DNA of 64,000 nucleotides from Faecousia sp. (GTDB lineage: Bacteria > Bacillota > Clostridia > Oscillospirales > Oscillospiraceae). Every line of letters begins with the position of its first letter. The stretch's first letter is position 1. The notes under the pieces were generated by a model. It had not been told where the DNA came from. It made no database searches and saw only the letters and a list, made by a program, of their open reading frames with translations. Where the stretch lies: the NCBI GenBank assembly GCA_045644345.1, contig JAZRGR010000225.1, positions 15,146 to 79,145 of the forward strand, written 5' to 3'. Positions 1 through 64,000 of the stretch are shown here, piece by piece. The position numbers were made by a program, and so were the translations under genes.

Positions 1-2
1 TA

Positions 3-3000
3 GCTGCCATAAATGAATTACATGACTATGCAACTACATTGACCAAGACGGTTAACGGTGTTAGCCCAGATCCCGATACTGGAGATGTTCGTGTTATTGG
101 AGAAGACATTCATGCTTTTCCTGCCAATATTCCCGATTTTAAGGGGAGCGTAGACGATGCTCTGGACATCCTGGGTCTGGCAGTTTTCCATGGGCAATTA
201 GGAAACTTCAAGAGGGCACTGGAGAATTATGCTCGCACGGACGACATTTTAGGAATCCCTGTCTTGGATACTGCTGGTAAGAAGTACGGCAAGATGGCCA
301 TAATCGGAACCGAAGAGGAGATGAACGGAAAACAAAATTTCTTTGAGGTTCCCACGCTTAATACGGTAAAGAAGCTTTTATCCAATCTGAATACAGAACT
401 GTCTGGTGGTTTGGATTTTGATTCCGGCTACGTAGATCCCCAAGGGTACATCCATCTGACCTTGGGGGGTGAGGAGATCCCGGGCTTTACCCCCTTCTAC
501 ATCGGCTCGGCTTCCGAGGCTCCCGGGGATCTGCTGATCGAGGGAGACCGCCTGTACCTCAGCAAGGACGGGGAGCCTGTGGGAGAGGGCGTAGAGCTGC
601 CCAAGGGTGGAGGCACCGGCTCCGGCTCTGTTATGAAGCTGTTAAACGGTCTCGGTAGCAGTGCCTTCTCCCTCATGGACACCGCCAAGGAGGCTGTGAT
701 CCTGTATAGCTGGTCCTCGGTGGATGCGGAGGACGGGACCCCTACAGGTAAGGGCTCTGCATCCTGGTTCGTAGGAGACAGACGGGTTGCGACTCAGAGT
801 GTGGAGCAGGGAGAGTGCTCCTTTGACATCCTGCCCTACTTAGAGACAGGTGTTGCTAATACGGTGAAGCTGACCCTTGAGGATGCATACGGCACCGTAC
901 GCAGCCGCATATGGACGGTGACGGTGATCTCCTTCGGCCTAAGCTGGGACTTAGAGCAGATGGACAGCCACCCCTCTGCACCTATGTCTGTGCGCTTCAT
1001 CCCTACGGGCATGGGGGATAAGACCCTGCGGCTGTATATTGACGATCGGGAGCACCATGTACAGACCGTTGCCTCTACGGGGCGGACAGTGACCGTGGAC
1101 ATCCCTGCACTGCCTCACGGAGTGCATAGGATCACAGCCACTCTGGAACTGGTAGCAGAGGGGCAGACGGTGACGACAGATCCCTTGACCCACGTGGGCA
1201 TCTGGCATGAGGAGAGCAGTACCGAGGCAGTGGTCGCCTTCTATGACACCGCAGTAGAGGTAGCGCAGTATGCTACTGCAGGGATCGCCTATCTGGTCTA
1301 TGACCCCGTGATCGAGAATGCAGCCATCACCCTATACGACAATGGAGCAGAGGTTCGTAATCTCACTGTTGGACGGGGGATGCAGATCTGGGCTTACCGC
1401 CCCACTGCAGAGGGGCAGACCACCCTGCAGATCGCAGTGGATCATACCGATGCGCGGGCATCCCTTCCTGTGACAGTAACAGCCCTGGGCTATGATATCG
1501 CTCCCGTAAGTGCAGGGCTCCTGTTAGAGTGCAACCCTGCAGGTCACTCCAACGCTGAGACGGATCGGGAGTCCTTCGGCTACACTGACGGACAAGGGCA
1601 GAATCACCCCTTTGTGTTCTCACCGGGCTTTGACTGGGTGAGCGGAGGCTTCCGACAGGATGATGAGGGGATCACCGCTCTTGTCATTAAGAGGGGCACC
1701 TCCGTAACCTTAGACCGTAGCTTCTTCCAGGGGGATGCGACCTCCTCGGGCAGGGAGATCAAGCTGATCCTTAAGGTAACAAACTGCCGGGACTACGAGG
1801 CCCGGTTCTTACATTGTTATGATGCGCCCGTGGGTCTGGTGCTGAGAGCACAGGAGGGAGTTCTGTCCTCGGAATCCCAGAGCCTTACCATTCCCTACTG
1901 TGAGGAAGAGAAGTTAGAGATCGATCTGAACATCGAAGCCCTTAAGGAGCACCGTCTTGCAACAGTCTGGCTCAGTGGCATACCCTCCGGGGTCTTTGTC
2001 TACGGGACAACGGATGCCTGGGTGCAGAGCAATCCCGATCCCGTAGTCATTGGCTCTGAGGACTGTGACGTGTGGCTGTACGGTCTGCGGATGTACGGCA
2101 ATTCCCTGACCTTGCAGGACATCCTTGCAAACTACATTGCAGACGCAGGGACTACCGAGGAGATACTTGCACGGTATGAGCGGAACGACATCTATGCCGC
2201 CAACGGCTCACTCAGCCTGTCTAAGCTCCGTGACAACAACCCGGATCTGCGGATCCTCCATATCTCAGCCGGGGACATGACCACGGGGAAGGAGCATGAG
2301 GTAAGCTGCTCAGTTGACTTAGATCATAAGAACGGCAAGGGTTTTACTGCGTCGGGCGTCATTATGAAGGCACAGGGCACCTCCTCCCTGGAATACGGCA
2401 TGGCGGCTCTCAATTTAGACTTGGACTTCTCCTCAGCCAAGTGGACAGATGACAAGGGGGAGACCATCACCGCCTTCTCTATGGCAGAGGCCGCTGTCCC
2501 TGTGAACTACTTTAACATCAAGCTCAACGTTGCCTCCTCAGAGAATGCCAACAACGTCTGCTTAGCTGAGGAGTACAACCGCCACAATCCCTACCGCTCC
2601 ATGCCTCGTGAGGATCACCCTGCGATCCGTGACACCGTAGAGGGACACCCCTGCGCCGTTTTCCTCACCAACACAGGAAGCAGGACTATGACCGTAGGCG
2701 CCCGTTCTCTCCTGCCCGGTGAGACCATGCTCTACGGCTGTGGGGATATGAACAACAGCAAGAAGAACTTTGCCGTCTTCGGCCAGGATAACAGCACCTA
2801 TCCCAAGCAGTGCTGTATCGAGATCCTCAACAATAACAACGCTCCCTGCCGTTTCAAGTCCGACGATCTTACTACCGAGACTTGGGACGGGGCAGAGGGA
2901 ACCTCCAACTTTGAATTCCGCTACCCCAAGAACCCTACACAGGAGATGAAGGACAGCTTCCGAGCACTCCTATCCTGGGTGGTCTCCACCGATCCCACAC

Positions 3001-5684
3001 AGGCAACGGGTCAGACCCTCCCCAGACCTGCACAGTACGCAGGTCGTACCTACAACACAGACACCGGGGATTACCGCAGGGCTAAGTTCAGAGCAGAGCT
3101 TGCAGAGTACTTTGCAGTAGACTCCCTCTTGTTCCACTACCTCTTTACGGAGTACCATCTCATGGTGGACAACCGTGCCAAGAACACCTTCCTGTCTTAC
3201 GAGTGGGACAAGGGAGCAGGGAAGTACCTGTGGAACTTTAACAAGGACTACGACAACGACACTGCGGCAGGCACGGACAATTCAGGCGGTCTCAGCTTTA
3301 CCTACGGCATGGAGGACACGGACAGTGTCGGGGCGCAGAAGGTCTTTAACGCCTGGGATTCCGTCCTGTGGTGCAATCTCCGTGACCTCTTTGCCCCGGA
3401 GCTTAAGACCATGTACCACAGTCTGGAATCTCAGAAGGTATGGGACAGGGAGCGGATCTTAGAGGTTTTCCGCACCTACCAGAGTGCAAGGCCGGAGATC
3501 CTGGTAGCCGAGGATATGTGGGCTAAGTACTTTACCCCCTACATTCACGGAGGGGAGAGACGGTATCTTGCTATGGCACAGGGGAACAAGACCCTCCAGA
3601 GAGCCGCCTTCTACCGTTACAGACAGAGCTACATGAGCTCCAAGTATGACAGCCCCTTCGCCCTGTCCGATTCCCTATCCTTGAGAGCCAATGCAGTATC
3701 CGATCTGTCTGTGACCCTGTATTCCGATGCCTATGCCCATGTACGCTTCGGTAACGCAGGCTCCGTCAAGGTAAGGGGCAAGCGAGGGGAGTCTATCCCC
3801 ATCCCCTGCAAGGCAGATACGGCAAACGACTTGGAGACCTACCTGTATTCTGCAGGCAGTATTTCCGTCTTAGGAGACTTAAGCGGTCTCATGGCTGATC
3901 AGATCGAGCTGAACTCAGCAGTCAAGCTGCGGAACCTGCCCTTGGGCAGTGGGGATCCGGGCTATGGCAACGAGGATCTGACCCAGCTCAGCTTCGGCAC
4001 CATTACGGCTCTGGAGTCTATTGATCTGCGTGGCTTAAGTCGCCTGTCCGGGGCTGTGGATCTGACCCAGTTCGACGGACTGAGGGAGCTGCTGGCATCG
4101 GGCAGCGGTATCAGCGGTGTGATCCTTGCACCTAACTGCCCCATAGAGACTCTGGATCTGCCACCTGTGGGAACTCTGGTTCTACGGGGACACAGACAGC
4201 TTAGCCGGGTGTACCTTGACACCCATAAGCTGCAGAACCTCCGTCTGGAGGACTGTCCCCATATGGACAGCATGGATCTGTGCCGCAATGCCCCTTCTCT
4301 GCAACGGGGCAGAGTGACGGGGGTATCCTGGCAACAGGCAGATGCAGACCTCCTGCTGAGGCTGTCGAAGCTGTCGGGCTACGATGGTGAGGGACTGCCT
4401 ACGGACACCTTTGTGCTTACAGGCAGGGCTCATGTGCCTGCTGTGTGTGAGGAGGAGCTGGAGAGCCTGCATCGAGCCTTCCCTAATTTAGAGCTGACCT
4501 ATGATACTGTGGTTCCCGGTTACACCGTGACCTTCTGTGGGGCGGACGGGTCGGTTCTGTATACTTGCAGGATCCGTCACGGAGGGGTTTGCCCCGATCC
4601 CGTAGCAGAAGGCAGGATCCCCACACCCACAATGGCATCCACAACGGAGCATTCCTTCCGTTACGTGGGCTGGGATCTGCTGCCGGAGACTATTACGGGG
4701 GACGTAACTGTGACAGCCCTCTTTGCTCCCTTTGTGCGGTGGTACAAGGTTCGATGGTTCAACGGTAGTCAGCTCCTCCAGGAGGATGTGGTGGAGGTAT
4801 ATGATTCCGTCTCCTACAAGGGGCAGGATCTCCGTTCCGACACACCGGGTGTCATCTGGATCGGATGGGATAAGGATCAGCAGGAGCTGGACGCAGTGAC
4901 GAGGGATATGGATGTACACGGGGTATACCTGTATCCTCGTCTCCCCGACGGTATAAAGATACAGTATGACTATCTCTACTCAGACGATCCCGGGGATTTC
5001 AGTGCCTACAGTCTTGCAGAATTCTATGGGATCATCCACGGAGGGGTGGCACAGGAGTACTTCAACATCGGAGACAAGGTTAAGCTCAAGCTCCGCTCTT
5101 CTGCGGTAACGGATACGGAGATCATACTGCAGGTCTACGGCTTCCGCCAGTATGAATGCGCCGGAGAGGTGGGCGGCTGTGCCCAGGTGGTCTTTGGAAT
5201 GGTGGGTGTTATGGATCAGAATATGAAGATCATGAGTACAAGCGATAACGTCGGCGGCTGGAAGGCATCCGGCATCCGAGCCTTTCTGAACGATACCCTC
5301 TATTCAACACTGCCGATCCACTGGCGCGGAATGATCAAGACGGTAGAGGTCCGATCCTCTGTAGGTGGCCAGTCCGGTGAGATCCAAATGACCGAGGACA
5401 AGCTCTTCCTCTTTGCGTACAGTGAGCTGTTTAACTCTAAGGTACAGCCTTATTCCAATGAGGTTGCAAGGATAGAGGACTTGCCCTATACACTCTTTAC
5501 GGATAGCACATCCCGTATCAAGAATAAGTATAACGGTACAGGTGGAGCCGCCCGTTATTGGACACGGAGTCCCGATGCAGGTGACTCTATTCGATATATG
5601 CTGGTGGGACCTAACGGCAGTACGGATTGGCAGAACGCACCGGCAGGGAATGCCGCTGGTATTGCCTTCGGCTTCTGTATCTAA
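3..5684 (+). CDS. Very large phage tail/minor structural protein, 5'-partial. Contains a CotH-kinase-like central region, leucine-rich repeats, InlB-B-like repeats and a DUF6273-like C-terminal domain
   Basis: The frame is open from base 3 (AAINELHDY..., a tail-fibre-like AAINEL motif), so the TTG at 39 is not the true start. Motifs: KAQGTSS, WNFNKDYDNDTAAG, LESIDLRGL-type repeats, YTVTFCGADG...FRYVGWD, C-terminal DKLFLFAYSELF...YWTRSP...GIAFGFCI. Confidence 0.8.
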   Translation, partial: AAINELHDYATTLTKTVNGVSPDPDTGDVRVIGEDIHAFPANIPDFKGSVDDALDILGLAVFHGQLGNFKRALENYARTDDILGIPVLDTAGKKYGKMAIIGTEEEMNGKQNFFEVPTLNTVKKLLSNLNTELSGGLDFDSGYVDPQGYIHLTLGGEEIPGFTPFYIGSASEAPGDLLIEGDRLYLSKDGEPVGEGVELPKGGGTGSGSVMKLLNGLGSSAFSLMDTAKEAVILYSWSSVDAEDGTPTGKGSASWFVGDRRVATQSVEQGECSFDILPYLETGVANTVKLTLEDAYGTVRSRIWTVTVISFGLSWDLEQMDSHPSAPMSVRFIPTGMGDKTLRLYIDDREHHVQTVASTGRTVTVDIPALPHGVHRITATLELVAEGQTVTTDPLTHVGIWHEESSTEAVVAFYDTAVEVAQYATAGIAYLVYDPVIENAAITLYDNGAEVRNLTVGRGMQIWAYRPTAEGQTTLQIAVDHTDARASLPVTVTALGYDIAPVSAGLLLECNPAGHSNAETDRESFGYTDGQGQNHPFVFSPGFDWVSGGFRQDDEGITALVIKRGTSVTLDRSFFQGDATSSGREIKLILKVTNCRDYEARFLHCYDAPVGLVLRAQEGVLSSESQSLTIPYCEEEKLEIDLNIEALKEHRLATVWLSGIPSGVFVYGTTDAWVQSNPDPVVIGSEDCDVWLYGLRMYGNSLTLQDILANYIADAGTTEEILARYERNDIYAANGSLSLSKLRDNNPDLRILHISAGDMTTGKEHEVSCSVDLDHKNGKGFTASGVIMKAQGTSSLEYGMAALNLDLDFSSAKWTDDKGETITAFSMAEAAVPVNYFNIKLNVASSENANNVCLAEEYNRHNPYRSMPREDHPAIRDTVEGHPCAVFLTNTGSRTMTVGARSLLPGETMLYGCGDMNNSKKNFAVFGQDNSTYPKQCCIEILNNNNAPCRFKSDDLTTETWDGAEGTSNFEFRYPKNPTQEMKDSFRALLSWVVSTDPTQATGQTLPRPAQYAGRTYNTDTGDYRRAKFRAELAEYFAVDSLLFHYLFTEYHLMVDNRAKNTFLSYEWDKGAGKYLWNFNKDYDNDTAAGTDNSGGLSFTYGMEDTDSVGAQKVFNAWDSVLWCNLRDLFAPELKTMYHSLESQKVWDRERILEVFRTYQSARPEILVAEDMWAKYFTPYIHGGERRYLAMAQGNKTLQRAAFYRYRQSYMSSKYDSPFALSDSLSLRANAVSDLSVTLYSDAYAHVRFGNAGSVKVRGKRGESIPIPCKADTANDLETYLYSAGSISVLGDLSGLMADQIELNSAVKLRNLPLGSGDPGYGNEDLTQLSFGTITALESIDLRGLSRLSGAVDLTQFDGLRELLASGSGISGVILAPNCPIETLDLPPVGTLVLRGHRQLSRVYLDTHKLQNLRLEDCPHMDSMDLCRNAPSLQRGRVTGVSWQQADADLLLRLSKLSGYDGEGLPTDTFVLTGRAHVPAVCEEELESLHRAFPNLELTYDTVVPGYTVTFCGADGSVLYTCRIRHGGVCPDPVAEGRIPTPTMASTTEHSFRYVGWDLLPETITGDVTVTALFAPFVRWYKVRWFNGSQLLQEDVVEVYDSVSYKGQDLRSDTPGVIWIGWDKDQQELDAVTRDMDVHGVYLYPRLPDGIKIQYDYLYSDDPGDFSAYSLAEFYGIIHGGVAQEYFNIGDKVKLKLRSSAVTDTEIILQVYGFRQYECAGEVGGCAQVVFGMVGVMDQNMKIMSTSDNVGGWKASGIRAFLNDTLYSTLPIHWRGMIKTVEVRSSVGGQSGEIQMTEDKLFLFAYSELFNSKVQPYSNEVARIEDLPYTLFTDSTSRIKNKYNGTGGAARYWTRSPDAGDSIRYMLVGPNGSTDWQNAPAGNAAGIAFGFCI

Positions 5685-5707
5685 GCCGGGCAGAAAGGAG
5701 TGAAGAA

Positions 5708-6106
5708 ATGCTATACTTGAAGCGAATAGACCTTGACCTCCAACCCCACTACGCTATAGAGGCGCCTATCTATGTACGGCGGCAGAGCAACGCTGTGGTA
5801 GTCCGTGTAGACAGCGCTGCTCTGGCACAGGGGGTGGTCAGCCCCGATGGAGGGCAGATCTGGCAGCTTGTGGGCAGAGCCTCTTTAGGCGAGGGGTACC
5901 CTACGGTACAGATCATTACCTGCGCCGAGTATGAACAGTGGCTGTATCAATCGGAGAATGCGCCGGACCCGGAGGATACGGACCCGGCGATTCCCGAGGG
6001 GGTTGATCCTGCAACTATCCTCACCCGTGCGGAACTCACGGAACGGGTGAGCGAATTGGATGAGGCTCTCCACATGCTGTTATCGGGGGTGACGGAGGAT
6101 GAATAA
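5708..6106 (+). CDS. Phage hypothetical protein (tail-associated)
   Basis: RBS GAAAGGAG before ATG 5708 (better than the ORF-track start at 5627). Directly follows the tail gene. Confidence 0.7.
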   Translation: MLYLKRIDLDLQPHYAIEAPIYVRRQSNAVVVRVDSAALAQGVVSPDGGQIWQLVGRASLGEGYPTVQIITCAEYEQWLYQSENAPDPEDTDPAIPEGVDPATILTRAELTERVSELDEALHMLLSGVTEDE

Positions 6107-6287
6107 GGAGCTGAAGGAAAAGATCTTTACCTTTAACCGATTAGCTAAGGAGCGAAGTGAAAAGGCTTCCGATATGGATGTCCTCGTAGCTGAGCTCCTA
6201 CAGCTCCCTCCCGGACAGCTCAAGAAGGTGCTGACGGAGCCTGTTCTGCAGGTACTGGCTAAGTATGGTTACGAGGGAGGAGGTTGA
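6099..6287 (+). CDS. Small phage hypothetical protein (62 aa)
   Basis: GGAGG RBS; overlaps both neighbours, consistent with translational coupling. Confidence 0.7.
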   Translation: MNKELKEKIFTFNRLAKERSEKASDMDVLVAELLQLPPGQLKKVLTEPVLQVLAKYGYEGGG

Positions 6288-6688
6288 TTGACGTGAGCTT
6301 TTTAACAACCTTCCTGTGTGGCGCCGGTGGAGTTGCTTTTGTATCTGGTCTCTTTGCACTGCTGCAATGGTGGCTCAACCGTAGAGCTAAGAAGCAAGAC
6401 AACAGCCAGGCTACCAAGACGGCGAACTGCGAAGCCAGAGGTCAGGAGATCAAAGAGCTGACCCGCATGGTAGAAGTGTTATGCCTTGCGGATCGGACGA
6501 TCCTCTATGACCGAATTAAGCATCTCGGCAAGTCCTACATAGCCAAAAAGTTCATCACCGTGGAGGAGCTTGAGGATCTGGAACGAATGCACAGTGTCTA
6601 CCACGATGAGGACAAGTTGAACGGTAACGGCTTCTTGAAGGAACTTATGGAAGCAGTCAGAGCATTGCCTAAGCGGGTCAATCAGTAA
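6284..6688 (+). CDS. Phage membrane protein of the lysis region (N-terminal TM helix, LNGNG motif)
   Basis: GGAGG RBS; hydrophobic FLCGAGGVAFVSGLFALLQWW; the C-terminal Y..Y...NGNG pattern is typical of proteins next to holins. Confidence 0.65.
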   Translation: MIDVSFLTTFLCGAGGVAFVSGLFALLQWWLNRRAKKQDNSQATKTANCEARGQEIKELTRMVEVLCLADRTILYDRIKHLGKSYIAKKFITVEELEDLERMHSVYHDEDKLNGNGFLKELMEAVRALPKRVNQ

Positions 6689-6804
6689 ACCGCACTGAGC
6701 AATTATATACATAGATGTTCGTTATGCGTGTATTTTGGCACTTTTTATTTGCTAACGTGCATCTTTTGCAAAAATATGAATGATAACAAGGAGGAACAAT
6801 CGAA

Positions 6805-7005
6805 ATGAAGAATTGGAAGATTTGGGCAAAGGCTGCCGGTATTCGTGCCCTTAAGACCTTTGCACAGACCATGGTAGGTGTGATCGGTGCTTCTGCCCTG
6901 ATCACCGAGGTAAATTGGCAGACGGTCCTGTCCTCTGCAGCACTGGCAGCTCTGCTGAGTCTGCTGACCAGCGTGGCAGGTCTGCCGGAAGTAAAGGAGG
7001 AATAA
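6805..7005 (+). CDS. Holin, Dp-1-like family
   Basis: 66 aa, two TM segments, AAGIRALKTFAQT...VNW...LLSLLTSVAGLPEV signature; AAGGAGG RBS. Confidence 0.85.
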   Translation: MKNWKIWAKAAGIRALKTFAQTMVGVIGASALITEVNWQTVLSSAALAALLSLLTSVAGLPEVKEE

Positions 7006-7008
7006 GAC

Positions 7009-7740
7009 ATGAGCAAATATCCTGTTCAGTGTGATGCCCAGATCCGGGCTAAGGAGATCGTCCTCGACTATACGAGAAAGCACCTTGATCCTGCCAGTAA
7101 CATTGAGATCAGCATGGATGATGTGTTTGTCGTGTGGTTCTGCAAGACCCTACACCATGCAAAGGTACTGGTCTCTACCACCCTGCCCGATGGGATGTAC
7201 TACGAAGTTACCTTCAACGGCGTTAAGGGAGAAATCTACCTCGATGCCTATAAGAAGTTCGAGAATGTCTGTATTACTGTGGAGGAGAATCCCAACGATG
7301 AGGGCTACCGTGTGATCTATCCTGACGGATATGTTAGCTGGAGCCCGAAGGAGGTCTTCGAGAACGCATGCCGTGAGATCGGCGAGGTGGATGAACTCAG
7401 AATGCCGTTGCTCACCACCAAGCACACCAGAGTGTTTGTGGAGAGTGAGTTCTCCAACAATGCTCCGCACAACTACTTTGTCGCAAGAGCAGAGGACGGT
7501 CGTGGTCTGTGCCACATCCACTTCCAGGAAGGGCCTATCAAGGAATGCGGTGTCAACGGAGTCTGTGACGAAGATCTGATCAATATGGTCATTGACCGTA
7601 TGGAACATTTTCAGAACAGCCCCTTTGCCTGCCGGGAAAATGCTTTGGCGATTACCGCACTGGAGGAGGCTCTGCTGTGGCTCCGCAAGCGCACCATGGG
7701 CAGAGAACAGCGTGGCGTAGAAGGCACCCACATCGTATAA
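7009..7740 (+). CDS. Multi-domain putative anti-defence protein: DUF6275-like N-domain, YPDGYxSWSPK motif and Tad1-like C-domain
   Basis: The C-terminal ~110 aa (HIHFQEGP...GVCDEDLINMVIDRMEHFQNSPFACRENALAITALEEALLWLRKRTMGREQRGVEGT) match my recollection of the Tad1 pattern FQxG...GV.D.DL...V.DRL..FQ.GPF..REN..A.T..EEAL.W...R...R..R.V.GT. Confidence 0.75.
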   Translation: MSKYPVQCDAQIRAKEIVLDYTRKHLDPASNIEISMDDVFVVWFCKTLHHAKVLVSTTLPDGMYYEVTFNGVKGEIYLDAYKKFENVCITVEENPNDEGYRVIYPDGYVSWSPKEVFENACREIGEVDELRMPLLTTKHTRVFVESEFSNNAPHNYFVARAEDGRGLCHIHFQEGPIKECGVNGVCDEDLINMVIDRMEHFQNSPFACRENALAITALEEALLWLRKRTMGREQRGVEGTHIV

Positions 7741-7753
7741 GGAGGAGTGAGCT

Positions 7754-8551
7754 ATGAGAAAGCTGAAAATTTGCCTTGATCCGGGGCATGACGAGGGCTA
7801 CAATCCTTCACCGTGTGGCTTTGGATATGCAGAGGGTACGCGGATGTTTTTCTTTGCCGGGATGCTTAAGGCGGCACTGGAACAGTACGGTATCGAAGTT
7901 GTAACAACTCGCAGTCGCGTAGAGGCTAACCCCGATCTGCTTCAGCGTGCGCAGTATGGCAAGGACTGCGATTTGCTTCTGAGCCTGCACAGTAACGCCG
8001 TAGGCAATGAGGCAAACGAGAACATAGACTATGTGCGTGTTTACTATCCCATTTCGGGCAAATGCAGGGATCTGGCTTCTTTGCTCTCAAATACGATTGC
8101 TGATGTTATGCAGACGAATCAGAATCCGCAGTATCTGACACGCATCAACAGCACCGGCACAGCAGACTACTACGGCATTATCCGCCATTCGGCGACCCTC
8201 GGCGTGCCTGCACTCATTTTGGAGCATAGCTTCCACACCCACTCGCGTAGCACGCAGTGGCTGATGTCCGATGTAAATCTGTTCGCTTTGGCAAAGGCCG
8301 AGGCAAAGACCATTGCAGACTATTACGGTCTGCAGAAAATAAAAGAGGAGGAAAGCGAAATGCGCTATAACACCCTTGCTGATCTCAAGGCAGACCCCAA
8401 CAGCCGGTTTTATCTGCCCACCGTAGAAAAGCTGATCGAGAAGGGTTATCTGAACGGAAAGGGCGGTACCGGAGAGGATCTGATCCTGGACTTTTCCGAG
8501 GATTCCATCCGCATCCTCGTCACCCTTGACCGGGCTGGGGTTTACGACTAA
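7754..8551 (+). CDS. Endolysin, N-acetylmuramoyl-L-alanine amidase (Amidase_3) with a C-terminal wall-binding domain
   Basis: LDPGH...E, LSLHSNA and ILEHSFH zinc-amidase motifs; downstream of the holin. Confidence 0.9.
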   Translation: MRKLKICLDPGHDEGYNPSPCGFGYAEGTRMFFFAGMLKAALEQYGIEVVTTRSRVEANPDLLQRAQYGKDCDLLLSLHSNAVGNEANENIDYVRVYYPISGKCRDLASLLSNTIADVMQTNQNPQYLTRINSTGTADYYGIIRHSATLGVPALILEHSFHTHSRSTQWLMSDVNLFALAKAEAKTIADYYGLQKIKEEESEMRYNTLADLKADPNSRFYLPTVEKLIEKGYLNGKGGTGEDLILDFSEDSIRILVTLDRAGVYD

Positions 8552-8596
8552 TTAACCATTAAACACCCTATCGAGAATATATCCACATCTATGTTT

Positions 8597-8648
8597 AAAA
8601 GCACTCTCTGCAGGAATTAACTTCTGCGGAGAGTGCTTTTTCTTTTTT
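8597..8648 (+). terminator. Intrinsic terminator after the endolysin
   Basis: AAAAGCACTCTCTGCAG / CTGCGGAGAGTGCTTTT stem followed by a T-run. Confidence 0.8.
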
Positions 8649-8859
8649 GAAAAATGAAAGTAACTGAGGGGGTCTGTGTTGTACACTGAGATAGAACAGT
8701 TAACGACATAGGGTTATACTGTTGCTACCTAAAGAACTCTGTTGAAGAGATAAGAAACTTTGCTGACCTGCTATGAGGACTGATATTTCCATTGCAGTAC
8801 CTTTCGTGTTTTGATATGGAGTTCTCCTGAATTTTTCCAAAGAAGGGAGGAATGTTTCT

Positions 8860-8976
8860 ATGTGGATCTATTCTCGATACATAACAAAGAACGGCAAACG
8901 CATTTATCCGAAAAAAGCTCGTTGTTTCCGATTCTGGGTCGATGACATTAAGGATGTTTCCGGGAAGAGAAAATAA
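8860..8976 (+). CDS. 38-aa basic small protein MWIYSRYITKNGKRIYPKKARCFRFWVDDIKDVSGKRK (not in the ORF track)
   Basis: Strong RBS AAGGGAGG 9 nt before ATG 8860; hairpin CAAAGGGCGA/TCGCCCTTTG (8987-9013) after the stop. Confidence 0.65.
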   Translation: MWIYSRYITKNGKRIYPKKARCFRFWVDDIKDVSGKRK

Positions 8977-9064
8977 TATAGATAAACAAAGGGCGATGTC
9001 AGCTCGCCCTTTGCCTGATATAAGAGGGGAGTCATAAATTTAATGAAATAATAGTCTATTGATA

Positions 9065-9580
9065 TATGGTGGACCGGACGGGGAGCTGGGAGCATCCCTG
9101 CGATATCTCAGCCAGAGATACTCTATGCCATACCCGGAGTTAAAGGGATTACTAACTGATATCGGTGTTGAGGAGCTCGGTCATTTGGAGATGATAGGTT
9201 CCATCGTTCACCAACTGACGAGGAAGCTCACAGACGACCAGCGAAAGGAAGCAGGGTTTGCTCCCTATTTCGTAGATCACACCCAGGGAGTGTATCCCCA
9301 GGCGGCTGCAGGTGTTCCCTGGTCTGCTGCTATGATGCAGGTAAAGGGGGATCCAATTACGGATCTGGCAGAGGATATGGCAGCAGAACAGAAGGCGAGG
9401 ACCACCTATGACAATATTCTGAGACTGTCTGATGATCCCGATGTAAACGATGTGATCAAGTTCCTCCGTGCCAGAGAGGTAGTGCATTTTCAACGCTTCG
9501 GAGAAGCAATGGAAATGCTGAGGGATAAGCTGAATCGTAAGAATATCTACTATATGAACCCTGCGGCAAAGGGATCGTAA
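9065..9580 (+). pseudogene. cotJC: 3' part of spore coat Mn-catalase gene cotJC, 5' end separated by prophage insertion (potentially restorable by excision)
   Basis: YGGPDGELGASLRYLSQRY...DIGVEELGHLEM...GDPITDLAEDMAAEQKAR...REVVHFQRFGE is the Mn-catalase/CotJC signature. It lacks the ~25 N-terminal residues and an RBS, and no cotJB lies upstream. Confidence 0.85.
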
Positions 9581-9668
9581 AGAGAGCGGCTCCCATTCCT
9601 ACATGGAATTGGGAGCCGTAATGACAAATCATATCGCCCCGCAAGGTGTTTGCGGGGCGAAAAGAGAC

Positions 9669-10652
9669 TCATAAGAACTGAGCAAGAAGCTCATCTCGAC
9701 TATAAGGGATAAGATCAGCAGGGGGAATATCCAGCATGGTATAGCATCCTACCTGTCCACGGTCAGCCATGCGTATGGCAGCACGAACACAGGACAGGAG
9801 AACAGAGGCAGTAAACTCCGGATTGGAATCCAGGGACAGGCTGTATTCGATCCGCTGACGATGCTCTCCGTTGAGACCTGTAGCACCTGTACATATAACA
9901 TGACCACCATGGGGCAAGCCACTATGATCTCGCACCAACTCCTCACGAGTAAGGAAGGTTACGGTGGTATCATAATCGGAGAAATAGTTGGGCATAGTCT
10001 TGATCTCCTGCTCGATCCGAGCAAGGTCTGCTCCATCTTCGGCCACAACATAGCAGTGACGGGTGTGCTTCTGTCTGGTGGAGAGGGTAGGGCACTTGCC
10101 GTCACGTACGGCATCCATTGCCTCCTGTACGGGAATCGTGTACTGTCTGCAATCAACAACTCCGGGGATCCGTCGTACAGCATCGGAATGGCCCTGGCTG
10201 ACACCTCGACCCCAGAAGGTATAGGTTGTGCTCTGAGGTAGGACTGCAGAGGCATAGACACGACTGATGGAAAACAGTCCCGGATCCCAGCCGGCAGATA
10301 TTACAGCAACATGCCCGCCGTCCCTTGCCGCACGGTCTACATTACTATAGTGCTGTGGGATCCTTGCATGGGTATCAAAGCTGTCAACTACATGGAAATA
10401 TTGGGCAAGCTCCGGCGTCATAACAGGCAGGTCAGAGGCACTGCCACCGCAGAGGAGAAGAATCTGGATCCGATCTGCCCACTGTCTGATATCGGAATAG
10501 GGAACGACAGGAACATTGGGCGTGGAAATGTGAACGGAACGCGGATCACGCCGAGTAAAGACAGCAACAAGCTCCATTGTGGGATCATGGGCGATGGCGG
10601 ATTCTGCTCCTCTGGCAAGATTCCCGTATCCAACAATGCCGATTTTGATCAT
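9669..10652 (-). CDS. ddh: meso-diaminopimelate D-dehydrogenase
   Basis: IGIVGYGNL Rossmann motif, DSFDTHA, GWDPGLFS, FWGRGVSQGHSDAVRR, PHGGHV, SNPEFTASVL. Confidence 0.95.
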   Translation of the reverse strand: MIKIGIVGYGNLARGAESAIAHDPTMELVAVFTRRDPRSVHISTPNVPVVPYSDIRQWADRIQILLLCGGSASDLPVMTPELAQYFHVVDSFDTHARIPQHYSNVDRAARDGGHVAVISAGWDPGLFSISRVYASAVLPQSTTYTFWGRGVSQGHSDAVRRIPGVVDCRQYTIPVQEAMDAVRDGKCPTLSTRQKHTRHCYVVAEDGADLARIEQEIKTMPNYFSDYDTTVTFLTREELVRDHSGLPHGGHVICTGATGLNGEHRQRIEYSLSLDSNPEFTASVLLSCVRAAIRMADRGQVGCYTMLDIPPADLIPYSRDELLAQFL

Positions 10653-10860
10653 GATGTTTTATTCCTCCGGATAATAGATTTTGGGCAATATAGAGTGAGA
10701 TGCTATATTTTAAACTTATCATAATTACAACAAAATGTCAACAAAAACAGAAGAAAATTGTAATAATTTCGTGATTGTAAATAAATATCACTCGTATTCA
10801 ATTATGAATTTGTCGAAAACCAAAAAATACGAATTACAGCAGAAAAAGCAAAAATAATGC

Positions 10861-10889
10861 TTGCAAATTCTGCGGGAATGAGCTATAAT
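10861..10889 (+). promoter_or_regulatory. Sigma-A promoter upstream of the putative RiPP precursor
   Basis: TTGCAA-N17-TATAAT. Confidence 0.75.
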
Positions 10890-11019
10890 CTGTTTGATAC
10901 CATGATGGTATAATGACGTGGTGTTGCCCATAGTCCGATTAGGTATATGATCGTCAGATTTGTCTTGGGTCTATAGTTGTGCGGTGAATTCCGTGGCTCA
11001 AGAAGAGAGGATGCGTAAC

Positions 11020-11298
11020 ATGAAGAGACCTTATTTCCGTCCGATGATGGCTTTTGAATCTTATCAGCTTGATGCGGCGATTGCCATCAAATGCGATGTT
11101 CCCATTGGCAATACTACTTTTGAGTGCAGTGTAGATCTTAGCGCCAATGGCAAATATGGTTACGGTGGCGGCGGTGAGTTCTTTAATTATACCAATTGTC
11201 AGACGGATTTGGTTGGGGATGGCCCCAATAACGAGTCTGTATGTTATCATGGGCCCCATTCTACCTTTAATATTTATGAAATTTTCCTGAATTCTTGA
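11020..11298 (+). CDS. Putative radical-SAM-modified peptide precursor (92 aa, YxxP leader, 4 Cys)
   Basis: RBS AGAGAGG 9 nt before ATG 11020. Leader MKRPYFRPMMAFESYQL, then a Gly/Asn/aromatic-rich core ending CYHGP...FLNS. Adjacent to an rSAM/SPASM gene. Confidence 0.65.
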   Translation: MKRPYFRPMMAFESYQLDAAIAIKCDVPIGNTTFECSVDLSANGKYGYGGGGEFFNYTNCQTDLVGDGPNNESVCYHGPHSTFNIYEIFLNS

Positions 11299-11330
11299 TT
11301 TTTATTCGGGATTTCCATATGGTTTTATTT

Positions 11331-11370
11331 AAACTGCTGCAAGGATGGGGATCATTTGCAGCAGTTTTTT
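11331..11370 (+). terminator. Intrinsic terminator between the precursor and the rSAM gene
   Basis: AAACTGCTGCAA / TTGCAGCAGTTT stem plus T-run. Confidence 0.75.
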
Positions 11371-11467
11371 AATACCGACTATAGAACATTCTCCATACAT
11401 TATGGAATATAGAGCGCATTATTGAACTTATGTATCGGCATTATGAGATTAGGAGGGAAATATATCG

Positions 11468-12550
11468 GTGAAACAGGATTACCCGATCAAACAGAGTGTA
11501 TGCAAGAGAGCCGCAACCAAGAATATCCCTGTTTGCGGAACATTTGAATTAACACCAAGATGCTCTTTGAACTGCAAGATGTGTTATATCCGTATGACTC
11601 CCGAACAGATGAAGCCCCTTGGATCGGAGCTGAGTGTTGATCGGTGGATCAAGTTGGCACAGGAAGCACGGGACATGGGCTTGACATTCCTGCTCCTTAC
11701 AGGAGGGGAACCCTTCCTCAGACAGGATATCTATGAGCTGCTGTCTGCACTCAATGCTATGGGAATTATAGTGGATATCAATAGCAATGGTACGCTGATC
11801 AACGAGGCTGTTATAGATAAACTCAAGTTGACCCCTCCATCTAAGATTAACATTACTCTGTATGGTGCCTCACGAGAGACTTACAGAGCATTGTGTGGGG
11901 ATGGAGATGCCTTTGACCGTGTGGTTCGCGGGATCGATCTGCTACGGGAAGCAGGATTTCTTGTGTGCTTAAATGCAACATTAACACCTGAAAATGTACA
12001 TGAATTGGAAGCACTGACCCAATTTGCCCAGAGTCGGGGATTGGTTCTGCGTACTACGGGATATGTGATGCCTCCCAGCCGTAGAGGAGCTCTGGAGCAG
12101 GCTTACAGACTCCCTGCAAAGGAAGCCGGAGAGAAAGCTTTCCAATCACAGCTCCTGTTCAACGGGGAGGAAGAAATGAGAAGCCGTGCCCTAAAGCAAC
12201 TGGCATGGGAGGATTGCTATCACGAGACAGAGGATGGAATCCATTGCCTTGCAGGACGGTCTCAATTCTGGGTCAGTTGGAACGGCAAGGTTCTTCCCTG
12301 CGGTATGCTTCCGGAGATCAGCGTCGATGTTGCAGTAACGGGGTTCCGAGGAGCATGGGAACAGATCAATAGGACGGTACGTCATTTGCCTGCAAGCAAG
12401 GAATGCGGCACCTGCCCTCACAGAAGGATATGTCCCAGCTGTGCCGCATCTCGATACTGCGAAAGTGGGGATGTTAGGACTCCGTCTGCATATATGTGCG
12501 AATTTACCAAGGCGTACCAGGCATCAATGGATCAGCTCGTAGCAGAGTAA
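11468..12550 (+). CDS. Radical SAM enzyme with SPASM domain (peptide maturase-like)
   Basis: CSLNCKMC (CxxxCxxC), LTGGEP, and C-terminal CLAG...PC...CGTC....CPSCAASRYC...C. Confidence 0.9.
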   Translation: MKQDYPIKQSVCKRAATKNIPVCGTFELTPRCSLNCKMCYIRMTPEQMKPLGSELSVDRWIKLAQEARDMGLTFLLLTGGEPFLRQDIYELLSALNAMGIIVDINSNGTLINEAVIDKLKLTPPSKINITLYGASRETYRALCGDGDAFDRVVRGIDLLREAGFLVCLNATLTPENVHELEALTQFAQSRGLVLRTTGYVMPPSRRGALEQAYRLPAKEAGEKAFQSQLLFNGEEEMRSRALKQLAWEDCYHETEDGIHCLAGRSQFWVSWNGKVLPCGMLPEISVDVAVTGFRGAWEQINRTVRHLPASKECGTCPHRRICPSCAASRYCESGDVRTPSAYMCEFTKAYQASMDQLVAE

Positions 12551-12600
12551 TATGTCTCTGCGGGTATAGATATTCGATTTGCTATTAACAGTGCAAAAAC

Positions 12601-12644
12601 AAAAGGACCGCTGTCACAGGGTTTAGGCTGTGACAGCGGTTTTT
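12601..12644. terminator. Bidirectional terminator between convergent genes
   Basis: ACCGCTGTCACAG / CTGTGACAGCGGT stem flanked by A-run and T-run. Confidence 0.8.
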
Positions 12645-12649
12645 GCAAT

Positions 12650-15600
12650 TTATGGTGTGAAATAGTTTTTGGCGGCATCGGAATATGCCATGAGTGCCCT
12701 GCAGAGGTCTCCTAAGGCACCGGTTTTGTGATTGCCGTAGGTGTCAGGGCTGTACAGTAGGGTAGAGGATACAGGGGTATTGCCTACATAGATCTGCGCA
12801 GAAATCACTGCCCTTAGCTCCGCAGCAAGGAGAGTATCCAGTGTAAAGACGTATACACCCAGATCGGGGTTGTATAGCTCGGCATTTTCGATCCGGTAAG
12901 TCTTAGTGTTGCCATATATGTCTTCATAGGAGATATGCAGTGAGAGTGCGGACGGGTCTGCAGCATAATTCCCGGGATGGAAGACAAATTTCAGTGCTAC
13001 TTTAGACTCTAAATTCAAGGATTTCCCTGCCCATGTGACAGGCGGATTCTCCAAATCATTTAGCACTGTATTGGTATTGCCGAATACCACTTCCTCCGGA
13101 TCGGACAGGTAAGAGCGGTGAACCGAGGTCATGGCATAGTCAACAAGACTATCGGTGCGGTAGGACTTGAAAATCTGCGCCTTGGAGCCATAGCGGAGCA
13201 ATTCGGCACATAGAACTTTGAGAGCGACGGTAGAGCCATCTTTATCTAACTGTGAGTAGGCATAATCAGCAATGCTATAATCATCAATAGGGGAATAGTA
13301 GGGCTGACCATCTTTGGTCCCGTACAGGACGGAACGGAAACGGTCGTTCATTTGCACAGCCGTCAAACCGTTAAGGGTAAAATAGTAGTAATATCCTTGA
13401 TCGACGGGGAGCAGCTTGACGGTACGGGTGCCGATTTTCTCACTACCCTCATAAATGTCCAGCTCTGTGAGGACGTATACGGTACTCATATCATAGCCCT
13501 CTAAGAGACTCTTGCTGACTGCAAAATTTACAGAGATATCGCTGGCCAGATTCAGCGTGTGGTTGAGTTTTAGAGCAGTGTTTTCCATGGGTTCCTTAAC
13601 GTCATTCTGACCGCAGAGGCAGAGTCCGTCTATAAAGCTGTGAGACTCTTCTGCGCTGAAACCGCAGTGACAGAATTTTTGGTGACTGCTACCCTCTAAG
13701 GCTTCATAGGAGAAGCTGTGCGCCTCTGCTGTAAACAGAGGATGAAGAGTCGCTCCCGTAAACAGGGAACTCAGATCAACAAGCTGATCGTTCTGATCCG
13801 CCCAGCCGTGGAAGTTGTAGTGCATAGTTTCGTCTCCGGGTTTTACAGGGAGGGCACCCCTATAGACGGCTGAGGTGTTTCGATCCACAGAGCATCGCTC
13901 TAACACGGATCCACCCTCTGTAACGAAGGTTACGGAACCAATGGTGGGATTCTTCTCGGCAGGTCCGATGTAGATGTAATCAATGAGGAATTCTGCGGTT
14001 TTGCCGGATGCGTTCTTCATGTTTAAGAACTGAGGATGAACCAGATTGATCCAATCGGATGCGAGATATTCTGCATCCGTCAATTTGGTCTCAAGAATGA
14101 ACCAGCCCTTGTCTACATAGTCTGCAAGATTGAAGTCTATGGGAATATTAGTCCAAGTGCGGCTTGTGCCTGCGTTATTGACTAAAGTGTTACTGCGATC
14201 CAAATTCATGCGGAAGGTGACTATGCCGTTGTCTGTAGAAGCTACTGCATTTTTGATCCGGATGCGAACTTGGAGAATGTCATTCTTGCCGGGAACGAAG
14301 TGCATAGCACTGACATTATCCCTACGGTTACGGATGGAGTGACTTGTATCTGTGTTTCCGGTGGGGACGGCTAACTTTAGAGCACCGTCAGCAATGGTAG
14401 ACATGGGAGAGCCATTATATACGACCCAGTTAGAGGGATCGTCGAAGTTCAAGTGGTTGTAGGTGAAGTTGTTATAACGGTCCCGATCTTCGGCTGTGTT
14501 CGTAAAGTCAAAGAACAGGGTGTCGTCTTGTTTGGGGAAGGTCTCCTGAGGTCCAATGTAAATGTAGTCAATGGAGAAGACAGCAGTAGCGCCGCTTGCA
14601 GACTTCAGATTGACGAACTGAGGATGAACCAGGTTCATGAATTCAAACTTGTTATACTCTGCAGTGTTTAGAGGGAAGGAGAGGGTCACATAGCCCTTGC
14701 CAACCACATCGGCGACCTTAAAACTCTTTTCGAAACGGGTATAGGTCTTAGTGACATCTGCGGCATCGTTGAGATCGTTGGGACAGTCTACATCCAGACG
14801 GAATTTTGCTGTACCATCAGTGGTAGAAGCTACAGCATTATCGATCTTGAAGCGAACTTGGCAGTAGTCTGTGGATTTGGTGAAATAATGGAGGGGACGA
14901 TACGCCCACTGGCCCTTGGAGTTATTCAGGGGACGACTGTAAACACCTACAGAGGTAATGGTTCCGTCGATGGGAGAGAAACTGAGAACGCCGCGGCTGA
15001 TGGCACTTGCGGTGGTGTTAGCTTCATGATCCCAGTTCTCTTTCCGGTCGAAATTGATGCCACCGTATACAAAGCTGTGATACCGCTCCTGTGCCACGGA
15101 CTCATTGTTGAAGTCGAACATTAGATATGGATCGGATTGACTTTTATAGTTGGGGGCGGTTAGATTGGGGGTAGTTGTGGTTTTCAGTAGTTTCTTTGCG
15201 GCAGAGACACTTTCGATTTTAATGGTATTTGTCCCCAATGTGACGAATGAACCGCTGTATTTGTATGCTGCGTTATCTACATCACAGGAAATCAGCGTGG
15301 GGAAATTGGGATTGCTCACCTGACCACTTGCATTTGCGGTATGGAGGGTGTGGGTATAATTGTGACCGGAGAACATGAGGCTGATCCCCATTTGGTTAAG
15401 GATCCTCGTCCATTGCGCATAATCTTCCTGAATACCGGCTGTGGTGACTCGGGTCATGGGAATATGGCAGAAAGCGATTCTTGTCGGGTAATCCTTCCAT
15501 TTCCCTTGGGCGAGGACTTCCTCCAGCCACCGGGTTTGCTCCTTGCGAAGGTTCTGGTAATCTGTGGTGCCACCGTATTCGGCATGGCTGTCGATCTTAT

Positions 15601-17554
15601 CCTCACCGGAATCCAGCACGATTGCAAAGAAATCCGGTTGCTCGACTGTGTAATAGCTCTTGCCTGTTGTGCTTGTAGGCGCAATGGAGTCCAGCAGGTA
15701 GGAATAGTTGCCACGAATCTCACGGTTTCCTCTTGTGAAGATCACAGGCTTCGTGCCTGTGGTAATGGCACTTGCAGTATCTAAGAGAAGCTTTACATTG
15801 GATTCGGTATTGCCGTTATAGGCATAGTCTCCACCAACATATAGGGCATCGAAGGTCTTGTATCCGGCAACAGCCTTGGCTTCGGCAGCAAGTCCACGGA
15901 AATCGGACAGACAGAGGATCACGGGCTCTTTCTTATCCCCCATTGGAGTAAAGGGATAGGTGCGGCTTACGGTACTGCCGTGAGTGGGATTGTAGGCGGC
16001 ACGAGTTGACATGGATTGGAAGCTGACAGAATAGCTACGGGCGGAATCCAAAGCAACCCGAGGGATACGGATGCTGTGATACTTGGTTTCCCAATCCATA
16101 AGCCCTGTGGTTTGATCATAGTATTTCTTGCCGCCTACTGTTGCCCATGCCATGCCTGTGGTATCAGTGGTGAAGATGATCTGATATCCGTCTTCCACAG
16201 CAAAAACCGTGGGATGTAGAGTATAGGGAGATGAGATGGAAGGTACGGAGGCTCGTGTAGCAGGGGAAACGGTGATTTCTGTATCTTCTGCGGTGGATAG
16301 ACGGGCTACAAGTCCGCCGGCCTCGTTTACATACGCATTGGTGAAAATGGGGATCTTCTTGGTAGCCTTTACGCTCAGTGTATCTGTGATGTTTTCGAGC
16401 TCGTAGCTATCGGTTCCAACCGTGACAAAGGTACTGCTATATGTGGCGTTGGTATTCTCTCGGTCGGATACGACTACGACGGTATAGTTGGGATCGGCAA
16501 GGTGCTTGGTATGGTCTGGTCCGTATACACCATACCGGTGGGTATGCCCTGCAATGTGAATGCTAACACCCATTTGATCCAACAGCTCAGTCCATTCCTT
16601 GTATACAGATTCAAAATCTTCCTTGGCATAGAAGCTGAAAGGCACATGGGCGAAGACCATTCGTACGGGGTATTTCTCCCATTCGCGGGAGGCTACTACC
16701 TGGCGCAGCCATTGGGTCTGTTCGTTGCGGTAGGTGGAGAACTGAACAGTACCACCGTATTCGGCATGGCTGTCTACCTTGTCCTCACCGGCATCCAGGA
16801 CGAGACCGAAGATCCCGGGCATTTTCACCGTGTAATAAGCACCGGTTTTCTCGCTGTAGCCGGAGACACGGTACAGATTATGAGATTGGGAACCGCGGAC
16901 CTCGTGATTGCCACGGGAGTAAATGGTAGGCTTACGACCTTGGGTCACTGCACCCGCCATGTCCAGATGGAGTTTGATGTAGGTATCCTCTGTCAACTTG
17001 CCGGCGTAATCGCCCCCCAACACATAGACATCAAAATCCTTGTACTTGGAGATCTTTAAGGTAGGATCCTTGTCGTTGTGCTGGTCCGAGCTACAATAGA
17101 ATACAGGAGGTCTGTCAGCAGGGATCGGATCAAAGGGATATGTGCGGCTGACAGTGGAACCGGGAGCGGGAGAAGTGGTGGGGCGTGCGGAAAGGGAACG
17201 GAAGCAGATCGTGTAGGTGCCTGCCGCATCTAAGGCGGTCTGCGGAACTGTGATCTTATGATATTTGCTCTTCCAGTTCATGAGACCGTTTTGAGAGTCG
17301 TTGTATTTGACTCCGCCGATCTCAACCCATGCCAAGCCGTTGGCATTGGTAGCAAAGGCGATCTGATAGGTGTCCTCCACAATGAATACCACGGGATGTG
17401 TGGTGAATGGGGAAGAAATGGCGGGAACGGATACTGCGGCAGGAGTCATCTCTTGCTCTGTGGTTTTTGCCCCAAAGGCAACGGGGGGAACAAGGGATAG
17501 AAGTAGTGCAAGGATCAGGGGGAACAACAGAATGCGAAGGGGTTGTTTACGCAT
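12650..17554 (-). CDS. Secreted multidomain metallophosphoesterase: two purple-acid-phosphatase-like units (second degenerate), two repeat modules, B-repeat, Cys/His linker and shared C-terminal module
   Basis: Signal peptide ending VAFG-A; first domain SSDQH, GGDY, RGNHE, AGHTH; second domain SDFR, GNRE, GHNY. Confidence 0.8.
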   Translation of the reverse strand: MRKQPLRILLFPLILALLLSLVPPVAFGAKTTEQEMTPAAVSVPAISSPFTTHPVVFIVEDTYQIAFATNANGLAWVEIGGVKYNDSQNGLMNWKSKYHKITVPQTALDAAGTYTICFRSLSARPTTSPAPGSTVSRTYPFDPIPADRPPVFYCSSDQHNDKDPTLKISKYKDFDVYVLGGDYAGKLTEDTYIKLHLDMAGAVTQGRKPTIYSRGNHEVRGSQSHNLYRVSGYSEKTGAYYTVKMPGIFGLVLDAGEDKVDSHAEYGGTVQFSTYRNEQTQWLRQVVASREWEKYPVRMVFAHVPFSFYAKEDFESVYKEWTELLDQMGVSIHIAGHTHRYGVYGPDHTKHLADPNYTVVVVSDRENTNATYSSTFVTVGTDSYELENITDTLSVKATKKIPIFTNAYVNEAGGLVARLSTAEDTEITVSPATRASVPSISSPYTLHPTVFAVEDGYQIIFTTDTTGMAWATVGGKKYYDQTTGLMDWETKYHSIRIPRVALDSARSYSVSFQSMSTRAAYNPTHGSTVSRTYPFTPMGDKKEPVILCLSDFRGLAAEAKAVAGYKTFDALYVGGDYAYNGNTESNVKLLLDTASAITTGTKPVIFTRGNREIRGNYSYLLDSIAPTSTTGKSYYTVEQPDFFAIVLDSGEDKIDSHAEYGGTTDYQNLRKEQTRWLEEVLAQGKWKDYPTRIAFCHIPMTRVTTAGIQEDYAQWTRILNQMGISLMFSGHNYTHTLHTANASGQVSNPNFPTLISCDVDNAAYKYSGSFVTLGTNTIKIESVSAAKKLLKTTTTPNLTAPNYKSQSDPYLMFDFNNESVAQERYHSFVYGGINFDRKENWDHEANTTASAISRGVLSFSPIDGTITSVGVYSRPLNNSKGQWAYRPLHYFTKSTDYCQVRFKIDNAVASTTDGTAKFRLDVDCPNDLNDAADVTKTYTRFEKSFKVADVVGKGYVTLSFPLNTAEYNKFEFMNLVHPQFVNLKSASGATAVFSIDYIYIGPQETFPKQDDTLFFDFTNTAEDRDRYNNFTYNHLNFDDPSNWVVYNGSPMSTIADGALKLAVPTGNTDTSHSIRNRRDNVSAMHFVPGKNDILQVRIRIKNAVASTDNGIVTFRMNLDRSNTLVNNAGTSRTWTNIPIDFNLADYVDKGWFILETKLTDAEYLASDWINLVHPQFLNMKNASGKTAEFLIDYIYIGPAEKNPTIGSVTFVTEGGSVLERCSVDRNTSAVYRGALPVKPGDETMHYNFHGWADQNDQLVDLSSLFTGATLHPLFTAEAHSFSYEALEGSSHQKFCHCGFSAEESHSFIDGLCLCGQNDVKEPMENTALKLNHTLNLASDISVNFAVSKSLLEGYDMSTVYVLTELDIYEGSEKIGTRTVKLLPVDQGYYYYFTLNGLTAVQMNDRFRSVLYGTKDGQPYYSPIDDYSIADYAYSQLDKDGSTVALKVLCAELLRYGSKAQIFKSYRTDSLVDYAMTSVHRSYLSDPEEVVFGNTNTVLNDLENPPVTWAGKSLNLESKVALKFVFHPGNYAADPSALSLHISYEDIYGNTKTYRIENAELYNPDLGVYVFTLDTLLAAELRAVISAQIYVGNTPVSSTLLYSPDTYGNHKTGALGDLCRALMAYSDAAKNYFTP

Positions 17555-17605
17555 CGGAATGCCTCCTTTTAATAATGTTGTGAATATGGCCGGAAGTGTA
17601 AACGA

Positions 17606-20600
17606 TTAAGATGCAAAATACTTTAGGGCACTGTCGCTGTAAGCAAAGAGTGCTTTGCATAGGTCACCTAAGGCACCGGTCTTATTGGCTCCATAGGTAT
17701 CTGCACTGTATTGCAGAGATTGAGATACGGGAGTAGTACCGTCATAGACCTGTACAGTGACAGGGCTACGCAATTCGGCTGCTAAGAGGCCATGGAAGGA
17801 GAATGCAAAGTGTCCCTCTGTTGTGCCATAGGGCTCCGGACTAGACACAAGGACGTCCTTTTTCTGCCCCATATAATCGGTGTAGGAGACCTTTAGTACC
17901 AGATCCGATGCATGGTCGCTCAGGGAACCGGCTTGGAAGATGAACTTTAGAGCGATCTTGGAATTCAGATCTAAAGACTTGCCCAACCAGGTAACAGTGG
18001 GGTTCGATATGTCATTCAGAGTTGCATTGGTGTTGCCGAGGATCACGGTTTCGAGGTTCTGAAGCCGAGTAAGATCCTCTGCGGTCATAGAACTGTCTGC
18101 GAGGGCATCGGTACGGTAATTCTTGAAGATCTGTGCAGATGCACCGTAACGGAGAAGCTGGGCACACACGTCTTTTAAGCTACCCGGTGCATCGACCTTT
18201 CTGAGCTGAGAATAGGCGTAATCAGCGATAGAATAGTCATCTGCGGGAGACTGATAGAGCTGACCATTCTTGCATCCGTAAATAACGGAACAGAAAATAT
18301 CATTCATCTGCACCGCTGTGAGACCCTCAAGGGTAAAGTAGTAATAGTAGCCTCGATCTACCGGGAGGAGCTTTATGGTTTTGGTTCCGATTTTACTGTT
18401 ACCCTCATAGATACCAAGCTCAGTGAGAATATATACTGTATCCGGATCAAATCCTTCCAATAGCGTCTTGCTGACGGCCAAATTGACGGAAATATCACTT
18501 GCAAGGTTCAGTGTGTGGTTGATTTTGAGGGTACTGTCCTCTATGGCATGTCCCGGATCGGCTGCACCACAGATACAGGTACCGTCCGTATAGTTGTGAG
18601 CTTCAACCTGAGATTTGGTGCAACGGCTGCATTGGATGATGTGATCGTCTCCGCGGTCTACATAGTGCATGTCATGGCCCAAACGGGGTAGGATCTCACG
18701 TTCTGCAAGGATTTCTCCACAAAGGTTACACAGGGAACCATCAGACCAACCGGAACCGACACATGTGGCAGGACAGCCGGGGACGACCTCAGGGCTGTGG
18801 CCCAATGCCGGTACTTCTGTGGGTACAGTCAAGATGGCCTCACACACAGTACAGTAGGAACCTTCGCTCTTTCCGGGTGCAGTGCAGGTGGGGGGAACAG
18901 GGGCAATGGTGGCAGGAGCGTGTCCCTCGACGGAAATAGAATCCAAATAGCTGTAGCCACAGGCACATAAGAATTCTTTCTGTCCCTCGTTGGTACAGGT
19001 AGAGGCGGTTATGATTCTTTCGGTATAGCTGTGAGCCTGTCCGGCGAAAGAAGCGTAGACGGTCATGGCACCTTGAATGCTGGTCAGATCGGCGAGGCTT
19101 CCGTCTTCTGTGATCCATCCTGCAAAGCTGTAATGGTTCTCTGCGTCATAGGATTTGGTAGGTGACTCACCATCATAAACAGCGGTTCCTCCCGGTGCTA
19201 CAGTCTGCTGTTGCAGAACTGTGCCGGTTTCATCGGCGAAGGTGACAACGGCGGCGGTGGGGCTCTTCTCCATAGGTCCAATATAAATATAGTCAATGAG
19301 GAATTCTGCATATTTGCCCGAGGCACTGGTCATGTTCTGGAACTGTGGATGAACCAGCGTGATCCAGTCGGAGGCAAGATATTCCGGATCCGTAAGGGGG
19401 AACTCCAAGGTGAACCAGCCTTGATCTACATAGTCTGCCAGAGTGAACGCAATGGGGATGTGCGTCCAGGTACGGCTGGAGCCGTCGGCAATCACAAGGC
19501 TGTTAGATCTGTCAATGTTCATGCAGAAGTTGACGATTCCGTTATCCGTGGAAGCAACAGCATTGTTGATCTGAATGCGAACCTGCAGAATATCGTTCTG
19601 GCCGGGGACGAAGTGAAGAACCTTGGCTTTGTCTTTGATGCTACGGACGCTGTGGCTGGTGTCGTAATTATAGTTGGGGATAGACAAACGAAGGACGCCA
19701 TCGGAAATGGAGGTCAGGGGAGAAGCATCATAGGGAGTCCAGTTCTTGGGATCGTCAAAGTTCAGATAGTTGTAGGTGAAGCTGTTGTAACGCTCACGGT
19801 CATCTTCGGTATTTTCGAAGCCGAAGAACAGGTAATCTTCTACTTCGGGGAAGAATTCTTCCGGTCCGATGTAAAGATAGTCTATGGAGAAGGTGGCGGT
19901 TGCACCGCTTGCGGACTTTATATCTACGAACTGGGGATGAACAAGATTGATATAACGGATCTTGTTATACTCAGCGGTGTTTAAGGGGAAGCAGAGACTT
20001 ACGTAACCCTTTCCAACCACATCCTCTACCCGGAAGCTCTGTTCAAAACGGGTATAGAGCTTGCTTGCATCGGCGGAATCGTCCAAATCGTTGGGACAAT
20101 CCACATCCAGCCGGAACTTTGCCATACCGTCAGCGTTGACCGCAATAGCATTGTCGATCTTGAAGCGGACGAGACAGTAGTCTGTGTCCTTGGGGAAGTA
20201 GTGGAGAGGACGGTATGCCCATTGATTCTTAGCACTTCCCTGAGGACGACTGTGGATACCCACAGAGGTTACGTTCGCTCCGGAGGGAGAGAAACTAAGG
20301 AAACCGCGAGTGATGGAGCTTGCGGTTGTGTTACTCTCACTGTCCCAATTTCCCTTTAGGTCAAAGTTCACACCACCGTACACGGGGCTGTCATATCTGG
20401 CCTGTGCCAGGGTATCGTTGATGAAGTCGAACATCAAATAGGGATCGGACAGAGCAGGGTAGTTCGGTGCCGTGCGGTTGGGAGTGGTGGAGGTCTTCAG
20501 CAGTTTTTTAGCTGCAGAGACGCTTTCAATGGTAATGGTTTCGGTTCCCAAGGTCAGATAGGAACCGCTGTAGGTGTATTCCGGATGCTCTACGTCACAG

Positions 20601-22870
20601 GAAATCAGAGTGGGGAAGTTGGGATTGCTTACATTGCCGCTGTCATCGGCAGGGAAGAGGTTGTGATCATAATAGTGACCGGAGATCAAGAGGCTGATGC
20701 CCATTTGATTCAGAATGTCGGTCCACTGGGCATAATCTTCCATGAGGCCCGGAGTGTTGATTCTGGTAATGGGGTAGTGACAGAAGGCAACTCTGGTAGG
20801 GTACTCCTTCCATTTCCCCTCAGCAAGGATCTCCTTCAGCCATTGAGTCTGTTCCTTACGGTGGGTCTCATAATCGACGGTGCTACCGTAGGCACTGTCG
20901 CTGTCTGCTTTGTCTTCGCCGGAATCCAATACGATAGCGAAGAAATCGGGCTGTTCAATGGTGTAATAGCTCTTTCCTTCAGGACCGGAGGGAGCGACCT
21001 CAGGCAGAAGATAGGACTTAGAACCTCGAATCTCACGGTTTCCACGGGTGAAAATGACGGGCTTTGTACCCTGGGTTAATGCACTTGCGGTGTCCAGAAG
21101 GAGTCGCACATTTCCTTCGCTGTTACCGTTGTTTCCATAGTCTCCACCGACAAACAAAGCGTCAAAGGACTTATATGCACCTACATTCTTTGCTTCGGTA
21201 GCAAGGCTACGGAAATCGGACAGACACAGGATTACAGGCTCATCTTTGTCTGCCATGGGGGTAAAGGGATAGGTGCGACTGACGGTGCTTCCGTGAGTGG
21301 GAGAATAGGCTTCTCTGTAGACCATGGACTGGTAGCTGACAGTATAGCTACGAGCGGTATCCAAAGCAACTCTGGGGACACGGATGCTGTGGTACTTGCT
21401 GGTATAGTTCATGAGGCCCATATCCTGATCGTAGTATTTCGTGCCTCCAACGGTTGCCCATGCCATACCGGTAGACTCTGTGGTGAAGATGATCTGGTAG
21501 CTGTCTTCTACAGCGAATACCGTGGGATGGAGAACATAGGGAGAAGAAATAGAAGGAACGGAAGCTTTGGTAGCGGGAGTAGAAATAACCACTACATTCT
21601 TGGACGTGGTGAGATCTATGTCGCTGTCCGTGTTGGGGGCCACATAGGCATTGGTGAAGACGGGGACGATTTTCGTTTCCTTCGCAACAAGATCATTTTG
21701 AACATTCTCGATTTTATATTCCGTAGGGGAGACTGTTAGGAAGGTGCCGCTGTAGGTACAGACATCGTTTTCACGGTCTGACATAATCAGGGTGGTAAAG
21801 TTGGGGTCTGCTTTATTTTTGCCGGAATTGGGGCCGTTTACAGCGTAGTTGTGCTTATGGCCGCAGACAAGGAGACTGATGCCCATTTGATCACAGAGAT
21901 CAGCCCATTCCTTGTAGGTGGACTCAAAGGTGTCCTGGGCGTAGAAGCTAAAGGGGACATGAGCGAATGCCATACGAACGGGATATTTCTCCCATTCACG
22001 GGAGGCAACGACCTCACGTAACCATTGGGTTTGGGCTTTTCGGTAGGCTGTAAATTGGACGGTTCCGCCGTATTCGGAGTGGCTGTCCACCTTGTCCTCA
22101 CCGGCATCCAGGACGATGCCGAAGATCCCGGGAAGTGTTACGGTATAATAGGGGCCTGTCTTATCACTGTAACCGGAGACACGGTAGATGTCCTCACAAT
22201 TGGAGCCACGGATCTCGTGGTTGCCACGGGTATAGATGGTGGGCTTTCTGCCCTGGGTCACGGCTCCGGTCATGTCCAGCAGGAGCTTAATGCCGGAATC
22301 ATCCATAAGGGTGCTGATATAGTCTCCGCCGAAGACATAGACATCGAAGCTTCTGGTTTTGGCAATCTTTAAATTGTTGGTGTTGGTGCCGTGCTGATCG
22401 GAACTGCAATAGAATACAGTGTTTCTATCCTCGGGGATTGGATCAAAGGGATAGGTGCGGCTGACCATAGAGCCGGGAACGGGATCGTAGGAGGGGCGAT
22501 TAGACAGGGAACGGAAACAAATGGTGTAAGAGTCTGCGGCATTGAGTACAGACTGAGGAACAGTGATCTTGTGATACTTGCTGTTCCAGCGGACAAGACC
22601 GTTTTGGGAATCTTGGTAGTTCACACCATTTACTTCTACCCATGCGATACCTGTGGCGTTGGTTGCAAAGGCGATCTGATAGGTATCCTCCACAATAAAT
22701 ACTGTGGGATGAGTAGTGAAGGGGGAAGAAATGGAAGGCACGGAGACAGCGGAGGTTTGTTCCTGTACCTCGGTTACCTTAGCCGCAAATGCGACGGAAG
22801 GAAACAGGGACAGGAGCAAACAGAGGAGCAGTGCTCCGCTTACGAGAATACGAAAAAGCTGGGGCTTCAT
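17606..22870 (-). CDS. Secreted multidomain metallophosphoesterase, tandem paralog of 12650-17554 with an expanded Cys/His repeat linker
   Basis: Signal peptide ending VAFA-A; SSDQH, GGDY, RGNHE, CGHKH; long near-identical stretches with the neighbour (SVPSISSP..HPTVF.VED.YQI). Confidence 0.8.
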   Translation of the reverse strand: MKPQLFRILVSGALLLCLLLSLFPSVAFAAKVTEVQEQTSAVSVPSISSPFTTHPTVFIVEDTYQIAFATNATGIAWVEVNGVNYQDSQNGLVRWNSKYHKITVPQSVLNAADSYTICFRSLSNRPSYDPVPGSMVSRTYPFDPIPEDRNTVFYCSSDQHGTNTNNLKIAKTRSFDVYVFGGDYISTLMDDSGIKLLLDMTGAVTQGRKPTIYTRGNHEIRGSNCEDIYRVSGYSDKTGPYYTVTLPGIFGIVLDAGEDKVDSHSEYGGTVQFTAYRKAQTQWLREVVASREWEKYPVRMAFAHVPFSFYAQDTFESTYKEWADLCDQMGISLLVCGHKHNYAVNGPNSGKNKADPNFTTLIMSDRENDVCTYSGTFLTVSPTEYKIENVQNDLVAKETKIVPVFTNAYVAPNTDSDIDLTTSKNVVVISTPATKASVPSISSPYVLHPTVFAVEDSYQIIFTTESTGMAWATVGGTKYYDQDMGLMNYTSKYHSIRVPRVALDTARSYTVSYQSMVYREAYSPTHGSTVSRTYPFTPMADKDEPVILCLSDFRSLATEAKNVGAYKSFDALFVGGDYGNNGNSEGNVRLLLDTASALTQGTKPVIFTRGNREIRGSKSYLLPEVAPSGPEGKSYYTIEQPDFFAIVLDSGEDKADSDSAYGSTVDYETHRKEQTQWLKEILAEGKWKEYPTRVAFCHYPITRINTPGLMEDYAQWTDILNQMGISLLISGHYYDHNLFPADDSGNVSNPNFPTLISCDVEHPEYTYSGSYLTLGTETITIESVSAAKKLLKTSTTPNRTAPNYPALSDPYLMFDFINDTLAQARYDSPVYGGVNFDLKGNWDSESNTTASSITRGFLSFSPSGANVTSVGIHSRPQGSAKNQWAYRPLHYFPKDTDYCLVRFKIDNAIAVNADGMAKFRLDVDCPNDLDDSADASKLYTRFEQSFRVEDVVGKGYVSLCFPLNTAEYNKIRYINLVHPQFVDIKSASGATATFSIDYLYIGPEEFFPEVEDYLFFGFENTEDDRERYNSFTYNYLNFDDPKNWTPYDASPLTSISDGVLRLSIPNYNYDTSHSVRSIKDKAKVLHFVPGQNDILQVRIQINNAVASTDNGIVNFCMNIDRSNSLVIADGSSRTWTHIPIAFTLADYVDQGWFTLEFPLTDPEYLASDWITLVHPQFQNMTSASGKYAEFLIDYIYIGPMEKSPTAAVVTFADETGTVLQQQTVAPGGTAVYDGESPTKSYDAENHYSFAGWITEDGSLADLTSIQGAMTVYASFAGQAHSYTERIITASTCTNEGQKEFLCACGYSYLDSISVEGHAPATIAPVPPTCTAPGKSEGSYCTVCEAILTVPTEVPALGHSPEVVPGCPATCVGSGWSDGSLCNLCGEILAEREILPRLGHDMHYVDRGDDHIIQCSRCTKSQVEAHNYTDGTCICGAADPGHAIEDSTLKINHTLNLASDISVNLAVSKTLLEGFDPDTVYILTELGIYEGNSKIGTKTIKLLPVDRGYYYYFTLEGLTAVQMNDIFCSVIYGCKNGQLYQSPADDYSIADYAYSQLRKVDAPGSLKDVCAQLLRYGASAQIFKNYRTDALADSSMTAEDLTRLQNLETVILGNTNATLNDISNPTVTWLGKSLDLNSKIALKFIFQAGSLSDHASDLVLKVSYTDYMGQKKDVLVSSPEPYGTTEGHFAFSFHGLLAAELRSPVTVQVYDGTTPVSQSLQYSADTYGANKTGALGDLCKALFAYSDSALKYFAS

Positions 22871-22923
22871 AGTGGTGTTTCCTCCTTTAAAATGGTTGAG
22901 TAGGGGGGCTTTTATTAACTTTT

Positions 22924-23024
22924 ATCATACCATACAGGGGGATAAATTACAAGGAATTTCATAAGAAGCCCCGGGAGAAAATTGCAAAATAGGGCTGGAC
23001 GAATGAGGATTTTTGGAGTATACT
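22924..23024. promoter_or_regulatory. Divergent sigma-A promoters (phosphoesterase pair on minus, pullulanase on plus)
   Basis: Minus: TTGTAA-N17-TATGAT with extended -10 TG (22952 to 22924). Plus: TGGACG-N17-TATACT (22996-23024). Confidence 0.65.
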
Positions 23025-23046
23025 GTGTTACATATCTTTCTGAAAA

Positions 23047-25011
23047 GTGAGGAACAGGATGATGGATATTTCTTACTATAGATCCTATTTTGACAGTGAG
23101 GAATTTGCCTCCCGATACCACTGCGATTTGCCCTTGGGTTCCTTTGTAACCGAGAAAGGGACTTTATTCCGCCTTTGGGCTCCCACAGCCCAAAGTGTGC
23201 AACTGAGGCTCTATAAAGAGGGGGGCGGAGGAGATGCGGTAGAAGTTCTTCCTATGCTTCCCGGTGAGGCAGGGATATGGTATTTGGATCATGAGGAGAA
23301 TCTGGAGGGATTTTATTATGCATATCTGCTGTATGTAGATGGTCGGGAATATCTTTCTCAGGATCCTTATGGGAAGGCCTGTGGGGTCAACGGTCAGAGA
23401 TCTATGGTCTTAGATCTATCTAAAACAGATCCTGAAGGATGGGCTCAGGATAAGGCACCGCAGAACGGCTCTTGTCAGATCATATATGAGATCCATGTGA
23501 GAGATTTTTCCCGGGATCTTCGGGGTGGTTTTGCGGAACAGGACAGAGAAAGATTCTCGGCCTTCTGCCGTTCCGGAACGACACTGAAAGGAAAAGAGGA
23601 TTTCTCAACGGGATTGGATTACTTGAAACGACTTGGAGTTACCCATATTCAGATCCTTCCTATGTATGATTATGGCTCTGTGGATGAACGTTGCCCGGAA
23701 TGCTCCTATAATTGGGGTTATGACCCGGTGAATTATAATGTGCCGGAGGGGAGCTACGCTTCGGATCCTTACGACGGTGCGGTACGGATCCGTGAGCTGA
23801 AGGAAATGATCCAAGCGCTTCATGCAGCGGGATTCCGAGTGATCATGGATGTGGTATACAATCATACCTATAATTTGGAGTCGCCTTTGTTTAAAACTGT
23901 GCCGTGGTATTTCTATCGACAGAATGAAGATGGGACCCCTGCCAATGGTTCCGGCTGCGGAAATGACATTGCTTCTGAGCGATCCATGGTGAGTCGGTAT
24001 ATTTTGGACTCTGTACTCCATTGGACGGAGGAATATCACATTGACGGATTCCGCTTTGATCTCATGGGGTTGCTGGATCGGGAACTGATGGAATCCATTC
24101 AGAGAGCGTTAGAGCTGCGTTACGGCATCGGAGAAAAGCTTGTATATGGCGAACCTTGGAGTGCAGGACCTACTTGTGAACGGGCGGGGACGATCCTCTG
24201 TCATAAAGGGAGCTTAAAGAGCATCGACCCTTCCATCGGTGCCTTCTGTGACGATACGCGGGATGCGGTGAAGGGCAGCGTTATGGATGCAGAAGATACC
24301 GGATTTGTAAACGGTGGGATGATTTCTGCCGATACGCTCGCCAAGTGCTTAACTGCCTGGGTAGGAGAGCATGGCTACTTCCAAAATCCGGGACAGACGA
24401 TTACATACTTGTCTTGCCATGATGATTGGACCCTATGGGATAAGTTAGTATATACTATGGATCCGAGAAAAAAGTACGGCGAATTGGATGAAAGGATTAT
24501 CCGTGCCAACAAGCTGGCTGCGGCTATTTACTTCTCTTGTCAGGGGAGACTGTTCATGCATGCCGGCGAGGAGTTCGGAAGAACAAAGGAAGGGATTAAA
24601 AACAGCTATTGCTCTTCTGCAGAGGTGAACCGAATCGATTGGAACCGAGCTTGGGAGAATCGGGATTTGGTTGACTATTACCGTGGGTTGATTGCTCTAC
24701 GGAAACAGCTTCCCGGTGTGGTTGATCTCACTGCAACTGCATGCAAACGGCTTCTGTGGGTGGAAAATGAGGGGGCGCATTGTGCAGTGGCCTCTATGGA
24801 TAATCGGGGAGGCGATTCACCCTGGGATCAATTGCTGTTCGTGTTCAACTGTGGTGACGAGTCTATGGAGTATACAGTGCCGCAGCGCACATGGCAGGTT
24901 CTTGTTGATGGAGAAAGCTCTTTCCGCTGGCAGGAGGAACAGATGGGAGAACGATTTACCGTACCCGGTCAGAGTGCTATGATCTTAGGTCTGCGGTCTG
25001 TTTCGGAATAA
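23047..25011 (+). CDS. pulA: Type I pullulanase (CBM48 + GH13), cytoplasmic; start may be ATG 23059/23062
   Basis: FRLWAPTA, YNWGYDPVNY, DVVYNH, DGFRFDLMG, YGEPW, YLSCHDDWTLWD. Confidence 0.9.
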   Translation: MRNRMMDISYYRSYFDSEEFASRYHCDLPLGSFVTEKGTLFRLWAPTAQSVQLRLYKEGGGGDAVEVLPMLPGEAGIWYLDHEENLEGFYYAYLLYVDGREYLSQDPYGKACGVNGQRSMVLDLSKTDPEGWAQDKAPQNGSCQIIYEIHVRDFSRDLRGGFAEQDRERFSAFCRSGTTLKGKEDFSTGLDYLKRLGVTHIQILPMYDYGSVDERCPECSYNWGYDPVNYNVPEGSYASDPYDGAVRIRELKEMIQALHAAGFRVIMDVVYNHTYNLESPLFKTVPWYFYRQNEDGTPANGSGCGNDIASERSMVSRYILDSVLHWTEEYHIDGFRFDLMGLLDRELMESIQRALELRYGIGEKLVYGEPWSAGPTCERAGTILCHKGSLKSIDPSIGAFCDDTRDAVKGSVMDAEDTGFVNGGMISADTLAKCLTAWVGEHGYFQNPGQTITYLSCHDDWTLWDKLVYTMDPRKKYGELDERIIRANKLAAAIYFSCQGRLFMHAGEEFGRTKEGIKNSYCSSAEVNRIDWNRAWENRDLVDYYRGLIALRKQLPGVVDLTATACKRLLWVENEGAHCAVASMDNRGGDSPWDQLLFVFNCGDESMEYTVPQRTWQVLVDGESSFRWQEEQMGERFTVPGQSAMILGLRSVSE

Positions 25012-25053
25012 ACAGTGCCCTATCACGGTGAGTTCATCGTGATAGGGCAGTTT
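25010..25053. terminator. Bidirectional hairpin terminator between pulA and the LacI gene
   Basis: TGCCCTATCACG / CGTGATAGGGCA stem. Confidence 0.7.
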
Positions 25054-25056
25054 GGA

Positions 25057-26055
25057 TCATATGGATCTTGCAGGGCCACAAGAGCTTCGTTGGATCAGTT
25101 GTGCATGGAGGAGGAGAGAGCTGACATGAACATTGTTGATCTGGCTTGTGAGGGCATAAAAAGCACTGCGTCCTAAATTCTCACGATCCTGTCGGATTGT
25201 AGACAGGGGAGGAATGGTATAGCGGCATAAGGGAATGTCATCAAAGCCAATAATGCTGATATCTGTGGGAACGGAGAGACCCAACTCGCTACAATGCACC
25301 AATAAGCTGTGGGCAAGGACATCGTGACTGCAAATTATGGCGGTACAGCCCTGTGCCAAGAGTCGGGGGAAGTGGATCCCCAGACAATCGCTGACATGGT
25401 GTGCGCTTCCTGTCAGATTGGGATCAGATTCTAACCCGTGCTCTACCATGGCTTGGAGGTAGGCGTAGTATCTGCGCTGATAGATGTAGGCGTGAAGCTC
25501 GTAGCTCAAATAGCCGATCTTACGATGCCCCAGATCCTTTAAATATTGGATGGCAATATCCATGCCCTCTTGATTATTGGTGCCGATATAGGTTACATGG
25601 GGGTTGGAACTGACGTGATTATCGTATAGAACCGTGGCAGTGGTGCAGGATTCAAAATCCTTCATCCACGGGTCGTCTCTAAGGGACAGACCCAGGAACA
25701 GCCCACCACAATAGCCCCCCTTGAGCATATAGCTGTCATAGGAGATATCCAACTGCATCTGAATAGTAAGGGGGATCACATCTACGCGGAAGCCGGCAGG
25801 CTCTGCTGCTTTACGGAAGCCACAGACAAGATCATAGCCGAAGTCGTCCGGTCGCTGATACTCCATATTTGTTATAAAGAGAGCGATTTTCTGACCGTTA
25901 CCTCTCTGACAAAGGCGAGAATAGCCTAATTCTACAGCCTTGTCCATAACAGCTTGCCTGGTTGCACTACCTACATCTTTCGCGCCGCTAAGGGCCTTGG
26001 AAACGGTGCCTTTAGACAGGCCAAGGGCCTTTGCAATGTCCTCTAATGTTGCCAT
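25057..26055 (-). CDS. LacI-family transcriptional regulator (332 aa)
   Basis: True start MATLEDIAKALGLSKGTVSKAL behind GGAGG; SIIGFDDIP and LSTIRQD motifs; promoter TTGCAT-N17-TATAAT at 26112 to 26084. Confidence 0.92.
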   Translation of the reverse strand: MATLEDIAKALGLSKGTVSKALSGAKDVGSATRQAVMDKAVELGYSRLCQRGNGQKIALFITNMEYQRPDDFGYDLVCGFRKAAEPAGFRVDVIPLTIQMQLDISYDSYMLKGGYCGGLFLGLSLRDDPWMKDFESCTTATVLYDNHVSSNPHVTYIGTNNQEGMDIAIQYLKDLGHRKIGYLSYELHAYIYQRRYYAYLQAMVEHGLESDPNLTGSAHHVSDCLGIHFPRLLAQGCTAIICSHDVLAHSLLVHCSELGLSVPTDISIIGFDDIPLCRYTIPPLSTIRQDRENLGRSAFYALTSQINNVHVSSLLLHAQLIQRSSCGPARSI

Positions 26056-26256
26056 GTGTATTCCTCCGACTTTCTTTTCCCCGATTATATCACAGGGAAG
26101 GGAAAAATGCAATCCTCTAAGGGATTTATGAAGAAAAAAGTTTCGATTAGTTTCGGAATGGGAGAGGAAGTGCCTGTAGAACATTGTGAATAAATACAAA
26201 AGAGTTGCGGGGAAATTAGTATTTATCATAAAAAACAAAGAATTTTAAATGGATTC

Positions 26257-26285
26257 TTGACGGGATCGGGATTATGCAATATACT
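26257..26285 (+). promoter_or_regulatory. Sigma-A promoter of the debranching enzyme-malL-malQ operon
   Basis: TTGACG-N17-TATACT. Confidence 0.75.
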
Positions 26286-26334
26286 TAGGATGTTACTGAT
26301 ATATTTTCGGAAAATTGCGGGAGGGGAGAGCGTT

Positions 26335-28290
26335 ATGAGATTCTCATATCAAAAAAGTGAACTGCAACGGGTAAAGGAAGCTCAAGGGCATTCCTTCCTC
26401 CTTTGCAACGGGCTGGGTGGATATAGCTCTCTGTCCGCCGTCTTTTCGGCTCCTCGGACGGATCAAGGGCTACTGATTGCGCCTCTGCAAGCACCGGGGG
26501 AGAGGATCAATTTGGTTCACCGACTCAAAGAGCGGTTGATCATCGATGAGAAGGCAGTAGATCTTTCTACACAGCAATTTGCCGATGGTACTATGCCGGA
26601 AACGGGATATCGATGGCTCAGCCGATTTACTTGGGAATACGGACCAATGTGGACCTATCGTGTAGGCGGTGTTCGCGTACAGCGGAGCTGTGCCATGGTT
26701 TACAGAGAGAATACGGTTGCTGTCATATATCGCATGGAGAATTTGACAGATAGGACTTCCGTTTTAGAGATCACGCCTTTCTTTAAGTTTGCACCGAAAG
26801 AATCTGTGCTGAGAGAACGGAAGCATATGTGTCTTAGGAATGGTTTCGTTTCCTGTGAAGAGCACAAGGTGTATGTCCGTACGACGGGAGAGATTGAGGC
26901 TGTTGAGCCAATGTGGCAGATGCTTGCCTATCCCGAGGATGCGAAGGATGGTCGGCAATCCGGTGGATATACCGGAGCATGCTGCAGGATCCTGTGCAAA
27001 GTTCCTGCGAATTCCCATAAGGAATTTGAGCTTGTCTTTTCGACAATAGACCGGCACCGCTCAGGTGCACAGATCCTCCGCCAACAGGAAGTGCGAATGG
27101 AACAGATACTGACGGGCAGTGGTTTAGAAGATCCTGTTGCGCAACAGCTGATTCTTGCATCGGACAGCTATCTATGTCACAGGGCCTCGACGGAAGGTAT
27201 GACGATTGTGGCGGGGTATCCTTTGTTTAGCGATTGGGGACGGGATACAATGATAGCCCTTCCCGGTTGTGCATTGGCTACCGGAAGATTTGAGGACGCC
27301 CGGAGTATACTCTCGACCTTCCTTGCCTATGAACGAGATGGTCTGATCCCCAATCTGTTTCCGGAACGGGGGGAGGAACCACTATATAATACAGTGGATG
27401 CGGCTCTTTTGCTGGTTGACTGTGTGTGGCAATATGCCACTGTGGTAGAGGACTGGAATTTTGCCAGAGAGGCTTGGCCTGTGCTATGCCGGATCATAGA
27501 TGCTTATCAGAGTGGAACACATCATAATATTCATATGGATGTGGATGGTCTGATCTCCGCCGGAGCCGGTATGGACCAGGTTACATGGATGGATGTGTGT
27601 ATTGATGGGATCCTTCCGACACCTCGCCATGGGAAGCCTGTTGAGATCAATGCATATTGGTACAACGCTCTGCGTACTATGGACGATTTGGGGAAAATGT
27701 TAGGGTATGATACGGAAATGTACAGCAGTCTTGCCCATAAGGTCAAACGGTCCTTCCGCAATCAATTCTATATGCCGGAAAAGGGGTACTTGAAGGATGT
27801 TCTTTCCCACACGGAGGCGGATGAGCAGATCCGGTGCAATCAGATATGGGCTCTGTCTCAGAGATATCCCATTCTGGAGGCGGAGGAGGAAGAACGGGTT
27901 CTTGAGACTGTGAGGGAACATCTTCTGACACCCTATGGCCTACGGACCTTGTCACCGACAGACCCATCTTATCGGGGCATCTATAAGGGAAGTCAATACG
28001 ATAGGGATATGGCATACCATCAGGGAACTGTTTGGGTCTATCCTTTGGGAGCCTACTGCCGTAGTTATTTGCGCCTCTGCGGAAATACTGCAGAGGCTGC
28101 CCGTGAGGTCAGAAGGATTTTAAGCAATGTTCCCAATATGCTCAGACAGGGCAGTGTAGGTCAGTTGCCCGAGATCTATGATGGGACAGAACCCGGAGAA
28201 GGCAAGGGCTGCTTTGCACAAGCATGGAGTGTAGGCGAGCTCCTCCGTGTGTACAGGGAGCTTTGTCAGATAGAGAAAGGTGAGGCATAG
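26335..28290 (+). CDS. Amylo-alpha-1,6-glucosidase / glycogen debranching enzyme (GDE_N + GDE_C)
   Basis: LLCNGLGGYSS, AGYPLFSDWGRDTMIALPG, TWMD...TPRHGKPVEINAYWYN, YHQGTVW, CFAQAWSV. Start ATG 26335 after GGAGGGGAG. Confidence 0.9.
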   Translation: MRFSYQKSELQRVKEAQGHSFLLCNGLGGYSSLSAVFSAPRTDQGLLIAPLQAPGERINLVHRLKERLIIDEKAVDLSTQQFADGTMPETGYRWLSRFTWEYGPMWTYRVGGVRVQRSCAMVYRENTVAVIYRMENLTDRTSVLEITPFFKFAPKESVLRERKHMCLRNGFVSCEEHKVYVRTTGEIEAVEPMWQMLAYPEDAKDGRQSGGYTGACCRILCKVPANSHKEFELVFSTIDRHRSGAQILRQQEVRMEQILTGSGLEDPVAQQLILASDSYLCHRASTEGMTIVAGYPLFSDWGRDTMIALPGCALATGRFEDARSILSTFLAYERDGLIPNLFPERGEEPLYNTVDAALLLVDCVWQYATVVEDWNFAREAWPVLCRIIDAYQSGTHHNIHMDVDGLISAGAGMDQVTWMDVCIDGILPTPRHGKPVEINAYWYNALRTMDDLGKMLGYDTEMYSSLAHKVKRSFRNQFYMPEKGYLKDVLSHTEADEQIRCNQIWALSQRYPILEAEEEERVLETVREHLLTPYGLRTLSPTDPSYRGIYKGSQYDRDMAYHQGTVWVYPLGAYCRSYLRLCGNTAEAAREVRRILSNVPNMLRQGSVGQLPEIYDGTEPGEGKGCFAQAWSVGELLRVYRELCQIEKGEA

Positions 28291-28292
28291 GG

Positions 28293-29936
28293 ATGCACTT
28301 AGATAAAACGAAACATGGCTGGTGGAAGGATGCAGTCTTCTATCAGATCTATCCCAAAAGCTTCAAGGACACTACCGGTAACGGGATAGGAGATCTGAGA
28401 GGTATTATTGCAGGTTTAGATCATCTGCAGAAGCTGGGAGTAGACGGGATCTGGATCTCTCCTGTGTGCTGTTCTCCTCAGGTGGACAATGGATATGATA
28501 TTTCGGATTATTGTGGGATCGATCCCATGTTCGGCACCATGGAGGATATGGAAGAACTGATCATGCAGGCAGAGGTTCGCGGAATATCCATTATTTTGGA
28601 TCTGGTCTTAAATCATAGCTCGGATCAGCATTCCTGGTTCCTTGAAGCAAAGAAGGGGCGAGACAACCCTTGTCATGGCTATTACATATGGCGAGATGGG
28701 GATGGCATCACACCTCCTAATGATATGCAGTCTGTATTTGGCGGTCCTGCATGGACCTATGTGCCTGAGCTGGGACAGTATTACTTCCACCAGTTTGCAC
28801 CGGAACAGCCGGATCTGAATTGGGAGAATCCGGAGCTGCGACGGGCTCTTTACGATTCCATTTTATTCTGGGTTCGGAAGGGGGTTAAGGGGTTCCGTTT
28901 GGATGTGATCGATCAGATTGCAAAGGAGCCTGATTCTTATATTACCATTAACGGACCCAAACTCCATGATTATCTTCAGGAGCTTTCTCGGGAAGCGTTC
29001 TACGATAAGAGCCTCGTGACTGTAGGAGAAGCATGGGGAGCAGATGTGGAACGAGCAGCCCTATACAGCTGCGAGGATGGCAGTGAGCTGTCAATGGTGT
29101 TCCAATTTGAGCACATGGGATTGGATCAAGAGCCCGGAGGACCGAAATGGCTTTATCGTCCATTGCACTTGCCGGATCTAAAGAGATGCTACTGTCGCTG
29201 GCAACAGGGGCTTCACGGTCGTGGATGGAATAGTCTGTTTATGAACAACCATGATCTCCCGAGAGTGCTGTCCCGTTGGGGGGATCCCAATGGATATCCG
29301 GTGGAATCTGCCAAAATGCTGGCGACCATGCTATATGGTATGGAAGGGACTCCGTATGTCTACCAGGGTGAGGAATTGGGAATGACCAATATCCGCCTGC
29401 CGATAGATAGGTATGTGGATCTGGAGAGTCGAAATTATTACGAAGAATGTATGTCCCGGGGAGAAGAACACGATGTGGTTATGGAGCGGATCTATGCCCG
29501 TGGGAGAGACAATGCCCGTACCCCCATGCAATGGACGGCAGGGGAGAATGGCGGCTTTACAACAGGAACACCATGGCTCCCGATAAATGAAAATCACCGC
29601 AATATTAATGCGGTGGCACAGTATGAAGATCCCCAGTCGGTATTTACTTATTACCGAACACTGATCGCTCTGCGGAAGAATTACCCGGTGTTTCGTGAAG
29701 GTCGGTATTCCGCGGTGGAAGAGGAAAATCAACAGGTCTTTGCTTACCGTAGAGATTCGCAGCGGGATCATTTGCTGGTAGTATGTAACTTTACGGGAGA
29801 AAAGCAGAGATTCCTTGTGCCTACAGATTTTATGGGGGGAATCAAGCTGATCGGAAATTATGAAGGTGTAGGGGAATGTTTGCGCCCCTATGAGGCATAT
29901 ATGCTGTTTTATGAGGAAAGGAGCAAGGAACAATGA
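28293..29936 (+). CDS. malL: Oligo-1,6-glucosidase / alpha-glucosidase (GH13_31-like)
   Basis: FYQIYPKSF, DNGYDISDY, DLVLNHSS, QPDLNWEN, GFRLDVI, NNHD.PR, RDNARTPMQW. Confidence 0.88.
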   Translation: MHLDKTKHGWWKDAVFYQIYPKSFKDTTGNGIGDLRGIIAGLDHLQKLGVDGIWISPVCCSPQVDNGYDISDYCGIDPMFGTMEDMEELIMQAEVRGISIILDLVLNHSSDQHSWFLEAKKGRDNPCHGYYIWRDGDGITPPNDMQSVFGGPAWTYVPELGQYYFHQFAPEQPDLNWENPELRRALYDSILFWVRKGVKGFRLDVIDQIAKEPDSYITINGPKLHDYLQELSREAFYDKSLVTVGEAWGADVERAALYSCEDGSELSMVFQFEHMGLDQEPGGPKWLYRPLHLPDLKRCYCRWQQGLHGRGWNSLFMNNHDLPRVLSRWGDPNGYPVESAKMLATMLYGMEGTPYVYQGEELGMTNIRLPIDRYVDLESRNYYEECMSRGEEHDVVMERIYARGRDNARTPMQWTAGENGGFTTGTPWLPINENHRNINAVAQYEDPQSVFTYYRTLIALRKNYPVFREGRYSAVEEENQQVFAYRRDSQRDHLLVVCNFTGEKQRFLVPTDFMGGIKLIGNYEGVGECLRPYEAYMLFYEERSKEQ

Positions 29937-31477
29937 AAAGAGAAGCCGGCGTATTGTTATCTGTGACCAGTCTGCCGTCTAAGTACGGCATTGGGTGTTT
30001 TGACAGTGCGGCCTATGAGTTTGTAGACCGTTTGGAACGGGCGGGGCAGAGCTATTGGCAGATCCTGCCGCTTGGATCTGTGAGCCACGGGGGAGCCTTT
30101 GATTCTCCTTATCAGGCATACTCTGCTTTTGCAGGAAATCCCTACTTTATCAGCTTGGATGCACTGATAGAGGAGGGAACTTTAAGCCGTGAGGAATGTG
30201 ATGCTGTAGACTTTGGTTCCGATCCGGGAAAGGTAGACTACGATCTGCTGTTCCAAAATCGATTGCCTCTCCTGCGGAAGGCTTATGAGCGGAGCCATAT
30301 AACGACTGTTCAGGCATATGTGGATTTTACCAGAGAGAACCACTGGTGGTTGGAGGACTATGCCCTCTTTATGGCGGTAAAGGCATTCTTCGGAGGAGAC
30401 AGCTGGACGCAGTGGCCTGAGGACATTCGTATGCACTATGGCTATGCTCTGGACTATTACCGTGAGAAGCTGTATTTTGAGATCGAGTTCCACAAGTATC
30501 TCCAATTTAAGTTTTATGAGCAGTGGAGTAAACTAAAGGCCTATGCCAACAAGAAGAATATTCGCATTGTGGGGGATATACCGATCTATGTTTCTCCGGA
30601 TGGATCCGATGTTTGGGCTCACCCCGAAATGTTCCAGTTGGACAGCAACAACATGCCGACCCGTATTGCAGGCTGTCCGCCGGATAATTTCAGTGCGGAC
30701 GGTCAGGTATGGGGGAACCCTCTGTACAATTGGGAAAAGCATAGAGAGCAGGGATATCATTGGTGGGTCACCCGTATGTGGTATAGCTTCAAGCTCTATG
30801 ACGTGGTACGGATCGACCATTTCCGTGGCTTTGATGAGTATTTCTCCATTCCTGCCAACAGCTTAAAGGCATCCGACGGTCATTGGGAAAAGGGACCGGG
30901 TATGGAATTATTCCATGAACTGAAGAGACAGCTTGGAGAGCGAGGCGTGATTGCCGAGGACCTGGGACTTATGACGGATACGGTCCGTGCCTTGGTCAAG
31001 GACAGTGGGTATCCCAATATGAAGGTCCTGCAATTTGCCTTTGATGCAGAAGATACGGGGTGGGCCAATGAATATTTGCCTCATAACTACGTGCCTAATT
31101 GTGTTGTCTACACGGGAACTCATGATAACGAAACTCTCGCGGGCTGGTTTAATGGTTTGTCTAAGGCTGATCGGGACCATATCCGATATTATATGGGAGA
31201 CACACATACACCAATCAAGCATATGTATAAGAAGTTGATCCGTCTGGCGATGATGAGCTGTTCGAGGATCTGCATCGTTCCCCTTCAGGATTGGATGGGG
31301 TTAGATAACTCTGCCCGGATGAATACCCCCGGCACGGTGGACATTAACTGGAAATGGAGACTGCTTCCCGGACAGATTCCTGAGGGTCTTGAGGAAGAAA
31401 TAATGGAAGTTACGAAATGTTTCGGAAGGCTGAATTGGGAAGCGGTGAATCGAGTTGAAACGGCTTCGGTCAAATAA
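29933..31477 (+). CDS. malQ: 4-alpha-glucanotransferase (GH77)
   Basis: GVLLSVTSLPS, WQILPL, GDIPIYV, GQVWGNPLY, RIDHFRGF, AEDLG, YTGTHDNET, MNTPG. Confidence 0.95.
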   Translation: MKREAGVLLSVTSLPSKYGIGCFDSAAYEFVDRLERAGQSYWQILPLGSVSHGGAFDSPYQAYSAFAGNPYFISLDALIEEGTLSREECDAVDFGSDPGKVDYDLLFQNRLPLLRKAYERSHITTVQAYVDFTRENHWWLEDYALFMAVKAFFGGDSWTQWPEDIRMHYGYALDYYREKLYFEIEFHKYLQFKFYEQWSKLKAYANKKNIRIVGDIPIYVSPDGSDVWAHPEMFQLDSNNMPTRIAGCPPDNFSADGQVWGNPLYNWEKHREQGYHWWVTRMWYSFKLYDVVRIDHFRGFDEYFSIPANSLKASDGHWEKGPGMELFHELKRQLGERGVIAEDLGLMTDTVRALVKDSGYPNMKVLQFAFDAEDTGWANEYLPHNYVPNCVVYTGTHDNETLAGWFNGLSKADRDHIRYYMGDTHTPIKHMYKKLIRLAMMSCSRICIVPLQDWMGLDNSARMNTPGTVDINWKWRLLPGQIPEGLEEEIMEVTKCFGRLNWEAVNRVETASVK

Positions 31478-31569
31478 GAAAGACCGAGGAGAAAAGCAAC
31501 CAAGAGGAAAGAGTTGCCAAATGAGCAGAGTGCACAAAAAATGACAGAAAATTTTTTCTATTTTGGTAG

Positions 31570-31598
31570 TTGACGATTTTACAATGGAATGATATACT
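31570..31598 (+). promoter_or_regulatory. Sigma-A promoter of the maltodextrin ABC operon
   Basis: TTGACG-N17-TATACT with extended -10 TG. Confidence 0.8.
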
Positions 31599-31739
31599 AT
31601 TGGTGCTGAAGGACAAATGCACCATTAATTGACGCAAGAAACGGTGTTTCGTAAAGTTTCGATACGTCTTTCTGCACTACAACATGGCATCACCGGGGAT
31701 ATCCCCGTGGTAGCAATAAACAACAAATCTTAGGAGGAA

Positions 31740-32972
31740 ATGAAAATGAAGAAAATCATTGCACTGCTTCTGGCGATTGCAATGGTCGCAGCTCTCTTCG
31801 TAGGCTGTGGACAGAAGACCGAGAAGATCACCCTGACCGTTTGGGGCCCCTCTGCAGACCAGGATCCCGCTACCGGCAACTGGCTGAAGACCATGTGTGA
31901 CAAGTTCAATGAAGCACATCCCGAATGGGACATCACTTTCGAGTACGGCGTATGCGGCGAGAACGATGCAGCTACCAAGGTTACTGCTGACCCCTCTGCT
32001 GCAGGCGATGTTTATTTCTTCGCCAACGACCAGATCGGCAACCTGCTTCAGGCAAATGCTATCGCTGAGTTCGGCGGTGCTAACCTGGAAGCTATCAAGA
32101 CCGGTTCTTCCGACGCTATGCTGGGTTCCGTTACCTACACTGACGGCGGTGTTTACGGCGTTCCCTTCACCGGTAACACTTGGTTCATGATGTACAACAA
32201 GTCCGTCTACACCGAAGAGGACATTAAGAGCCTGGACACCATGCTGTCCAAGGGCAAGGTTGCCTTCAACACCGGCGACGGCTGGTATCTGGCTTCCTTC
32301 TATGTTGCTAACGGTGGCACCCTGTACGGTGAGACCGGTATCGACGCTGCTGCAGGCATCGATTTCGGCGGCGAGAAGGGTCTGGCAGTTACCAACTACC
32401 TGGTTGACATGTGCAACAACCCCAACTATATCATCGACGCTAACAACGAAGTCGGTCTGTCCCTCATGGCTGAGGGTGGCTGCGATGCATTCTTCTCCGG
32501 CACTTGGAAGGCTGACGCTGCCAAGGCTGCTCTGGGCGAGAACTTTGCTGCTGCTCAGCTCCCCACCATCACCATCAACGGCGAAGCAAAGCAGATGAAG
32601 GCTTTTGCAGGCTCCAAGGCCATCGCTGTCAACCCCAACTGCAAGTACCCCGCTGTTGCAGCTGCTCTGGCTGTATATCTGGGCTCTGCTGAGGCTCAGC
32701 TGGCTCACTACGAGATGTGCGGTGTTATTCCCTGCCATCCCGAGCTGACCACCAATGAGACCATCATGGCTGACCCCGTTGCAAAGGCTCAGCTGGATGT
32801 TATCGCTAACACCTCCGTTACCCAGCCCCTGGTTCCCGATATGGGCAACAACTACTGGACTCCCGCCGGCAACTTCGGTGGCGAGCTGAATAACAAGACC
32901 ATCACCCACGAGAACGCTGAGGAAAAGACCCAGGCTTTCGTCGACGCCATCAACGGCAAGGGCGGTCTGTAA
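31740..32972 (+). CDS. Maltose/maltodextrin ABC transporter substrate-binding lipoprotein
   Basis: Lipobox LFVG-C; DVYFFANDQI, YGVPFTGNT, FSGTW, AAAQLPT; starch-gene context. Confidence 0.9.
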   Translation: MKMKKIIALLLAIAMVAALFVGCGQKTEKITLTVWGPSADQDPATGNWLKTMCDKFNEAHPEWDITFEYGVCGENDAATKVTADPSAAGDVYFFANDQIGNLLQANAIAEFGGANLEAIKTGSSDAMLGSVTYTDGGVYGVPFTGNTWFMMYNKSVYTEEDIKSLDTMLSKGKVAFNTGDGWYLASFYVANGGTLYGETGIDAAAGIDFGGEKGLAVTNYLVDMCNNPNYIIDANNEVGLSLMAEGGCDAFFSGTWKADAAKAALGENFAAAQLPTITINGEAKQMKAFAGSKAIAVNPNCKYPAVAAALAVYLGSAEAQLAHYEMCGVIPCHPELTTNETIMADPVAKAQLDVIANTSVTQPLVPDMGNNYWTPAGNFGGELNNKTITHENAEEKTQAFVDAINGKGGL

Positions 32973-33229
32973 TTTTCGGACATATTCCGCTTGATTGAAC
33001 AAATACCGGCGGCGGTCAGATCTCACATCTGACCGCCGTTATTTTAATCCGTGAGGAGGAATTTTCCTTCTGCGGTTTTTCTGTCATTATACTGCGGACC
33101 TGTGGGATAGGGAAGGGGCTGGTTCATGCTCATCCCTTTGCTACCCCATTTGTCCGGAGTGTGAATGACAGGTTTGCAATGCTTTTGGAAATAGAGAAAT
33201 ATGAGAGAAATTTGAAAGGAGATAGAATT

Positions 33230-34612
33230 GTGACAACAACACGGAAGTTAAAGAGACAAAACAAGACGAATCCCTATTCACTCCGTAGCGCGCTGTCCAA
33301 TGGCGGGACCAAGGTTTGGTTGTCCTGCTTGATTATGGGATTAGGTAATATTTTTGCCGGTCAAATTCTAAAGGGCGTATTATTCTTCCTTGTGGAGGCT
33401 GCGCTTATTCTTTTTCTGCTACTGCCTCAAGGCGGTATCCATTGGCTGTCAATGCTGCCCAGCTTAGGTTGGCTGGAGCAGGGTAAGGTTTTTGATGAAG
33501 AGCTGGGCGTATTTATTTATTCTGCGGGACACCAGTCCCAGTTGATCCTTCTGTACGGTGTAGCGACTATTGTTGCTATTTGTTTCGTAGGGTTGATATG
33601 GTACTATTCTGTTACCAACGGATACAAGGTTCTCACCTTCCGGAAGGAAGGTAAGCACGTCCCTACCTTTAAGGAGGATCTGCTTTCTCTGCTGGATAAG
33701 AATGTCCACATTACGCTGATGTCTCCTCCTCTGATCTGCCTGACTATTTTTACGGTAGTTCCTCTCATCTACATGATGTGTATGGCATTTACCAATTATT
33801 CCAAGATCGATAATCATTTGGTCCTGTTTGATTGGGTTGGTCTTGAGAATTTTGCATCCATGCTCAACGCAGGCTCCTCTATAGGACGGGAGTTCTGGGG
33901 AGTGCTCGGCTGGACTATCGTTTGGGCATTCTTTGCCACCTTCCTAAATTTCTTTATGGGCACGATCGTTGCCATGATCATCAATCGCAAAGGGACACGT
34001 CTCAAGAGCCTCTGGAGAGGCTGTCTGTGTGTTACCATTGCGGTTCCTCAGTTCGTATCTCTGCTGGTCATGCGTTCCATGCTGCAGCCCCAGGGCATTG
34101 TGAATCAGATGCTTATGGAGTGGGGATGGATCAACGAGGCTCTACCTTTCTTTACCAATACGACATGGGCTCGTGTGACTGTCATTATTATCAACCTGTG
34201 GGTCGGCATTCCTTACACCATTATGCAGGTTACCGGCATTCTGAAGAACATCCCGGCAGAGCAGTACGAGGCTGCTCGTATGGATGGCGCCAATGTGTTC
34301 CAGGAGTTTATCCATGTGACGTTGCCTTACATGATTTTCGTTATGACACCCTACATCATTACCCAGTTTACCGGTAATATCAACAACTTTAACGTCATTT
34401 ATCTGCTGTCCGGCGGTGCACCTCAGAGCATCGAGAATACCGCAGGCTCCACAGATCTTCTGGTTACCTGGCTGTATAAGCTGTCTGTAGATCAGCAGAA
34501 GTATAATTTGGCTGCGGTTATCGGCATCTTGACCTTTATTGTTCTGTCCGTTGTTTCCCTGGTTACTTACCGTAGCTCAAAATCCTATAAAGAAGAGGAG
34601 GGCTTTAAATAA
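33230..34612 (+). CDS. Maltodextrin ABC permease (MalF/MdxF-like)
   Basis: Multi-TM; AFTNY, GIPY, YEAARMDGA EAA motif, FNNFNVIYLL; GTG start after AAAGGAG. Confidence 0.9.
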   Translation: MTTTRKLKRQNKTNPYSLRSALSNGGTKVWLSCLIMGLGNIFAGQILKGVLFFLVEAALILFLLLPQGGIHWLSMLPSLGWLEQGKVFDEELGVFIYSAGHQSQLILLYGVATIVAICFVGLIWYYSVTNGYKVLTFRKEGKHVPTFKEDLLSLLDKNVHITLMSPPLICLTIFTVVPLIYMMCMAFTNYSKIDNHLVLFDWVGLENFASMLNAGSSIGREFWGVLGWTIVWAFFATFLNFFMGTIVAMIINRKGTRLKSLWRGCLCVTIAVPQFVSLLVMRSMLQPQGIVNQMLMEWGWINEALPFFTNTTWARVTVIIINLWVGIPYTIMQVTGILKNIPAEQYEAARMDGANVFQEFIHVTLPYMIFVMTPYIITQFTGNINNFNVIYLLSGGAPQSIENTAGSTDLLVTWLYKLSVDQQKYNLAAVIGILTFIVLSVVSLVTYRSSKSYKEEEGFK

Positions 34613-35487
34613 TGGCAAAGAAAACTATACGTTCCTCTGCTAAGAGGAGAAAAATTGCATCCAATTCCGTAGTTCATATTTTCCTTGCAATTATGTGTAT
34701 CGTTTGGCTCCTGCCTCTTGCATGGATCGTGATCCATTCCTTCCGCGCAGAGCCCGGTCAGTTCATCCGTACCTTGCTCCCCAAGTCCTATACTCTGGAC
34801 AACTATAAGCGGCTATTTACAGAGACCGGTATTATCAACTTCCCTCGGATGTTCCTGAATACCCTGTTTATTGCTATATGCTCCTGTCTTCTCAGCACAT
34901 TCTTCGTGCTGTCTGTAAGCTACTGCACCAGCCGTCTGCGCTTCAAGTTCCGCAAGCCCTATATGAATATTGCTATGATCCTGAATCTGTTCCCCGGATT
35001 TATGTCCATGATCGCAGTGTACTTCATCCTTAAGGCTTTCGGTCTGACTGAGGGTGCTATGATCCCCTTTGCTATGATCCTATGCTTCTCGGCAGGTGCC
35101 GGTACCGGCTTCTATATTGTCAAGGGTTATATGGATACGATCCCCAAGGCATTGGATGAGGCGGCATACTTGGATGGTGCTACTCGCTGGCAGACCTTTA
35201 CCAAGATCACTCTCCCCATGTGTAAGCCCATTATTGTGTATCAGCTCATTACCTCCTTTATGGGTCCCTGGTTGGACTTCGTTATGGCAAAGCTGATTGC
35301 CGGTGCCAATGCTAAATATTTTACCGTTTCTATCGGCCTGTGGAACATGATGGAGAAGGAATATGTCTACGATTGGTTTACCCGTTTTGCCGCCGGTGCG
35401 GTTCTGGTTTCTATTCCCATTGCGGGCTTGTTCCTCTATACCCAGAAGTTCTATCAGGAAGCTATGAGCGGCTCCGTTAAGGGCTAA
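34612..35487 (+). CDS. Maltodextrin ABC permease (MalG/MdxG-like)
   Basis: KGYMDTIPKALDEAAYLDGA EAA loop; FAAGAVLVSIP; coupled to the upstream stop. Confidence 0.92.
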   Translation: MAKKTIRSSAKRRKIASNSVVHIFLAIMCIVWLLPLAWIVIHSFRAEPGQFIRTLLPKSYTLDNYKRLFTETGIINFPRMFLNTLFIAICSCLLSTFFVLSVSYCTSRLRFKFRKPYMNIAMILNLFPGFMSMIAVYFILKAFGLTEGAMIPFAMILCFSAGAGTGFYIVKGYMDTIPKALDEAAYLDGATRWQTFTKITLPMCKPIIVYQLITSFMGPWLDFVMAKLIAGANAKYFTVSIGLWNMMEKEYVYDWFTRFAAGAVLVSIPIAGLFLYTQKFYQEAMSGSVKG

Positions 35488-35490
35488 AGT

Positions 35491-37095
35491 ATGCGAAAAC
35501 TCACGAAGCTCATTTGTTTGATTATGGCGATGACCTTAATGTGGGGGTGCGGTTCTTCTATAGAGGAACGGATGGATCAAATCAGAGCCTTGGGACAGGG
35601 GCCTAATGATAACTACCGTACCTGGTATGAGATCTTTGTCTATTCGTTCTGTGATTCCAATGCAGATGGCATCGGCGATCTGCAAGGTGTCCGATCCAAA
35701 CTGGATTATCTGCAGGAATTGGGGGTCACAGGCATTTGGCTCATGCCGATCCATCCCAGCACATCTTATCATAAATACAATGTTTCGGATTACTATGCCA
35801 TAGATCCGACTTACGGCTCCATAGAGGACTTTGAAGCCCTTCTGGAAGATTGCCACGAGCGGGGGATCAAGGTTATTTTAGATCTTGTGGTCAACCACTG
35901 CGGTTCGGCACATCCCTGGTTTGCGCAGGTACAGGCCTATGTCAGTTCTCTAAAAAAGGGAGAACAACCGGACCCTGTGCAGTGTCCGTATGTGGAATTC
36001 TTCAACATTACAGATGAATTCCGGGCAGGGTATAAGGAAATCGGTGCTTCCGGTAAATATTATGAGTGTCGCTTCTCCTCTTCTATGCCGGATCTGAATT
36101 TGGATGAGCCTGTTGTTCGGCAAGAGATTCGTGATATCATGGCATTCTGGCTAAGCAAGGGTGTGGATGGATTCCGTTTGGACGCGGCTAAGGAATACTG
36201 GACCGGAAATGCGGACAAGAACATAGAGTTTTTGTCCTGGATCCAAAATGTGGCTACAGAGCTGAAGCCGGATGTATATCTGGTTGCGGAGGTATGGGAT
36301 ACCTTCGGTGAGATCACCAAGTATTATACCAGCGGAATCACAAGCCTCTTTGATTTTCCATTTGCCAACACAGACGGAAAGATCGTTTCTGTCCTCCGGG
36401 GAGCGGGGAACGGATCTGTCGTTTCGACATACGCCACCGCACTGGAGAAGGCAGATAAGGCATATTTGGACTCTAACGAGTCCTATGTAGATGCACCATT
36501 CCTGTCTAATCACGATGTGGGACGGATCGCAGGCTTTGTTTCTCAGGATGAGAACAAGACAAAGCTTGCAGGGGCAATGAATCTTTTCATGGGTGGCAGT
36601 GCTTTCATTTACTATGGTGAGGAGATCGGCATGGTTGGGTCAGGAAATGATCCCTCCAAGAGAGCCCCTATGTACTGGAACCCGGAACGGAATTGCGGTA
36701 CTACGCAAGCACCCCCGGAATGTGTTCTTCCGGACAGCTATCCCTTCGGTAGCTTGGTGGAGCAGCAGGAGGATGAGCTGTCTGTTTACAATTATTACCG
36801 ACAGGCTATTGCTATCCGTAATGCATTGCCACAGGTATCCCGCGGAAGGACAGTGGCAGAAACCCTATTGAACCGAGGCTGTGTCAGCGCACAGCGGAAG
36901 GTATGGGGAGATAGGGAATGCATCATACTGATGAATATCGACGGACAAGAAGCCACTGTGGACTTGTCCGGCTATGAGAGCTGGTCCCTGGGAGCGACCC
37001 TTACTGTTGACCGCGAGAAGGTGAGGGAGCAGAGCGAAGGGTTGATCCTTCCGCCCTGGGCTGTAGCTATACTGATTCCCATGCAGGGATCGTGA
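35491..37095 (+). CDS. Lipoprotein alpha-amylase (GH13)
   Basis: Lipobox LMWG-C; YEIFVYSF.DS..DGIGDL, DLVVNH, MPDLN, DGFRLDAAK, FLSNHD. Confidence 0.88.
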   Translation: MRKLTKLICLIMAMTLMWGCGSSIEERMDQIRALGQGPNDNYRTWYEIFVYSFCDSNADGIGDLQGVRSKLDYLQELGVTGIWLMPIHPSTSYHKYNVSDYYAIDPTYGSIEDFEALLEDCHERGIKVILDLVVNHCGSAHPWFAQVQAYVSSLKKGEQPDPVQCPYVEFFNITDEFRAGYKEIGASGKYYECRFSSSMPDLNLDEPVVRQEIRDIMAFWLSKGVDGFRLDAAKEYWTGNADKNIEFLSWIQNVATELKPDVYLVAEVWDTFGEITKYYTSGITSLFDFPFANTDGKIVSVLRGAGNGSVVSTYATALEKADKAYLDSNESYVDAPFLSNHDVGRIAGFVSQDENKTKLAGAMNLFMGGSAFIYYGEEIGMVGSGNDPSKRAPMYWNPERNCGTTQAPPECVLPDSYPFGSLVEQQEDELSVYNYYRQAIAIRNALPQVSRGRTVAETLLNRGCVSAQRKVWGDRECIILMNIDGQEATVDLSGYESWSLGATLTVDREKVREQSEGLILPPWAVAILIPMQGS

Positions 37096-37902
37096 TTGAT
37101 TGAAAGACGAAAGGGGCTTCCTATGGACAGCTTAAAGGAACGACCTGCAACGGGTCTTACTACTCAAGCTCTGCGAGTTTGGGCACTTGTTTTTGCGGCT
37201 GCCGGGATCCTGGGCAGGGGACTGCTTCAAAACGGATTCCTGCAGGTTACCCTGTTGGACGGAGAAGAATTGTTGGCACTTCTTAACGGCTCTAACAGAA
37301 CCATGATTCTCGCCACTGTTTCAATTGTTCTCCAAGCAGTAGAGACCTGTGCTATTCCGATTTTTGCGTTCCTTTTAGTAGAGGGGATACAGCATACGTC
37401 CTCTGTACGACGGTACTTCCTGCGTGTTCTAATGGTAGCAGTGATCAGTGAGCTGCCTTACAATCTGGCAATGTGGGGTAAGTGGACGGAGTTGCAGAGT
37501 CGCAATCCGGTATTCGGTCTGGTTATTAGCCTTGTGGTACTATATTTCTTCCGCCGCTACAGCGATAAGAGTCCCGGACAGTATTTGATCCGCATATTTG
37601 TGGTTCTTGCTGCTGTTCTATGGACGGGATTTTTAGGCATAGAATATGGTATGCCTACGCTTATTCTGAGTGTTGTTCTGTGGGCTGTACGGAATTATCC
37701 CAAGTATCGGATCTTGGTAGGCGCCCTTGCGGCTGCGGTATGCTGTATGTTCTCACTGTTTTTTATGGCTGCAGCTATGAGCTTTCTGATTCTTCATTTT
37801 TACGAGGGAGAAAAGGGAACAGGTTCCCGTCTTGCAAATTACGGGATATATCCCTTACTACTGCTCCTCGTTGGATTGGTTGCAAACTATGTGATTCCAT
37901 AG
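37096..37902 (+). CDS. TraX-family membrane protein (putative acyltransferase); start possibly ATG ~37123
   Basis: AIPIFAFLLVEG..HT...RYFLR...A.ISE.PYNL, NPVFGL, EYG, FYEGEKG, YGIYP..LL. Confidence 0.75.
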   Translation: MIERRKGLPMDSLKERPATGLTTQALRVWALVFAAAGILGRGLLQNGFLQVTLLDGEELLALLNGSNRTMILATVSIVLQAVETCAIPIFAFLLVEGIQHTSSVRRYFLRVLMVAVISELPYNLAMWGKWTELQSRNPVFGLVISLVVLYFFRRYSDKSPGQYLIRIFVVLAAVLWTGFLGIEYGMPTLILSVVLWAVRNYPKYRILVGALAAAVCCMFSLFFMAAAMSFLILHFYEGEKGTGSRLANYGIYPLLLLLVGLVANYVIP

Positions 37903-37924
37903 TGCAATAGGAAAAATTTTACAC

Positions 37925-37970
37925 AAAATACCGCTGTATGGAGAGGAAACCCGTACAGTGGTATTTTTTT
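37925..37970 (+). terminator. Terminator of the maltodextrin operon
   Basis: AAAATACCGCTGTATGG / CCGTACAGTGGTATTTT stem (with G-U pairs) plus T-run. Confidence 0.75.
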
Positions 37971-37980
37971 GTATTTCTGT

Positions 37981-38009
37981 TTGACAAAAACTCTATTATG
38001 GGTTAAACT
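37981..38009 (+). promoter_or_regulatory. Sigma-A promoter of the triple-glycosidase gene
   Basis: TTGACA-N17-TAAACT. Confidence 0.75.
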
Positions 38010-38106
38010 AGATAATGGATTTATTTGCACTGTATCTTTTCGTTCCCATGCCCATGGGGAACGTAATGATAAACAAAATCCTTATGGAAAGAAAAGGAGA
38101 AACACT

Positions 38107-41100
38107 ATGAGCAAAAGAGCATTGTCCCTAATTTTGTGCCTATCCATGCTGTTATCCATGATCGTTCTCCCTGTTGCCGCAGAGCGTAAGGCTGAGACCA
38201 AGGCTCCTGCAGTTCAGGAAGAGTTCGAAATCGTGGGTGACTGGGTATGGGGAGAAACCGTATATTCCCTTGGCGCGGACAAAATCGTTGACCGCAGTGC
38301 AAGAATGGGTGTTACGGATCTGTATATGCTTGCCAAGGGTACCGGTGGCAAGCTGAGCTACCTTAAGACCCAGTATAAGGATGCACTGGCAAGAACCAAC
38401 CGCGATGTGATGCAGGAACTGATCACCGCCGCTCATAAGAAGGGGATTCGTGTCCATGCATGGCTGGTGACTGTTGAAGATGAATATTATAAGTCCAAGC
38501 ATCCCGAGGCAGGTGTGTACCACTATGTTCGCGGTACGGATAACAACCGCATCAATCCCTATGATGCAGGCTACCGTACCTATATGTCCAATATCGTTAC
38601 GGAGATCGTTTCCGGCTACGATATTGACGGCATTCATCTGGACTATATCCGCTACAACCATGTAGCAAATGGTTGGAGTGCTACCGACTTTGCGAACATC
38701 AAGGCTATGGGCGCCGATGTGGAGCAGGTCAAGTACATGATCAACAAGACCTTCTATCAGGACAAGCTTCCCGCAGGAGAGACTGTAAACGAGCGCTATC
38801 TGTTCGATGCATACAGAAACGGCGACCCCACTGCACTGCTGATCGGTCAGTATCGCCGTGATAATATTGCAAACTTTGCAAGACTCCTCCGTGATGCCGC
38901 AAAGGCTGCTGATCCCGAGATCATCTTTACCGGTGCACTGATGCCGGAAGGTGGCGTTACCTATGGTGATGAGGATATTGCTTTCGGCGATCTCCACTAC
39001 GGTCAGAACTATAAGGATGCCGCAGAGATCTACGACTATGTATGCCCCATGGCTTACTCCGCTTCTTATGAGGCAGAGCCCCGGTGGATGGCTGACATTG
39101 CTACCTACTGTGTTGAAATCGGTGCGGATGTTGTTATGGGATTGCAGTCCTTCTCTCCGCTGACCACGGCAAGATTGATGGCTGACATTGAAGCAGTCCG
39201 CGGGCTCCTTCCTATGGAAGGGGTTCTGGGCATTGCTCATTTCCGCCATACACAGTTCAGCTATGCTAAGACCAACTACAATTACAATACCGGTGTTATG
39301 GATATTGAGTACATCAATGCTTCCGAGTCCGGTTCCATTAAATGGGTCAAGGTGGATGTACCCGCAGGCATGAAGATCACCAAGGCTTCTGTGGTCAGTG
39401 GCTTCAAGTCTTCTTCTCCCATCTCTGTTTCTTCCGACGGACGGACCGCGACCATTGGTTATTCCGATACATCCTCCAGCACCATCCTGGCTGCATTGGG
39501 CGAGGGTAAGCTCCGTGTACAGTTCACCGGAAGACCTAATGACGAGACCGTAAGAGCTTCCTTGGTTCGCTCCTACATCGGTTCCGGCGAGACCCGTGTC
39601 TACAATGTTTACGAGGATATGACCAATTTCAAGGTCACCTTCGTAGATCATGACGGTACCACTTTGGCCACCAAGACCGTGGCTCCCGGCGGTTCTGTAG
39701 AAGCTCCCGAGGATCCCATCCGTTACGGCTATGTCTTTGCAGGTTGGGACAAGAGCTTTGAAACAGTGAACAGCGACCTGACGGTTACCGCTCGGTACGA
39801 GAAGATCCAAGTAGCAGGCGAATTCGAGATCGTAGGCGACTGGGTTTGGGGCGAGGATGTTTATAATCTGGGCGCAAAGACCGTTGTTGACCGTAGCGTC
39901 AAGTACGGCGTGACCGATCTGTACATGTTGGCCAAGGGTACCGGTGGTAAGCTGAGCTATCTGAAGACCCAGTATACCGATGCAAGAGCAAGAACCGACC
40001 GTGATGTTCTCCAGGAGCTGATCACCGAGGCTCATAAGCAGGGCATCCGTGTTCATACTTGGCTGGTTACTGTAGAAGATGCTTACTACAAGTCCAAGCA
40101 TCCCGAAGCAGGTGTATATCATTATGTCCGCGGTACGGACAATGACCGCATTAACCCCTATGATGAGGGATACCGTACCTATATGTCTAACATTGTTAAG
40201 GAGATCGTCTCCGGATACGATGTAGACGGTGTCCATCTGGACTACATTCGCTACAACCATCTGGCTAACGGTTGGAGTGATACTGACTTTGCTCGGATTG
40301 CTGCAATGGGTGCGGATGTAGAGCAGGTCAAGTACATGATCCATAAGACCTTCTACCAGGATAAGCTCCCCGCAGGTGATGTTATGGACGAGAACTATGC
40401 ATTCGATGCATACAGAAACGGTGATCCCACCGCTATGCTTATTGCACAGTACCGTCGTAACAACATCAATGACTTTGCAAAGCTCTTGAGAGACACCGCA
40501 AAGAGTGTGGATTCCGACATTATCTTCACCGGTGCCCTCATGCCCGAAGGCGGCGTGACCTATGGTAAGGAGGATATTGCCTTTGGCGATCTCCACTATG
40601 GTCAGAATTATGCAGATGCTGCCGAGATCTATGATTATATTTGCCCCATGGCTTACTCCGCTTCCTACGAGGCAGAGCCTCAGTGGATGGCTGACATTGC
40701 TTCCTACTGCGTAGAGGTTGGCAATGATGTTGTTATGGGTCTGCAGTCCTTCTACCCCTTGACATCTACCCAGCTTATGGGTGATATCAACGCTGTTCGC
40801 GGTCTGCTTCCCATGGAAGGTGTGCTGGGTATTGCCCATTTCCGCCACAGCCAGTTCAGCTACTCCAGAGCCATTTATGACTATAACACCGGTGTGATGA
40901 ATATTGACTTCCTCAATGCATCCTCCGCAGGCGGCTGCCAGTGGTTGATCGTAGAAGTGCCCCAGGGCATGAAAATCACTAAGGCTACCCTTGGAACCGG
41001 CTTTACCTCCGGTGCTCCCGTTTCTATTGCATCTGACGGTCGTTCTGTGAAGTTCGGCTACGCAGATACTTCCTCCAGCACTGTGATCGGCTCTCTGAAG

Positions 41101-44016
41101 TCCGGTAAGATGACTATCAACTTCACCGGTAAGCCTGTTGACGAGAAGGCAAGACCCTCCCTGGTTCGTATTTACATCGGCTCCAATGAAAGCCGTGTAT
41201 TTAACACCTATGAGGATCATACCACCTATACCGTTACCTTTAAGGATGCAGACGGTACTGTTCTTGCTAACAAGAAGACCTATGCCGGTGGCACTGTAAA
41301 GGCTCCCGAGGCTCCCGAGATGGAAGGCTACACCTTTGCGGGATGGGATAAGAATTTCGATGCAGTTACCGAGAACTTGGTAGTTACTGCTACCTACGTT
41401 GCTAACGGTCCCAAGGAATTCGAGATCGTCGGTGAATGGGTATGGGGCGAAGACATCTATAATCTGGGTGCAGATACCGTTGTCGGTCGCTGTGCACAGA
41501 TGGGTGTTACCGATATCTATCTCCTGGTTAAGGGTACCGGCGGTAAGCTCAGCTTCCTGAACACCCGCTATCCCGATGCTACCTCCCGAACCGACCGTGA
41601 CGTTCTGCAGGAGTGTATTGATGTTGCCCATGCTGCGGGCATCCGTGTCCATGCATGGATGGTCACTGTGGAAGACAGCAACTACAAGGCAAACAACCCT
41701 GAGGCAGGTATGTACCACTACATCCGCGCCAGAGACAATGACCGGATCAATCCTTATGATGCAGGTTACCGTACCTATATGTCCAATCTGGTAACCGACC
41801 TGGTTTCCAATTACGACATTGATGGTCTGCACCTGGACTACATCCGCTACAACCACCTGTGCAACGGTTGGAGTGACACCGACTTTGCAAATCTGGCTGC
41901 AATGGGTGCCAATGTTGAGAATATCAAGTATATGATCGACAAGACCTTCTATGCAGACCGCCTCCCCACTGGTGAGTCTGTAGATGCCAACTACATCTTT
42001 AAGATGCTGGCAAACGGCGACAAGGACGCTACCATCGCAGCTCAGTACCGCCGTAACAACATTGTTGACTTTGCAAAGCTGCTGGTCAACACTGCTAAGG
42101 CTATTAAGCCCGATCTGATCATGTCTGCAGCTGTTATGCCCGAGGGTGGTGTTGCAGGCGGCAGTGCAGGCAGTGCCAATACCGGCTTTGCTGACCTCCA
42201 CTATGGTCAGAACTACACCGATGCAGCAGACATCTATGATTACATCGCTCCTATGGCATATACCGCAAGTTACGGCACCGGTCCTGACTGGTTCGCAGGC
42301 ATTGCTGAGTATGCCGCATCCGTAGGTAACGGTGTTGTTATGGGTACCCAGTCCTACTATCCTTCTGTTTCCGCCGATCTCATGGCTGAGATCGAGGCTA
42401 CCCGTGCACTGCTTCCCATGGAAGGCATCCTGGGTATCGTTCACTTCCGTCACAGCCAGTTCAGCTATGTGAAGTTCGCTACTGATATGGCTGCAGGAGA
42501 GATGGATGTTCATGCCATCAACACCTATGCAAGCGGCGGCTTCAACTGGCTGCGGATCGAGGCTGCAGAGGGTGTCACCTTTACCGGTGCACAGTACCTC
42601 AACGGCTTCAATGCAGAGGCTCCCATTACCATTGCTCCCGATGGAAGCTACATTATCTTTGGTTACGAGGATATTTCCGGCACCGTTCTGCCCACACTGG
42701 CAGAGGGCGACCTCCGCATTACCTTCACCGGCAAGCCTGTTGACCCCAACGGACGTATTGCCATCGGCCGCATCTACATCGTATCCAATGAAAGCCGCGC
42801 ATACAGCACCTACACCACCCGTTGCAGTCATAGCTGGGGCTTGGGCACTGTAGCCCTTGAAGCAACCTGCACTGCAAGAGGTGCAATAGTTTCCGAGTGT
42901 GCTCTCTGTGGAGAGGCTAAGGTTGACAGCATCCCTGCTACCGGTCACAGCAAGACCTACACTTATGTAGATGCAGAGTACCACATGGTCGGCTGCTCCA
43001 AGTGTAACTTCGAAGAACTGGACGTCCATGAGTATGTTGACGGTATCTGCATCTGCGGTGCGGACAATACAACTGTGACAGAGGATCCTGCGATTATGAT
43101 CAGTCATACACTGAATCTTGCCAGCGATATTTCTGTGAACTATGCAGTTCTCTACACATACCTCAACGGGTATGATATGAACTCTGTATATCTGGAAGTT
43201 GAGATGGATGACTACGACGGAAATATCAAGACAGGAACGACTGTGCAGAAACTGCTGCCTGAGCGTCGCGGTAATTTCTACTATTTCGCTCTGGATGGTC
43301 TGAATGCTGTACAGATGAACAATGAGCTCCGTGCAGTTCTCTATGGACAGAAGAATGGCAAGAACTATTGCTCTGCGGTAGATACCTATTCTGTTGCACA
43401 GTATGCTTATTCTCAGCTCAATAAGACTACTGTTGCTGATAGCCTCAAGGTCCTGTGTGCTGATCTGCTCCGATACGGTGCAAAGGCACAGACCTTCAAG
43501 GGATATCGCACCGATGCTCCGGCAGATCAGAATATGACTGCAGTGCATAAGGCATATCTCAGCGATATCGACAATGTCACCTTTAACAACAATGCCTTTG
43601 AGTTCGGATTTATTCCCAATCCCACAGTTGCATGGGCAGGCAAGGCACTGGACCTGAATGCCAAGGTCGGTGTTCGCTATGTTGTGGATCTGACCAACTA
43701 TGCAGGCAAGATCGAGGATCTGAGTCTCCAGGTTACCTATGTTGATATTTACGGTGTAAGCCGTATGGAGACTGTGGAGGAGATCGAGCTGTACTATGCT
43801 CCCATGAACCAGTACGCATTCACCTTCGAGGGACTCCTTGCAGCAGAGCTTCGTGTTGTTCTGACTGCTAAGGTTATGGAGAACGGCAATCCCGTCTCCA
43901 ACGACCTGATCTATAGTGCCGATACTTACGGCATCGGTAAGACAGGTGTTCTGGGTGAGCTGTGCAAGGCACTCTTTGCCTACAGCGACAGCGCGAAGGC
44001 ATACTTCGTCGATTAA
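38107..44016 (+). CDS. Secreted 1969-aa protein: three tandem GHL10/DUF187-like TIM-barrel units, each with a beta-domain and separated by InlB-B-like repeats, then a Cys/His linker and the shared C-terminal module
   Basis: Start ATG 38107 after AAAGGAG; signal peptide ending PVAA-E; three copies of GIRVHAW, DG.HLDYIRY, DY..PMAY. Confidence 0.75.
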   Translation: MSKRALSLILCLSMLLSMIVLPVAAERKAETKAPAVQEEFEIVGDWVWGETVYSLGADKIVDRSARMGVTDLYMLAKGTGGKLSYLKTQYKDALARTNRDVMQELITAAHKKGIRVHAWLVTVEDEYYKSKHPEAGVYHYVRGTDNNRINPYDAGYRTYMSNIVTEIVSGYDIDGIHLDYIRYNHVANGWSATDFANIKAMGADVEQVKYMINKTFYQDKLPAGETVNERYLFDAYRNGDPTALLIGQYRRDNIANFARLLRDAAKAADPEIIFTGALMPEGGVTYGDEDIAFGDLHYGQNYKDAAEIYDYVCPMAYSASYEAEPRWMADIATYCVEIGADVVMGLQSFSPLTTARLMADIEAVRGLLPMEGVLGIAHFRHTQFSYAKTNYNYNTGVMDIEYINASESGSIKWVKVDVPAGMKITKASVVSGFKSSSPISVSSDGRTATIGYSDTSSSTILAALGEGKLRVQFTGRPNDETVRASLVRSYIGSGETRVYNVYEDMTNFKVTFVDHDGTTLATKTVAPGGSVEAPEDPIRYGYVFAGWDKSFETVNSDLTVTARYEKIQVAGEFEIVGDWVWGEDVYNLGAKTVVDRSVKYGVTDLYMLAKGTGGKLSYLKTQYTDARARTDRDVLQELITEAHKQGIRVHTWLVTVEDAYYKSKHPEAGVYHYVRGTDNDRINPYDEGYRTYMSNIVKEIVSGYDVDGVHLDYIRYNHLANGWSDTDFARIAAMGADVEQVKYMIHKTFYQDKLPAGDVMDENYAFDAYRNGDPTAMLIAQYRRNNINDFAKLLRDTAKSVDSDIIFTGALMPEGGVTYGKEDIAFGDLHYGQNYADAAEIYDYICPMAYSASYEAEPQWMADIASYCVEVGNDVVMGLQSFYPLTSTQLMGDINAVRGLLPMEGVLGIAHFRHSQFSYSRAIYDYNTGVMNIDFLNASSAGGCQWLIVEVPQGMKITKATLGTGFTSGAPVSIASDGRSVKFGYADTSSSTVIGSLKSGKMTINFTGKPVDEKARPSLVRIYIGSNESRVFNTYEDHTTYTVTFKDADGTVLANKKTYAGGTVKAPEAPEMEGYTFAGWDKNFDAVTENLVVTATYVANGPKEFEIVGEWVWGEDIYNLGADTVVGRCAQMGVTDIYLLVKGTGGKLSFLNTRYPDATSRTDRDVLQECIDVAHAAGIRVHAWMVTVEDSNYKANNPEAGMYHYIRARDNDRINPYDAGYRTYMSNLVTDLVSNYDIDGLHLDYIRYNHLCNGWSDTDFANLAAMGANVENIKYMIDKTFYADRLPTGESVDANYIFKMLANGDKDATIAAQYRRNNIVDFAKLLVNTAKAIKPDLIMSAAVMPEGGVAGGSAGSANTGFADLHYGQNYTDAADIYDYIAPMAYTASYGTGPDWFAGIAEYAASVGNGVVMGTQSYYPSVSADLMAEIEATRALLPMEGILGIVHFRHSQFSYVKFATDMAAGEMDVHAINTYASGGFNWLRIEAAEGVTFTGAQYLNGFNAEAPITIAPDGSYIIFGYEDISGTVLPTLAEGDLRITFTGKPVDPNGRIAIGRIYIVSNESRAYSTYTTRCSHSWGLGTVALEATCTARGAIVSECALCGEAKVDSIPATGHSKTYTYVDAEYHMVGCSKCNFEELDVHEYVDGICICGADNTTVTEDPAIMISHTLNLASDISVNYAVLYTYLNGYDMNSVYLEVEMDDYDGNIKTGTTVQKLLPERRGNFYYFALDGLNAVQMNNELRAVLYGQKNGKNYCSAVDTYSVAQYAYSQLNKTTVADSLKVLCADLLRYGAKAQTFKGYRTDAPADQNMTAVHKAYLSDIDNVTFNNNAFEFGFIPNPTVAWAGKALDLNAKVGVRYVVDLTNYAGKIEDLSLQVTYVDIYGVSRMETVEEIELYYAPMNQYAFTFEGLLAAELRVVLTAKVMENGNPVSNDLIYSADTYGIGKTGVLGELCKALFAYSDSAKAYFVD
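38221..42810 (+). repeat. Three ~1.6-kb intragenic direct repeats
   Basis: GA(G/A)TTCGA(A/G)ATCGT.GG.GA.TGGGT.TGGGG at 38221, 39820 and 41416 (periods 1599 and 1596 nt). Confidence 0.9.
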
Positions 44017-44115
44017 GTCTCGGATACTCTGATTGAACGAAAACAAGGGGGCTGTCATTTTGACAGTCCCCGAATCTTATTTTTGAGTATGCAACGGGAT
44101 TTTTTTAACTTCCCG

Positions 44116-44144
44116 TTGCATTTCTGAGAGAAATCGTATATAAT
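44116..44144 (+). promoter_or_regulatory. Sigma-A promoter upstream of the dnaX leader
   Basis: TTGCAT-N17-TATAAT. Confidence 0.75.
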
Positions 44145-44150
44145 ATCATT

Positions 44151-44298
44151 CAGACTTATACTGAGTTCCTTTAAAAAGTAGATATTTATAATGGCTACTT
44201 TTTATAGCCCACAAGGGCGTAGGAACTCGTACAAGACGACTTATGTGCCCTACAGGGCACATAAGATACAATTAAAAGTGTCTACTTTTAATTGTATC
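44151..44298 (+). ncRNA. Putative structured RNA / 5' leader of dnaX (three-way junction plus two hairpins), family unassigned
   Basis: GAGTTCCT/AGGAACTC encloses TAAAAAGTAG/CTACTTTTTA and GCCC/GGGC hairpins; then CTTATGTGCCC/GGGCACATAAG and GATACAATTAAAAGT/ACTTTTAATTGTATC. Confidence 0.45.
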
Positions 44299-44330
44299 GT
44301 AGTATTAGAAGCATAATAGGAGGTGGGCAT

Positions 44331-45941
44331 ATGCAAGAAGGCTATCAGGCTCTGTATCGTAAGTACAGACCACAGACCTTTGACGATGTTGTAGGGCAAC
44401 ACAGTGTAACACAGACCCTTAAGAATCAGCTAATGAATGGTCGTTTAAGCCATGCCTATCTCTTTACCGGTACCCGTGGTACGGGCAAGACGACCTGTGC
44501 CAAGATCCTTTCCAAGGCGGTCAACTGTCTGGAACCGGTGGATGGTAATCCATGTAATCGCTGTAGTGCCTGTCGCAGTATTGATTCCGGTGCTTGCGTA
44601 GATGTCCTTGAGATCGATGCTGCATCCAATAACGGTGTAGATAATGTTAGAGCCCTTAGGGATGATGCGGTGTATCTGCCGGCAGAGGTGCAGAAAAGGG
44701 TTTATATCATAGACGAGGTTCACATGCTGTCTATGAGTGCCTTTAATGCTCTGCTTAAGATCATTGAGGAACCTCCGGAGCATCTGGTTTTCATTCTTGC
44801 TACGACGGAGCTCCACAAGGTTCCTGCCACCATCTTGTCCCGTTGTCAGAGATTCAGCTTCCGCAGGATCCTCCCGGAGGACATTGTGGAGCGTCTGAAT
44901 TATATTGCCTATCGGGAGCATATTGATCTGGAACCGGAGGCTTCTGCCTTCTTGGCACGATTGGCTGATGGGGGACTCCGCGATGCGGTAAGCCTGCTGG
45001 ATCAGTGTGCATCTGCTGCAGCTACCACAGTGACGACAGATGAGGTGTGCAGGATCTTGGGATTGGCAGGGACCCGGCAGACTGCACAGCTTCTGCGTTC
45101 TATTGCTGCCCATGATACTGCCGCTACTCTGGAGCTGTTCCAGCAACAATATGGGGAGGGCAAGGATCTCAGCGCAATGCTGGATGAACTGTGTGTGGTA
45201 TCCAGGGATCTTCTGATCCTGCGTAGCATCCCCAAGAGCGGATCGTCCCTTATTTCCGGTGTATGTACACAGCAGGAACTCAAGGAACTGCTTCCTCTTT
45301 TCGCTCCCGGTGAGCTACTCCGTATGGCAGAGATTCTGCGTAATACGGTCAATGGCTTTAATACCAGTGCTAACAGAAGGATCGATGCAGAGTTATGCTT
45401 GATCCGCCTGTGTGAGCCGGAGGCAGAGATTGACGCGCAAGCCCTCAATGCTCGGATCACTCGATTGGAGAATAAGATTGCATCCGGCCTGGTCACTATG
45501 GTACAGACTACCGCAGTGGCGGAATCGGCAGAGGGTACTCCGACTGATTTTGCGGCTCCGCCTCCCGAGGAAGAACCTGTGATCGCAGCCCAGGTGGATG
45601 AGTCACCGGTAGGCTTCTGGCCCCGCTTGGTGGAGCAGGTGAGACCACAGCTTAGAGCGCCTGCTCTTGCTATGTTTGTAGTCAGTGAGGACGCACCCGT
45701 AGTAGGCATCCTTCGCGGGGGCGTGTTGTATTTGGAGCCTCGTGCTCTGATTGCTGAGAAGCTCATAGGCAAGCCGGAGGTCCTTCAGATTGTAGGTGAG
45801 TGTGCATCCGGCATTTTGGGCAGACCTGTACGTGTACAGGTGGGCAAGGCAGGAGAGGGACCTGCGCCTAATCATGCAAATTTCGACAGACTGTTACAGT
45901 TCGGTCAAACCCATGGTGAGACCGTTGATATTGTGGATTAA
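44331..45941 (+). CDS. dnaX: DNA polymerase III subunit gamma/tau
   Basis: ALYRKYRPQTFDDVVGQ, GTRGTGKTT, EIDAASN, IDEVHML, TILSRCQRF; ATG 44331 after AGGAGGT. Confidence 0.97.
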   Translation: MQEGYQALYRKYRPQTFDDVVGQHSVTQTLKNQLMNGRLSHAYLFTGTRGTGKTTCAKILSKAVNCLEPVDGNPCNRCSACRSIDSGACVDVLEIDAASNNGVDNVRALRDDAVYLPAEVQKRVYIIDEVHMLSMSAFNALLKIIEEPPEHLVFILATTELHKVPATILSRCQRFSFRRILPEDIVERLNYIAYREHIDLEPEASAFLARLADGGLRDAVSLLDQCASAAATTVTTDEVCRILGLAGTRQTAQLLRSIAAHDTAATLELFQQQYGEGKDLSAMLDELCVVSRDLLILRSIPKSGSSLISGVCTQQELKELLPLFAPGELLRMAEILRNTVNGFNTSANRRIDAELCLIRLCEPEAEIDAQALNARITRLENKIASGLVTMVQTTAVAESAEGTPTDFAAPPPEEEPVIAAQVDESPVGFWPRLVEQVRPQLRAPALAMFVVSEDAPVVGILRGGVLYLEPRALIAEKLIGKPEVLQIVGECASGILGRPVRVQVGKAGEGPAPNHANFDRLLQFGQTHGETVDIVD

Positions 45942-45967
45942 ATAATTATAACAAAGGAGATTTTAAA

Positions 45968-46312
45968 ATGGCAAAAGGCGGATTCCGCCCCGGTATGGGC
46001 GGCGGCATGAACATGAACATGATCAAGCAGGCTCAGAAGATGCAGCAGGATATGCTGAAGATGCAGGAAGAACTGGAAAACAAGGAGTACGAAGCTACCA
46101 CCGGTGGTGGCGTAGTGACTGCACGTGTAAACGGCAAGCATGAGGTCCTGAATCTCACCATTGCTCCCGAAGCAGTGGATCCCGATGATGTAGAGATGCT
46201 TCAGGACATGATTGTTGGTGCTGTGAACGAGGCTATGCGTAAGGCTGATGCAGAGGCTTCTCAGAATATGTCCAGACTTACCGGCGGTCTCAATCTGAAC
46301 GGCTTGTTCTAA
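45968..46312 (+). CDS. ybaB: YbaB/EbfC nucleoid-associated protein
   Basis: QAQKMQQDM, GGGVV, DPDDVEMLQDMIVGAVNEA; position between dnaX and recR. Confidence 0.95.
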   Translation: MAKGGFRPGMGGGMNMNMIKQAQKMQQDMLKMQEELENKEYEATTGGGVVTARVNGKHEVLNLTIAPEAVDPDDVEMLQDMIVGAVNEAMRKADAEASQNMSRLTGGLNLNGLF

Positions 46313-46911
46313 TGAGAGTTTTTCCTGTTGCTTTAGAACGGCTGACAGAGCAGTTCGCAAGACTCCCCGGGATCGGTGGGAAAACCGCACAGCGCTTGGC
46401 TTTTCATATTCTGAGCCTACCTACAGAGCAGGCAGAGGAATTTGCCCAGTCTGTGTTAGATGCCAAGGCGAAGGTGCATCTCTGTCCTGTGTGCCAGAAC
46501 TTGACGGACAGGGAGGTCTGTCCTATCTGCGAGGATGATACCCGTGACCGTGGATTGATCTGTGTAGTTGCCGAGCCTAAGGATGTGATCGCTATAGAAC
46601 GGGCAAGGGAGTTTAATGGGCTGTACCATGTGCTCCATGGTGTGATCTCGCCCCTTAATCGTGTGGGGCCTGATGACATTCGGATCAGAGAGCTCTTAAC
46701 GCGGATCGGCAGAGGAGATGTGCGTGAGATCATTATGGCAACCAATCCTGATACGGAGGGAGAGGCAACGGCTATGTACATTTCCCGTATTTTGCGCCCC
46801 CTTGAGGTTCGGGTGACACGTCTGGCATATGGTATTCCTGTTGGGAGCCAATTGGAATTTGCAGATGAGGTTACCCTTCTCAGAGCACTTCAAGGGCGTC
46901 GTGATATTTAG
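46312..46911 (+). CDS. recR: Recombination mediator RecR
   Basis: LPGIGGKTAQRLAF, CPVCQNL....CPIC zinc finger, YHVLHG.ISP, ATNPDTEGEATA. Confidence 0.97.
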   Translation: MRVFPVALERLTEQFARLPGIGGKTAQRLAFHILSLPTEQAEEFAQSVLDAKAKVHLCPVCQNLTDREVCPICEDDTRDRGLICVVAEPKDVIAIERAREFNGLYHVLHGVISPLNRVGPDDIRIRELLTRIGRGDVREIIMATNPDTEGEATAMYISRILRPLEVRVTRLAYGIPVGSQLEFADEVTLLRALQGRRDI

Positions 46912-47074
46912 TGTGTACTGAACAATGAGTTTTTGGCTTTGCTGTAAAAGAGATTTTGCAGCAAAGCCTGTTCTTTTTTGCAAAAAAGGATTGCGAATCG
47001 GGATTTTTTGTAGTATGATATATTTTAGGACACCATATGCCTTGATCTTTCATACAATGGCATGAGGTGGTGTT

Positions 47075-47440
47075 ATGATAATACGATTTTTTGTCGTTCT
47101 TTTGGGCTTGTGCGGCTTGGGCTTGATTCTGTGCGGATTGTTGGAGACGCTATTTTTCTCCACCCCGTCGGATGTATACCACGTGATCCCTTTGGGGGAG
47201 AATGGTGCGGATGCTGAGAGTCGGGTTCGCAAGTCGCTGTATAGCTTGAAGGGAAAGCTTTATTTTGTGGATTTAGGATTAGATGCTGATTCGCAGTTAA
47301 ATGTGGAGCTTTTATTGAGAGGGCGTAGCCACGCTATGCTGGTTGCCCCTTCACAGTTGCCGCAGGAGCTTAGATGGGAGATGGATCTTGGAGCAGGTAC
47401 TGATCAAGGGAACGATCACGTCGGTGATTTTCCGAAATAA
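47075..47440 (+). CDS. Hypothetical membrane-anchored protein
   Basis: GAGGTG RBS, N-terminal TM helix; promoter TTGCGA-N17-TATGAT at 46991-47019. Confidence 0.6.
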   Translation: MIIRFFVVLLGLCGLGLILCGLLETLFFSTPSDVYHVIPLGENGADAESRVRKSLYSLKGKLYFVDLGLDADSQLNVELLLRGRSHAMLVAPSQLPQELRWEMDLGAGTDQGNDHVGDFPK

Positions 47441-49586
47441 TGAAAACGGCTATGCTGTGCTTAGGCTAAAGAGTGATGAATACGGTGATATCACGGTAGT
47501 AGGCACCATTCCTGCACCATCGGCGGGGGAGCGGCTTATGGTTACCGGACATTGGGCGGTCCATAGCTCCTATGGCAAACAGTTTGAGGCAGAATTTCTG
47601 GAACGGCTCCTGCCGGACACCCAAGAAGAGATACTGAAATACCTTTCTTCTCGGGCGGTAAAGGGCATTGGACCTAAAACCGCCCAGAAGATCGTTGCCA
47701 GATTTGGAGATGAGACGTTACAGATCCTGGATACAGCTCCTCACAGGCTGGCAGAGATCAACGGCATTTCCCGTGCTAAGGCAAAGGAAATGGGGGAAAG
47801 CTATCGCAATCAGATAGGGATCCGCCGCTTGATGGAATTTGTCACTACCAATCATCTTCCTGCGGAGCTTGCTGTCCGTGTGTACAAGCTATATGGTGAC
47901 AATGCTCTGGAGATTCTGCAGGAGAATCCCTATATTCTAACGCAGACCGATATTTCCGGTGATTTTGCTGCTACGGATGCATTGGCTATACGCTTGGGGA
48001 TCCCATCACAGGATCCGAGACGGATCGATGCGGGGATTTTGTGGTCCCTGCGCCGGGGATTGGACAACGGTCATTGCTTCCTGCCGGAGGATAAGCTCGT
48101 GACTGTGGCTATGCAGCTTATGGGATTGGGAGATGTACCGATTAGAGATGGGCTTGAACGGCTACAGATATTGGGACTTCTGGATATTGAGGAGTTGGGT
48201 GGTGCCCGAGCGGTATATCTGCCGGAATACATGGAGGCAGAGATGGCTGTTGCCCACAGACTTAAGAGTATGGCGGACAGCCCGATAAACCCCTTGCCTC
48301 AAGCGGAGAGGTTCCTCCACGCTGTGCAGGCAAAACGCGGAATACAATATGCCGCCCTCCAGCAGAAGGCAATTCGCTGGGCGGGAGAACGGAAGCTTAT
48401 GATCTTAACAGGGGGACCCGGAACGGGCAAAACAACGACTTTAGCGGGGATCCTGTCATTGTGTGAGCTATTAAAGCGTAAAACGCTTCTTGCTGCCCCT
48501 ACGGGACGAGCTGCCAAGCGTCTTGCAGAATTAACGGGATGTGAGGCATCCACGATCCATAGATTACTGGAGGCACAGATCTCTCCTCAGACAGGAGAGA
48601 TGATCTTTGCCAAGGATGAGGACGACCCTCTCAAGTGTGACACGCTGATCCTGGATGAGGTATCCATGGTGGATCTTCAGCTGATGTACAGTGTTCTTAG
48701 GGCTTTGCCGAAGAATGCCAGTCTCGTCTTGGTGGGCGACCCGGATCAGCTTCCCAGTGTGGGACCCGGCAAAGTATTCCAAGATCTGATTGCCAGTGAG
48801 CGTATCGATGTGGTTGCGTTAAAGGAGATATTCCGTCAAGCACAGGAGAGCCTTATCGTTACCAATGCTCACGAGGTCAACCATGGTAATATGCCGATCC
48901 TTAACAGGACGGACAGAGATTTTTTCTTCATAAGGCGGAGCGATCCCAAGGCACTGCTGGACACGGTTACAGAGCTCTGCGCTACTCGCCTGCCAAGGTA
49001 TCAAGGGATCACACCTATGGATATCCAGGTTATTGCACCCACCCGAAAGGGGGCGGCAGGAACCAACCATCTCAATCGACTGTTGCAGGAAGCATTAAAT
49101 CCATCCGATCGGAGCAAAAAAGAAATCTGCAGTGGAGAACGTATCTTCCGCAAGGGGGACCGTGTAATGCAGATCCGCAACAACTATGATTTAGGCTGGA
49201 GACGGGACGATGGGATGGAGGGCTTCGGAATCTTTAATGGAGACTGCGGTACGATCCTGGATATCGATCATCAGCAGGAACAGCTCCTGATACAGTTTGA
49301 CGACCGTATGGTCTATTATGACCAGGACCTTCTGACAGACCTGGAGTTGGCATATGCAATTACTGCTCACAAGAGCCAAGGCTGTGAATATGGTGCTGTG
49401 GTTTTTGTTGCTTATGACGCATCTCCGCGGTTACTGAATCGGAGCGTGCTGTATACAGCTATGACACGCGCCAAGGATCTCATGGTCATCGTTGGCAAGG
49501 AGCAGATCATCGCAGATATGACCATGAATCATGCGAAAAACAAACGTTACTGCGGTTTGCAGTATAGACTTCAACAGGAAATATAG
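47388..49586 (+). CDS. recD2: ATP-dependent RecD2-like DNA helicase
   Basis: F.N.ENGY.V, HhH VKGIGPKTA, TGGPGTGKTT, LAAPTGRAAKRL, DEVSM, GDPDQLPSV, AYAITAHKSQG.EY; TTG start after GGGAG. Confidence 0.93.
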   Translation: MEQVLIKGTITSVIFRNNENGYAVLRLKSDEYGDITVVGTIPAPSAGERLMVTGHWAVHSSYGKQFEAEFLERLLPDTQEEILKYLSSRAVKGIGPKTAQKIVARFGDETLQILDTAPHRLAEINGISRAKAKEMGESYRNQIGIRRLMEFVTTNHLPAELAVRVYKLYGDNALEILQENPYILTQTDISGDFAATDALAIRLGIPSQDPRRIDAGILWSLRRGLDNGHCFLPEDKLVTVAMQLMGLGDVPIRDGLERLQILGLLDIEELGGARAVYLPEYMEAEMAVAHRLKSMADSPINPLPQAERFLHAVQAKRGIQYAALQQKAIRWAGERKLMILTGGPGTGKTTTLAGILSLCELLKRKTLLAAPTGRAAKRLAELTGCEASTIHRLLEAQISPQTGEMIFAKDEDDPLKCDTLILDEVSMVDLQLMYSVLRALPKNASLVLVGDPDQLPSVGPGKVFQDLIASERIDVVALKEIFRQAQESLIVTNAHEVNHGNMPILNRTDRDFFFIRRSDPKALLDTVTELCATRLPRYQGITPMDIQVIAPTRKGAAGTNHLNRLLQEALNPSDRSKKEICSGERIFRKGDRVMQIRNNYDLGWRRDDGMEGFGIFNGDCGTILDIDHQQEQLLIQFDDRMVYYDQDLLTDLELAYAITAHKSQGCEYGAVVFVAYDASPRLLNRSVLYTAMTRAKDLMVIVGKEQIIADMTMNHAKNKRYCGLQYRLQQEI

Positions 49587-49597
49587 TAGGTGAAAGT

Positions 49598-50701
49598 ATG
49601 AATTTGACTTCTAAAGCCATTGGTATCGATTTAGGAACTTCTAACGTTGTGATCTACCAGGAGGGGAAAGGAATTGTGCTCCGAGAACCCACTGTGGTCG
49701 CTATGGATAAGAATACCGGCAACGTTATACAGGTAGGATCTGCTGCCAGGAATATGTTAGGCAGAACACCGGGACATGTTGTGGCAGTTCGTCCTCTGGT
49801 AGGCGGTGTGGTTGCGGATTATGAGCTTACGGCTAAGATGCTTACCGAGATGGTTAAGAGGACTGTTAAGGGCTCTATTATCAAGCCGGATATGATCGTC
49901 AGTGTTCCCAGCGGTGTTACAGAGGTTGAGGAACGTGCTGTGGTGCAGGCTGTAATGGAGGCGGGTGCTAAGAGAGTATATCTCATAGAGGAGGTTCGCG
50001 CTGCGGCGATCGGAGCAAGTCTCGATATGAGCCGTCCTACGGGACATTTGGTGGTGGATATCGGAGGAGGTACAACAGACATTGGCGTTGTGGTATCCAA
50101 CGAGGTTGCCTATTCTTCTTCCATCAAAGTTGCAGGTATGACTTTTGATAAGGCAATTATGGACTATATTCAGAAGAAACATCTGTTTACGATCGGTGAG
50201 AACGCTGCAGAAGAGATCAAGACTACCATTGGCTGTGTGATCCCTCGCCCCAATACAATGGCGATGAATGTTCGTGGCAGAGACAATGTGGTGGGCTTAT
50301 CCGACGGTGAGCTTTTAGACTACTATAAGCGTAGTGAGCGGAGAAGCAAGAGTGAGAGACCGATTGCCAGGGAAGAGATCCGGATCAATTCCGAGGAGAT
50401 TCGGATGGCCCTTGAGCCTTATGTGATACAGATATTGGAGGAGATCAGCAAGGTGATCAACCATGTGTCTGCCGAGCTTGCATCAGATGCTATAAAGAAC
50501 GGCATTACGATCACCGGTGGTGGCAGCCAGATTTGGGGCATGGATCGATTGATTGCAGATTACTTCCATACAGAATGCAATTTGGCCGATGACGCAGACT
50601 CCTGTGTAGCGTATGGTTGCGGTAGTGCTATTAGCTGGACCAAGCATATGAACGACGGCCCCATCAATATTGCAAGAAACCGAAGAATGATGGATTATTG
50701 A
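49598..50701 (+). CDS. mreB: MreB/Mbl-family actin-like protein (divergent paralog)
   Basis: IGIDLGTSN, REPTVVA, VRPL..GVVADY, VPSGVTEVEERAV, VVDIGGGTTD, TGGG. Confidence 0.85.
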   Translation: MNLTSKAIGIDLGTSNVVIYQEGKGIVLREPTVVAMDKNTGNVIQVGSAARNMLGRTPGHVVAVRPLVGGVVADYELTAKMLTEMVKRTVKGSIIKPDMIVSVPSGVTEVEERAVVQAVMEAGAKRVYLIEEVRAAAIGASLDMSRPTGHLVVDIGGGTTDIGVVVSNEVAYSSSIKVAGMTFDKAIMDYIQKKHLFTIGENAAEEIKTTIGCVIPRPNTMAMNVRGRDNVVGLSDGELLDYYKRSERRSKSERPIAREEIRINSEEIRMALEPYVIQILEEISKVINHVSAELASDAIKNGITITGGGSQIWGMDRLIADYFHTECNLADDADSCVAYGCGSAISWTKHMNDGPINIARNRRMMDY

Positions 50702-50735
50702 TCCTTTTTAGTTATATAGATAGGAGGGGGTTCCT

Positions 50736-52454
50736 GTGGCAGAGAACAAGAAAAGAGACCCGTTTCAGTATGACTTTGACCAGCAGTGGGACGTAGAGCG
50801 TGAGCTATACGGAAAACGGTGGGTCGAGGAGGCAAACCATAATAAGGAGCAGGCTGATATAGATGTTTTCCTGCCTGCTGTGAATCAACAGAGCAAGAGT
50901 GAACGAGCTGCTATAGCCGGTGGAGATAAGAAGTCGACATCGCCGCATAGTGCAGATAGGGGCAATGGAACAAGAAGCAGACGTGTGGGGGCCCATGCCC
51001 CTAAGACGGAGAAGCCTACACGGATGCCACCTCAGCCCAAGAAACGTTCATCAGCCAATAACAAAAAGAAGAGAAAGCCTAACTATAAAGGATGGGCGAT
51101 CCTGGCAGTGATGGCTCTGACGGCAATTTTGGTGCTGTACTTGTTGATCCGATTCTTCGTGTGGGTATTATCCCCTGCAGAGAAGACGAAAGAAGAGGAT
51201 TCATCCACCGTCTCTACGGTAGAAACAGTTCCCACAACAACGGTGGATTATGAGGCACTTGCTGCGGAGATCTTGGAGGAAGCGGAGCTTCAGGCTGCTA
51301 TGTACGATTATGATCGGGCAATTGCTACGGTAAAGAGTTTCGGTTCCGGCTGGAGTCAGCGGACAGATCTGACACAAGCAACCCAGCGGTATGAGCAGCT
51401 TAAACTGCAGATGGTTCGTTGGGAGGATACTACAACGATCCCTCATATTTTCTTCCATATCCTGGTTGCGGACAATGCAAGAGCCTTCGACGGAGATTAT
51501 ACTGAGGCCGGTTACAATCAGTATATGACTACGATTCCTGAATTTAATGCCATTTTGGAAGAGCTCTATGCGCGAGACTACGTTTTGGTACGGATCCATG
51601 ACATTGCGCAGCTAACAACAGATGAAAACGGCGAGCAGGTCTACCGTCAAGGAGATATTTACCTGCCGGAAGGGAAAAAGCCCATCGTTATGTCCCAAGA
51701 TGACGTAAACTTCTATGAGTATATGGTCGATAGCGACGGAGATCATCTTCCCGATGCAGGAGGAGATGGCTTTGCCAGCAAACTGTTGGTAGATGCCCAT
51801 GGGGATATTACCTGTGAGTATGTTACGGCAGAGGGAGAGGTTGTTTACGGCGATTATGATCTGGTACCTATCCTGGAACGCTTTGTAGAGGAGCATCCCG
51901 ACTTCTCTTATCGAGGAGCAAAGGCTATTTTGGGCCTCACAGGATACGAAGGGGTCTACGGTTATCGTACAGATAAGGATGGAAAGGAACGTCTCACTCC
52001 CCAAGAATTCCAAGCGGAGATCGAGGGGGCCAAAAGGGTCAATGAGTGGTTAAAGGATCACGGATGGGAGATTGCGAGCCACAGCTACGGACATCCATCC
52101 TATGGATCTATTTCCTTAGAGGATCTTGCTCACGACGTAAGTCGCTGGGAAGAAGAAGTTCAGCCCGTGGTAGGGGATACGGATATCTTTATCTATCCCT
52201 ATGGTAGTGACATTGCCGGTGTGGAGAATTATTCCGGATCTAAGTATGAGACTATGTATGAGGCAGGATACCGTTTCTTCTGCAATGTGGACTCCTCGGA
52301 ATATTGGGTTCATATCCGCAATCATTATGTGCGCCAGGGCAGACGGAATTTAGATGGGTATCGGATGTGGTATGACCCGGAGCTGTTGGAGGATCTGTTC
52401 GATGTGGAAAAGGTTTTCGATCCCGACAGAACCACACCGGTTCCTCCGATTTGA
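50736..52454 (+). CDS. Membrane-anchored polysaccharide deacetylase-like protein with a long disordered cytoplasmic N-terminus
   Basis: Single TM (WAILAVMALTAILVLYLLIRFFVWVL); HIFFHIL, KPIVMSQDDV, WEIASHSYGH, FIYPYG. Confidence 0.75.
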   Translation: MAENKKRDPFQYDFDQQWDVERELYGKRWVEEANHNKEQADIDVFLPAVNQQSKSERAAIAGGDKKSTSPHSADRGNGTRSRRVGAHAPKTEKPTRMPPQPKKRSSANNKKKRKPNYKGWAILAVMALTAILVLYLLIRFFVWVLSPAEKTKEEDSSTVSTVETVPTTTVDYEALAAEILEEAELQAAMYDYDRAIATVKSFGSGWSQRTDLTQATQRYEQLKLQMVRWEDTTTIPHIFFHILVADNARAFDGDYTEAGYNQYMTTIPEFNAILEELYARDYVLVRIHDIAQLTTDENGEQVYRQGDIYLPEGKKPIVMSQDDVNFYEYMVDSDGDHLPDAGGDGFASKLLVDAHGDITCEYVTAEGEVVYGDYDLVPILERFVEEHPDFSYRGAKAILGLTGYEGVYGYRTDKDGKERLTPQEFQAEIEGAKRVNEWLKDHGWEIASHSYGHPSYGSISLEDLAHDVSRWEEEVQPVVGDTDIFIYPYGSDIAGVENYSGSKYETMYEAGYRFFCNVDSSEYWVHIRNHYVRQGRRNLDGYRMWYDPELLEDLFDVEKVFDPDRTTPVPPI

Positions 52455-52690
52455 TCTATGGCGAGACAGAGCTGACCCATTGATGATCGGTGCGAATATC
52501 AGACACCCATTCGAAGCAATGCAACGAATGGGTGTTTAGTATAATTTATTGTGCAATGCATGTAATTCTGAAAACCTATAAAAACGGCTGATAAAGCCGT
52601 TTTTATAGGTCCCCACAGCATAGCTGTGTTGAATAAGTCGCAAGGGCGACTTAATCAGCAAACATTATATAGGAATGGTTGTGATTTGAA

Positions 52691-55600
52691 ATGATGAAAC
52701 GCATCTTGAGCATGACGCTGTTGGTAGCGATGCTGCTGACACTGCTTCCTGCGATGTATTTTGAGGTATTAGCAGCGACCTACACTACTGCAGATTGGAA
52801 CGCCCTGCGGAATAATTGGAAGATCTCCATTTGCGGTGATGATACGGTGGATTGGTCCGATTCCGAGATTCAAAAGATTGTGGGACAGACCAACAGTTCC
52901 GGAGTGTCCTCCTCCGGCATTAGCTACAACGGTGGCAAGTATTGGAGAGATCTGGAGTCCAACCGTTCCAATTCCGGGCGGGTTTTTGGTAGTACGAACA
53001 TTACCATTACTGTATCCAGTGATACCATGCGGAAACAGTTTGTCTATTTGATGCACATGGCTAAGGCGTATGGTACCCGTGGAACGGTCTACACCTATAA
53101 AGATAGCAATGGGAGCTTGATAGCTACAGAGCTGTATCAGAATCAAGATCTGAGAAATGCCATATTCTACGGATTAGGGAAGTCAACCGGTTTTTTTAAT
53201 AAAGATCGGTGGTCTTCGCAGAAGAGTAGCAGTACCGCGACTACCTACTACAACTGGTGGGATTGGGCTTTTGGCTCTCCGGATGAGATTTTGCAGACTC
53301 TCCTTGTCATGTATCCATTCAAGACCACTGCAGAGAAGGATACAGCCAACAAGCTTATGGATACCTGTCGGTATTTGATCGATGCCATTCGACCCAATAA
53401 TGACGGAAAGACAGATGAAACGTCTATCAGCTATCGTCGTACTCGTCTGCGGATCTGCGGCATGATCGCGGCACTGAAGCAGGATACTGCCCTCATGGAG
53501 CAGACTCGCACGAATTTGGTCAATTTCCTCGAACAGAATGATGGTGGTAATGGTGTGCAGATGGATGACTCCTATGTTGCCCATGATTCTTTTGCCTACG
53601 AAGGTTGCTACGGTGTGCAGAATCTGGCGGAGCGCATTATTGGCAGTTATTACGTAATGGCAGGTACAGCCTTCGAGTTAGATGCTTCAAACAAGCATAA
53701 TCAAGTAGACTGGATCCTAAAAACCTTTATGCCCGCTATGCACAACGGTGTCATGATGATGCAGAGCAACGGCAGATTCCCGGCGAGCGGTCGGGAATAC
53801 GGCAGGTATGCCATTACAGCGGCATTACAGCTACTGGGGTGCTTTGCACCGGAGGATGATCTGCAGCTTATCCAATTCATTCGCGACATTGTTGTACAGG
53901 ACTCTGAGGCAGAAACCTACAAGATCTATTCTGCATTGGCAGTAGCTCTGGGAAATGTCATGCTGGTTCAGCGACTGAAAGAATGCGTATTCGAGTATAA
54001 CGTACCGCAACTTGGGGGTACCTATGCCCGGATGCGGTATAGGAACGATCGTGCAGTACAGCATACAGAGAACTATACCGTAGGGCTCGCTATGAGTTCC
54101 CGACGAATCGCAACCCATGAGAGCATCAACGGTGCGAACCGCTATGGTTGGTACATCGGTGACGGCGCTCTGTATGTGTATAACGACAAGACCACCGTCT
54201 CATATGACCAGTATGGTGCTGACTTTAACCGATATGCCAATATGTATCGGATCCCCGGAACCACGGAGGAGAACAGCACTGCGCGGAAGCCTGTGTCTCA
54301 GAGGGAGGAATATTTCCCGGGTATGACCTATACCTCCTCCGGTTGGACCCAGGACAAGAATAAGGACGGGGTAGATGCAGGCGCCTTTGTAGGTGGTGTG
54401 GATTTAGACGGGCAGTTCGTTGCGGCGGCAATGGACTTTGAGGCATATAGTTGGTCTTCTGCGGAATCTACCGTAGAGAAGACGAAGATTAAGAGTCCTG
54501 TGGAACGGAATAATCTGAAGCAGGTCCTAACATCGAATCTAACGGCAAAGAAGTCCTATTTTATGTTCGATGATGAAATTGTCTGCGTGGGTAGCGACAT
54601 TGATTTCAGTACTCGTAGCAATTCCGTCTATACCTATGTGGATAATCGTGAGCTGACAGAAAAGACTACCATTGACGGTGTGACCACCTATGGAACCGAG
54701 GATATTATCGTTGACGGTGTCACACTGGAGAAGGTCAACTCCTTCTCTACCAAGAAGTATACGGATCCGGGCTGGGTATATGCAGGTAACTTTGGTGGCT
54801 ATGTTTTCCCCAAAGGAGGCAATATTACCATTAAGAAAGCCTTCCGTGAATCTTCGGCAGATGGGGATAATACCAACGACAGCTTTAATGATTATACCTT
54901 GGGTGCTACTGCACCTAACGGCAAGCACAGCTTCTTCGAAATGTGGGTAGACCATGGCTCCAAGCCTGTGGACGGCAGCTACAGCTATGTCATGCTCCCA
55001 GGTAAAACACCGGCGGAGACCCAAGGGTATAGTAAGAGCCCGGATATCACCGTTTCCAAGAATACAACGTCTATGCACGTTGTCAAGGAGAATACACTCG
55101 GTATTACTGCTATGGTATTCTGGAAGGCGGGTACCTACGGTGATATTACTGTAGACAAGCCCATGATCGTCATGGTACGGGAGTTGGATGGTATGTATAC
55201 CATTAGTGTCTCAGATCCTACCCAGGAGTTGAGCTCCGGCACCATTACCATCAACCGTGCTCTCCATAGCTGGGATATCAACAGCCGCATGACAGTGTCC
55301 GGTACTTCTAAGATCACGATTAAGGTCAACTTCAGTGGTGTCAAGGGTGCATCTATTGCAAGCGAATTTTCTATTGCCGACACCCAGCAGCTTATGTTCG
55401 ACTTCACTAAGGTCAATTCCGGTAAATATCACGATAAGCTCTACGGCTTCAAAAATTATGGCAATGTCAACAACTGGGCGCCTATGCGGATCCCCAGCGA
55501 CGCTCTGTCCTTTAGCGGCGGCAAGCTCATTGTTCCCTTGACTACGGAGAAGGACAGCTCCGGGAATCTCCGGTATCACACCTATATCCAGCCTTCGGAT

Positions 55601-58411
55601 TCCAAGACGAACTTTGTATGGAACTCCAACTATACTGACAATGCCTATCTGAATTTCAAGGCATCTAATGCTGAGATTTTCCAGATCCGTCTGAAATTAG
55701 AGGGGGCAACAGCCTATGGCTCTTACGATCCCGGTGTATACTTGACGTATTTGCCTGATGGATCCAAGTATTGGAGTGGAAGCAGCGATGCTGAAAATGA
55801 TTGGAAGGAGACCATCAAGGCTACGATTCCGGAAGAGTGTATGAAGGGTGGTTCTTTGGAAGGGAAGTATGTGACCCTGACCTTTGATTTGAGCAATAAG
55901 AAGATTTCCTCTTGCGGAACCATCAAGGCTGTGACATTTATGCTGGGGTATATGTATGGAGGGAAAGCCACCATAGACCATATCTATATCGGCAGGAAGA
56001 CACATAGTCTCTACTTCGGCTTCGGCAAGGATGGTTCGGTCCCACACTATGTAGAAGGCGCCTATGGCGGACACGACTTTGATGATGCTGTCAATCCTAC
56101 TTGGGCAACCAATTGCACCCGGGAAGCGGGACAATATTTCAAGCTGGATCCTATAGAAGGTACTATGACCATTTATACAGGCGGGGATTACAATGGTACG
56201 TTAGGAAGCGGGGAAAATTACGGAGCCTATTTGGGCACATCCTCTGTTTCGGGGAATTATGCCTTCTCAGGTGATCTTGAGGAGCACCCACTGTCATATG
56301 ATCCCTCCCAGGCAGAGATCGTAGAGGTACGATTTAAGACAGAAGCACTGATGGCTCAGCAGGGTAAAACACCTCAACTCCGCCTTATGGCAGTGCAGGA
56401 GACAGATGGCGTGACCTCTGCCAATTCCGATGCCAATGTACCTTTTACAATTACCAACGGACAGTGGCAGACGGTACGGATCCCTATTAACGATAAGCTC
56501 AAGGAAGCTGATTACCTAAAATCTCTCGGCATTCGCTTCTGCTATACTCGCAATCAGGCGGACGGTGAATTTGCTAAAATCGTTGTGGACTATATCTACA
56601 TGGGCAAGGAGTCTGAGGCACCCTCTAAGCTCTATATCGGTTTTACCAACAAGGATACGGATAAGGAACGCTACCTTAGCCAGACCTACGGTAATGTGAA
56701 TCTGGACGCAGGTGGTTGGAAGCAGAGTGGGAGATTATCCAATCCTGTATTCTCCTCCTCTAATGGGGGTACCATGACACTGACGGTCAAGGCAGATGCC
56801 GATGCAGGTGTCCTTTATGTCCAGAGCTCGCCCTCTATCAATAAGCCTCTGTGTATGGAGTTTGATACCAAGGGGGCAGAGGTGGTCCAGCTCCGCTTCA
56901 AGCTGAAGAACTTCAAGGCCAACGGCACTCCCAAGGTAGGAGTCTACTTCTACAGCACTACTACCTCCCATCCCATGGGCACAGATTCTATCCTAAATGC
57001 CTGCACAGATTTCTGTTATCTCACAGGGGAGGAACTGAACAACGATACCTATATCACCATGACCCTTCCTGTTAGCGATGCGGTCAAGGCTGTGGAGAAA
57101 ATCACAGCTCTGCGACTGAATTTTGCCGGCATGGAGAGCATCGGTACCGCACAGTTAGGTGTCATTACAGTTGACTATATTTATATGGGGCCCAAGGCAT
57201 TTGCACCTACCGGTTGTGCTACGGTGACCTATGTGAACGAAGACGGGACCATCTTGATGACAGAAACTGTGGTTAAGGGGATGGAGGCTACATACACAGG
57301 CACCACACCTACCAAGAAACCCACCGAGACCGAGCATTATGCTTTCGTAGGTTGGGATAAGGATCTAACCAATGTTGAGGAAGATCTGAGGACTGTGGCA
57401 CAGTTTAAAGCAGAGGCACACAGCTTTGTTAACGGCATCTGCTCTTGTGGACAGATGGACAATAAGGAGCCTGTAGAGGATCCTACCCTCAAGCTGGGTC
57501 ATACCCTGAATCTTGCCAGCGATATCTCTGTGAATTTTGTGATCCTTAAGCAGAATTTGGAAGGCTTTGATCCTGACTCCATCTATGCAGAATGCACCTT
57601 AGATACCTATGAGGGAAGCATCAAGACAGGCACACGGACCGTAAGAATGGAGCCTGTGGACAAGGGGATCCACTATTACTTCACCCTCAACGGGCTCACA
57701 GCCATTCAGATGAATGACTCCATTGCAACGACTCTATACGGTGTGAAGGACGGAACGATCTACACCTCTCCCGTAGATATCTATAGCATTTCCACCTATG
57801 CCTATTCCCAGATGAACAACCCGGATCGCGCAGAGAGCCTCAAGATCCTGTGCGCAGATCTCCTGCGCTACGGTACCAAGGCGCAGATCTTTAAGTCCTA
57901 CCGCTTAGATGCTCCTGCAGACAGCGCTATGACAGAGGAACACAAGGCATATCTGTCGGACATAGAGGCAGTGACCTTCGGCAATACCAACGTGGTTCTG
58001 AATGATCTACCCAATGCGCCCATCACCTGGGCAGGTAAATCCCTCAATTTGGAATCCAAGGTATCTCTCAAGTTTGTCTTTAACCCCTCCAATTATTCCG
58101 GGGATCTGTCTGCACTGACCCTGCGGATCTCCTACACAGATGCATACGGGAACACCAAGACAGCTACCGTAGCCGATCCTGTCCTGTACAATACCCAGTT
58201 AAGCTACTACGTGTTCACTGTAGACAGTCTCCTTGCCGCAGAACTGAGAGCAGTGATTTCCGCTCAGGTTTACGCAGGAGACGCCCCCGTATCTGCCACC
58301 CTGCAATACAGTCCCGATACCTACGGCAACGGCAAGAGTGGCACCCTCTTAGACCTGTGCAAAGCTCTATTTGCATACTCTGACAGTGCGAAAGCATATT
58401 TCATGAATTGA
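52691..58411 (+). CDS. Secreted PL8-like polysaccharide lyase with three repeat modules, B-repeat and the shared C-terminal module
   Basis: NWWDWAFG, DDSYVAH....Y.G.YG, GWYIGDG..Y, RIPGTT, AKKSYFMFDDEIVC.GSDI, DHGSKP....YSY..LP. Confidence 0.8.
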   Translation: MMKRILSMTLLVAMLLTLLPAMYFEVLAATYTTADWNALRNNWKISICGDDTVDWSDSEIQKIVGQTNSSGVSSSGISYNGGKYWRDLESNRSNSGRVFGSTNITITVSSDTMRKQFVYLMHMAKAYGTRGTVYTYKDSNGSLIATELYQNQDLRNAIFYGLGKSTGFFNKDRWSSQKSSSTATTYYNWWDWAFGSPDEILQTLLVMYPFKTTAEKDTANKLMDTCRYLIDAIRPNNDGKTDETSISYRRTRLRICGMIAALKQDTALMEQTRTNLVNFLEQNDGGNGVQMDDSYVAHDSFAYEGCYGVQNLAERIIGSYYVMAGTAFELDASNKHNQVDWILKTFMPAMHNGVMMMQSNGRFPASGREYGRYAITAALQLLGCFAPEDDLQLIQFIRDIVVQDSEAETYKIYSALAVALGNVMLVQRLKECVFEYNVPQLGGTYARMRYRNDRAVQHTENYTVGLAMSSRRIATHESINGANRYGWYIGDGALYVYNDKTTVSYDQYGADFNRYANMYRIPGTTEENSTARKPVSQREEYFPGMTYTSSGWTQDKNKDGVDAGAFVGGVDLDGQFVAAAMDFEAYSWSSAESTVEKTKIKSPVERNNLKQVLTSNLTAKKSYFMFDDEIVCVGSDIDFSTRSNSVYTYVDNRELTEKTTIDGVTTYGTEDIIVDGVTLEKVNSFSTKKYTDPGWVYAGNFGGYVFPKGGNITIKKAFRESSADGDNTNDSFNDYTLGATAPNGKHSFFEMWVDHGSKPVDGSYSYVMLPGKTPAETQGYSKSPDITVSKNTTSMHVVKENTLGITAMVFWKAGTYGDITVDKPMIVMVRELDGMYTISVSDPTQELSSGTITINRALHSWDINSRMTVSGTSKITIKVNFSGVKGASIASEFSIADTQQLMFDFTKVNSGKYHDKLYGFKNYGNVNNWAPMRIPSDALSFSGGKLIVPLTTEKDSSGNLRYHTYIQPSDSKTNFVWNSNYTDNAYLNFKASNAEIFQIRLKLEGATAYGSYDPGVYLTYLPDGSKYWSGSSDAENDWKETIKATIPEECMKGGSLEGKYVTLTFDLSNKKISSCGTIKAVTFMLGYMYGGKATIDHIYIGRKTHSLYFGFGKDGSVPHYVEGAYGGHDFDDAVNPTWATNCTREAGQYFKLDPIEGTMTIYTGGDYNGTLGSGENYGAYLGTSSVSGNYAFSGDLEEHPLSYDPSQAEIVEVRFKTEALMAQQGKTPQLRLMAVQETDGVTSANSDANVPFTITNGQWQTVRIPINDKLKEADYLKSLGIRFCYTRNQADGEFAKIVVDYIYMGKESEAPSKLYIGFTNKDTDKERYLSQTYGNVNLDAGGWKQSGRLSNPVFSSSNGGTMTLTVKADADAGVLYVQSSPSINKPLCMEFDTKGAEVVQLRFKLKNFKANGTPKVGVYFYSTTTSHPMGTDSILNACTDFCYLTGEELNNDTYITMTLPVSDAVKAVEKITALRLNFAGMESIGTAQLGVITVDYIYMGPKAFAPTGCATVTYVNEDGTILMTETVVKGMEATYTGTTPTKKPTETEHYAFVGWDKDLTNVEEDLRTVAQFKAEAHSFVNGICSCGQMDNKEPVEDPTLKLGHTLNLASDISVNFVILKQNLEGFDPDSIYAECTLDTYEGSIKTGTRTVRMEPVDKGIHYYFTLNGLTAIQMNDSIATTLYGVKDGTIYTSPVDIYSISTYAYSQMNNPDRAESLKILCADLLRYGTKAQIFKSYRLDAPADSAMTEEHKAYLSDIEAVTFGNTNVVLNDLPNAPITWAGKSLNLESKVSLKFVFNPSNYSGDLSALTLRISYTDAYGNTKTATVADPVLYNTQLSYYVFTVDSLLAAELRAVISAQVYAGDAPVSATLQYSPDTYGNGKSGTLLDLCKALFAYSDSAKAYFMN

Positions 58412-58464
58412 TACTACTATCTGATTAAAAGTATGCTTTTAATCAGATAGCCAACGCCTGACTC

Positions 58465-58509
58465 AAAATCATTGCTCCAAGAGGAAATACCTCTTGGAGC
58501 AATGATTTT
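58465..58509 (+). terminator. Hairpin terminator after the first PL8-like gene (a second perfect 15-bp hairpin lies at 58417-58450)
   Basis: AAAATCATTGCTCCAAGAGG / CCTCTTGGAGCAATGATTTT; promoter TTGACC-N17-TAAAGT follows at 58525-58553. Confidence 0.75.
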
Positions 58510-58567
58510 TGCCGGAAGACCCTCTTGACCTCGGAGGCAAAGAATGGTAAAGTAATACTGTAGAAAT

Positions 58568-61500
58568 ATGCAGAAGGAAGGTATTTTCTTGAAGATAAAA
58601 ATACTGTCCCTTTTCTTAGCGCTGGCTGTCGTACTGTCTTTCTTGCCTGCATTCACGTTATCGGTCTACGGTGCGTCCTATACTGATGAGCAGTGGGAGG
58701 ACTTAATACTGCGATACAGACAGGCTTTTTACGGGACTGAGGATGTCGACTGGACGGATCCTCAGATCCGTGCTATTGTAGGAGAAAAGGACCATCATGG
58801 TGTAACTGTCTCCGGTACGGCATATCAAGGGGGCAAATATTGGAATGACTTGGAGAAAAACAGGCAACATCCGGGGCGAATCTTTGGCAAGAGGGATATT
58901 ACTATAGATACTCCCAGCTCTGATATGGGACTGCAATTCTTGTATCTGCAGTATTTGGCTGAGGCTTACGCAACGCCGGGCAGCGAGTATACCTATAGGG
59001 ATCGGGATGGGGTGCTCTGCAGTCAGAATCTATACCGGGAGTCCGATTTGCGGGCAGCTATTTTCTATGGGTTGGAAAAGAGCCAGATCTTTTATTCTCA
59101 GGATTTCTGGAGCAGACAGGCTGTAAGCCCGTCTAATACCCTTAATTATAACTGGTGGGATTGGGCATATCAAGCCCCGAACCAAATAGGCAGGATCCTT
59201 ATGGCGGTCTATCCCTTTGAAACAGAGGGAGAGGAGCGGATCGCAACTGCTATAGCAGAGACGGCGATTGCTTTTGTAGATCTGATCCGACCCAATACTC
59301 ACAGCAACTATAATACGCAGATGGAGTATCGTCGCACACGGATGAGCATCATTCCGGTGCTTGCCGCTATTGTGCGGGATGATGGGCTCATGGACGAGAC
59401 AAGGAGCAATCTGGCATATTTCCTCCGCAATGATTATACTTATGCTGACGGAGTAAAACAGGACGGATCTTATATTTGCCATGGGAGCTTTGCTATGGAG
59501 GGCAGATACGGCATAGACGTTTTGATCTCCCGTGTAATAGATACCTACAGTATTCTTCACGGAACGGTTTTTGCACCTGTGACCTCTAACAGGATCAATC
59601 AGTTCTACTGGATCATGGATGTATTCAAGCCCCTTATGTTGGACAGCGGTATTATGGCTCAGAGCAACGGAAGAGAGCCTCAGAGTGCGCTGTCCATGGG
59701 TCCTATTGTCATTAAGGGCGCCTTGGAGCTACTTGGCTGCTTTGGAGCGCAGGAGGACTTACAGCTCAAGCAGTTTATCAGACAGATCGTTGTTAAAGAT
59801 ACTGCAGAAGAGACTCGTAATGCCTATGCCTTCTATGCACGCTCTATGGGGAGTGTGAACCTTGTAAATGTGCTAAAATCTGTGGTTTTTGATCAGAGTG
59901 TTGCGACAGACACGGAGCTCTATGGAGTTATGCGGTATAAGTCTGACAGAGCCGTTCAACATCGGGAGAAGTATACTGTAGGACTGGCTATGAGCTCCAA
60001 TCGTATTGCCAATTATGAGAGCATCAATGGACGGAACCGATATGGATGGTTTACGGGGGATGGCATGATCTATGTATACAATGATGAAACGGCCTATGAT
60101 TATGACCCCTACGGTGAAGCCTTCCAGAGATTTGCCAATATGCACCGTATTCCGGGCACTACCCAGGAGGCAGAGCCGATTCGATTGCCCTGGAGTAACC
60201 GTATGCACTATTTTCCGGGCATGACCTATGTGTATGACCAAGCTACCAAGATCTCTACTTGGAAGAAGGATATGAATGTCCGCGGTCAATATGTTGCCTC
60301 CTTTGTCGGCGGTGTGGAGTTTGAGGGACAATTTATTGCGGCGGCTATGGATTTCGAGGCATACAGCTGGAGCCCGGAGGAATCGGAACAGGAGATTGCG
60401 TATATTCATACTACAGACTCTAAGGACGAAAATGCCGAGAATAATCAAACTAAACAGGTGGTCTTATCGGATCTAACGGCAAAAAAATCCTATTTCCTCT
60501 TTGATGACGAGATCGTTTGTGTCGGTACGGATATTGACTTTACGACCCGAGAGGGAGCGGTATATACCTATGTAGATAATCGGGAGCTGTTAGAGACTGA
60601 TCTGCATAAGGGTATCCCCTTATATGGCACAGAGGATATTATCGTAGATGGACGCTTGTTAGAAAAGACCAATTCGTTCCCACAGCCAAAGATCTACGAG
60701 GATCCCAAATGGATCCACCAGGAAAACTTTGGTGGCTACTATTTCCCCCAAGGGGGGACAGTGGGTGTCAACAAGACCTTCCGCGCGACCAGCAATGACG
60801 GTGATAAGGGAAACGATGACTATAATCGATACTACCTGGATATCACGCCCAAGACGGAACAGCACAGTTTTATGGAGCTGTGGTTGGATCATGGCAGCAA
60901 GCCTCAAAATGGTACTTATGCATATGTTATGCTACCGGAGCACACTGCAGAGGAAACTGCGGATTATAGTAGGCAGCCGGATGTTACGATTCTCTGTTCC
61001 AGCGACAGTGTCCATGTGATCCGTGAACATACCCTTGGGATCACAGCTATGGTATTCTGGCAGGCCGGAAGCTATGAGGATATTACAGTGAGTCAGCCCT
61101 GTATCCTCATGATACGGGAACAGGACGGACAGTATACTGTGGCTGTCAGCGACCCGACCCAGAGTGTGTCTACAGCATATGTAACAATTCGACGCAAGCT
61201 CTATCCGTCTACAGTCGACCCTCGGATCACTGTAAGCGGCGAGGACAAGACCTATTTGGATCTGAATTTCGCCGGGATCGGAGGCAAGACTTTAAGTGGT
61301 ACCTTCTACATCAGCGAACCCCGGCATCTGATGTTTGACTTCCGTCCGGAGAATAAAGAACGGTACAGCAGTACCTTGTATGGATATAGCGACTACACAA
61401 GCGCAAGCTGTTGGGATGCAGGGGAGTCTGCTGTTTCGGTGTACAAGGGAGCACTGACCTTTGCATTTCCTAATGTAGAAACTGCAGAGGAGGTTATCCT

Positions 61501-63334
61501 CTGTCCTACGGGAGCGGAGGATGGGACGAACACTCTGCAATACGATCCGGGAGGGGCAGAAATTTTTCAAATTCGCTTGAAGCTCTCTGATGCTGTTCCC
61601 TATGGGGATGGTATCCCACACATCCTCCTACAGTGTTCCGGGCAGGAGAACGGTTACAGTATCTGTCATAAGGAAGAAATTCGAGCTGAGATCTCTGCGG
61701 CGGTGCTGGATGGTGGAGAGCTTGAGGATAAATATATCACTTTAACGTGTCATATAAAGGGAGAGACATTCGCAGCATGTGACCGGATTCGGGGGATCCG
61801 ACTTCTGTTCCGAGGAATAAAGGCCGGGAGTGCTACCATAGATTATATCTACCTGGGGCCTAATACGGATCAGCTGTTTTTTGATTTTAAGAATGATGCC
61901 GAGGCACATCGTTATGATGTGAGCGCTTATGGAGGGTATGCGTATGATAATGAGACGGGTGCTCCCTGGGCTACAGCCTGCACGGATTCTCTCCGCGGAT
62001 ATTATACCGTAGATAATGAGAGAGGGACTCTGTCTGTGTATACAGGAACAGACTGTTTTGGTACGCCGGGGGTGGATGCCCATTACGGACCGTATTTGGA
62101 GACCACGGCAAGCAGTGGGATCTACCCATGGTCTGACGCTGAATACCATGCTCTGTCTTATATTCCTCGGGGGGAAGATGTAATAGAGATCCGTTTCCGT
62201 GGGGAAGCTCTGCAGCCTGCTCCGGGAGAGATCCCCCAATTGTATCTGCTGTACACCACTGAAAATCAAGGGGTTACTGCCCGACATTCACAGCCTCTCA
62301 AGGAATTCCTTCTTAGTGAGGAATATCAAACCATAAGGATGCCCCTGCCTGCAGAATTTAGAACAGCAGAGTATATTAAGTCTCTGGGATTCCGTTTCAA
62401 GGGGGTAAGGGCGGCGGATACAGTGTCTGTCGGAAAGATTGAGATCGACTATATTTATGTAGGATCGGAAACAAAGGCTCCTTCTCGAGGGATATGCTTC
62501 GACTTTGGGCATGGGGCAGAGGAACGAGTAACCTACGATTCAGAGGATCGGTGGGAAATAGAATTCAGCCGGATCGGATGGATCGGTACGGGAGCTAAGA
62601 GTGAGCCTGTGGTGAATTATGACCGTGGAACGTTATCTTTTGCTGTTACCCATAGGGAGAAGGGTCCTGTTGGGATCTGTACCGAGGATCAAGTTCAGGG
62701 AATGTTGCCCCTAAATTTTATTCCACGAGATGCAGAATATATACAGCTCAGATTTCGGTTAGAGAACTTTGTGCCATATGATACAGCTTGCCTCGCACTG
62801 TACTATGATACGGCAGAAATGTACAGATCCAATGGCAGGAATGTGTCTCAGAGAATCGGCATTCGCATTCTGACTGCCGAGGAACTGAATTCCCGGGAAT
62901 TCCTTACAGTAACCTTCGCTGTCCCTTCCGGGATGAGGTCGGAGGAACGGATCACAGCATTCCGTATAGAGCTAAAAGGATGCTCCGGTGAGAGTAGGAA
63001 GAACCCGGGTATCCTTACCCTCGACTATCTTTATGTAGGCCCTGAGAAGCAATTGCCCATACCTTTCCGCAGAATATTCTGGCATAATGGGGAGGGGGAA
63101 ACAATATGGCAGTGGGACGTTGTGGAAGGAGAGTCTCTGACCTATCCGGGACAACCCCCTGCAAAGGCATCCGATGCCATGTGCCATTACCGCTTCCTTG
63201 CCTGGACAGATAGTATGGGTAGAGCAGTAGATGTAGGGACTGTTAGAGGGGATGTGCATCTTTACCCGGTTTATGAGGGTAAGCCCCATGTGTTTACGAA
63301 TGGAACCTGCATCTGCGGACAGAAAGCAAAGTGA
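58568..63334 (+). CDS. Secreted PL8-like polysaccharide lyase paralog with three repeat modules, lacking the shared C-terminal module; start may be TTG 58589
   Basis: Same lyase motifs as the upstream paralog (NWWDWAY, QDGSYICH, GWFTGDG, AKKSYFLFDDEIVC); ends HVFTNGTCICGQKAK. Confidence 0.8.
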   Translation: MQKEGIFLKIKILSLFLALAVVLSFLPAFTLSVYGASYTDEQWEDLILRYRQAFYGTEDVDWTDPQIRAIVGEKDHHGVTVSGTAYQGGKYWNDLEKNRQHPGRIFGKRDITIDTPSSDMGLQFLYLQYLAEAYATPGSEYTYRDRDGVLCSQNLYRESDLRAAIFYGLEKSQIFYSQDFWSRQAVSPSNTLNYNWWDWAYQAPNQIGRILMAVYPFETEGEERIATAIAETAIAFVDLIRPNTHSNYNTQMEYRRTRMSIIPVLAAIVRDDGLMDETRSNLAYFLRNDYTYADGVKQDGSYICHGSFAMEGRYGIDVLISRVIDTYSILHGTVFAPVTSNRINQFYWIMDVFKPLMLDSGIMAQSNGREPQSALSMGPIVIKGALELLGCFGAQEDLQLKQFIRQIVVKDTAEETRNAYAFYARSMGSVNLVNVLKSVVFDQSVATDTELYGVMRYKSDRAVQHREKYTVGLAMSSNRIANYESINGRNRYGWFTGDGMIYVYNDETAYDYDPYGEAFQRFANMHRIPGTTQEAEPIRLPWSNRMHYFPGMTYVYDQATKISTWKKDMNVRGQYVASFVGGVEFEGQFIAAAMDFEAYSWSPEESEQEIAYIHTTDSKDENAENNQTKQVVLSDLTAKKSYFLFDDEIVCVGTDIDFTTREGAVYTYVDNRELLETDLHKGIPLYGTEDIIVDGRLLEKTNSFPQPKIYEDPKWIHQENFGGYYFPQGGTVGVNKTFRATSNDGDKGNDDYNRYYLDITPKTEQHSFMELWLDHGSKPQNGTYAYVMLPEHTAEETADYSRQPDVTILCSSDSVHVIREHTLGITAMVFWQAGSYEDITVSQPCILMIREQDGQYTVAVSDPTQSVSTAYVTIRRKLYPSTVDPRITVSGEDKTYLDLNFAGIGGKTLSGTFYISEPRHLMFDFRPENKERYSSTLYGYSDYTSASCWDAGESAVSVYKGALTFAFPNVETAEEVILCPTGAEDGTNTLQYDPGGAEIFQIRLKLSDAVPYGDGIPHILLQCSGQENGYSICHKEEIRAEISAAVLDGGELEDKYITLTCHIKGETFAACDRIRGIRLLFRGIKAGSATIDYIYLGPNTDQLFFDFKNDAEAHRYDVSAYGGYAYDNETGAPWATACTDSLRGYYTVDNERGTLSVYTGTDCFGTPGVDAHYGPYLETTASSGIYPWSDAEYHALSYIPRGEDVIEIRFRGEALQPAPGEIPQLYLLYTTENQGVTARHSQPLKEFLLSEEYQTIRMPLPAEFRTAEYIKSLGFRFKGVRAADTVSVGKIEIDYIYVGSETKAPSRGICFDFGHGAEERVTYDSEDRWEIEFSRIGWIGTGAKSEPVVNYDRGTLSFAVTHREKGPVGICTEDQVQGMLPLNFIPRDAEYIQLRFRLENFVPYDTACLALYYDTAEMYRSNGRNVSQRIGIRILTAEELNSREFLTVTFAVPSGMRSEERITAFRIELKGCSGESRKNPGILTLDYLYVGPEKQLPIPFRRIFWHNGEGETIWQWDVVEGESLTYPGQPPAKASDAMCHYRFLAWTDSMGRAVDVGTVRGDVHLYPVYEGKPHVFTNGTCICGQKAK

Positions 63335-63344
63335 AGACAAAAAC

Positions 63345-63381
63345 CTCTCCCCGTAATTCGGACTCCGAATTACGGGGAGAG
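63345..63381. terminator. Bidirectional hairpin terminator
   Basis: CTCTCCCCGTAATTCGG / CCGAATTACGGGGAGAG. Confidence 0.75.
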
Positions 63382-63396
63382 ATTTATACAAGGGGA

Positions 63397-64000
63397 TCAT
63401 ACAAGCGTCGGACCGGCAATATGGAGGCTACCGTCAGAGCATAGAGCTACCGTATGGTCAAAGGCGGCAAATACAGCGACTATGTTCTGCCAGCGGGATA
63501 CCTCACATCTGCCGTCCTCGTTATATCCTCTTGCGACTACAGTTCCATCCAGACGCAGACCAACGCAATGGTCCTGCCCGCAGGCGATCATGATGATGTC
63601 AGTCCAGTCCTCTACACAGCAACGATCATCCTCATTGCTACCGGCGGCAAGGACAGTGCCGTCTTCGCACAAACCGAGGGTGAAGTTCCGACCACCCTGT
63701 AGGGTGACAAGTTTGTTCCAGTGGGCAATGTTACACTGACCGAAATCATTCTGACCGACTGCAAAGGCGGTACCATCCGCCTTTAGACCTAAGCTGTGAA
63801 AACCACCGGTGGAGATATCGATCACATTCTCCCAGTGTTCTACATTGCATTGTCCGTCGTAGTTGGCACCTGTGGCAAGAACTCTGCCATTGCTCTGCAA
63901 TCCCAGTGAGTAGGAGCAGCCTGCACAGATCCGGATAACGTCCTTCCAGGCATCTACAGCAAGCTGGGGACTTTGTCCATAGCCCTTTGCTAATACGGTT
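63397..64000 (-). CDS. RCC1-repeat beta-propeller protein, 5'-partial
   Basis: Repeats of H(S/T)(L/V)GL..DG(T/R)V.A.G.N..GQC.V..W....I..G; the frame stays open to the window edge. Confidence 0.85.
   Translation of the reverse strand, partial: TVLAKGYGQSPQLAVDAWKDVIRICAGCSYSLGLQSNGRVLATGANYDGQCNVEHWENVIDISTGGFHSLGLKADGTAFAVGQNDFGQCNIAHWNKLVTLQGGRNFTLGLCEDGTVLAAGSNEDDRCCVEDWTDIIMIACGQDHCVGLRLDGTVVARGYNEDGRCEVSRWQNIVAVFAAFDHTVALCSDGSLHIAGPTLV

What the first reader, a model, noticed from the sequence alone, without database searches (positions are those of the whole stretch)
7009..7740. Three-part candidate anti-defence sponge fusion embedded between holin and endolysin
Seen: one 243-aa ORF with three parts: aa ~1-92 (VFVVWFCKTL...LVSTTLPDGMYYEVTFNG.KGEIYLDAYKKFEN), aa ~97-123 (EGYRVIYPDGYVSWSPKEVFENA) and aa ~130-243. 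Known: Tad1 proteins are phage sponges that sequester Thoeris (and some CBASS) cyclic-nucleotide signals; the third part reproduces the Tad1 pattern as I recall it (H.Y...FQxG...GV.D.DL...DR...FQ..PF..REN..A.T..EEAL.W...R). From memory, the first part resembles DUF6275 and the middle motif occurs in phage proteins fused to DUF2829/Tad2-type domains. Inference: sponges are often fused to one another, so the N-terminal domain is a candidate new immune-signal binder or nuclease, making this a multi-specificity counter-defence protein. Its position inside the lysis cassette is unusual.
Basis: partly seen in the sequence, partly recalled or inferred. Interest (0 to 1): 0.82.

Follow-up and report, generated by a model that had tools for sequence, protein, structure and literature searches.

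The report
Tad1 sponge fused to DUF6275 by deletion
A prophage gene between the holin and endolysin genes encodes a real Tad1-type anti-defence "sponge", but its three-part look comes from a one-off 103-base deletion that welded it to the neighbouring gene of unknown function, not from a designed multi-sponge protein.

Summary
The 243-aa ORF (7009-7740, +) exists and has the three parts described.

- **aa 13-90** is Pfam DUF6275 (E = 3e-31).
- **aa 128-243** is a clear Tad1. It matches CmTad1 8KBB by sequence (E = 1e-32, about 50% identity) and by fold (AF2 model, TM 0.82-0.85). All published gcADPR/dinucleotide and trinucleotide contact residues are kept.
- **aa 93-127** is not a module of its own. 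It is the C-terminal half of a ~60-aa N-terminal domain ("N-dom") that the closest relatives carry intact in front of Tad1.

Close relatives hold two separate genes in the same holin|endolysin slot: DUF6275 (87-94 aa), then N-dom-Tad1 (182 aa). Other relatives hold only one of the two. The window lacks exactly 103 nt across that gene boundary, flanked by GAGGAAT/GAGAAT microhomology, which gives an in-frame fusion.

No other DUF6275-Tad1 fusion turned up among 1.84 billion representative proteins or in 146 related loci. So this is a Tad1 family member with a singleton, probably recent, gene fusion.

DUF6275 has no known function or solved fold. It is a mobile accessory gene that sits next to Tad1 or Tad2-like genes in at least four lineages, which makes it a reasonable but unproven anti-defence candidate.

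The parts
6805..7005 (+). Holin gene (66 aa, r1t-type). It is the upstream border of the accessory-gene slot.
   Evidence: PF16945 E=6.6e-16 and phrog_443 holin E=6e-20.
6994..7000 (+). Shine-Dalgarno AAGGAGG, 8 nt before the ATG of the fusion ORF.
   Evidence: Read directly from the sequence.
7009..7740 (+). Whole fusion ORF, 243 aa: DUF6275 :: truncated N-dom :: Tad1.
7009..7284 (+). DUF6275 module (aa 1-92). It retains 92 of the 94 residues of the stand-alone gene in relatives.
   Evidence: PF19791 E=3.3e-31. 90-92% identical to the stand-alone 94-aa proteins P0121, L003, L007 and L008. The AF2 model has pLDDT 84.6 and shows a helix plus a 5-stranded antiparallel sheet.
7282..7287 (+). Deletion junction (GAG|GAG). 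Relative to L003/L002, 103 nt are missing here: the last codons, stop codon and RBS overlap of the DUF6275 gene, plus codons 1-31 of the Tad1 gene.
   Evidence: DNA alignment and exact count with GAGGAAT/GAGAAT microhomology.
7285..7389 (+). Remnant of the N-dom (aa 93-127). The second half (beta-hairpin plus short helix) survives and the first 31 residues are deleted. The conserved Tyr is replaced by Cys at aa 121.
   Evidence: Aligns to residues 32-66 of the 182-aa relatives. N-dom HMM E=6e-18. AF2 pLDDT about 74-87 with strands 98-103 and 109-113 and helix 114-120. Y121C sits at a column that is 92% Tyr.
7390..7737 (+). Tad1 core (aa 128-243). It is complete relative to stand-alone Tad1 proteins.
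   Evidence: phmmer against 8KBB CmTad1 E=1.1e-32 and 7UAV CbTad1 E=2.4e-15. Foldseek against 8kbb gives TMt 0.82-0.85 and rmsd about 2 A. phrog_2428 E=1e-43. The Pfam Acb2_Tad1_hairpin hit is below cut-off, 24.6 against 27 bits.
7754..8551 (+). Endolysin (N-acetylmuramoyl-L-alanine amidase, 265 aa). It is the downstream border of the slot.
   Evidence: PF01520 E=2e-16 and phrog_435.
8597..8640 (+). Strong intrinsic-terminator-like hairpin (19-bp stem plus T-run) that closes the late/lysis operon at the prophage end.

Best explanation
The ORF is a chimeric gene made by a 103-nt deletion that fused two adjacent accessory genes. These genes sit in the holin|endolysin slot of an Oscillospiraceae (Faecousia-like) prophage. 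Gene 1 is a stand-alone DUF6275 protein. Gene 2 is a 182-aa protein made of a ~60-aa N-terminal domain (N-dom) followed by Tad1. The deletion removed the DUF6275 stop codon and the first 31 codons of gene 2, and left everything in frame. The working part is most likely the intact C-terminal Tad1 domain. By homology, it should assemble as a trimer of dimers and sequester Thoeris gcADPR (and cyclic dinucleotides) in the dimer pocket, and CBASS cyclic trinucleotides at the trimer interface. This would blunt signalling-based abortive infection. DUF6275 (function unknown) rides along as an N-terminal appendage, and the N-dom remnant acts as a linker. What is shown here: domain identities, the deletion, the uniqueness of the fusion, and conservation of the ligand residues. 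What is inferred: that the fused protein still folds, forms a hexamer and binds signals, and that it is expressed with the late lysis operon.
For: (1) Two-gene ancestry. L002-L005 have holin, DUF6275 (87-94 aa), N-dom-Tad1 (180-182 aa), endolysin. L001 and L006 have only the Tad1 gene in the slot. L007 and L008 have only DUF6275. (2) The window lacks exactly 103 nt at the gene boundary, flanked by GAGGAAT/GAGAAT. (3) Tad1 identity is supported (E=1e-32; TM 0.82-0.85). The CbTad1 residues F82, N92, R109, R113 (gcADPR/CDN) and R90, T97 (cA3) correspond to F201, N211, R228, R232, R209 and T216 in the window protein (alignment; residue roles from bioRxiv 10.1101/2023.11.15.567273). N211, R228 and R232 are invariant in 96 relatives. 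(4) N-terminal extensions on Tad1 are natural and common. Most of the 120 best hits are 180-192 aa N-dom-Tad1 proteins, and others carry an altN domain (211-220 aa) or a hexapeptide-repeat domain. An N-terminal appendage is therefore tolerated. (5) Pairwise dN/dS against relatives is 0.05-0.13 for all three parts. (6) The fusion is unique. The best hit among 1.84 billion representatives scores 177 bits and covers only the Tad1-gene part. The only double hits are tandem DUF6275 proteins. There is also no fusion in the top 120 hits from 5.8 billion clusters, nor in 146 IMG/VR loci. (7) The genes are tightly packed, each with its own RBS. No promoter-like site lies upstream of the ORF, promoter-like sites in the region do not exceed chance, and a terminator follows the endolysin.
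Against: No read-level confirmation of the junction was possible. No public run holds this sequence, and the runs that hold the host flank lack the prophage. The window lineage carries 5 nonsynonymous against 2 synonymous private changes in the Tad1-gene part. Two of them hit Tyr residues that are at least 92% conserved (Y121C, Y139H), which is compatible with relaxed constraint after the fusion. The counts are tiny, and the intact L003 shows 7:2. The hexamer-interface residues differ from CmTad1 at K96->A217, Q98->E219 and M102->L223, although A217 also occurs in the relatives P0006 and P0042. Oligomerisation and binding of the fused protein are untested. Late-operon placement is not the expected timing for a counter-defence gene.
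Confidence: 0.75

Rival explanations
1. One reading: this is a purpose-built multi-specificity counter-defence protein, in which DUF6275 is a second immune-signal binder or nuclease fused to Tad1 for combined action.
For: DUF6275 lies directly upstream of Tad1 in L002-L005, abutting or overlapping its start, which would fit translational coupling. It lies within about 1.5 kb of Tad1 plus a Tad2-like gene in L104/L114, directly after a Tad2-like gene in L062, and about 0.6 kb from an altN-Tad2-like gene in L052/L060. It is unusually conserved across phages of Firmicutes, Actinobacteria and even a Methanobrevibacter MAG (42-65% identity), as expected for a binder of a universal ligand. Tandem-duplicated DUF6275 proteins suggest a dimeric unit.
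Against: The fusion is a singleton produced by a deletion that also destroyed half of the N-dom. DUF6275 is otherwise stand-alone: 98 ORFs in the local census and all of the best 120 database hits. No function, no literature, and no similarity to any solved sponge or nuclease are known. None of the 80 IMG/VR DUF6275 loci has Tad1 within 4 kb, and only 3 have a Tad2-like gene.
Confidence: 0.1
2. The fusion is a damaged, decaying allele. The deletion crippled one or both proteins (misfolded half N-dom, blocked assembly), and the ORF survives only because the event is recent.
For: It is a singleton. Five conserved N-dom positions are deleted, and the near-invariant Tyr is mutated to Cys. Y139H lies at a column that is 96% Tyr in the Tad1 core. 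The private N:S ratio is 5:2. The slot tolerates loss of either gene (L001, L007, L008).
Against: The reading frame is intact over 243 codons and every ligand residue is kept. The AF2 model of the Tad1 core is confident, pLDDT 86-98. The private substitution counts are too small to separate from those of the intact relative L003. A217 is seen in other Tad1 proteins.
Confidence: 0.2
3. The fusion is an assembly or sequencing artefact, and the real genome has two genes.
For: No independent sequence or read support could be found. The window protein itself is absent from the protein collections searched.
Against: A clean 103-nt loss between 6-7-nt imperfect direct repeats is typical of real slippage or illegitimate recombination. 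That microhomology is far too short to cause a de Bruijn-graph chimera. The flanking sequence is collinear with relatives on both sides.
Confidence: 0.05
4. DUF6275, and hence the fusion, is a lysis-cassette accessory such as a holin or endolysin regulator, not a counter-defence factor.
For: It lies between holin and endolysin in this lineage, and next to endolysin- or holin-like genes in several IMG/VR groups (for example L061 and the L077 and L024 groups).
Against: In annotated phages it lies in unrelated places. These include between the minor capsid and scaffold genes (Lactococcus 98104), among unnamed genes downstream of the cos site (Streptococcus SM1), beside replication genes (Streptomyces TieDye), and before the small terminase (FP_Taranis). 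The 306 neighbours fall into 179 clusters. The AF2 model is a small helix-plus-sheet domain, and no transmembrane segment is evident in the sequence by eye (no predictor was run).
Confidence: 0.05

Closest known systems
Tad1 (Thoeris anti-defence 1) sponges: CmTad1 (PDB 8KBB-D), CbTad1 (7UAV/7UAW, 8KBE-H), SBSphiJ7 Tad1
   Same: aa 128-243 aligns end to end with CmTad1 (about 50% identity, E=1e-32) and shares its fold of an N-terminal antiparallel sheet plus two C-terminal helices (TM 0.82-0.85). The gcADPR/CDN pocket residues (F201, N211, R228, R232) and the cyclic-trinucleotide residues (R209, T216) are conserved.
   Different: It carries a 127-aa N-terminal extension (DUF6275 plus half an N-dom) that no other Tad1 in the databases has. 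Several hexamer-interface positions differ from CmTad1 (A217, E219, L223). It is encoded inside a lysis cassette, and none of the 66 IMG/VR Tad1 loci showed that placement with the seeds used. Binding and oligomeric state are untested.
182-aa N-dom-Tad1 proteins of Oscillospiraceae prophages (P0001-P0013; loci L001-L006)
   Same: 87% identical over aa 81-243. Same holin|endolysin slot and same operon layout.
   Different: They have an intact N-dom (residues 1-31 present) and their own start codon and RBS. DUF6275, when present, is a separate upstream gene.
Pfam DUF6275 (PF19791) / phrog_918 stand-alone phage proteins
   Same: aa 13-90 matches the full model. The window part is 90-92% identical to the 94-aa proteins of L003, L007, L008 and P0121.
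   Different: Here it lacks its last two residues and its stop codon and runs on into another protein. The family has no assigned function.
Acb2 (anti-CBASS 2) sponges
   Same: They share the helical-hairpin element (Pfam Acb2_Tad1_hairpin; weak hit at aa 193-225) and the hexameric mode of binding cyclic trinucleotides described for Tad1.
   Different: The sequence and fold matches are to Tad1, not Acb2. No Acb2 chain appeared in the PDB searches.

Membership tests
Tad1 sponge family | Significant sequence homology to experimentally characterised Tad1 proteins over the whole domain. | tested here: met
   phmmer against the PDB: 8kbb_A E=1.1e-32 (query 128-241 against chain 11-130) and 7uav_A E=2.4e-15. 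phrog_2428 E=1e-43. Pfam PF24729 scores only 24.6 bits, below the cut-off of 27.
Tad1 sponge family | Tad1 fold: N-terminal antiparallel beta-sheet followed by two long C-terminal helices. | tested here: met
   The AF2 model has pLDDT 86-98 over aa 130-235, with strands 140-145, 155-160 and 166-172 and helices 187-202 and 209-234. Foldseek's top 20 hits are all Tad1 chains, with TMt 0.72-0.85.
Tad1 sponge family | gcADPR / cyclic-dinucleotide pocket residues (CbTad1 F82, N92, R109, R113). | tested here: met
   These align to F201, N211, R228 and R232 (roles). N211, R228 and R232 are invariant in the 96-sequence alignment.
Tad1 sponge family | Cyclic-trinucleotide pocket residues (CbTad1 R90/T97 = CmTad1 R88/T95). 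| tested here: met
   These align to R209 and T216.
Tad1 sponge family | Homohexamer (trimer of dimers) through CmTad1 R88, T95, K96, Q98, E99, M102, W103 and K106. | tested here: inconclusive
   R209, T216, E220, W224 and K227 are conserved. K96->A217, Q98->E219 and M102->L223 are changed. No multimer prediction or experiment was available, and the effect of the 127-aa N-terminal appendage is unknown.
Tad1 sponge family | Binds and sequesters gcADPR / cA3 and rescues phage from Thoeris or CBASS. | not testable with these tools
   This needs ITC or HPLC and plaque assays.
DUF6275 (PF19791) | Match to the Pfam model above the gathering score over its full length. | tested here: met
   107.4 bits against 22.6; residues 13-90 match profile positions 3-80 of 81.
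Multi-sponge fusion protein (two immune-signal binders in one chain) | Both fused modules are demonstrated or homology-supported signal binders. | tested here: not met
   DUF6275 has no characterised member, no literature and no sequence or fold match to any solved structure.
Multi-sponge fusion protein (two immune-signal binders in one chain) | The fused architecture recurs, that is, it is conserved in relatives. | tested here: not met
   No other protein joins DUF6275 and Tad1 in 1.84 billion representatives, in the top hits of 5.8 billion clusters, or in 165 loci. The nearest relatives keep two genes.

The most novel reading that the evidence does not exclude
DUF6275 is a previously unrecognised counter-defence family, for example a dimeric sponge or inhibitor for a conserved immune signal. 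It travels with Tad1/Tad2-type genes in phage accessory islands. In this reading, the window's accidental fusion is a still-functional two-headed inhibitor and a natural experiment showing that the two activities can share one polypeptide.
Probability: 0.12. Interest if true: 0.7.

Novelty: new member of a known kind. Interest (0 to 1): 0.33.

Why it matters
The Tad1 call is solid and adds an Oscillospiraceae gut-prophage clade. In this clade the sponge sits inside the lysis cassette and usually carries an extra N-terminal domain. The headline claim of a three-part multi-sponge shrinks to a singleton deletion fusion, so on its own it is not evidence for a new mechanism.

The useful leads are by-products:

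- **DUF6275.** It is a highly conserved, mobile, small phage protein. It is found beside Tad1 or Tad2-like genes in several lineages, and sometimes occurs as a tandem duplicate. It is a cheap candidate for anti-defence screening.
- **N-dom and altN.** These are uncharacterised N-terminal modules fused promiscuously to Tad1, Tad2-like and other small phage domains. They may modulate sponge function.
- **The holin|endolysin junction.** It acts as a swap-in/swap-out slot for accessory genes in these prophages.

Tried and rejected
- **Read-level check of the junction.** No public run holds window 6900-7700 (maximum word share 0.06). The runs that share the host flank (X10-X13) have no contigs over 7053-7640. 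This led nowhere.
- **Function of DUF6275 from structure.** The AF2 model is good. Foldseek against the PDB gave nothing better than E=0.15. BFVD returned only uncharacterised phage proteins. A PDB profile search found nothing.
- **Function of N-dom.** PDB searches by sequence and by profile were empty. There is no Pfam family for it.
- **Mixed alignment for a full-length model (A2).** MAFFT aligned Tad1 relatives against the DUF6275 segment, so A2 was discarded. A3 was used instead, which left DUF6275 without alignment depth in the full-length model (low pLDDT at aa 35-77). For the same reason, the deviations at aa 48-90 reported are alignment artefacts and were ignored.
- **Greedy two-strand gene calling.** It picked spurious antisense ORFs. 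It was replaced by calling genes on the same strand only.
- **Iterative Tad2-like HMM.** It drifted into altN proteins through altN-Tad2 fusion proteins. It was rebuilt from trimmed seeds and checked with Pfam.
- **Internal restart that could yield free Tad1.** Only M132 (ATG at 7402) is a candidate. It has a weak AGGTGG 11 nt upstream, and the Met is not conserved in relatives. This is treated as unlikely.
- **Literature.** There are no papers on DUF6275 or PF19791, and no relevant paper on Tad1 in lysis cassettes.
Full report
**Observation.** The window holds a 243-codon ORF at 7009-7740 on the + strand. It has an AAGGAGG ribosome-binding site 8 nt before its ATG. It is packed between a 66-aa r1t-type holin (6805-7005; PF16945 E=7e-16; phrog_443) and a 265-aa Amidase_3 endolysin (7754-8551; PF01520 E=2e-16; phrog_435). 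A strong terminator-like hairpin at 8597-8640 follows the endolysin, and promoter-like sites in the region do not exceed chance. The three genes therefore look like the end of one late operon at the right end of a prophage. Upstream lies a 1881-aa tail-fibre-like protein with DUF6273, and downstream lie host genes: Mn-catalase, diaminopimelate dehydrogenase and a radical-SAM enzyme.

**The three parts.**
- aa 13-90 match Pfam DUF6275 over the full model (107 bits against a cut-off of 22.6) and phrog_918.
- aa 128-241 match solved Tad1 structures by sequence alone. The matches are CmTad1 8KBB at E=1.1e-32 (about 50% identity), CbTad1 7UAV at E=2.4e-15, and phrog_2428 at E=1e-43.
- The Pfam Acb2_Tad1_hairpin model scores just below its cut-off (24.6 against 27 bits), so a Pfam-only annotation would miss the Tad1 domain.
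- An AlphaFold2 model built on 96 relatives is confident over the Tad1 core (pLDDT 86-98). Its 20 best Foldseek hits in the PDB are all Tad1 chains, with TM 0.82-0.85 and rmsd about 2 A to CmTad1.
- The ligand-contact residues are known from the structural paper (bioRxiv 10.1101/2023.11.15.567273, section 6). Using the alignment, CbTad1 F82, N92, R109 and R113 (gcADPR and cyclic-dinucleotide pocket) correspond to F201, N211, R228 and R232.
- CbTad1 R90/T97 (the same positions as CmTad1 R88/T95, the cyclic-trinucleotide pocket) correspond to R209 and T216. All six residues are conserved, and N211, R228 and R232 are invariant across the 96 relatives.
- At the hexamer interface, E220, W224 and K227 are kept, while CmTad1 K96, Q98 and M102 are A217, E219 and L223. 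Ala at 217 also occurs in the relatives P0006 and P0042.

**What the middle part really is.**
- The best database hits are 87% identical but cover only aa 81-243. They are 182-aa proteins that begin MKTYIGTKVIEAEPMTRGEYNQFRGWTIPADENPNDEGYRVIYPDGYVSWSPKEVF.... This is an intact ~60-aa N-terminal domain ("N-dom") in front of Tad1.
- The window protein has only the second half of that domain, from ENPNDEGY onward.
- N-dom also exists as a stand-alone 70-80-aa phage protein. It is found fused to other small modules: crAss001_48 in P0246, and Phage_gp49_66 in L065 and L115.
- A similar "altN" domain is fused to Tad1 (P0093, P0099), to Tad2-like PF11195 (L052, L060) and to DUF1642 (L063).
- Neither domain has a Pfam model or a relative in the PDB.

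**Origin of the fusion.**
- Genomic context of relatives settles the matter. L002, L003, L004 and L005 carry holin, DUF6275 (87-94 aa), N-dom-Tad1 (180-182 aa) and endolysin as separate genes. In L002 and L003 the stop codon of the first gene lies one base before the ATG of the second; in L004 and L005 the two abut or overlap.
- L001 and L006 carry only the Tad1 gene in the slot.
- L007 and L008, from a Faecousia sp. MAG, carry only DUF6275. L008 has the same Mn-catalase-like host gene to the right as the window.
- A DNA alignment shows the window is collinear with L003/L002 except for one gap of exactly 103 nt: GAGGAATAA-C-ATG...CCTGCGGAT. This gap removes the last DUF6275 codons and stop codon together with codons 1-31 of the Tad1 gene.
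- The breakpoints lie in an imperfect direct repeat (GAGGAAT upstream, GAGAAT downstream), as expected for slippage or illegitimate recombination. Because the two frames are offset by one base, a loss of 103 nt puts them in frame.
- The "three-part fusion" is therefore two neighbouring genes welded together, and the middle part is a half-domain remnant.

**Is the architecture found elsewhere?** No.
- An index-free HMMER search of 1.84 billion representative proteins found 6467 hits. The best scores 177 bits and covers only the Tad1-gene part.
- The only proteins in the listed top 150 that match two separate DUF6275 stretches are tandem duplicates of DUF6275 (P0307, P0334, P0378, P0444, P0361).
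- The top 120 hits from 5.8 billion clusters contain no such fusion either.
- A local HMM census was run over 165 loci, including 80 IMG/VR DUF6275 loci and 66 IMG/VR Tad1 loci. It found 98 stand-alone DUF6275 ORFs, 67 ORFs matching only the Tad1-core model, 6 N-dom-Tad1 ORFs, and a single DUF6275+N-dom+Tad1 ORF, which is the window's.

**Is the fused gene still working?** This cannot be decided here.
- In favour:
  - The frame is open, and the Tad1 core is complete and confidently modelled.
  - All ligand residues are present.
  - N-terminal extensions of 60-200 aa are the rule rather than the exception in this Tad1 clade.
  - Pairwise dN/dS against relatives is 0.05-0.13 in every segment, although this mostly reflects history before the fusion.
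- Against:
  - The window's private changes in the Tad1-gene part are 5 nonsynonymous to 2 synonymous.
  - They include Y121C in the N-dom remnant (a column that is 92% Tyr) and Y139H in the Tad1 core (96% Tyr).
  - The numbers are too small to interpret, and the intact L003 shows 7:2.
- I could not verify the junction with reads. No public run holds the sequence, and the bovine-gut runs that share the host flank lack the prophage. An assembly artefact is nevertheless unlikely, given the clean microhomology-flanked deletion.

**What is DUF6275?**
- It is unknown. There is no literature on it.
- The AF2 model (pLDDT 84.6) is one helix packed on a five-stranded antiparallel sheet. It has no significant PDB neighbour (best E=0.15), and only uncharacterised phage proteins match it in BFVD.
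- The family is large: 2491 clusters and 278 annotated phage records. It is found mainly in phages of Gram-positive hosts, plus one Methanobrevibacter MAG and one Spirochaetales MAG.
- It is strongly conserved, with 31 invariant positions in alignment A1.
- Its genomic position is highly variable. It lies between the minor capsid and scaffold genes (Lactococcus 98104), among unnamed genes downstream of the cos site (Streptococcus SM1), beside replication genes (Streptomyces TieDye), before the small terminase (FP_Taranis), and next to lysis genes in other cases.
- Its 306 immediate neighbours fall into 179 clusters. This is the behaviour of a mobile accessory gene, not of a lysis or structural component.
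- It lies next to or near sponge genes in at least four lineages:
  - the window lineage, where it is adjacent to Tad1;
  - L104/L114, with the order Tad2-like, Tad1, weak Tad2-like, ..., SNase, DUF6275 in L114;
  - L062, where a Tad2-like gene is directly upstream;
  - L052/L060, where an altN-Tad2-like gene lies about 0.6 kb downstream.
- However, none of the 80 IMG/VR DUF6275 loci has Tad1 within 4 kb, and I had no proper null model. This is guilt by association only.

**Position in the lysis cassette.** The holin|endolysin placement is conserved in this Oscillospiraceae prophage lineage (L001-L008 and the window). It was not seen in any of the 66 IMG/VR Tad1 loci with the holin and amidase seeds used, which have limited sensitivity. 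The slot behaves as a swap-in/swap-out site that holds DUF6275, Tad1, both, or the fusion.

**Verdict.** The feature is a new member of the Tad1 family carrying a singleton deletion-generated fusion to the adjacent DUF6275 gene. It most likely acts, if it still acts, as an ordinary Tad1 sponge for Thoeris and CBASS signals. Interest is moderate to low for the fusion itself. The better leads are DUF6275 as an anti-defence candidate and the N-dom/altN modules.

Noticed in passing
PDB 8y6v_I (PhiKZ gp184), matched by window aa 161-241: The inner-capsid vertex protein gp184 of jumbo phage PhiKZ (230 aa) matches the Tad1 core by sequence (E=9.5e-12, chain residues 147-227). The capsid paper describes it only as a beta-rich minor capsid protein (PMC11297242). 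A virion-packaged Tad1-like domain would be worth a look.
   Followed up: partly
Proteins P0307, P0334, P0378, P0444, P0361: DUF6275 occurs as tandem duplicates within single 172-260-aa proteins. This suggests the unit normally works as a dimer.
   Followed up: partly
P0241-P0299; L052, L060, L061, L063, L065, L115; P0093, P0099, P0246: Two small uncharacterised N-terminal modules were seen: N-dom (...GYxVxYPDGYxSWSPKExFExAY) and altN (...GDxIIxGVxGExYPCKPDIFExTYE). They occur alone or fused to Tad1, Tad2-like (PF11195), Phage_gp49_66, crAss001_48 and DUF1642. They have no Pfam family and no PDB relative.
   Followed up: partly
L114:227-2388 and L104:3685-6051 (IMG/VR): In L114, an accessory island has the order Tad2-like, Tad1, weak Tad2-like, small ORF, HNH-like ORF, SNase, DUF6275, phage connector. 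L104 carries a similar set with Tad1 and DUF6275 about 1.4 kb apart. Sponge genes and DUF6275 lie within about 1.5 kb of each other.
   Followed up: partly
window 8597-9580: The Mn-catalase ORF (9059-9580, TTG start) begins at Pfam profile position 28, just beyond the prophage's terminal terminator. L008 shows the same gene next to the same prophage end. The prophage may be integrated in or at the 5' end of this gene.
   Followed up: no
window 39-5684: A 1881-aa tail-fibre-like ORF has DUF6273 at its C-terminus (E=1e-13). The relative L002 has a 1967-aa counterpart, followed by the same three small ORFs before the holin.
   Followed up: no
window 37969-44058: Two overlapping ORFs of about 2000 aa lie on opposite strands (37969-44016 + and 38152-44058 -). 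At most one can be real. Several other ORFs of 1600-1900 aa follow in the host region.
   Followed up: no
window 7369-7371 and 7423-7425: Two private substitutions hit near-invariant tyrosines: Y121C in the N-dom remnant and Y139H in the Tad1 core. This may be a sign of relaxed constraint after the fusion.
   Followed up: partly

What the first reader, a model, noticed from the sequence alone, without database searches (positions are those of the whole stretch)
11020..12550. Orphan RiPP-like pair: YxxP-leader Cys peptide plus radical SAM/SPASM enzyme, with no RRE, protease or exporter nearby
Seen: near-consensus promoter, a 92-aa peptide (leader MKRPYFRPMMAFESYQLDAAIA; core with Cys in KCD, ECS, NCQ and VCYHGP, a GYGGGG tract and C-terminal FLNS), a terminator, then the rSAM/SPASM gene. 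Known: YxxP leaders are bound by RRE/PqqD domains, and SPASM enzymes install thioether or C-C crosslinks; a terminator after the precursor gives high precursor:enzyme ratios. Seen: this rSAM has only ~20 residues before the SAM motif region, so no fused RRE. Inference: an uncharacterised RiPP class with an unusually long core, needing accessory genes in trans.
Basis: partly seen in the sequence, partly recalled or inferred. Interest (0 to 1): 0.7.

Follow-up and report, generated by a model that had tools for sequence, protein, structure and literature searches.

The report
Stripped-down radical-SAM peptide-maturation gene pair
A small cysteine-containing peptide gene and a radical-SAM enzyme gene in a cattle-gut bacterium are the two-gene remnant of a widespread, unstudied four-gene cassette for making a modified peptide, having lost the leader-binding helper and the kinase that its relatives keep.

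Summary
In detail: promoter, 92-aa peptide gene (11020-11298), intrinsic-terminator hairpin (11331-11371) and a 360-aa radical SAM/SPASM gene (11468-12550) that has no room for an RRE.

The peptide is a real gene (dN/dS about 0.06). It belongs to a large unannotated family: 985 representative clusters, no Pfam or NCBIfam model. Shared features are an N-terminal YxxP motif, usually four Cys, a C-Y-H motif and a C-terminal Ser.

Among 80 genomic loci with homologous rSAMs (Oscillospiraceae, Faecousia and Ruminococcus gut MAGs), 63 carry such a peptide. About 45 have the order standalone PqqD/RRE, peptide, HprK/ScmC-like P-loop kinase, rSAM. More distant clusters add an archaeal-type signal-peptidase-like protease and an ABC exporter, like the LPP clusters described in 2026.

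The window's clade is monophyletic, nested within this family, and has lost the PqqD and the kinase. No copy of either lies in the 64 kb.

The RiPP reading is therefore supported. Whether helpers act in trans cannot be decided here. One related lineage keeps the peptide intact while its rSAM has decayed. The chemistry is inferred only; Cys-derived thioether cross-links are the most likely.

Verdict: new variant of a known kind, moderately interesting.

The parts
10861..10889 (+). Sigma-70-type promoter, TTGCAA-17 nt-TATAAT. A second, extended -10 (TGgTATAAT) lies at 10906-10914.
   Evidence: Best site in the scan at 10/12 matches. The -35 and -10 block is conserved in orthologous loci L001 and L003 within otherwise diverged sequence.
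11004..11011 (+). Ribosome-binding site (AGAGAGGA) of the peptide gene
   Evidence: Read directly from the sequence. AAGAGGAG is conserved in L001 and L003.
11020..11298 (+). Precursor peptide gene, 92 aa. The putative leader is about residues 1-22/24 (MKRPYFRPMMAFESYQLDAAIA, with Y5xxP8). The core is about residues 25-92, with C25, C36, C60, C75-Y-H, a Gly tract and a C-terminal Ser92.
   Evidence: ORF and translation. 18 close homologues with invariant Y5, P8, four Cys and S92. dN/dS 0.06. Family-wide invariants Y5, P8, C25, C60 and C75. 985 representative clusters. No Pfam or NCBIfam model.
11331..11371 (+). Intrinsic-terminator-like hairpin (12-bp stem, 13-nt loop, U tract) between the precursor and enzyme genes. 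Probably a leaky attenuator that sets an excess of precursor over enzyme.
   Evidence: The 105-nt stretch 11296-11400 that contains it folds to an MFE of -30 kcal/mol, z = -4.5. An equivalent hairpin plus T tract of different sequence follows the stop codon in L001, L003, L007, L009, L010 and L011. Function is inferred, since no RNA data were available.
11452..11457 (+). Ribosome-binding site (AGGAGG) of the rSAM gene
   Evidence: Read directly from the sequence; it lies 10 nt before the GTG at 11468.
11468..12550 (+). Radical SAM/SPASM enzyme, 360 aa, with no N-terminal RRE. Cluster motif C32xxxC36xxC39 and GGEP at 79-82. Auxiliary-cluster Cys at C250, C260, C278, C313, C316, C322, C325 and C344.
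   Evidence: Pfam Radical_SAM 99 bits; SPASM 16.8 bits, below its gathering score. The best NCBIfam hit, AhbD, scores 144 bits against a cut-off of 500, so no curated family applies. Invariant Cys in 30 homologues. The best solved structures by sequence are SkfB and PqqE. AF2 pLDDT 88; Foldseek finds SkfB, SuiB, PqqE and anSME at TM 0.56-0.69. dN/dS against L001 is about 0.08.
12607..12640 (.). 13-bp GC-rich hairpin between the convergent rSAM gene and the giant Metallophos gene. Probably a bidirectional terminator that ends the two-gene unit.
   Evidence: Terminator scan; reported on the - strand, with T/A tracts on both sides.

Best explanation
The 92-aa ORF is a ribosomal precursor peptide and the 360-aa radical SAM/SPASM protein is its maturase.

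Shown:
- The two genes are linked across different genomic contexts.
- Both are under strong purifying selection.
- The peptide belongs to a large family that sits beside homologous rSAMs.
- In most relatives the cassette also encodes a standalone PqqD-type RRE upstream of the peptide, and an HprK/ScmC-like P-loop kinase between peptide and rSAM.
- In the most distant relatives it further encodes an archaeal-type signal-peptidase-like protease and an MsbA-like exporter.
- The window's clade is a monophyletic, derived lineage that kept only the peptide and the rSAM.

Inferred:
- Residues 1 to about 22 are a leader whose invariant Y5xxP8 motif is the docking site normally read by the PqqD RRE.
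- The core (about residues 25-92) is cross-linked by the rSAM, which uses 5'-deoxyadenosyl radical chemistry and two auxiliary Fe-S clusters.
- The most likely product carries thioether bridges from the conserved Cys (C25, C36, C60, C75) to acceptor carbons, as in sacti- and ranthipeptides.
- In relatives, the kinase probably phosphorylates the near-universal C-terminal Ser, as HprK-like kinases do on paeninodin-type lasso precursors.
- In this clade the enzyme either binds the leader directly or borrows an RRE encoded elsewhere.
- A conserved promoter, together with a conserved leaky terminator between the genes, gives more precursor than enzyme.
For: Linkage:
- Peptide plus rSAM occur together in the window, L001, L007, L009, L010 and L011, and L007 has unrelated flanks.
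- A family peptide was found in 63 of the 80 loci with rSAM homologues: 56 by profile and 7 by hand.

Ancestral cassette:
- PqqD is confirmed by Pfam PF05402, E 1e-14 to 1e-17.
- Protein X matches HprK_rel_B in 17 of 24 members, HprK_rel_A in 16 of 24 and ScmC in 12 of 24, with a best E of 8e-10. Its motif LHSS-x-V-x3-GK-x-VLF-x-G-x-SG-x-GKSTQA follows the HprK P-loop pattern. A precomputed Pfam hit, PF27840 ScmC, is recorded for the L089 copy.
- The SpI-like peptidase matches TIGR02228 at 8.7e-9, and ABC exporters are present in L083-L087.

Phylogeny: the reduced clade is monophyletic and nested among X- and PqqD-bearing clades. The sister clade shows intermediate states.

Leader:
- Y5 and P8 are invariant in 47 diverse members, and [YW]xxP occurs in 96% of 247 members.
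- [Y/W]xxPx[LVIFA] is the published motif bound by discrete lasso-type RREs (PMC13381572).

C-terminal Ser:
- 92% of 247 members end in Ser.
- HprK homologues phosphorylate the C-terminal Ser of lasso precursors (PMC8498205).

Enzyme:
- All cluster Cys are conserved.
- The nearest solved relatives by sequence and by fold are peptide-modifying SPASM enzymes: SkfB (thioether), PqqE, SuiB and anSME.
- The peptide model has pLDDT 38, meaning no confident autonomous fold, as expected for a precursor.

Selection: the peptide has omega 0.06 and the rSAM about 0.08.

Expression signals are conserved.
Against: - No chemistry has been observed for any member of this family. The thioether assignment rests on conserved Cys and on SkfB being the nearest structure. 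Conserved aromatic residues (F54, Y76, H77) would equally allow C-C or C-O cross-links.
- The window has no RRE, kinase, leader peptidase or exporter, so a secreted mature product is not accounted for.
- In L003, L005 and L006 the rSAM is a decayed remnant: the N-terminal 230 residues are deleted, there is a frameshift, a ligand Cys is lost, and dN is 0.32 against 0.16 for the intact orthologue. The peptide there is intact and not accelerated. The peptide can therefore persist without its cis enzyme.
- The Pfam SPASM score is below its gathering score.
- The low-confidence peptide model may simply reflect a shallow alignment (19 sequences).
- About 15 of the 80 rSAM loci show no peptide within 4 kb, some because of contig ends.
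- The NJ tree has no support values.
Confidence: 0.72

Rival explanations
1. Trans-dependence. The pair is not self-sufficient. A PqqD-type RRE, and perhaps the HprK-like kinase, a peptidase and an exporter, are encoded elsewhere in the genome, for example in a second, complete cassette, and they serve this precursor.
For: Y5xxP8 and the C-terminal Ser stay invariant in the reduced clade although their presumed readers are absent nearby. There is a precedent in MAG JAFTIZ01, which carries a full cassette (L025) and also a degenerate one with no PqqD and only a remnant of X (L028). Canonical cassettes are common in other Faecousia MAGs. The L003 lineage keeps the peptide without a cis rSAM, which a trans-acting paralogue would explain.
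Against: The genome scan returned no second locus from the four assemblies that hold the reduced pair (JAZNYV01, JAZMZW01, JAGBGB01, JAFOZC01). That scan was pattern-based and MAGs are incomplete. The peptides of this clade have diverged from canonical ones (about 25-30% identity, CYHGP instead of CYHT, an added Gly tract). A foreign RRE or kinase would have to tolerate that divergence. Published work shows that RREs discriminate closely related YxxP and WxxP leaders (PMC13381572).
Confidence: 0.35
2. Same pair, different chemistry. The rSAM does not make thioethers. It cross-links or modifies conserved aromatic or aliphatic residues (F54, Y76, H77), as StrB/SuiB, PqqE, triceptide or darobactin-type enzymes do. 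The four Cys then form disulfides or bind metal.
For: F54 and Y76 are nearly invariant and C-Y-H is a family signature. PqqE (Glu-Tyr C-C bond) and SuiB (Lys-Trp bond) match the enzyme as well as SkfB does, by sequence and by fold. Exactly four Cys in 84% of members would also suit two disulfides.
Against: Three Cys are the only fully invariant core residues across 47 diverse members. Short-core relatives (L083-L087) are Cys-rich and lack the CYH motif and the GxF aromatic residue. This makes Cys the common denominator of the rSAM substrate.
Confidence: 0.3
3. A relic in decay. After losing the RRE and the kinase, the cassette no longer makes the ancestral product. The peptide has a function that does not require the rSAM, for example as a small Cys/His protein, and the rSAM is on its way out.
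For: The L003, L005 and L006 lineage has an intact, constrained peptide with an rSAM pseudogene. No processing or export genes are present.
Against: In the window, L001, L007 and L009-L011 the rSAM is full length. All cluster ligands are present and omega is about 0.08 over saturated dS. The intergenic terminator and the operon layout are maintained across the clade. The peptide shows no confident autonomous fold.
Confidence: 0.12
4. Coincidental neighbours. The rSAM is a housekeeping AhbD/NirJ-like or MoaA-like enzyme unrelated to the small ORF.
For: The top NCBIfam hits are AhbD (144 bits) and NirJ2 (114 bits).
Against: These scores are far below the curated cut-off of 500, and no haem-pathway genes are nearby. 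The homologues sit next to PqqD and family peptides in dozens of genomes. Linkage holds across unrelated flanks.
Confidence: 0.03

Closest known systems
Sactipeptide and ranthipeptide systems (SkfA/SkfB, subtilosin AlbA, ruminococcin C, PapB/CteB)
   Same: A ribosomal Cys-containing precursor lies next to a radical SAM/SPASM enzyme. SkfB is the nearest solved structure by sequence (E 1e-12) and by fold. In nisin-type operons (own knowledge) a leaky terminator likewise sits between precursor and enzyme.
   Different: Those maturases carry a fused N-terminal RRE; this one has none. In relatives of this enzyme the RRE is a separate PqqD. The core is about twice as long (about 65-70 aa). All sacti and ranthi NCBIfam models score far below their cut-offs. 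The precursor family is unrelated and unannotated.
Linear polyphosphorylated peptides (LPP) and paeninodin-type lasso peptide clusters (Popov et al. 2026, PMC13381572; Zhu et al. 2016 as reviewed in PMC8498205)
   Same: In relatives of this locus: a discrete lasso-B1-like PqqD RRE, a leader with [Y/W]xxPx[hydrophobic], an HprK-like kinase, an archaeal-type SpI-like peptidase and an MsbA-like exporter. The terminal Ser recalls the C-terminal Ser phosphorylated in paeninodin.
   Different: LPP and lasso clusters have no radical SAM enzyme; the LPP paper never mentions one. The LPP leader consensus YxxPxVLxHQxIxFETxxS is matched only in its YxxPx[V] part. No NTP-transferase, cyclase or B2 protease is present. 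The window itself has none of the shared genes, only the leader motif and the terminal Ser.
SynChlorMet cassette (NCBIfam ScmC, ScmD, ScmE, ScmF) and the HprK-related-kinase/PqqD systems defined by NCBIfam
   Same: The same gene types are combined: an HprK-like P-loop protein (ScmC), a PqqD relative (ScmD) and rSAM/SPASM enzymes (ScmE, ScmF). X proteins hit ScmC down to 8e-10, and an outgroup rSAM hits ScmE at 97 bits.
   Different: All hits are far below the curated cut-offs (125-400 bits), so these are relatives, not members. There is one rSAM rather than two. The taxa differ (gut Clostridia). As far as I know, the SynChlorMet function is itself uncharacterised.
PqqE/PqqD/PqqA and MftC/MftB/MftA (cofactor-forming rSAM/SPASM enzymes with a standalone RRE)
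   Same: An rSAM/SPASM of about 360 aa without a fused RRE works, in relatives, with a separate PqqD-family chaperone on a small precursor. PqqE is a top hit by sequence and by fold.
   Different: The precursor is much longer and Cys-based. No cofactor-dependent dehydrogenases or other pathway genes are nearby. NCBIfam PqqE and MftC scores (87 and 102 bits) are below their cut-offs.

Membership tests
Radical SAM superfamily | CxxxCxxC cluster motif and a Pfam PF04055 score above gathering | tested here: met
   C32/C36/C39 are invariant in 30 homologues. PF04055 scores 99.3 bits against a gathering score of 29.5.
SPASM subfamily | C-terminal 7-Cys motif (Cx9-15Gx4C ... Cx2Cx5Cx3C ... C) that binds two auxiliary [4Fe-4S] clusters | tested here: inconclusive
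   The Cys pattern is present and conserved: C260-x12-G-x4-C278, C313x2C316x5C322x2C325, C344, plus C250. Spacing deviates slightly (x17 and x2). Pfam SPASM scores 16.8 bits, below its 21.5 gathering score. The AF2 model aligns over its full length with the SPASM enzymes anSME, SuiB and PqqE at TM 0.60-0.69. Cluster binding was not tested.
RiPP biosynthetic system | A short precursor gene genetically linked to its modifying enzyme across genomes | tested here: met
   Peptide plus rSAM occur in 7 loci of this clade, including unrelated flanks. A family peptide lies beside the rSAM homologue in 63 of 80 loci.
RiPP biosynthetic system | A leader recognised by an RRE | tested here: inconclusive
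   The leader motif Y5xxP8 is invariant. No RRE is fused to the enzyme or present in the 64-kb window. A standalone PqqD is adjacent in about 50 related loci. Binding was not tested.
RiPP biosynthetic system | A post-translational modification of the core is demonstrated | not testable with these tools
   This needs expression and mass spectrometry.
Sactipeptide/ranthipeptide maturases | Match to curated maturase models (AlbA, SkfB, StsB, PapB) and a fused N-terminal RRE | tested here: not met
   The window rSAM scores 56-82 bits against AlbA, SkfB and StsB, whose cut-offs are 300-850. PapB scores 53 bits against 340 for the relative L086. Only 31 residues precede the cluster motif, so there is no RRE.
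LPP family (Popov et al. 2026) | Core genes: SpI-like peptidase, discrete RRE, HprK-like kinase, MsbA-like exporter (and NTP-transferase) | tested here: not met
   None of these is in the window. They are present, without the NTP-transferase and with an added rSAM, in the distant relatives L084, L086 and L087.
LPP family (Popov et al. 2026) | Leader consensus YxxPxVLxHQxIxFETxxS | tested here: not met
   Only YxxPx[hydrophobic] is shared. The family consensus here is KxYxKPxxAVExYxLxQxIAxC.
SynChlorMet cassette | NCBIfam equivalog scores for ScmC, ScmD, ScmE and ScmF above their cut-offs | tested here: not met
   The window rSAM scores 75-79 bits against ScmE/F, whose cut-off is 400. X proteins of relatives match ScmC at best E 8e-10, far below its curated cut-off of 125 bits.
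AhbD / NirJ haem-pathway rSAM enzymes | NCBIfam equivalog score of at least 500, with haem-pathway gene context | tested here: not met
   144 and 114 bits. The neighbours are DAP dehydrogenase, a Mn-catalase-like gene and giant Metallophos surface proteins.

The most novel reading that the evidence does not exclude
The peptide family (about 1000 representative clusters, no database model) defines a new RiPP class. In it, the lasso/LPP-type recruitment module (YxxP leader, B1-like PqqD, HprK-like kinase acting on a terminal Ser) is coupled to radical SAM/SPASM cross-linking of an unusually long core of about 65 residues with four Cys. The window's clade would be a natural experiment showing that the rSAM step can run without an RRE or the kinase.
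Probability: 0.35. Interest if true: 0.75.

Novelty: new variant of a known kind. Interest (0 to 1): 0.58.

Why it matters
If the reading is right, gut and rumen Oscillospiraceae carry a large family of radical-SAM-modified peptides or mini-proteins that has no database model and that I found described nowhere in the literature searched. Its leader-recognition and kinase parts are shared with lasso peptides and with the recently described LPPs.

That would link three RiPP classes through a common recruitment module, and it would give a new substrate class for SPASM enzymes: cores about twice the usual length.

The two-gene form in this window is the simplest system to reconstitute, with one peptide and one enzyme. 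It also asks directly whether an enzyme whose relatives use a separate RRE can recognise its leader alone.

The products are candidates for bacteriocins or signals in a livestock gut community. The frequent placement of the cassette beside large surface proteins and a conserved lipoprotein leaves the biological role open.

Tried and rejected
- Curated models for the peptide: no Pfam or NCBIfam hit, even at E <= 1.
- Rfam scan of 10600-12700, looking for a riboswitch or leader RNA in the 125-nt 5' UTR: only sub-threshold chance hairpin hits.
- RNA-seq evidence for terminator read-through: no RNA run holds the locus. Only bovine and other gut DNA metagenomes do.
- AF2 of the peptide: pLDDT 38, so it was not usable for a fold search.
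- Profile of protein X against PDB sequences: nothing significant. HprK and PEPCK appear only at E about 0.2-0.6. The HprK/ScmC assignment therefore rests on NCBIfam hits, the motif, and one precomputed Pfam ScmC hit.
- Motif search for a hidden precursor in the 15 rSAM loci without a profile hit: none found. Several of these loci are cut by contig ends.
- Literature: five searches aimed at this system (rSAM, PqqD, HprK-like kinase and ScmC terms) found no description of it. One of them was wasted on an ambiguous acronym.
- Haem-synthase (AhbD/NirJ) reading of the rSAM: rejected on score and context.
- Cofactor-precursor reading (PQQ- or mycofactocin-like): considered and set aside, because no dependent dehydrogenases are nearby and because the substrates are Cys-based.
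- Testing for a trans-encoded PqqD in the source genome: not possible.
Full report
**1. What is in the sequence**

The features described are all present.

- A 92-aa ORF runs from ATG 11020 to the stop at 11298, with a GAGAGGA ribosome-binding site 8 nt upstream.
- Upstream, TTGCAA-17 nt-TATAAT at 10861-10889 is the best promoter-like site in the region, matching 10 of 12 positions.
- Thirty-three bases after the stop codon lies a 12-bp stem with a 13-nt loop and a U tract (11331-11371). The simple scan missed it because its loop limit is 8 nt. The 105-nt stretch 11296-11400 that contains it folds to an MFE of -30 kcal/mol, 4.5 sd below shuffles.
- A GTG at 11468, preceded by AGGAGG, opens a 360-aa ORF ending at 12550.
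- A 13-bp GC-rich hairpin at 12607-12640 separates that ORF from a convergent 1634-aa gene.

**2. The enzyme**

The 360-aa protein is a radical SAM enzyme. Pfam PF04055 scores 99 bits, and the cluster motif is C32xxxC36xxC39.

The Pfam SPASM model scores below its gathering score (16.8 against 21.5 bits). Other evidence still points to a SPASM domain:

- The Cys array C250, C260-x12-G-x4-C278, C313-x2-C316-x5-C322-x2-C325 and C344 is conserved in 30 homologues spanning 42-84% identity (C250 in at least 90%, the rest invariant).
- The AlphaFold model is confident (pLDDT 88, pTM 0.88).
- Its best structural matches are peptide- or protein-modifying SPASM enzymes: SkfB, SuiB, PqqE and anSME, at TM 0.56-0.69.
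- By sequence, the nearest solved structures are SkfB and PqqE.

No curated NCBIfam family claims the protein. The best hit, AhbD, scores 144 bits against a cut-off of 500.

Only 31 residues precede the cluster motif: one helix, then the first barrel strand.

**3. The peptide is a real, conserved gene in a large unannotated family**

A word-indexed search found 18 close homologues at 50-86% identity. They share invariant K2, Y5, P8, the block FES-QLDAA-A, four Cys, and a C-terminal Ser.

Against orthologues with saturated synonymous divergence (dS about 1.6), dN/dS is 0.06. The rSAM shows about 0.08.

A profile of the wider family, run exhaustively against 1.84 billion representative proteins, finds 985 clusters at E <= 1e-3 and 87 at E <= 1e-10. 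Almost all are full-length proteins of 75-100 aa.

Among the 247 retrieved members of 135 aa or less:

| Feature | Share of members |
|---|---|
| End in Ser | 92% |
| [Y/W]xxP near the N-terminus | 96% |
| Exactly four Cys | 84% |
| C-[Y/F]-H within the last 30 residues | 69% |

None carries a Pfam domain or any name other than 'hypothetical protein'. The AF2 model of the peptide is of very low confidence (pLDDT 38). This is what one expects of an unstructured precursor, although the alignment is shallow.

**4. Genomic context in relatives**

A scan of one genome per species with the rSAM alignment returned 80 loci. Nearly all come from gut or rumen MAGs of Oscillospiraceae, Faecousia, Ruminococcus and other Clostridia. 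The window itself is found in bovine gut metagenomes, and its closest genome is a Faecousia MAG (80% rSAM identity).

Local profiles show that 56 of these loci carry a family peptide. Inspection by hand adds seven more short-core precursors.

The commonest arrangement, in about 45 loci, has four genes in this order:

1. A standalone PqqD (Pfam PF05402, E 1e-14 to 1e-17; its best NCBIfam matches are the lasso-peptide B1-type chaperones).
2. The peptide.
3. A P-loop protein of about 290 aa, here called X.
4. The rSAM.

X matches the NCBIfam models HprK-related kinase B (17 of 24 members), HprK-related kinase A (16 of 24) and SynChlorMet ScmC (12 of 24, best E 8e-10), all below their cut-offs. 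Its conserved block LHSS-x-V-x3-GK-x-VLF-x-G-x-SG-x-GKSTQA...NGDR follows the HprK P-loop pattern. One copy has a precomputed hit to Pfam PF27840 (ScmC).

The most distant loci (L083-L087; Bacillota, Anaerocolumna, Caldiserica) share the core order rSAM, short precursor, X. PqqD lies upstream of the rSAM in three of them (L084, L086, L087), and an S24/S26-type peptidase and an ABC exporter follow X in the same three. The precursors there are 50-65 aa, with a YxKPT...ELRxEERLA leader, a Cys-rich core and a terminal Ser. The peptidase's best match is the archaeal-type signal peptidase I (TIGR02228, 8.7e-9).

**5. The window's pair is a derived reduction**

In a neighbour-joining tree of 70 rSAM homologues, the loci that have only the peptide and the rSAM form one clade. 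These are the window, L001, L007, L009, L010 and L011. The clade is nested among clades that carry X and PqqD. The tree has no support values.

The sister group shows intermediate states. L089 has peptide, ScmC-like X and rSAM without an adjacent PqqD. L088 has only peptide and rSAM.

Within the 64-kb window, no ORF of at least 40 aa matches the profiles for PqqD, X, the SpI-like peptidase, the ABC exporter or the lipoprotein that accompanies 30 canonical cassettes.

Only the peptide and the rSAM are consistently linked. L007 has entirely different flanks. The shared DAP-dehydrogenase neighbour in the other loci is ordinary synteny.

**6. Expression signals are conserved as features**

The -35 and -10 block is conserved in L001 and L003 within sequence that is otherwise about 69% identical.

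Every locus of the reduced clade has a strong GC-rich hairpin plus T tract just after the peptide stop codon, with different stem sequences in each. In canonical cassettes the peptide abuts or overlaps X, so there is no room for a hairpin.

A partial terminator that gives an excess of precursor over enzyme is therefore a reasonable inference. No RNA run covers the locus, so I could not check it.

**7. A complication**

In one related lineage (L003, L005, L006; JGI metagenomes) the rSAM is a pseudogene:

- The segment equivalent to window 11370-12160 is deleted.
- The remaining 131 codons are split by a frameshift and have lost a ligand Cys.
- They differ from the window at dN 0.32, against 0.16 for the intact orthologue over the same codons.

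The peptide in that lineage is intact, and its dN (0.08-0.09) is no higher than between lineages with intact enzymes. The peptide can therefore persist without its cis enzyme. It is either served by a paralogue elsewhere or has some enzyme-independent value. A precedent for trans service exists: one MAG carries both a complete cassette (L025) and a degenerate one (L028).

**8. Mechanism**

Shown:

- Linkage of the two genes.
- Purifying selection on both.
- The family context, with an RRE, a kinase-like protein and, at greater distance, a protease and an exporter.
- An intact set of Fe-S ligands in the enzyme.

Inferred:

- Residues 1 to about 22 form a leader. Its Y5xxP8-x-hydrophobic motif corresponds to the [Y/W]xxPx[L/V/I/F/A] motif bound by discrete lasso-type RREs (PMC13381572).
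- The rSAM cross-links the core. I favour thioether bridges from Cys for three reasons. Three Cys (C25, C60, C75) are the only core residues invariant across 47 diverse members. The short-core relatives keep Cys but lack the CYH and aromatic motifs. SkfB is the nearest structure.
- C-C or C-O chemistry on F54, Y76 or H77 remains a serious alternative.
- In relatives, the HprK-like protein probably phosphorylates the near-universal C-terminal Ser, as shown for paeninodin-type lasso precursors (PMC8498205). In LPPs the related kinase instead polyphosphorylates Ser3 of the core (PMC13381572).
- In the window's clade the enzyme must either bind the leader itself or use a trans-encoded RRE. The invariance of Y5, P8 and S92 in this clade shows that something still reads them.

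**9. Comparison with what is known**

The system works like a sacti- or ranthipeptide or another SPASM RiPP system, but it fails membership of every curated maturase family tested.

Its accessory module in relatives (B1-like PqqD, YxxP leader, HprK-like kinase, SpI-like peptidase, MsbA-like exporter) matches the LPP clusters reported in May 2026 and the paeninodin-type lasso clusters. Those clusters have no radical SAM enzyme; the LPP paper never mentions one. The LPP leader consensus is shared only in its YxxPxV part.

NCBIfam's SynChlorMet cassette combines the same gene types, but all scores are far below its cut-offs.

Five literature searches aimed at the rSAM, PqqD, HprK-like kinase and ScmC combination found no description of this family. 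The library lacks most subscription journals, so this is not proof of absence.

**10. Verdict**

- The RiPP interpretation is supported and sharpened: this is a two-gene, reduced member of a large uncharacterised cassette family.
- The 'accessory genes in trans' claim is undecided.
- The chemistry is unknown.
- I rate it a new variant of a known kind, with interest of about 0.58. It is not categorically new. Its value lies in the size of the unannotated family, the link to lasso and LPP recruitment machinery, and the experimentally convenient minimal form.

Noticed in passing
window 1-9580: A phage-like block abuts a Mn-catalase/CotJC-like ORF. The block contains a giant ORF at 39-5684, a DUF6275 plus Acb2/Tad1-hairpin protein at 7009-7740, and an Amidase_3 endolysin at 7754-8551. 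The CotJC-like ORF (9059-9580) lacks its N-terminal part, matching profile positions 28-197 of 284. At the same place in L001 the gene is called as a 684-aa fusion of Resolvase, Recombinase, Zn_ribbon_recom and Mn_catalase. This looks like a prophage or 'skin'-like element inserted into a cotJC-like gene by a large serine recombinase.
   Followed up: partly
window 12650-17554 and 17606-22870 (- strand): Two tandem giant paralogous secreted proteins (1634 and 1754 aa), each with Metallophos domains. L001 and L003 have only one copy at this position.
   Followed up: no
window 37969-44058: Two overlapping giant ORFs lie on opposite strands: 2015 aa on the + strand and 1968 aa on the - strand. One is presumably a shadow ORF of the other. 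Such a long stop-free antisense frame is unusual.
   Followed up: no
L003 6436-6930 (also L005, L006): An rSAM pseudogene sits next to an intact peptide gene. The N-terminal 230 codons are deleted, there is a frameshift and a ligand Cys is lost. The same structure is seen in three metagenome samples.
   Followed up: yes
L013-L064, about 30 loci, e.g. L020 1567-2280 (-): A conserved lipoprotein of about 240 aa, with no Pfam hit, is transcribed divergently from the PqqD gene in 30 canonical cassettes. It could be an immunity or receptor component. It is absent from the window.
   Followed up: partly
L049, L056, L063, L065, L067-L069, L071, L073, L075 and others: In about 15 loci a secreted GH20 hexosaminidase of about 850 aa is inserted between the peptide (with or without X) and the rSAM. 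Many other cassettes directly follow large surface proteins (pilin-like, PA14, SLH/polysaccharide deacetylase) or precede a CotH-dockerin protein. This recurrent association with cell-surface enzymes is unexplained.
   Followed up: partly
L025 and L028 (same MAG, JAFTIZ01): One genome carries both a complete cassette and a second copy that has a peptide and an rSAM, only an 84-aa remnant of X, and no PqqD. This is a possible case of trans-complementation between paralogous cassettes.
   Followed up: partly
L024, L031, L034, L060, L066: These loci have PqqD, X and rSAM, but no recognisable precursor within 4 kb. The precursor may lie elsewhere or may have diverged beyond the profile.
   Followed up: partly

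What the first reader, a model, noticed from the sequence alone, without database searches (positions are those of the whole stretch)
12650..58411. Shared ~310-aa C-terminal module on four unrelated secreted enzymes: candidate undescribed surface-anchoring/sorting system
Seen: two phosphoesterases (module at ~13580 to 12650 and ~18535 to 17606), the triple glycosidase (~43090-44016) and a PL8-like lyase (~57485-58411) have unrelated catalytic N-termini. All end in the same module: HTLNLASDISVN(F/Y)...Y(Y)F.L.GL.A.QMN...YS...YAYSQ...LK..CA.LLRYG..AQ.FK.YR.D, then W.GK.L.L..K...(K/R)...F....L.AAELR......YS.DTYG...G.L..LC.AL.AYSD.A..YF-xx-stop. The two halves resemble each other (LNL...YS..Y...L..Y...A..F twice), i.e. 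an internal duplication. The DNA is also similar (CTGAATCTTGCCAGCGATAT at ~43111 and ~57507). All have Sec signal peptides and none has LPXTG, a TM tail, SLH or dockerin. Inference: a portable cell-envelope anchoring or docking domain, shuffled onto diverse hydrolases, playing the role SLH or dockerin plays elsewhere. I do not know a characterised name for it.
Basis: partly seen in the sequence, partly recalled or inferred. Interest (0 to 1): 0.8.

Follow-up and report, generated by a model that had tools for sequence, protein, structure and literature searches.

The report
Unnamed C-terminal cell-surface tether domain
Four large secreted enzymes of this cattle-gut bacterium end in the same unannotated 303-residue domain, one of thousands of copies in Faecousia-type Oscillospiraceae; it most likely holds secreted proteins on the cell surface, but nobody has tested that.

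Summary
Four ORFs (two double-metallophosphoesterases, a triple GHL10 glycosidase, a PL8 lyase) each end in an ungapped 303-aa module that is 51-63% identical between copies. It is an internal duplication: two beta-sandwiches, each followed by a long helix (AF2 pLDDT 93.6). Nothing matches it in Pfam, NCBIfam or PDB sequences, and Foldseek finds only generic Ig/CBM-like sandwiches.

The family is large. A profile finds 7,315 cluster representatives, almost all carrying the module at the extreme C-terminus of signal-peptide proteins of 400-3,600 aa. These proteins have very different heads, including GAG lyases, phosphodiesterases, BspA LRRs and lectins. Named sources are Faecousia/Oscillospiraceae gut MAGs, with at least 21 copies in one MAG.

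The best functional clue is that three or four members combine the module with a cohesin. In syntenic cohesin-dockerin clusters, the module sits where relatives carry a lipobox or a transmembrane anchor.

My reading is a new family of non-covalent cell-surface tether. No binding has been shown and the ligand is unknown.

A, B and D also share CBM-like jelly-rolls. No sorting "system" or partner gene was found.

The parts
12650..13561 (-). Module copy A: the last 303 aa plus stop codon of ORF A.
   Evidence: It is 63-66% identical to copy D.
12650..17554 (-). ORF A, 1634 aa: signal peptide, 2x metallophosphoesterase, 2x CBM-like jelly-roll, Listeria-Bacteroides repeat, Cys/His motif, module.
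17606..18517 (-). Module copy B.
17606..22870 (-). ORF B, 1754 aa. It is a paralogue of A (67% identity upstream of the module) with extra Cys-rich repeats before the module.
43105..44016 (+). Module copy C.
38107..44016 (+). ORF C, taking the likely ATG start at 38107: signal peptide, 3x (GHL10 glycosidase-like domain plus Listeria-Bacteroides repeat), Cys/His motifs, module.
57500..58411 (+). Module copy D, the reference for the model. Repeat 1 is about 57503-57892 and repeat 2 about 58040-58399.
52691..58411 (+). ORF D, 1906 aa: signal peptide, PL8 lyase, 3x CBM-like jelly-roll, Listeria-Bacteroides repeat, Cys/His motif (about 57419-57451), module.
58568..63334 (+). ORF E, 1588 aa. It is a PL8 paralogue of D (42% identity end to end) that stops 4 aa after the Cys/His motif (about 63287-63319), so it is a natural module-less counterpart.
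55382..57196 (+). Three 'DYIYxG' jelly-roll domains of D, a second shared module. The equivalents are at 13958-15133 (-) in A, 19271-20446 (-) in B and 61319-63046 (+) in E.

Best explanation
The module is an autonomous extracellular binding domain. It keeps Sec-exported enzymes, adhesin-like LRR proteins and cohesin scaffolds attached non-covalently to the producer's own cell envelope. This is the job SLH, CWB2, WxL or sortase signals do in other Gram-positive lineages.

Shown here:
- It is a rigid pseudo-symmetric pair of beta-sandwiches, each followed by a long helix.
- Across 238 copies, conservation is highest in the first strand (H-T/S-L-N-L-A-S-D-I-S), in the Tyr-rich segment before each helix (D-x-Y-S-x-x-x-Y-A-Y and Y-S-x-D-T-Y-G) and in the two long helices (LKxLCADLLRYGxxAQxxKxYR and LxxLCKALFAYSDSAKxYF).
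- It is added once per protein, almost always after a stalk of CBM-like and repeat domains.
- It is kept under purifying selection in dozens of paralogues per genome.

Inferred, not shown: the conserved face binds one common envelope component. I favour a cell-wall glycopolymer over a protein. The catalytic head would then be displayed on the cell rather than lost to the gut lumen.
For: 1. Position and partners. In the 150 best of 7,315 profile hits the module ends within 0-3 residues of the C-terminus in all but three. All 86 significant copies in 80 genome loci end 0-6 aa before the stop. 123 of 147 representatives have a signal-peptide-like N-terminus. The heads are mutually unrelated: NAGPA, heparinase II/III, PL8, GH88, GHL10, GDPD, Metallophos, Exo_endo_phos, MBL, BspA LRR, PA14, LamG and C-type lectin. 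A single substrate-specific role fits this poorly.

2. Copy number. The 80 best loci come from only 7 MAGs, with at least 21 copies in one Faecousia MAG.

3. Selection. Third codon positions are near saturation (31-40% identical) while there are no indels. The module tree disagrees with the head tree: the A module is closest to D, although the A head is closest to B. That indicates shuffling.

4. Scaffoldin-like architectures. P0185 is signal peptide, cohesin, LRR_5, module. P0246 and P0264 are signal peptide, module, Flg_new, cohesin. P0185 lies in a Faecousia cohesin-dockerin cluster. In the syntenic cluster L081 the first gene carries the module, where L083 has a lipobox plus a Pro/Thr linker. 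Other homologues of the Flg_new-cohesin cassette start with a transmembrane signal-anchor or a lipobox and lack the module.

5. The proteins already carry 2-3 CBM-like jelly-rolls that could do substrate binding.

6. No alternative anchor was seen. There is no SLH, CWB, LysM or dockerin among 67 scanned members apart from the cohesin cases, and no LPXTG tail in 485 ORFs across 0.5 Mb of related sequence.
Against: - There is no experimental or localisation evidence of any kind, and the ligand is unknown.
- The module is acidic (median pI 4.85, the same as the rest of the protein), so it is not an electrostatic binder of anionic wall polymers.
- A cohesin combined with a binding module is also the architecture of substrate-binding primary scaffoldins (CBM3 in CipA), so the cohesin argument is not exclusive.
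- The survey for other anchors covers biased fragments, not a whole genome.
- No conserved neighbouring gene points to a receptor or a wall-polymer pathway.
- ORF E shows that a close paralogue does without the module.
Confidence: 0.5

Rival explanations
1. The module is a substrate- or particle-targeting carbohydrate-binding module. It would bind a composite insoluble material in the gut, such as mucus or glycocalyx, plant or microbial cell walls, or biofilm matrix. It would concentrate many different enzymes there, as CBM3 or CBM2 do on plant-cell-wall enzymes and on primary scaffoldins.
For: - Each half is an Ig-like beta-sandwich. The best single-domain Foldseek matches are beta-1,3-glucan binders: CBM39 (3aqx) and CBM56 (5t7a), TM about 0.53 on the target.
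- Conserved exposed-type residues are rich in Tyr, Trp, Asp, Gln and Arg, as in sugar-binding sites.
- Cohesin plus binding module is also how CipA-type scaffoldins are built.
- Many heads attack polymers of one broad class, namely glycans and phosphodiester-linked glycopolymers.
Against: - CBMs usually vary in number and position. This module is single and terminal in about 98% of cases.
- It also sits on BspA-type LRR and lectin proteins and on MBL-fold proteins.
- The proteins already have 2-3 type-B-CBM-like jelly-rolls.
- In cohesin cassettes it replaces membrane anchors, not CBMs.
- The fold matches are weak (TM on the query 0.2, E about 1e-3) and generic.
Confidence: 0.2
2. The module is a protein-protein docking domain, a functional analogue of dockerin. 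It would plug into a repeated receptor on an S-layer or scaffold protein. The internal duplication would give two equivalent binding faces.
For: - It is C-terminal, present once per protein and found in dozens of copies per genome, and it has an internal two-fold repeat. All of these parallel dockerins.
- It co-occurs with cohesin-dockerin clusters.
- The most conserved elements are two amphipathic helices with an invariant Cys at equivalent positions. That would suit a protein interface.
Against: - The same lineages carry canonical Pfam dockerins to partner their cohesins, so the cohesins do not need the module.
- No repeated receptor protein or recurrent neighbour was found in 80 loci.
- At about 300 aa it is four times the size of a dockerin. 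It has no Ca-binding EF-hand repeats and no Pfam dockerin match.
Confidence: 0.17
3. The module is not a binding domain. It would be a secretion, folding or release device: an intramolecular chaperone, a C-terminal sorting signal handled by a dedicated enzyme, or an autoproteolytic GAIN/MAIN-like release module.
For: - It sits strictly at the C-terminus, with an invariant His at the module's first residue and a nearly fixed C-terminal ...AYSDSAKxYF plus 1-4 residues.
- Microbial GAIN (MAIN) domains sit between the heads and the anchors of similar surface enzymes (preprint 10.64898/2026.05.12.724683).
Against: - P0246 and P0264 carry the module near the N-terminus, followed by further domains, so a free C-terminus is not required.
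- There is no transmembrane segment or basic tail as in sortase or exosortase signals.
- The motif is H-(T/S)-L, not the H-x-(S/T) of GAIN/MAIN, and it lies in the first strand rather than the last.
- No GAIN structure appears among the Foldseek hits, and there is no GPS/GAIN Pfam hit.
- No processing enzyme gene is linked.
- The paralogue E presumably folds and is exported without the module.
Confidence: 0.05

Closest known systems
SLH (S-layer homology) domain triplets of Bacillota, e.g. the anchoring scaffoldins SdbA/OlpB of Acetivibrio thermocellus
   Same: - It is a terminal, repeated, non-covalent module shared by many otherwise unrelated exoproteins of one organism.
- It is found on cohesin-bearing scaffoldins, as the module is in P0185 (own knowledge of SLH).
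   Different: - There is no sequence match to Pfam SLH.
- SLH is a small three-helix-type unit used in threes. This module is two beta-sandwich-plus-helix units totalling about 300 aa.
- The SLH ligand, pyruvylated secondary cell-wall polymer, is known. The ligand here is unknown.
Type I dockerin of cellulosomes
   Same: It is C-terminal, present once per protein and in dozens of copies per genome, and it is an internally duplicated pseudo-symmetric unit on diverse enzymes.
   Different: - Dockerin is about 70 aa with two Ca-binding loop-helix repeats and binds cohesin.
- The module has no such motif and no Pfam hit, and it is about 300 aa.
- Genuine dockerins coexist in the same clusters.
Sortase LPXTG signal, CWB2 (Clostridioides), WxL (enterococci, lactobacilli), GW and choline-binding repeats
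   Same: They have the same presumed role, retention of Sec-exported proteins on a monoderm envelope. The review PMC5817068 was listed but not read; this rests on my own knowledge.
   Different: None is matched by sequence. There is no LPXTG motif plus transmembrane tail. The fold is different.
CBM39 / CBM56 beta-1,3-glucan-binding modules (PDB 3aqx, 5t7a)
   Same: They are the best single-domain structural resemblance to one beta-sandwich of the module (TM about 0.53 normalised on the target).
   Different: - Sequence identity is 12-18%, rmsd 3.7-6.1 A and E about 1e-3.
- They lack the C-terminal helix and the tandem arrangement.
- The similarity is at the level of a generic Ig-like sandwich.
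Microbial GAIN (MAIN) domains (bioRxiv 10.64898/2026.05.12.724683)
   Same: They are found in signal-peptide proteins with large enzymatic or adhesive heads, close to the cell-proximal end, and they have an invariant His near a strand start.
   Different: The MAIN site is H-x-(S/T) in the last strand and is followed by a separate anchor. Here the motif is H-(T/S)-L at the first strand, the fold does not match, and nothing follows the module.

Membership tests
SLH domain (Pfam PF00395) | Sequence match to the SLH profile, usually as three tandem units of about 55 aa. | tested here: not met
   hmmscan of the five full proteins at E<=0.1 and of the four modules at E<=10 lists no SLH.
Dockerin type I (PF00404) | Two 22-residue Ca-binding loop-helix repeats in about 70 aa. 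| tested here: not met
   There is no Pfam hit in the module. The module is 303 aa of beta-sandwich plus helix. True dockerins were detected elsewhere by the same method.
Dockerin type I (PF00404) | Binds a cohesin. | not testable with these tools
   This needs binding assays or complex prediction.
Sortase substrate (LPXTG cell-wall sorting signal) | LPXTG-like motif, then a hydrophobic segment and a basic tail, at the C-terminus. | tested here: not met
   All tails read ...AYSDSAKxYF plus 1-4 residues. A regex scan of 147 representatives, and of 485 ORFs from the loci, found none.
CWB2, WxL, GW, LysM, SH3b and choline-binding repeats | Match to the respective Pfam or NCBIfam profile. | tested here: not met
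   No such family appears, nor among the families listed for 67 scanned family members (one search lists the 25 most frequent of 27 families, all 25).
Carbohydrate-binding module (any CAZy CBM family) | Sequence or structure membership of a defined CBM family. | tested here: inconclusive
   There is no Pfam CBM hit and no PDB sequence hit. Foldseek gives weak single-sandwich similarity to CBM39 and CBM56.
Carbohydrate-binding module (any CAZy CBM family) | Demonstrated glycan binding. | not testable with these tools
   This needs glycan arrays or pull-downs.
GAIN/MAIN autoproteolytic domain | H-x-(S/T) cleavage site in the last beta-strand of a GAIN-B sandwich, followed by a separate anchor. 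| tested here: not met
   The motif is H-(T/S)-L at the first strand. There is no GPS/GAIN Pfam hit, and no GAIN entry in the 50 best Foldseek matches. The definition is taken from the preprint read.
T9SS C-terminal domain (Por_Secre_tail, PF18962) | Profile match, a single sandwich of about 80-100 aa, and a Bacteroidota host with T9SS. | tested here: not met
   There is no hit in the module. The host lineage is Oscillospiraceae.
The module family itself (unnamed; Faecousia-type C-terminal tandem sandwich-helix module) | About 303 aa. It starts H-(T/S)-L-(N/D)-L-A-S-D-I-S and ends A-Y-S-D-S-A-K-x-Y-F plus 1-4 aa. It consists of two homologous halves, each with an invariant 'LC' in a long helix. 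| tested here: met
   All four window copies meet this. The conservation holds across 238 copies.

The most novel reading that the evidence does not exclude
The module is the anchor of a previously unrecognised surface-display system, unrelated to sortase or SLH, in Faecousia-type Oscillospiraceae. A pseudo-symmetric 300-aa domain would bind a lineage-specific envelope polymer or receptor. It would carry essentially the whole exo-enzyme and adhesin repertoire of these abundant ruminant and human gut bacteria, dozens of proteins per cell, including the base of a non-cellulolytic cohesin-dockerin assembly.
Probability: 0.45. Interest if true: 0.75.

Novelty: new variant of a known kind. Interest (0 to 1): 0.62.

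Why it matters
How uncultured gut Oscillospiraceae keep their very large exo-enzymes on the cell is unknown. The annotation libraries used here give this region no name, although a profile finds thousands of cluster representatives.

A defined domain family with clear boundaries, a profile and a confident model would do several things:
- It would let genome annotators flag the surface-displayed proteome of these bacteria, which includes GAG lyases, phosphodiester glycosidases, LRR adhesins and cohesin scaffolds.
- It would identify the likely anchoring component of a cohesin-dockerin system that is not a cellulosome.
- It would give a compact handle for surface display or for fishing out the cognate wall polymer.

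If the module instead proves to be a glycan binder, it would be a new CBM family with an unusually strict architecture.

Tried and rejected
- Known families by sequence. Pfam on the full proteins and on the modules alone (E up to 10), NCBIfam (E up to 1) and a PDB profile search (E up to 10) gave nothing credible. The best were TPR_18 at 0.03 and 1y80 at 0.066, which I take as chance.
- Known folds. Foldseek against PDB and BFVD with the pLDDT 93.6 model found only tandem Ig/FnIII receptors (TM about 0.2) and small CBM sandwiches.
- Recent duplication or gene conversion as the cause of the similarity. I rejected this because third codon positions are 31-40% identical.
- A conserved partner gene next to module genes. 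Clustering 244 neighbour ORFs from 80 loci gave no recurrent family other than antisense shadows and further large exoproteins.
- A basic, teichoic-acid-type electrostatic binder. I rejected this because the median pI is 4.85.
- A GAIN/MAIN-like autoproteolytic module. I rejected this on motif and fold.
- A relic of the module after ORF E. None was found.
- Expression evidence. No RNA runs hold the sequence.
- Literature. Searches on Faecousia, on Oscillospiraceae with anchoring and cohesin terms, and on surface-anchoring-domain terms found no description.
- Distant relatives and taxonomic breadth. Every tool lists only the best 80-150 hits, so I could not inspect the roughly 6,400 weaker profile hits. 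One hit labelled Methanocorpusculum (P0404) is probably a mis-binned contig.
Full report
WHAT IS THERE

The window is an ordinary stretch of a bacterial chromosome of about 49% G+C. It holds the end of a prophage (39-8551), housekeeping genes (dnaX, recR, recD2, mreB, DAP dehydrogenase), an alpha-glucan utilisation locus (23047-37095) and five very large exoprotein genes.

Four of these ORFs end in the same module:
- A, 12650-17554 (-)
- B, 17606-22870 (-)
- C, 38107-44016 (+)
- D, 52691-58411 (+)

Counted from the invariant His of HTLNLASDISVN to the last residue, each copy is exactly 303 aa. The four align without a single gap at 51-63% identity. A tblastn search and a six-frame profile search find these four copies and nothing else in the window.

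None has an LPXTG tail, a hydrophobic C-terminus, SLH or a dockerin.

CORRECTIONS TO THE OBSERVATION

- A and B are paralogues, 67% identical over 1,313 residues upstream of the module. There are three head types, not four.
- A, B and D (and E) also share a second unannotated domain of about 190 aa ending in DYIYxG(P). There are two copies in A and B and three in D and E. Its AF2 model (pLDDT 86) is a beta-jelly-roll resembling type-B CBMs (CBM16, 4, 22, 28, 30) at TM 0.35-0.49 on the query.
- Between these domains and the module lie a Listeria-Bacteroides repeat and a Cys/His motif, H-x-[YF]-x2-3-G-x-C-x-C-G. This motif ends exactly 16 residues before the module in 49 of the 147 representatives; in 75 of them it occurs somewhere in the protein.
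- ORF E (58568-63334) is a full-length paralogue of D, 42% identical. It stops four residues after that motif, so it is a natural version without the module.
- DNA identity between copies is only 55-63%. Third codon positions are 31-40% identical, and the longest identical run is 20 nt. The copies are therefore old and held together by selection on the protein, not by recent duplication or conversion.
- The module tree is incongruent with the head tree. The A module is closest to D's although the A head is closest to B's. That fits exchange of the module between genes.

ANATOMY OF THE MODULE

The two halves are homologous: hhalign gives 96.5% probability, E=1e-9, 28% identity over 119 columns. 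AlphaFold2 with a 39-sequence alignment gives a confident single body (mean pLDDT 93.6, pTM 0.88). It consists of two beta-sandwiches of about seven or eight strands, each followed by a short helix and a long helix, joined by a conserved linker.

Across 238 full-length copies the positions at 90% conservation or more are:
- the first strand, H-x-L-n-L-A-S-D-I-S
- the P..G.YYYF strand
- D-x-Y-S-x-x-x-Y-A-Y, followed by the helix LKxLCADLLRYGxxAQxxKxYR
- in the second half, W-x-G-K-x-L-x-L-x-S-K-V, L-x-A-x-E-L-R and Y-S-x-D-T-Y-G
- the closing helix LxxLCKALFAYSDSAKxYF

Each long helix carries an invariant Cys at the equivalent position. I have no explanation for this. The module is acidic, with a median pI of 4.85.

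IS IT KNOWN?

- Pfam-A (a 2025 copy) gives no credible hit, either on the whole proteins at E<=0.1 or on the modules alone at E<=10.
- NCBIfam release 20 gives none at E<=1.
- A profile search of all PDB sequences gives only chance-level hits.
- Foldseek against PDB returns tandem Ig/FnIII receptors at TM about 0.2. As single-domain matches it returns the beta-1,3-glucan binders CBM39 (3aqx) and CBM56 (5t7a), at TM about 0.53 on the target and E about 1e-3.
- BFVD gives nothing better.
- Every named database relative is a 'hypothetical protein'.
- Three literature searches found no description.
- A 2026 preprint on microbial GAIN (MAIN) domains describes a different module with an H-x-(S/T) site.

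HOW BIG AND HOW CONSISTENT IS THE FAMILY?

A profile search of 1.84 billion cluster representatives finds 7,315 at E<=1e-3, 3,565 at E<=1e-10 and 941 at E<=1e-30. In the 150 best, on proteins of 357-3,661 aa, the module ends within three residues of the C-terminus in all but three. By a simple rule, 123 of 147 have a signal-peptide-like start, and all end ...AYSDSAKxYF plus 1-4 residues.

In species-representative genomes, at least 493 loci were confirmed. The 80 best come from only seven MAGs: five 'Faecousia sp.' and two 'Oscillospiraceae bacterium' from cattle and water-deer rectum. One MAG alone contributes 21. All 86 significant copies in those loci end 0-6 residues before the stop. The window sequence itself is found in bovine gut metagenomes.

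Pfam scans of 67 representatives show very diverse heads:
- NAGPA phosphodiester glycosidase, heparinase II/III, PL8, GH88 and GHL10/GHL6
- GDPD, Metallophos, Exo_endo_phos and metallo-beta-lactamase fold
- BspA-type LRR, PA14, LamG, C-type lectin, sialidase N-terminal domain, CBM96 and ricin-type lectin

No SLH, CWB2, LysM or similar anchor appears among the families listed for these members.

THE BEST FUNCTIONAL CLUE

A few members combine the module with a cohesin.
- P0246 (643 aa) and P0264 (565 aa) are signal peptide, module, Listeria-Bacteroides repeat(s), cohesin. The cohesin scores 38-39 bits against a Pfam cut-off of 24. P0408 is a fragment of the same kind.
- P0185 (808 aa) is signal peptide, cohesin, BspA LRR, Cys motif, module.

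P0185 comes from the Faecousia MAG that has at least 21 module genes. It lies at the end of a cluster (L083) with this content:
- a lipoprotein with a Pro/Thr-rich linker, an Flg_new repeat and a cohesin
- two membrane-anchored Flg_new-cohesin-like proteins
- an unknown 391-aa protein
- a 1,880-aa cohesin+dockerin+LRR protein

The cluster around P0246 (L081) is syntenic: three of its four genes match L083 genes. Its first gene carries the module where L083 has the lipobox and linker.

None of the 120 listed homologues of the P0246 Flg_new-cohesin cassette contains the module. Of the 13 whose N-termini I read, three begin with a transmembrane signal-anchor (P0297, P0300, P0353) and two with a lipobox (P0271, P0274).

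So in one and the same cassette the module alternates with membrane tethers. In P0185 it occupies the position that SLH repeats or an LPXTG signal occupy in the anchoring scaffoldins of cellulosome producers (that comparison rests on my own knowledge of SdbA, OlpB and ScaE). Because P0246 and P0264 carry the module ahead of other domains, it is an autonomous domain rather than a signal that needs a free C-terminus.

INTERPRETATION

I read the module as a non-covalent cell-surface tether. The protein is exported by Sec. A stalk of CBM-like jelly-rolls, Listeria-Bacteroides repeats and small Cys/His units spaces the catalytic head from the cell. The terminal module binds a component common to the envelope.

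What is shown is the architecture, the distribution, the selection and the substitution pattern. The binding itself and the ligand are inferred. I favour a wall glycopolymer as the ligand because of the sandwich fold with conserved Tyr, Trp, Asp, Arg and Gln, and because no receptor gene is linked. Confidence in this reading is about 0.5.

Rivals:
- A substrate-targeting CBM (about 0.2). Cohesin plus CBM is also a known scaffoldin design, and the weak fold matches are to CBMs. It is weakened by the fixed single terminal position, by the LRR, lectin and MBL partners, and by the presence of other CBM-like domains.
- A dockerin-like protein docking module (about 0.17). The parallels are copy number, position and the internal two-fold repeat. 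It is weakened by the coexistence of canonical dockerins and the absence of any repeated receptor.
- A secretion, folding or release device (about 0.05). It is contradicted by the internal placements, the lack of a GAIN-type site or fold, and the module-less paralogue E.

LIMITS

- No coordinates of the model were available, so conservation could not be mapped onto surfaces.
- Only the best 80-150 hits of each search can be seen, so the weak tail of the family and its true taxonomic reach are unknown.
- The survey for other anchors rests on about 0.5 Mb of biased fragments, not on a complete genome.
- No transcript data were found.

VERDICT

The module is a real, large, taxonomically concentrated domain family. 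It is unnamed in the libraries searched. Its function is most likely a new variant of a known kind, namely Gram-positive surface-retention modules. It deserves a family definition and a binding experiment.

Noticed in passing
window 38152-44058 (-) opposite ORF C; also 31677-33026 (-) opposite the solute-binding-protein gene 31740-32972: A stop-free, codon-aligned antisense frame of 1,968 codons runs opposite ORF C. ORF C has only 6 TTA/CTA/TCA codons in 2,015 (3.0 per 1,000, against 11-24 per 1,000 in most neighbours), and none inside the antisense ORF. The SBP gene has 0 in 410. GC skew is about 0 in both regions, against 0.08-0.17 in the other blocks. The likely cause is strong codon bias from high expression rather than a real antisense gene.
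   Followed up: partly
window 13958-15133 (-), 19271-20446 (-), 55382-57196 (+), 61319-63046 (+): A second shared, unannotated domain of about 190 aa ends in DYIYxG(P), with ten copies across A, B, D and E. The AF2 model has pLDDT 86, and Foldseek places it with beta-jelly-roll type-B CBMs (CBM16, 4, 22, 28, 30). There is no Pfam match above threshold.
   Followed up: yes
window about 57419-57451 (D), about 63287-63319 (E), and upstream of the modules in A, B and C: A Cys/His motif, H-x-[YF]-x2-3-G-x-C-x-C-G, is often preceded by H-x3-C-x2-C and by repeated 'P-A-x-G-H ... C-T ... C-x2-C' units. They look like small zinc-binding units in extracellular proteins. The motif ends exactly 16 aa before the module in 49 of 147 relatives (it occurs somewhere in 75), and ORF E ends right after it.
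   Followed up: partly
window 58568-63334 (+): ORF E is a PL8 lyase paralogue of D (42% identity end to end) that lacks the terminal module. It is a ready-made natural control for any localisation experiment.
   Followed up: yes
window 39-8551 (+): This is the end of a prophage. It holds an ORF of 1,881 aa or more with a DUF6273 C-terminus (tail-fibre-like, possibly running in from upstream), a DUF6275 protein with an Acb2/Tad1-type hairpin hit at 24.6 bits (below the cut-off of 27), and an Amidase_3 endolysin. A similar BppU_N/DUF6273 giant ORF lies next to the cohesin cluster in L083.
   Followed up: no
L083 209-12427 and L081 317-9692: A conserved cohesin-dockerin gene cluster occurs in Faecousia-type bacteria and is not obviously cellulolytic. 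It has several small lipoprotein- or membrane-anchored Flg_new-cohesin proteins, a conserved unknown protein of 300-390 aa, and a protein of about 1,900 aa with an N-terminal cohesin, a dockerin and LRRs.
   Followed up: partly
modules, positions 117 and 286 (D numbering from T1605): There is one invariant Cys in each of the two long helices, at equivalent positions of the two repeats, in an extracellular domain of a strict anaerobe. It could be a disulfide, a metal site or a buried contact; this is unexplained.
   Followed up: no
P0404: One module-bearing fragment is labelled 'Methanocorpusculum sp.' in NCBI. This is most likely a mis-binned contig of an Oscillospiraceae bacterium.
   Followed up: no
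window 63397-63900 (-): A short ORF with RCC1 repeats lies at the window end. It may be the tail of another large surface protein that continues beyond the window.
   Followed up: no
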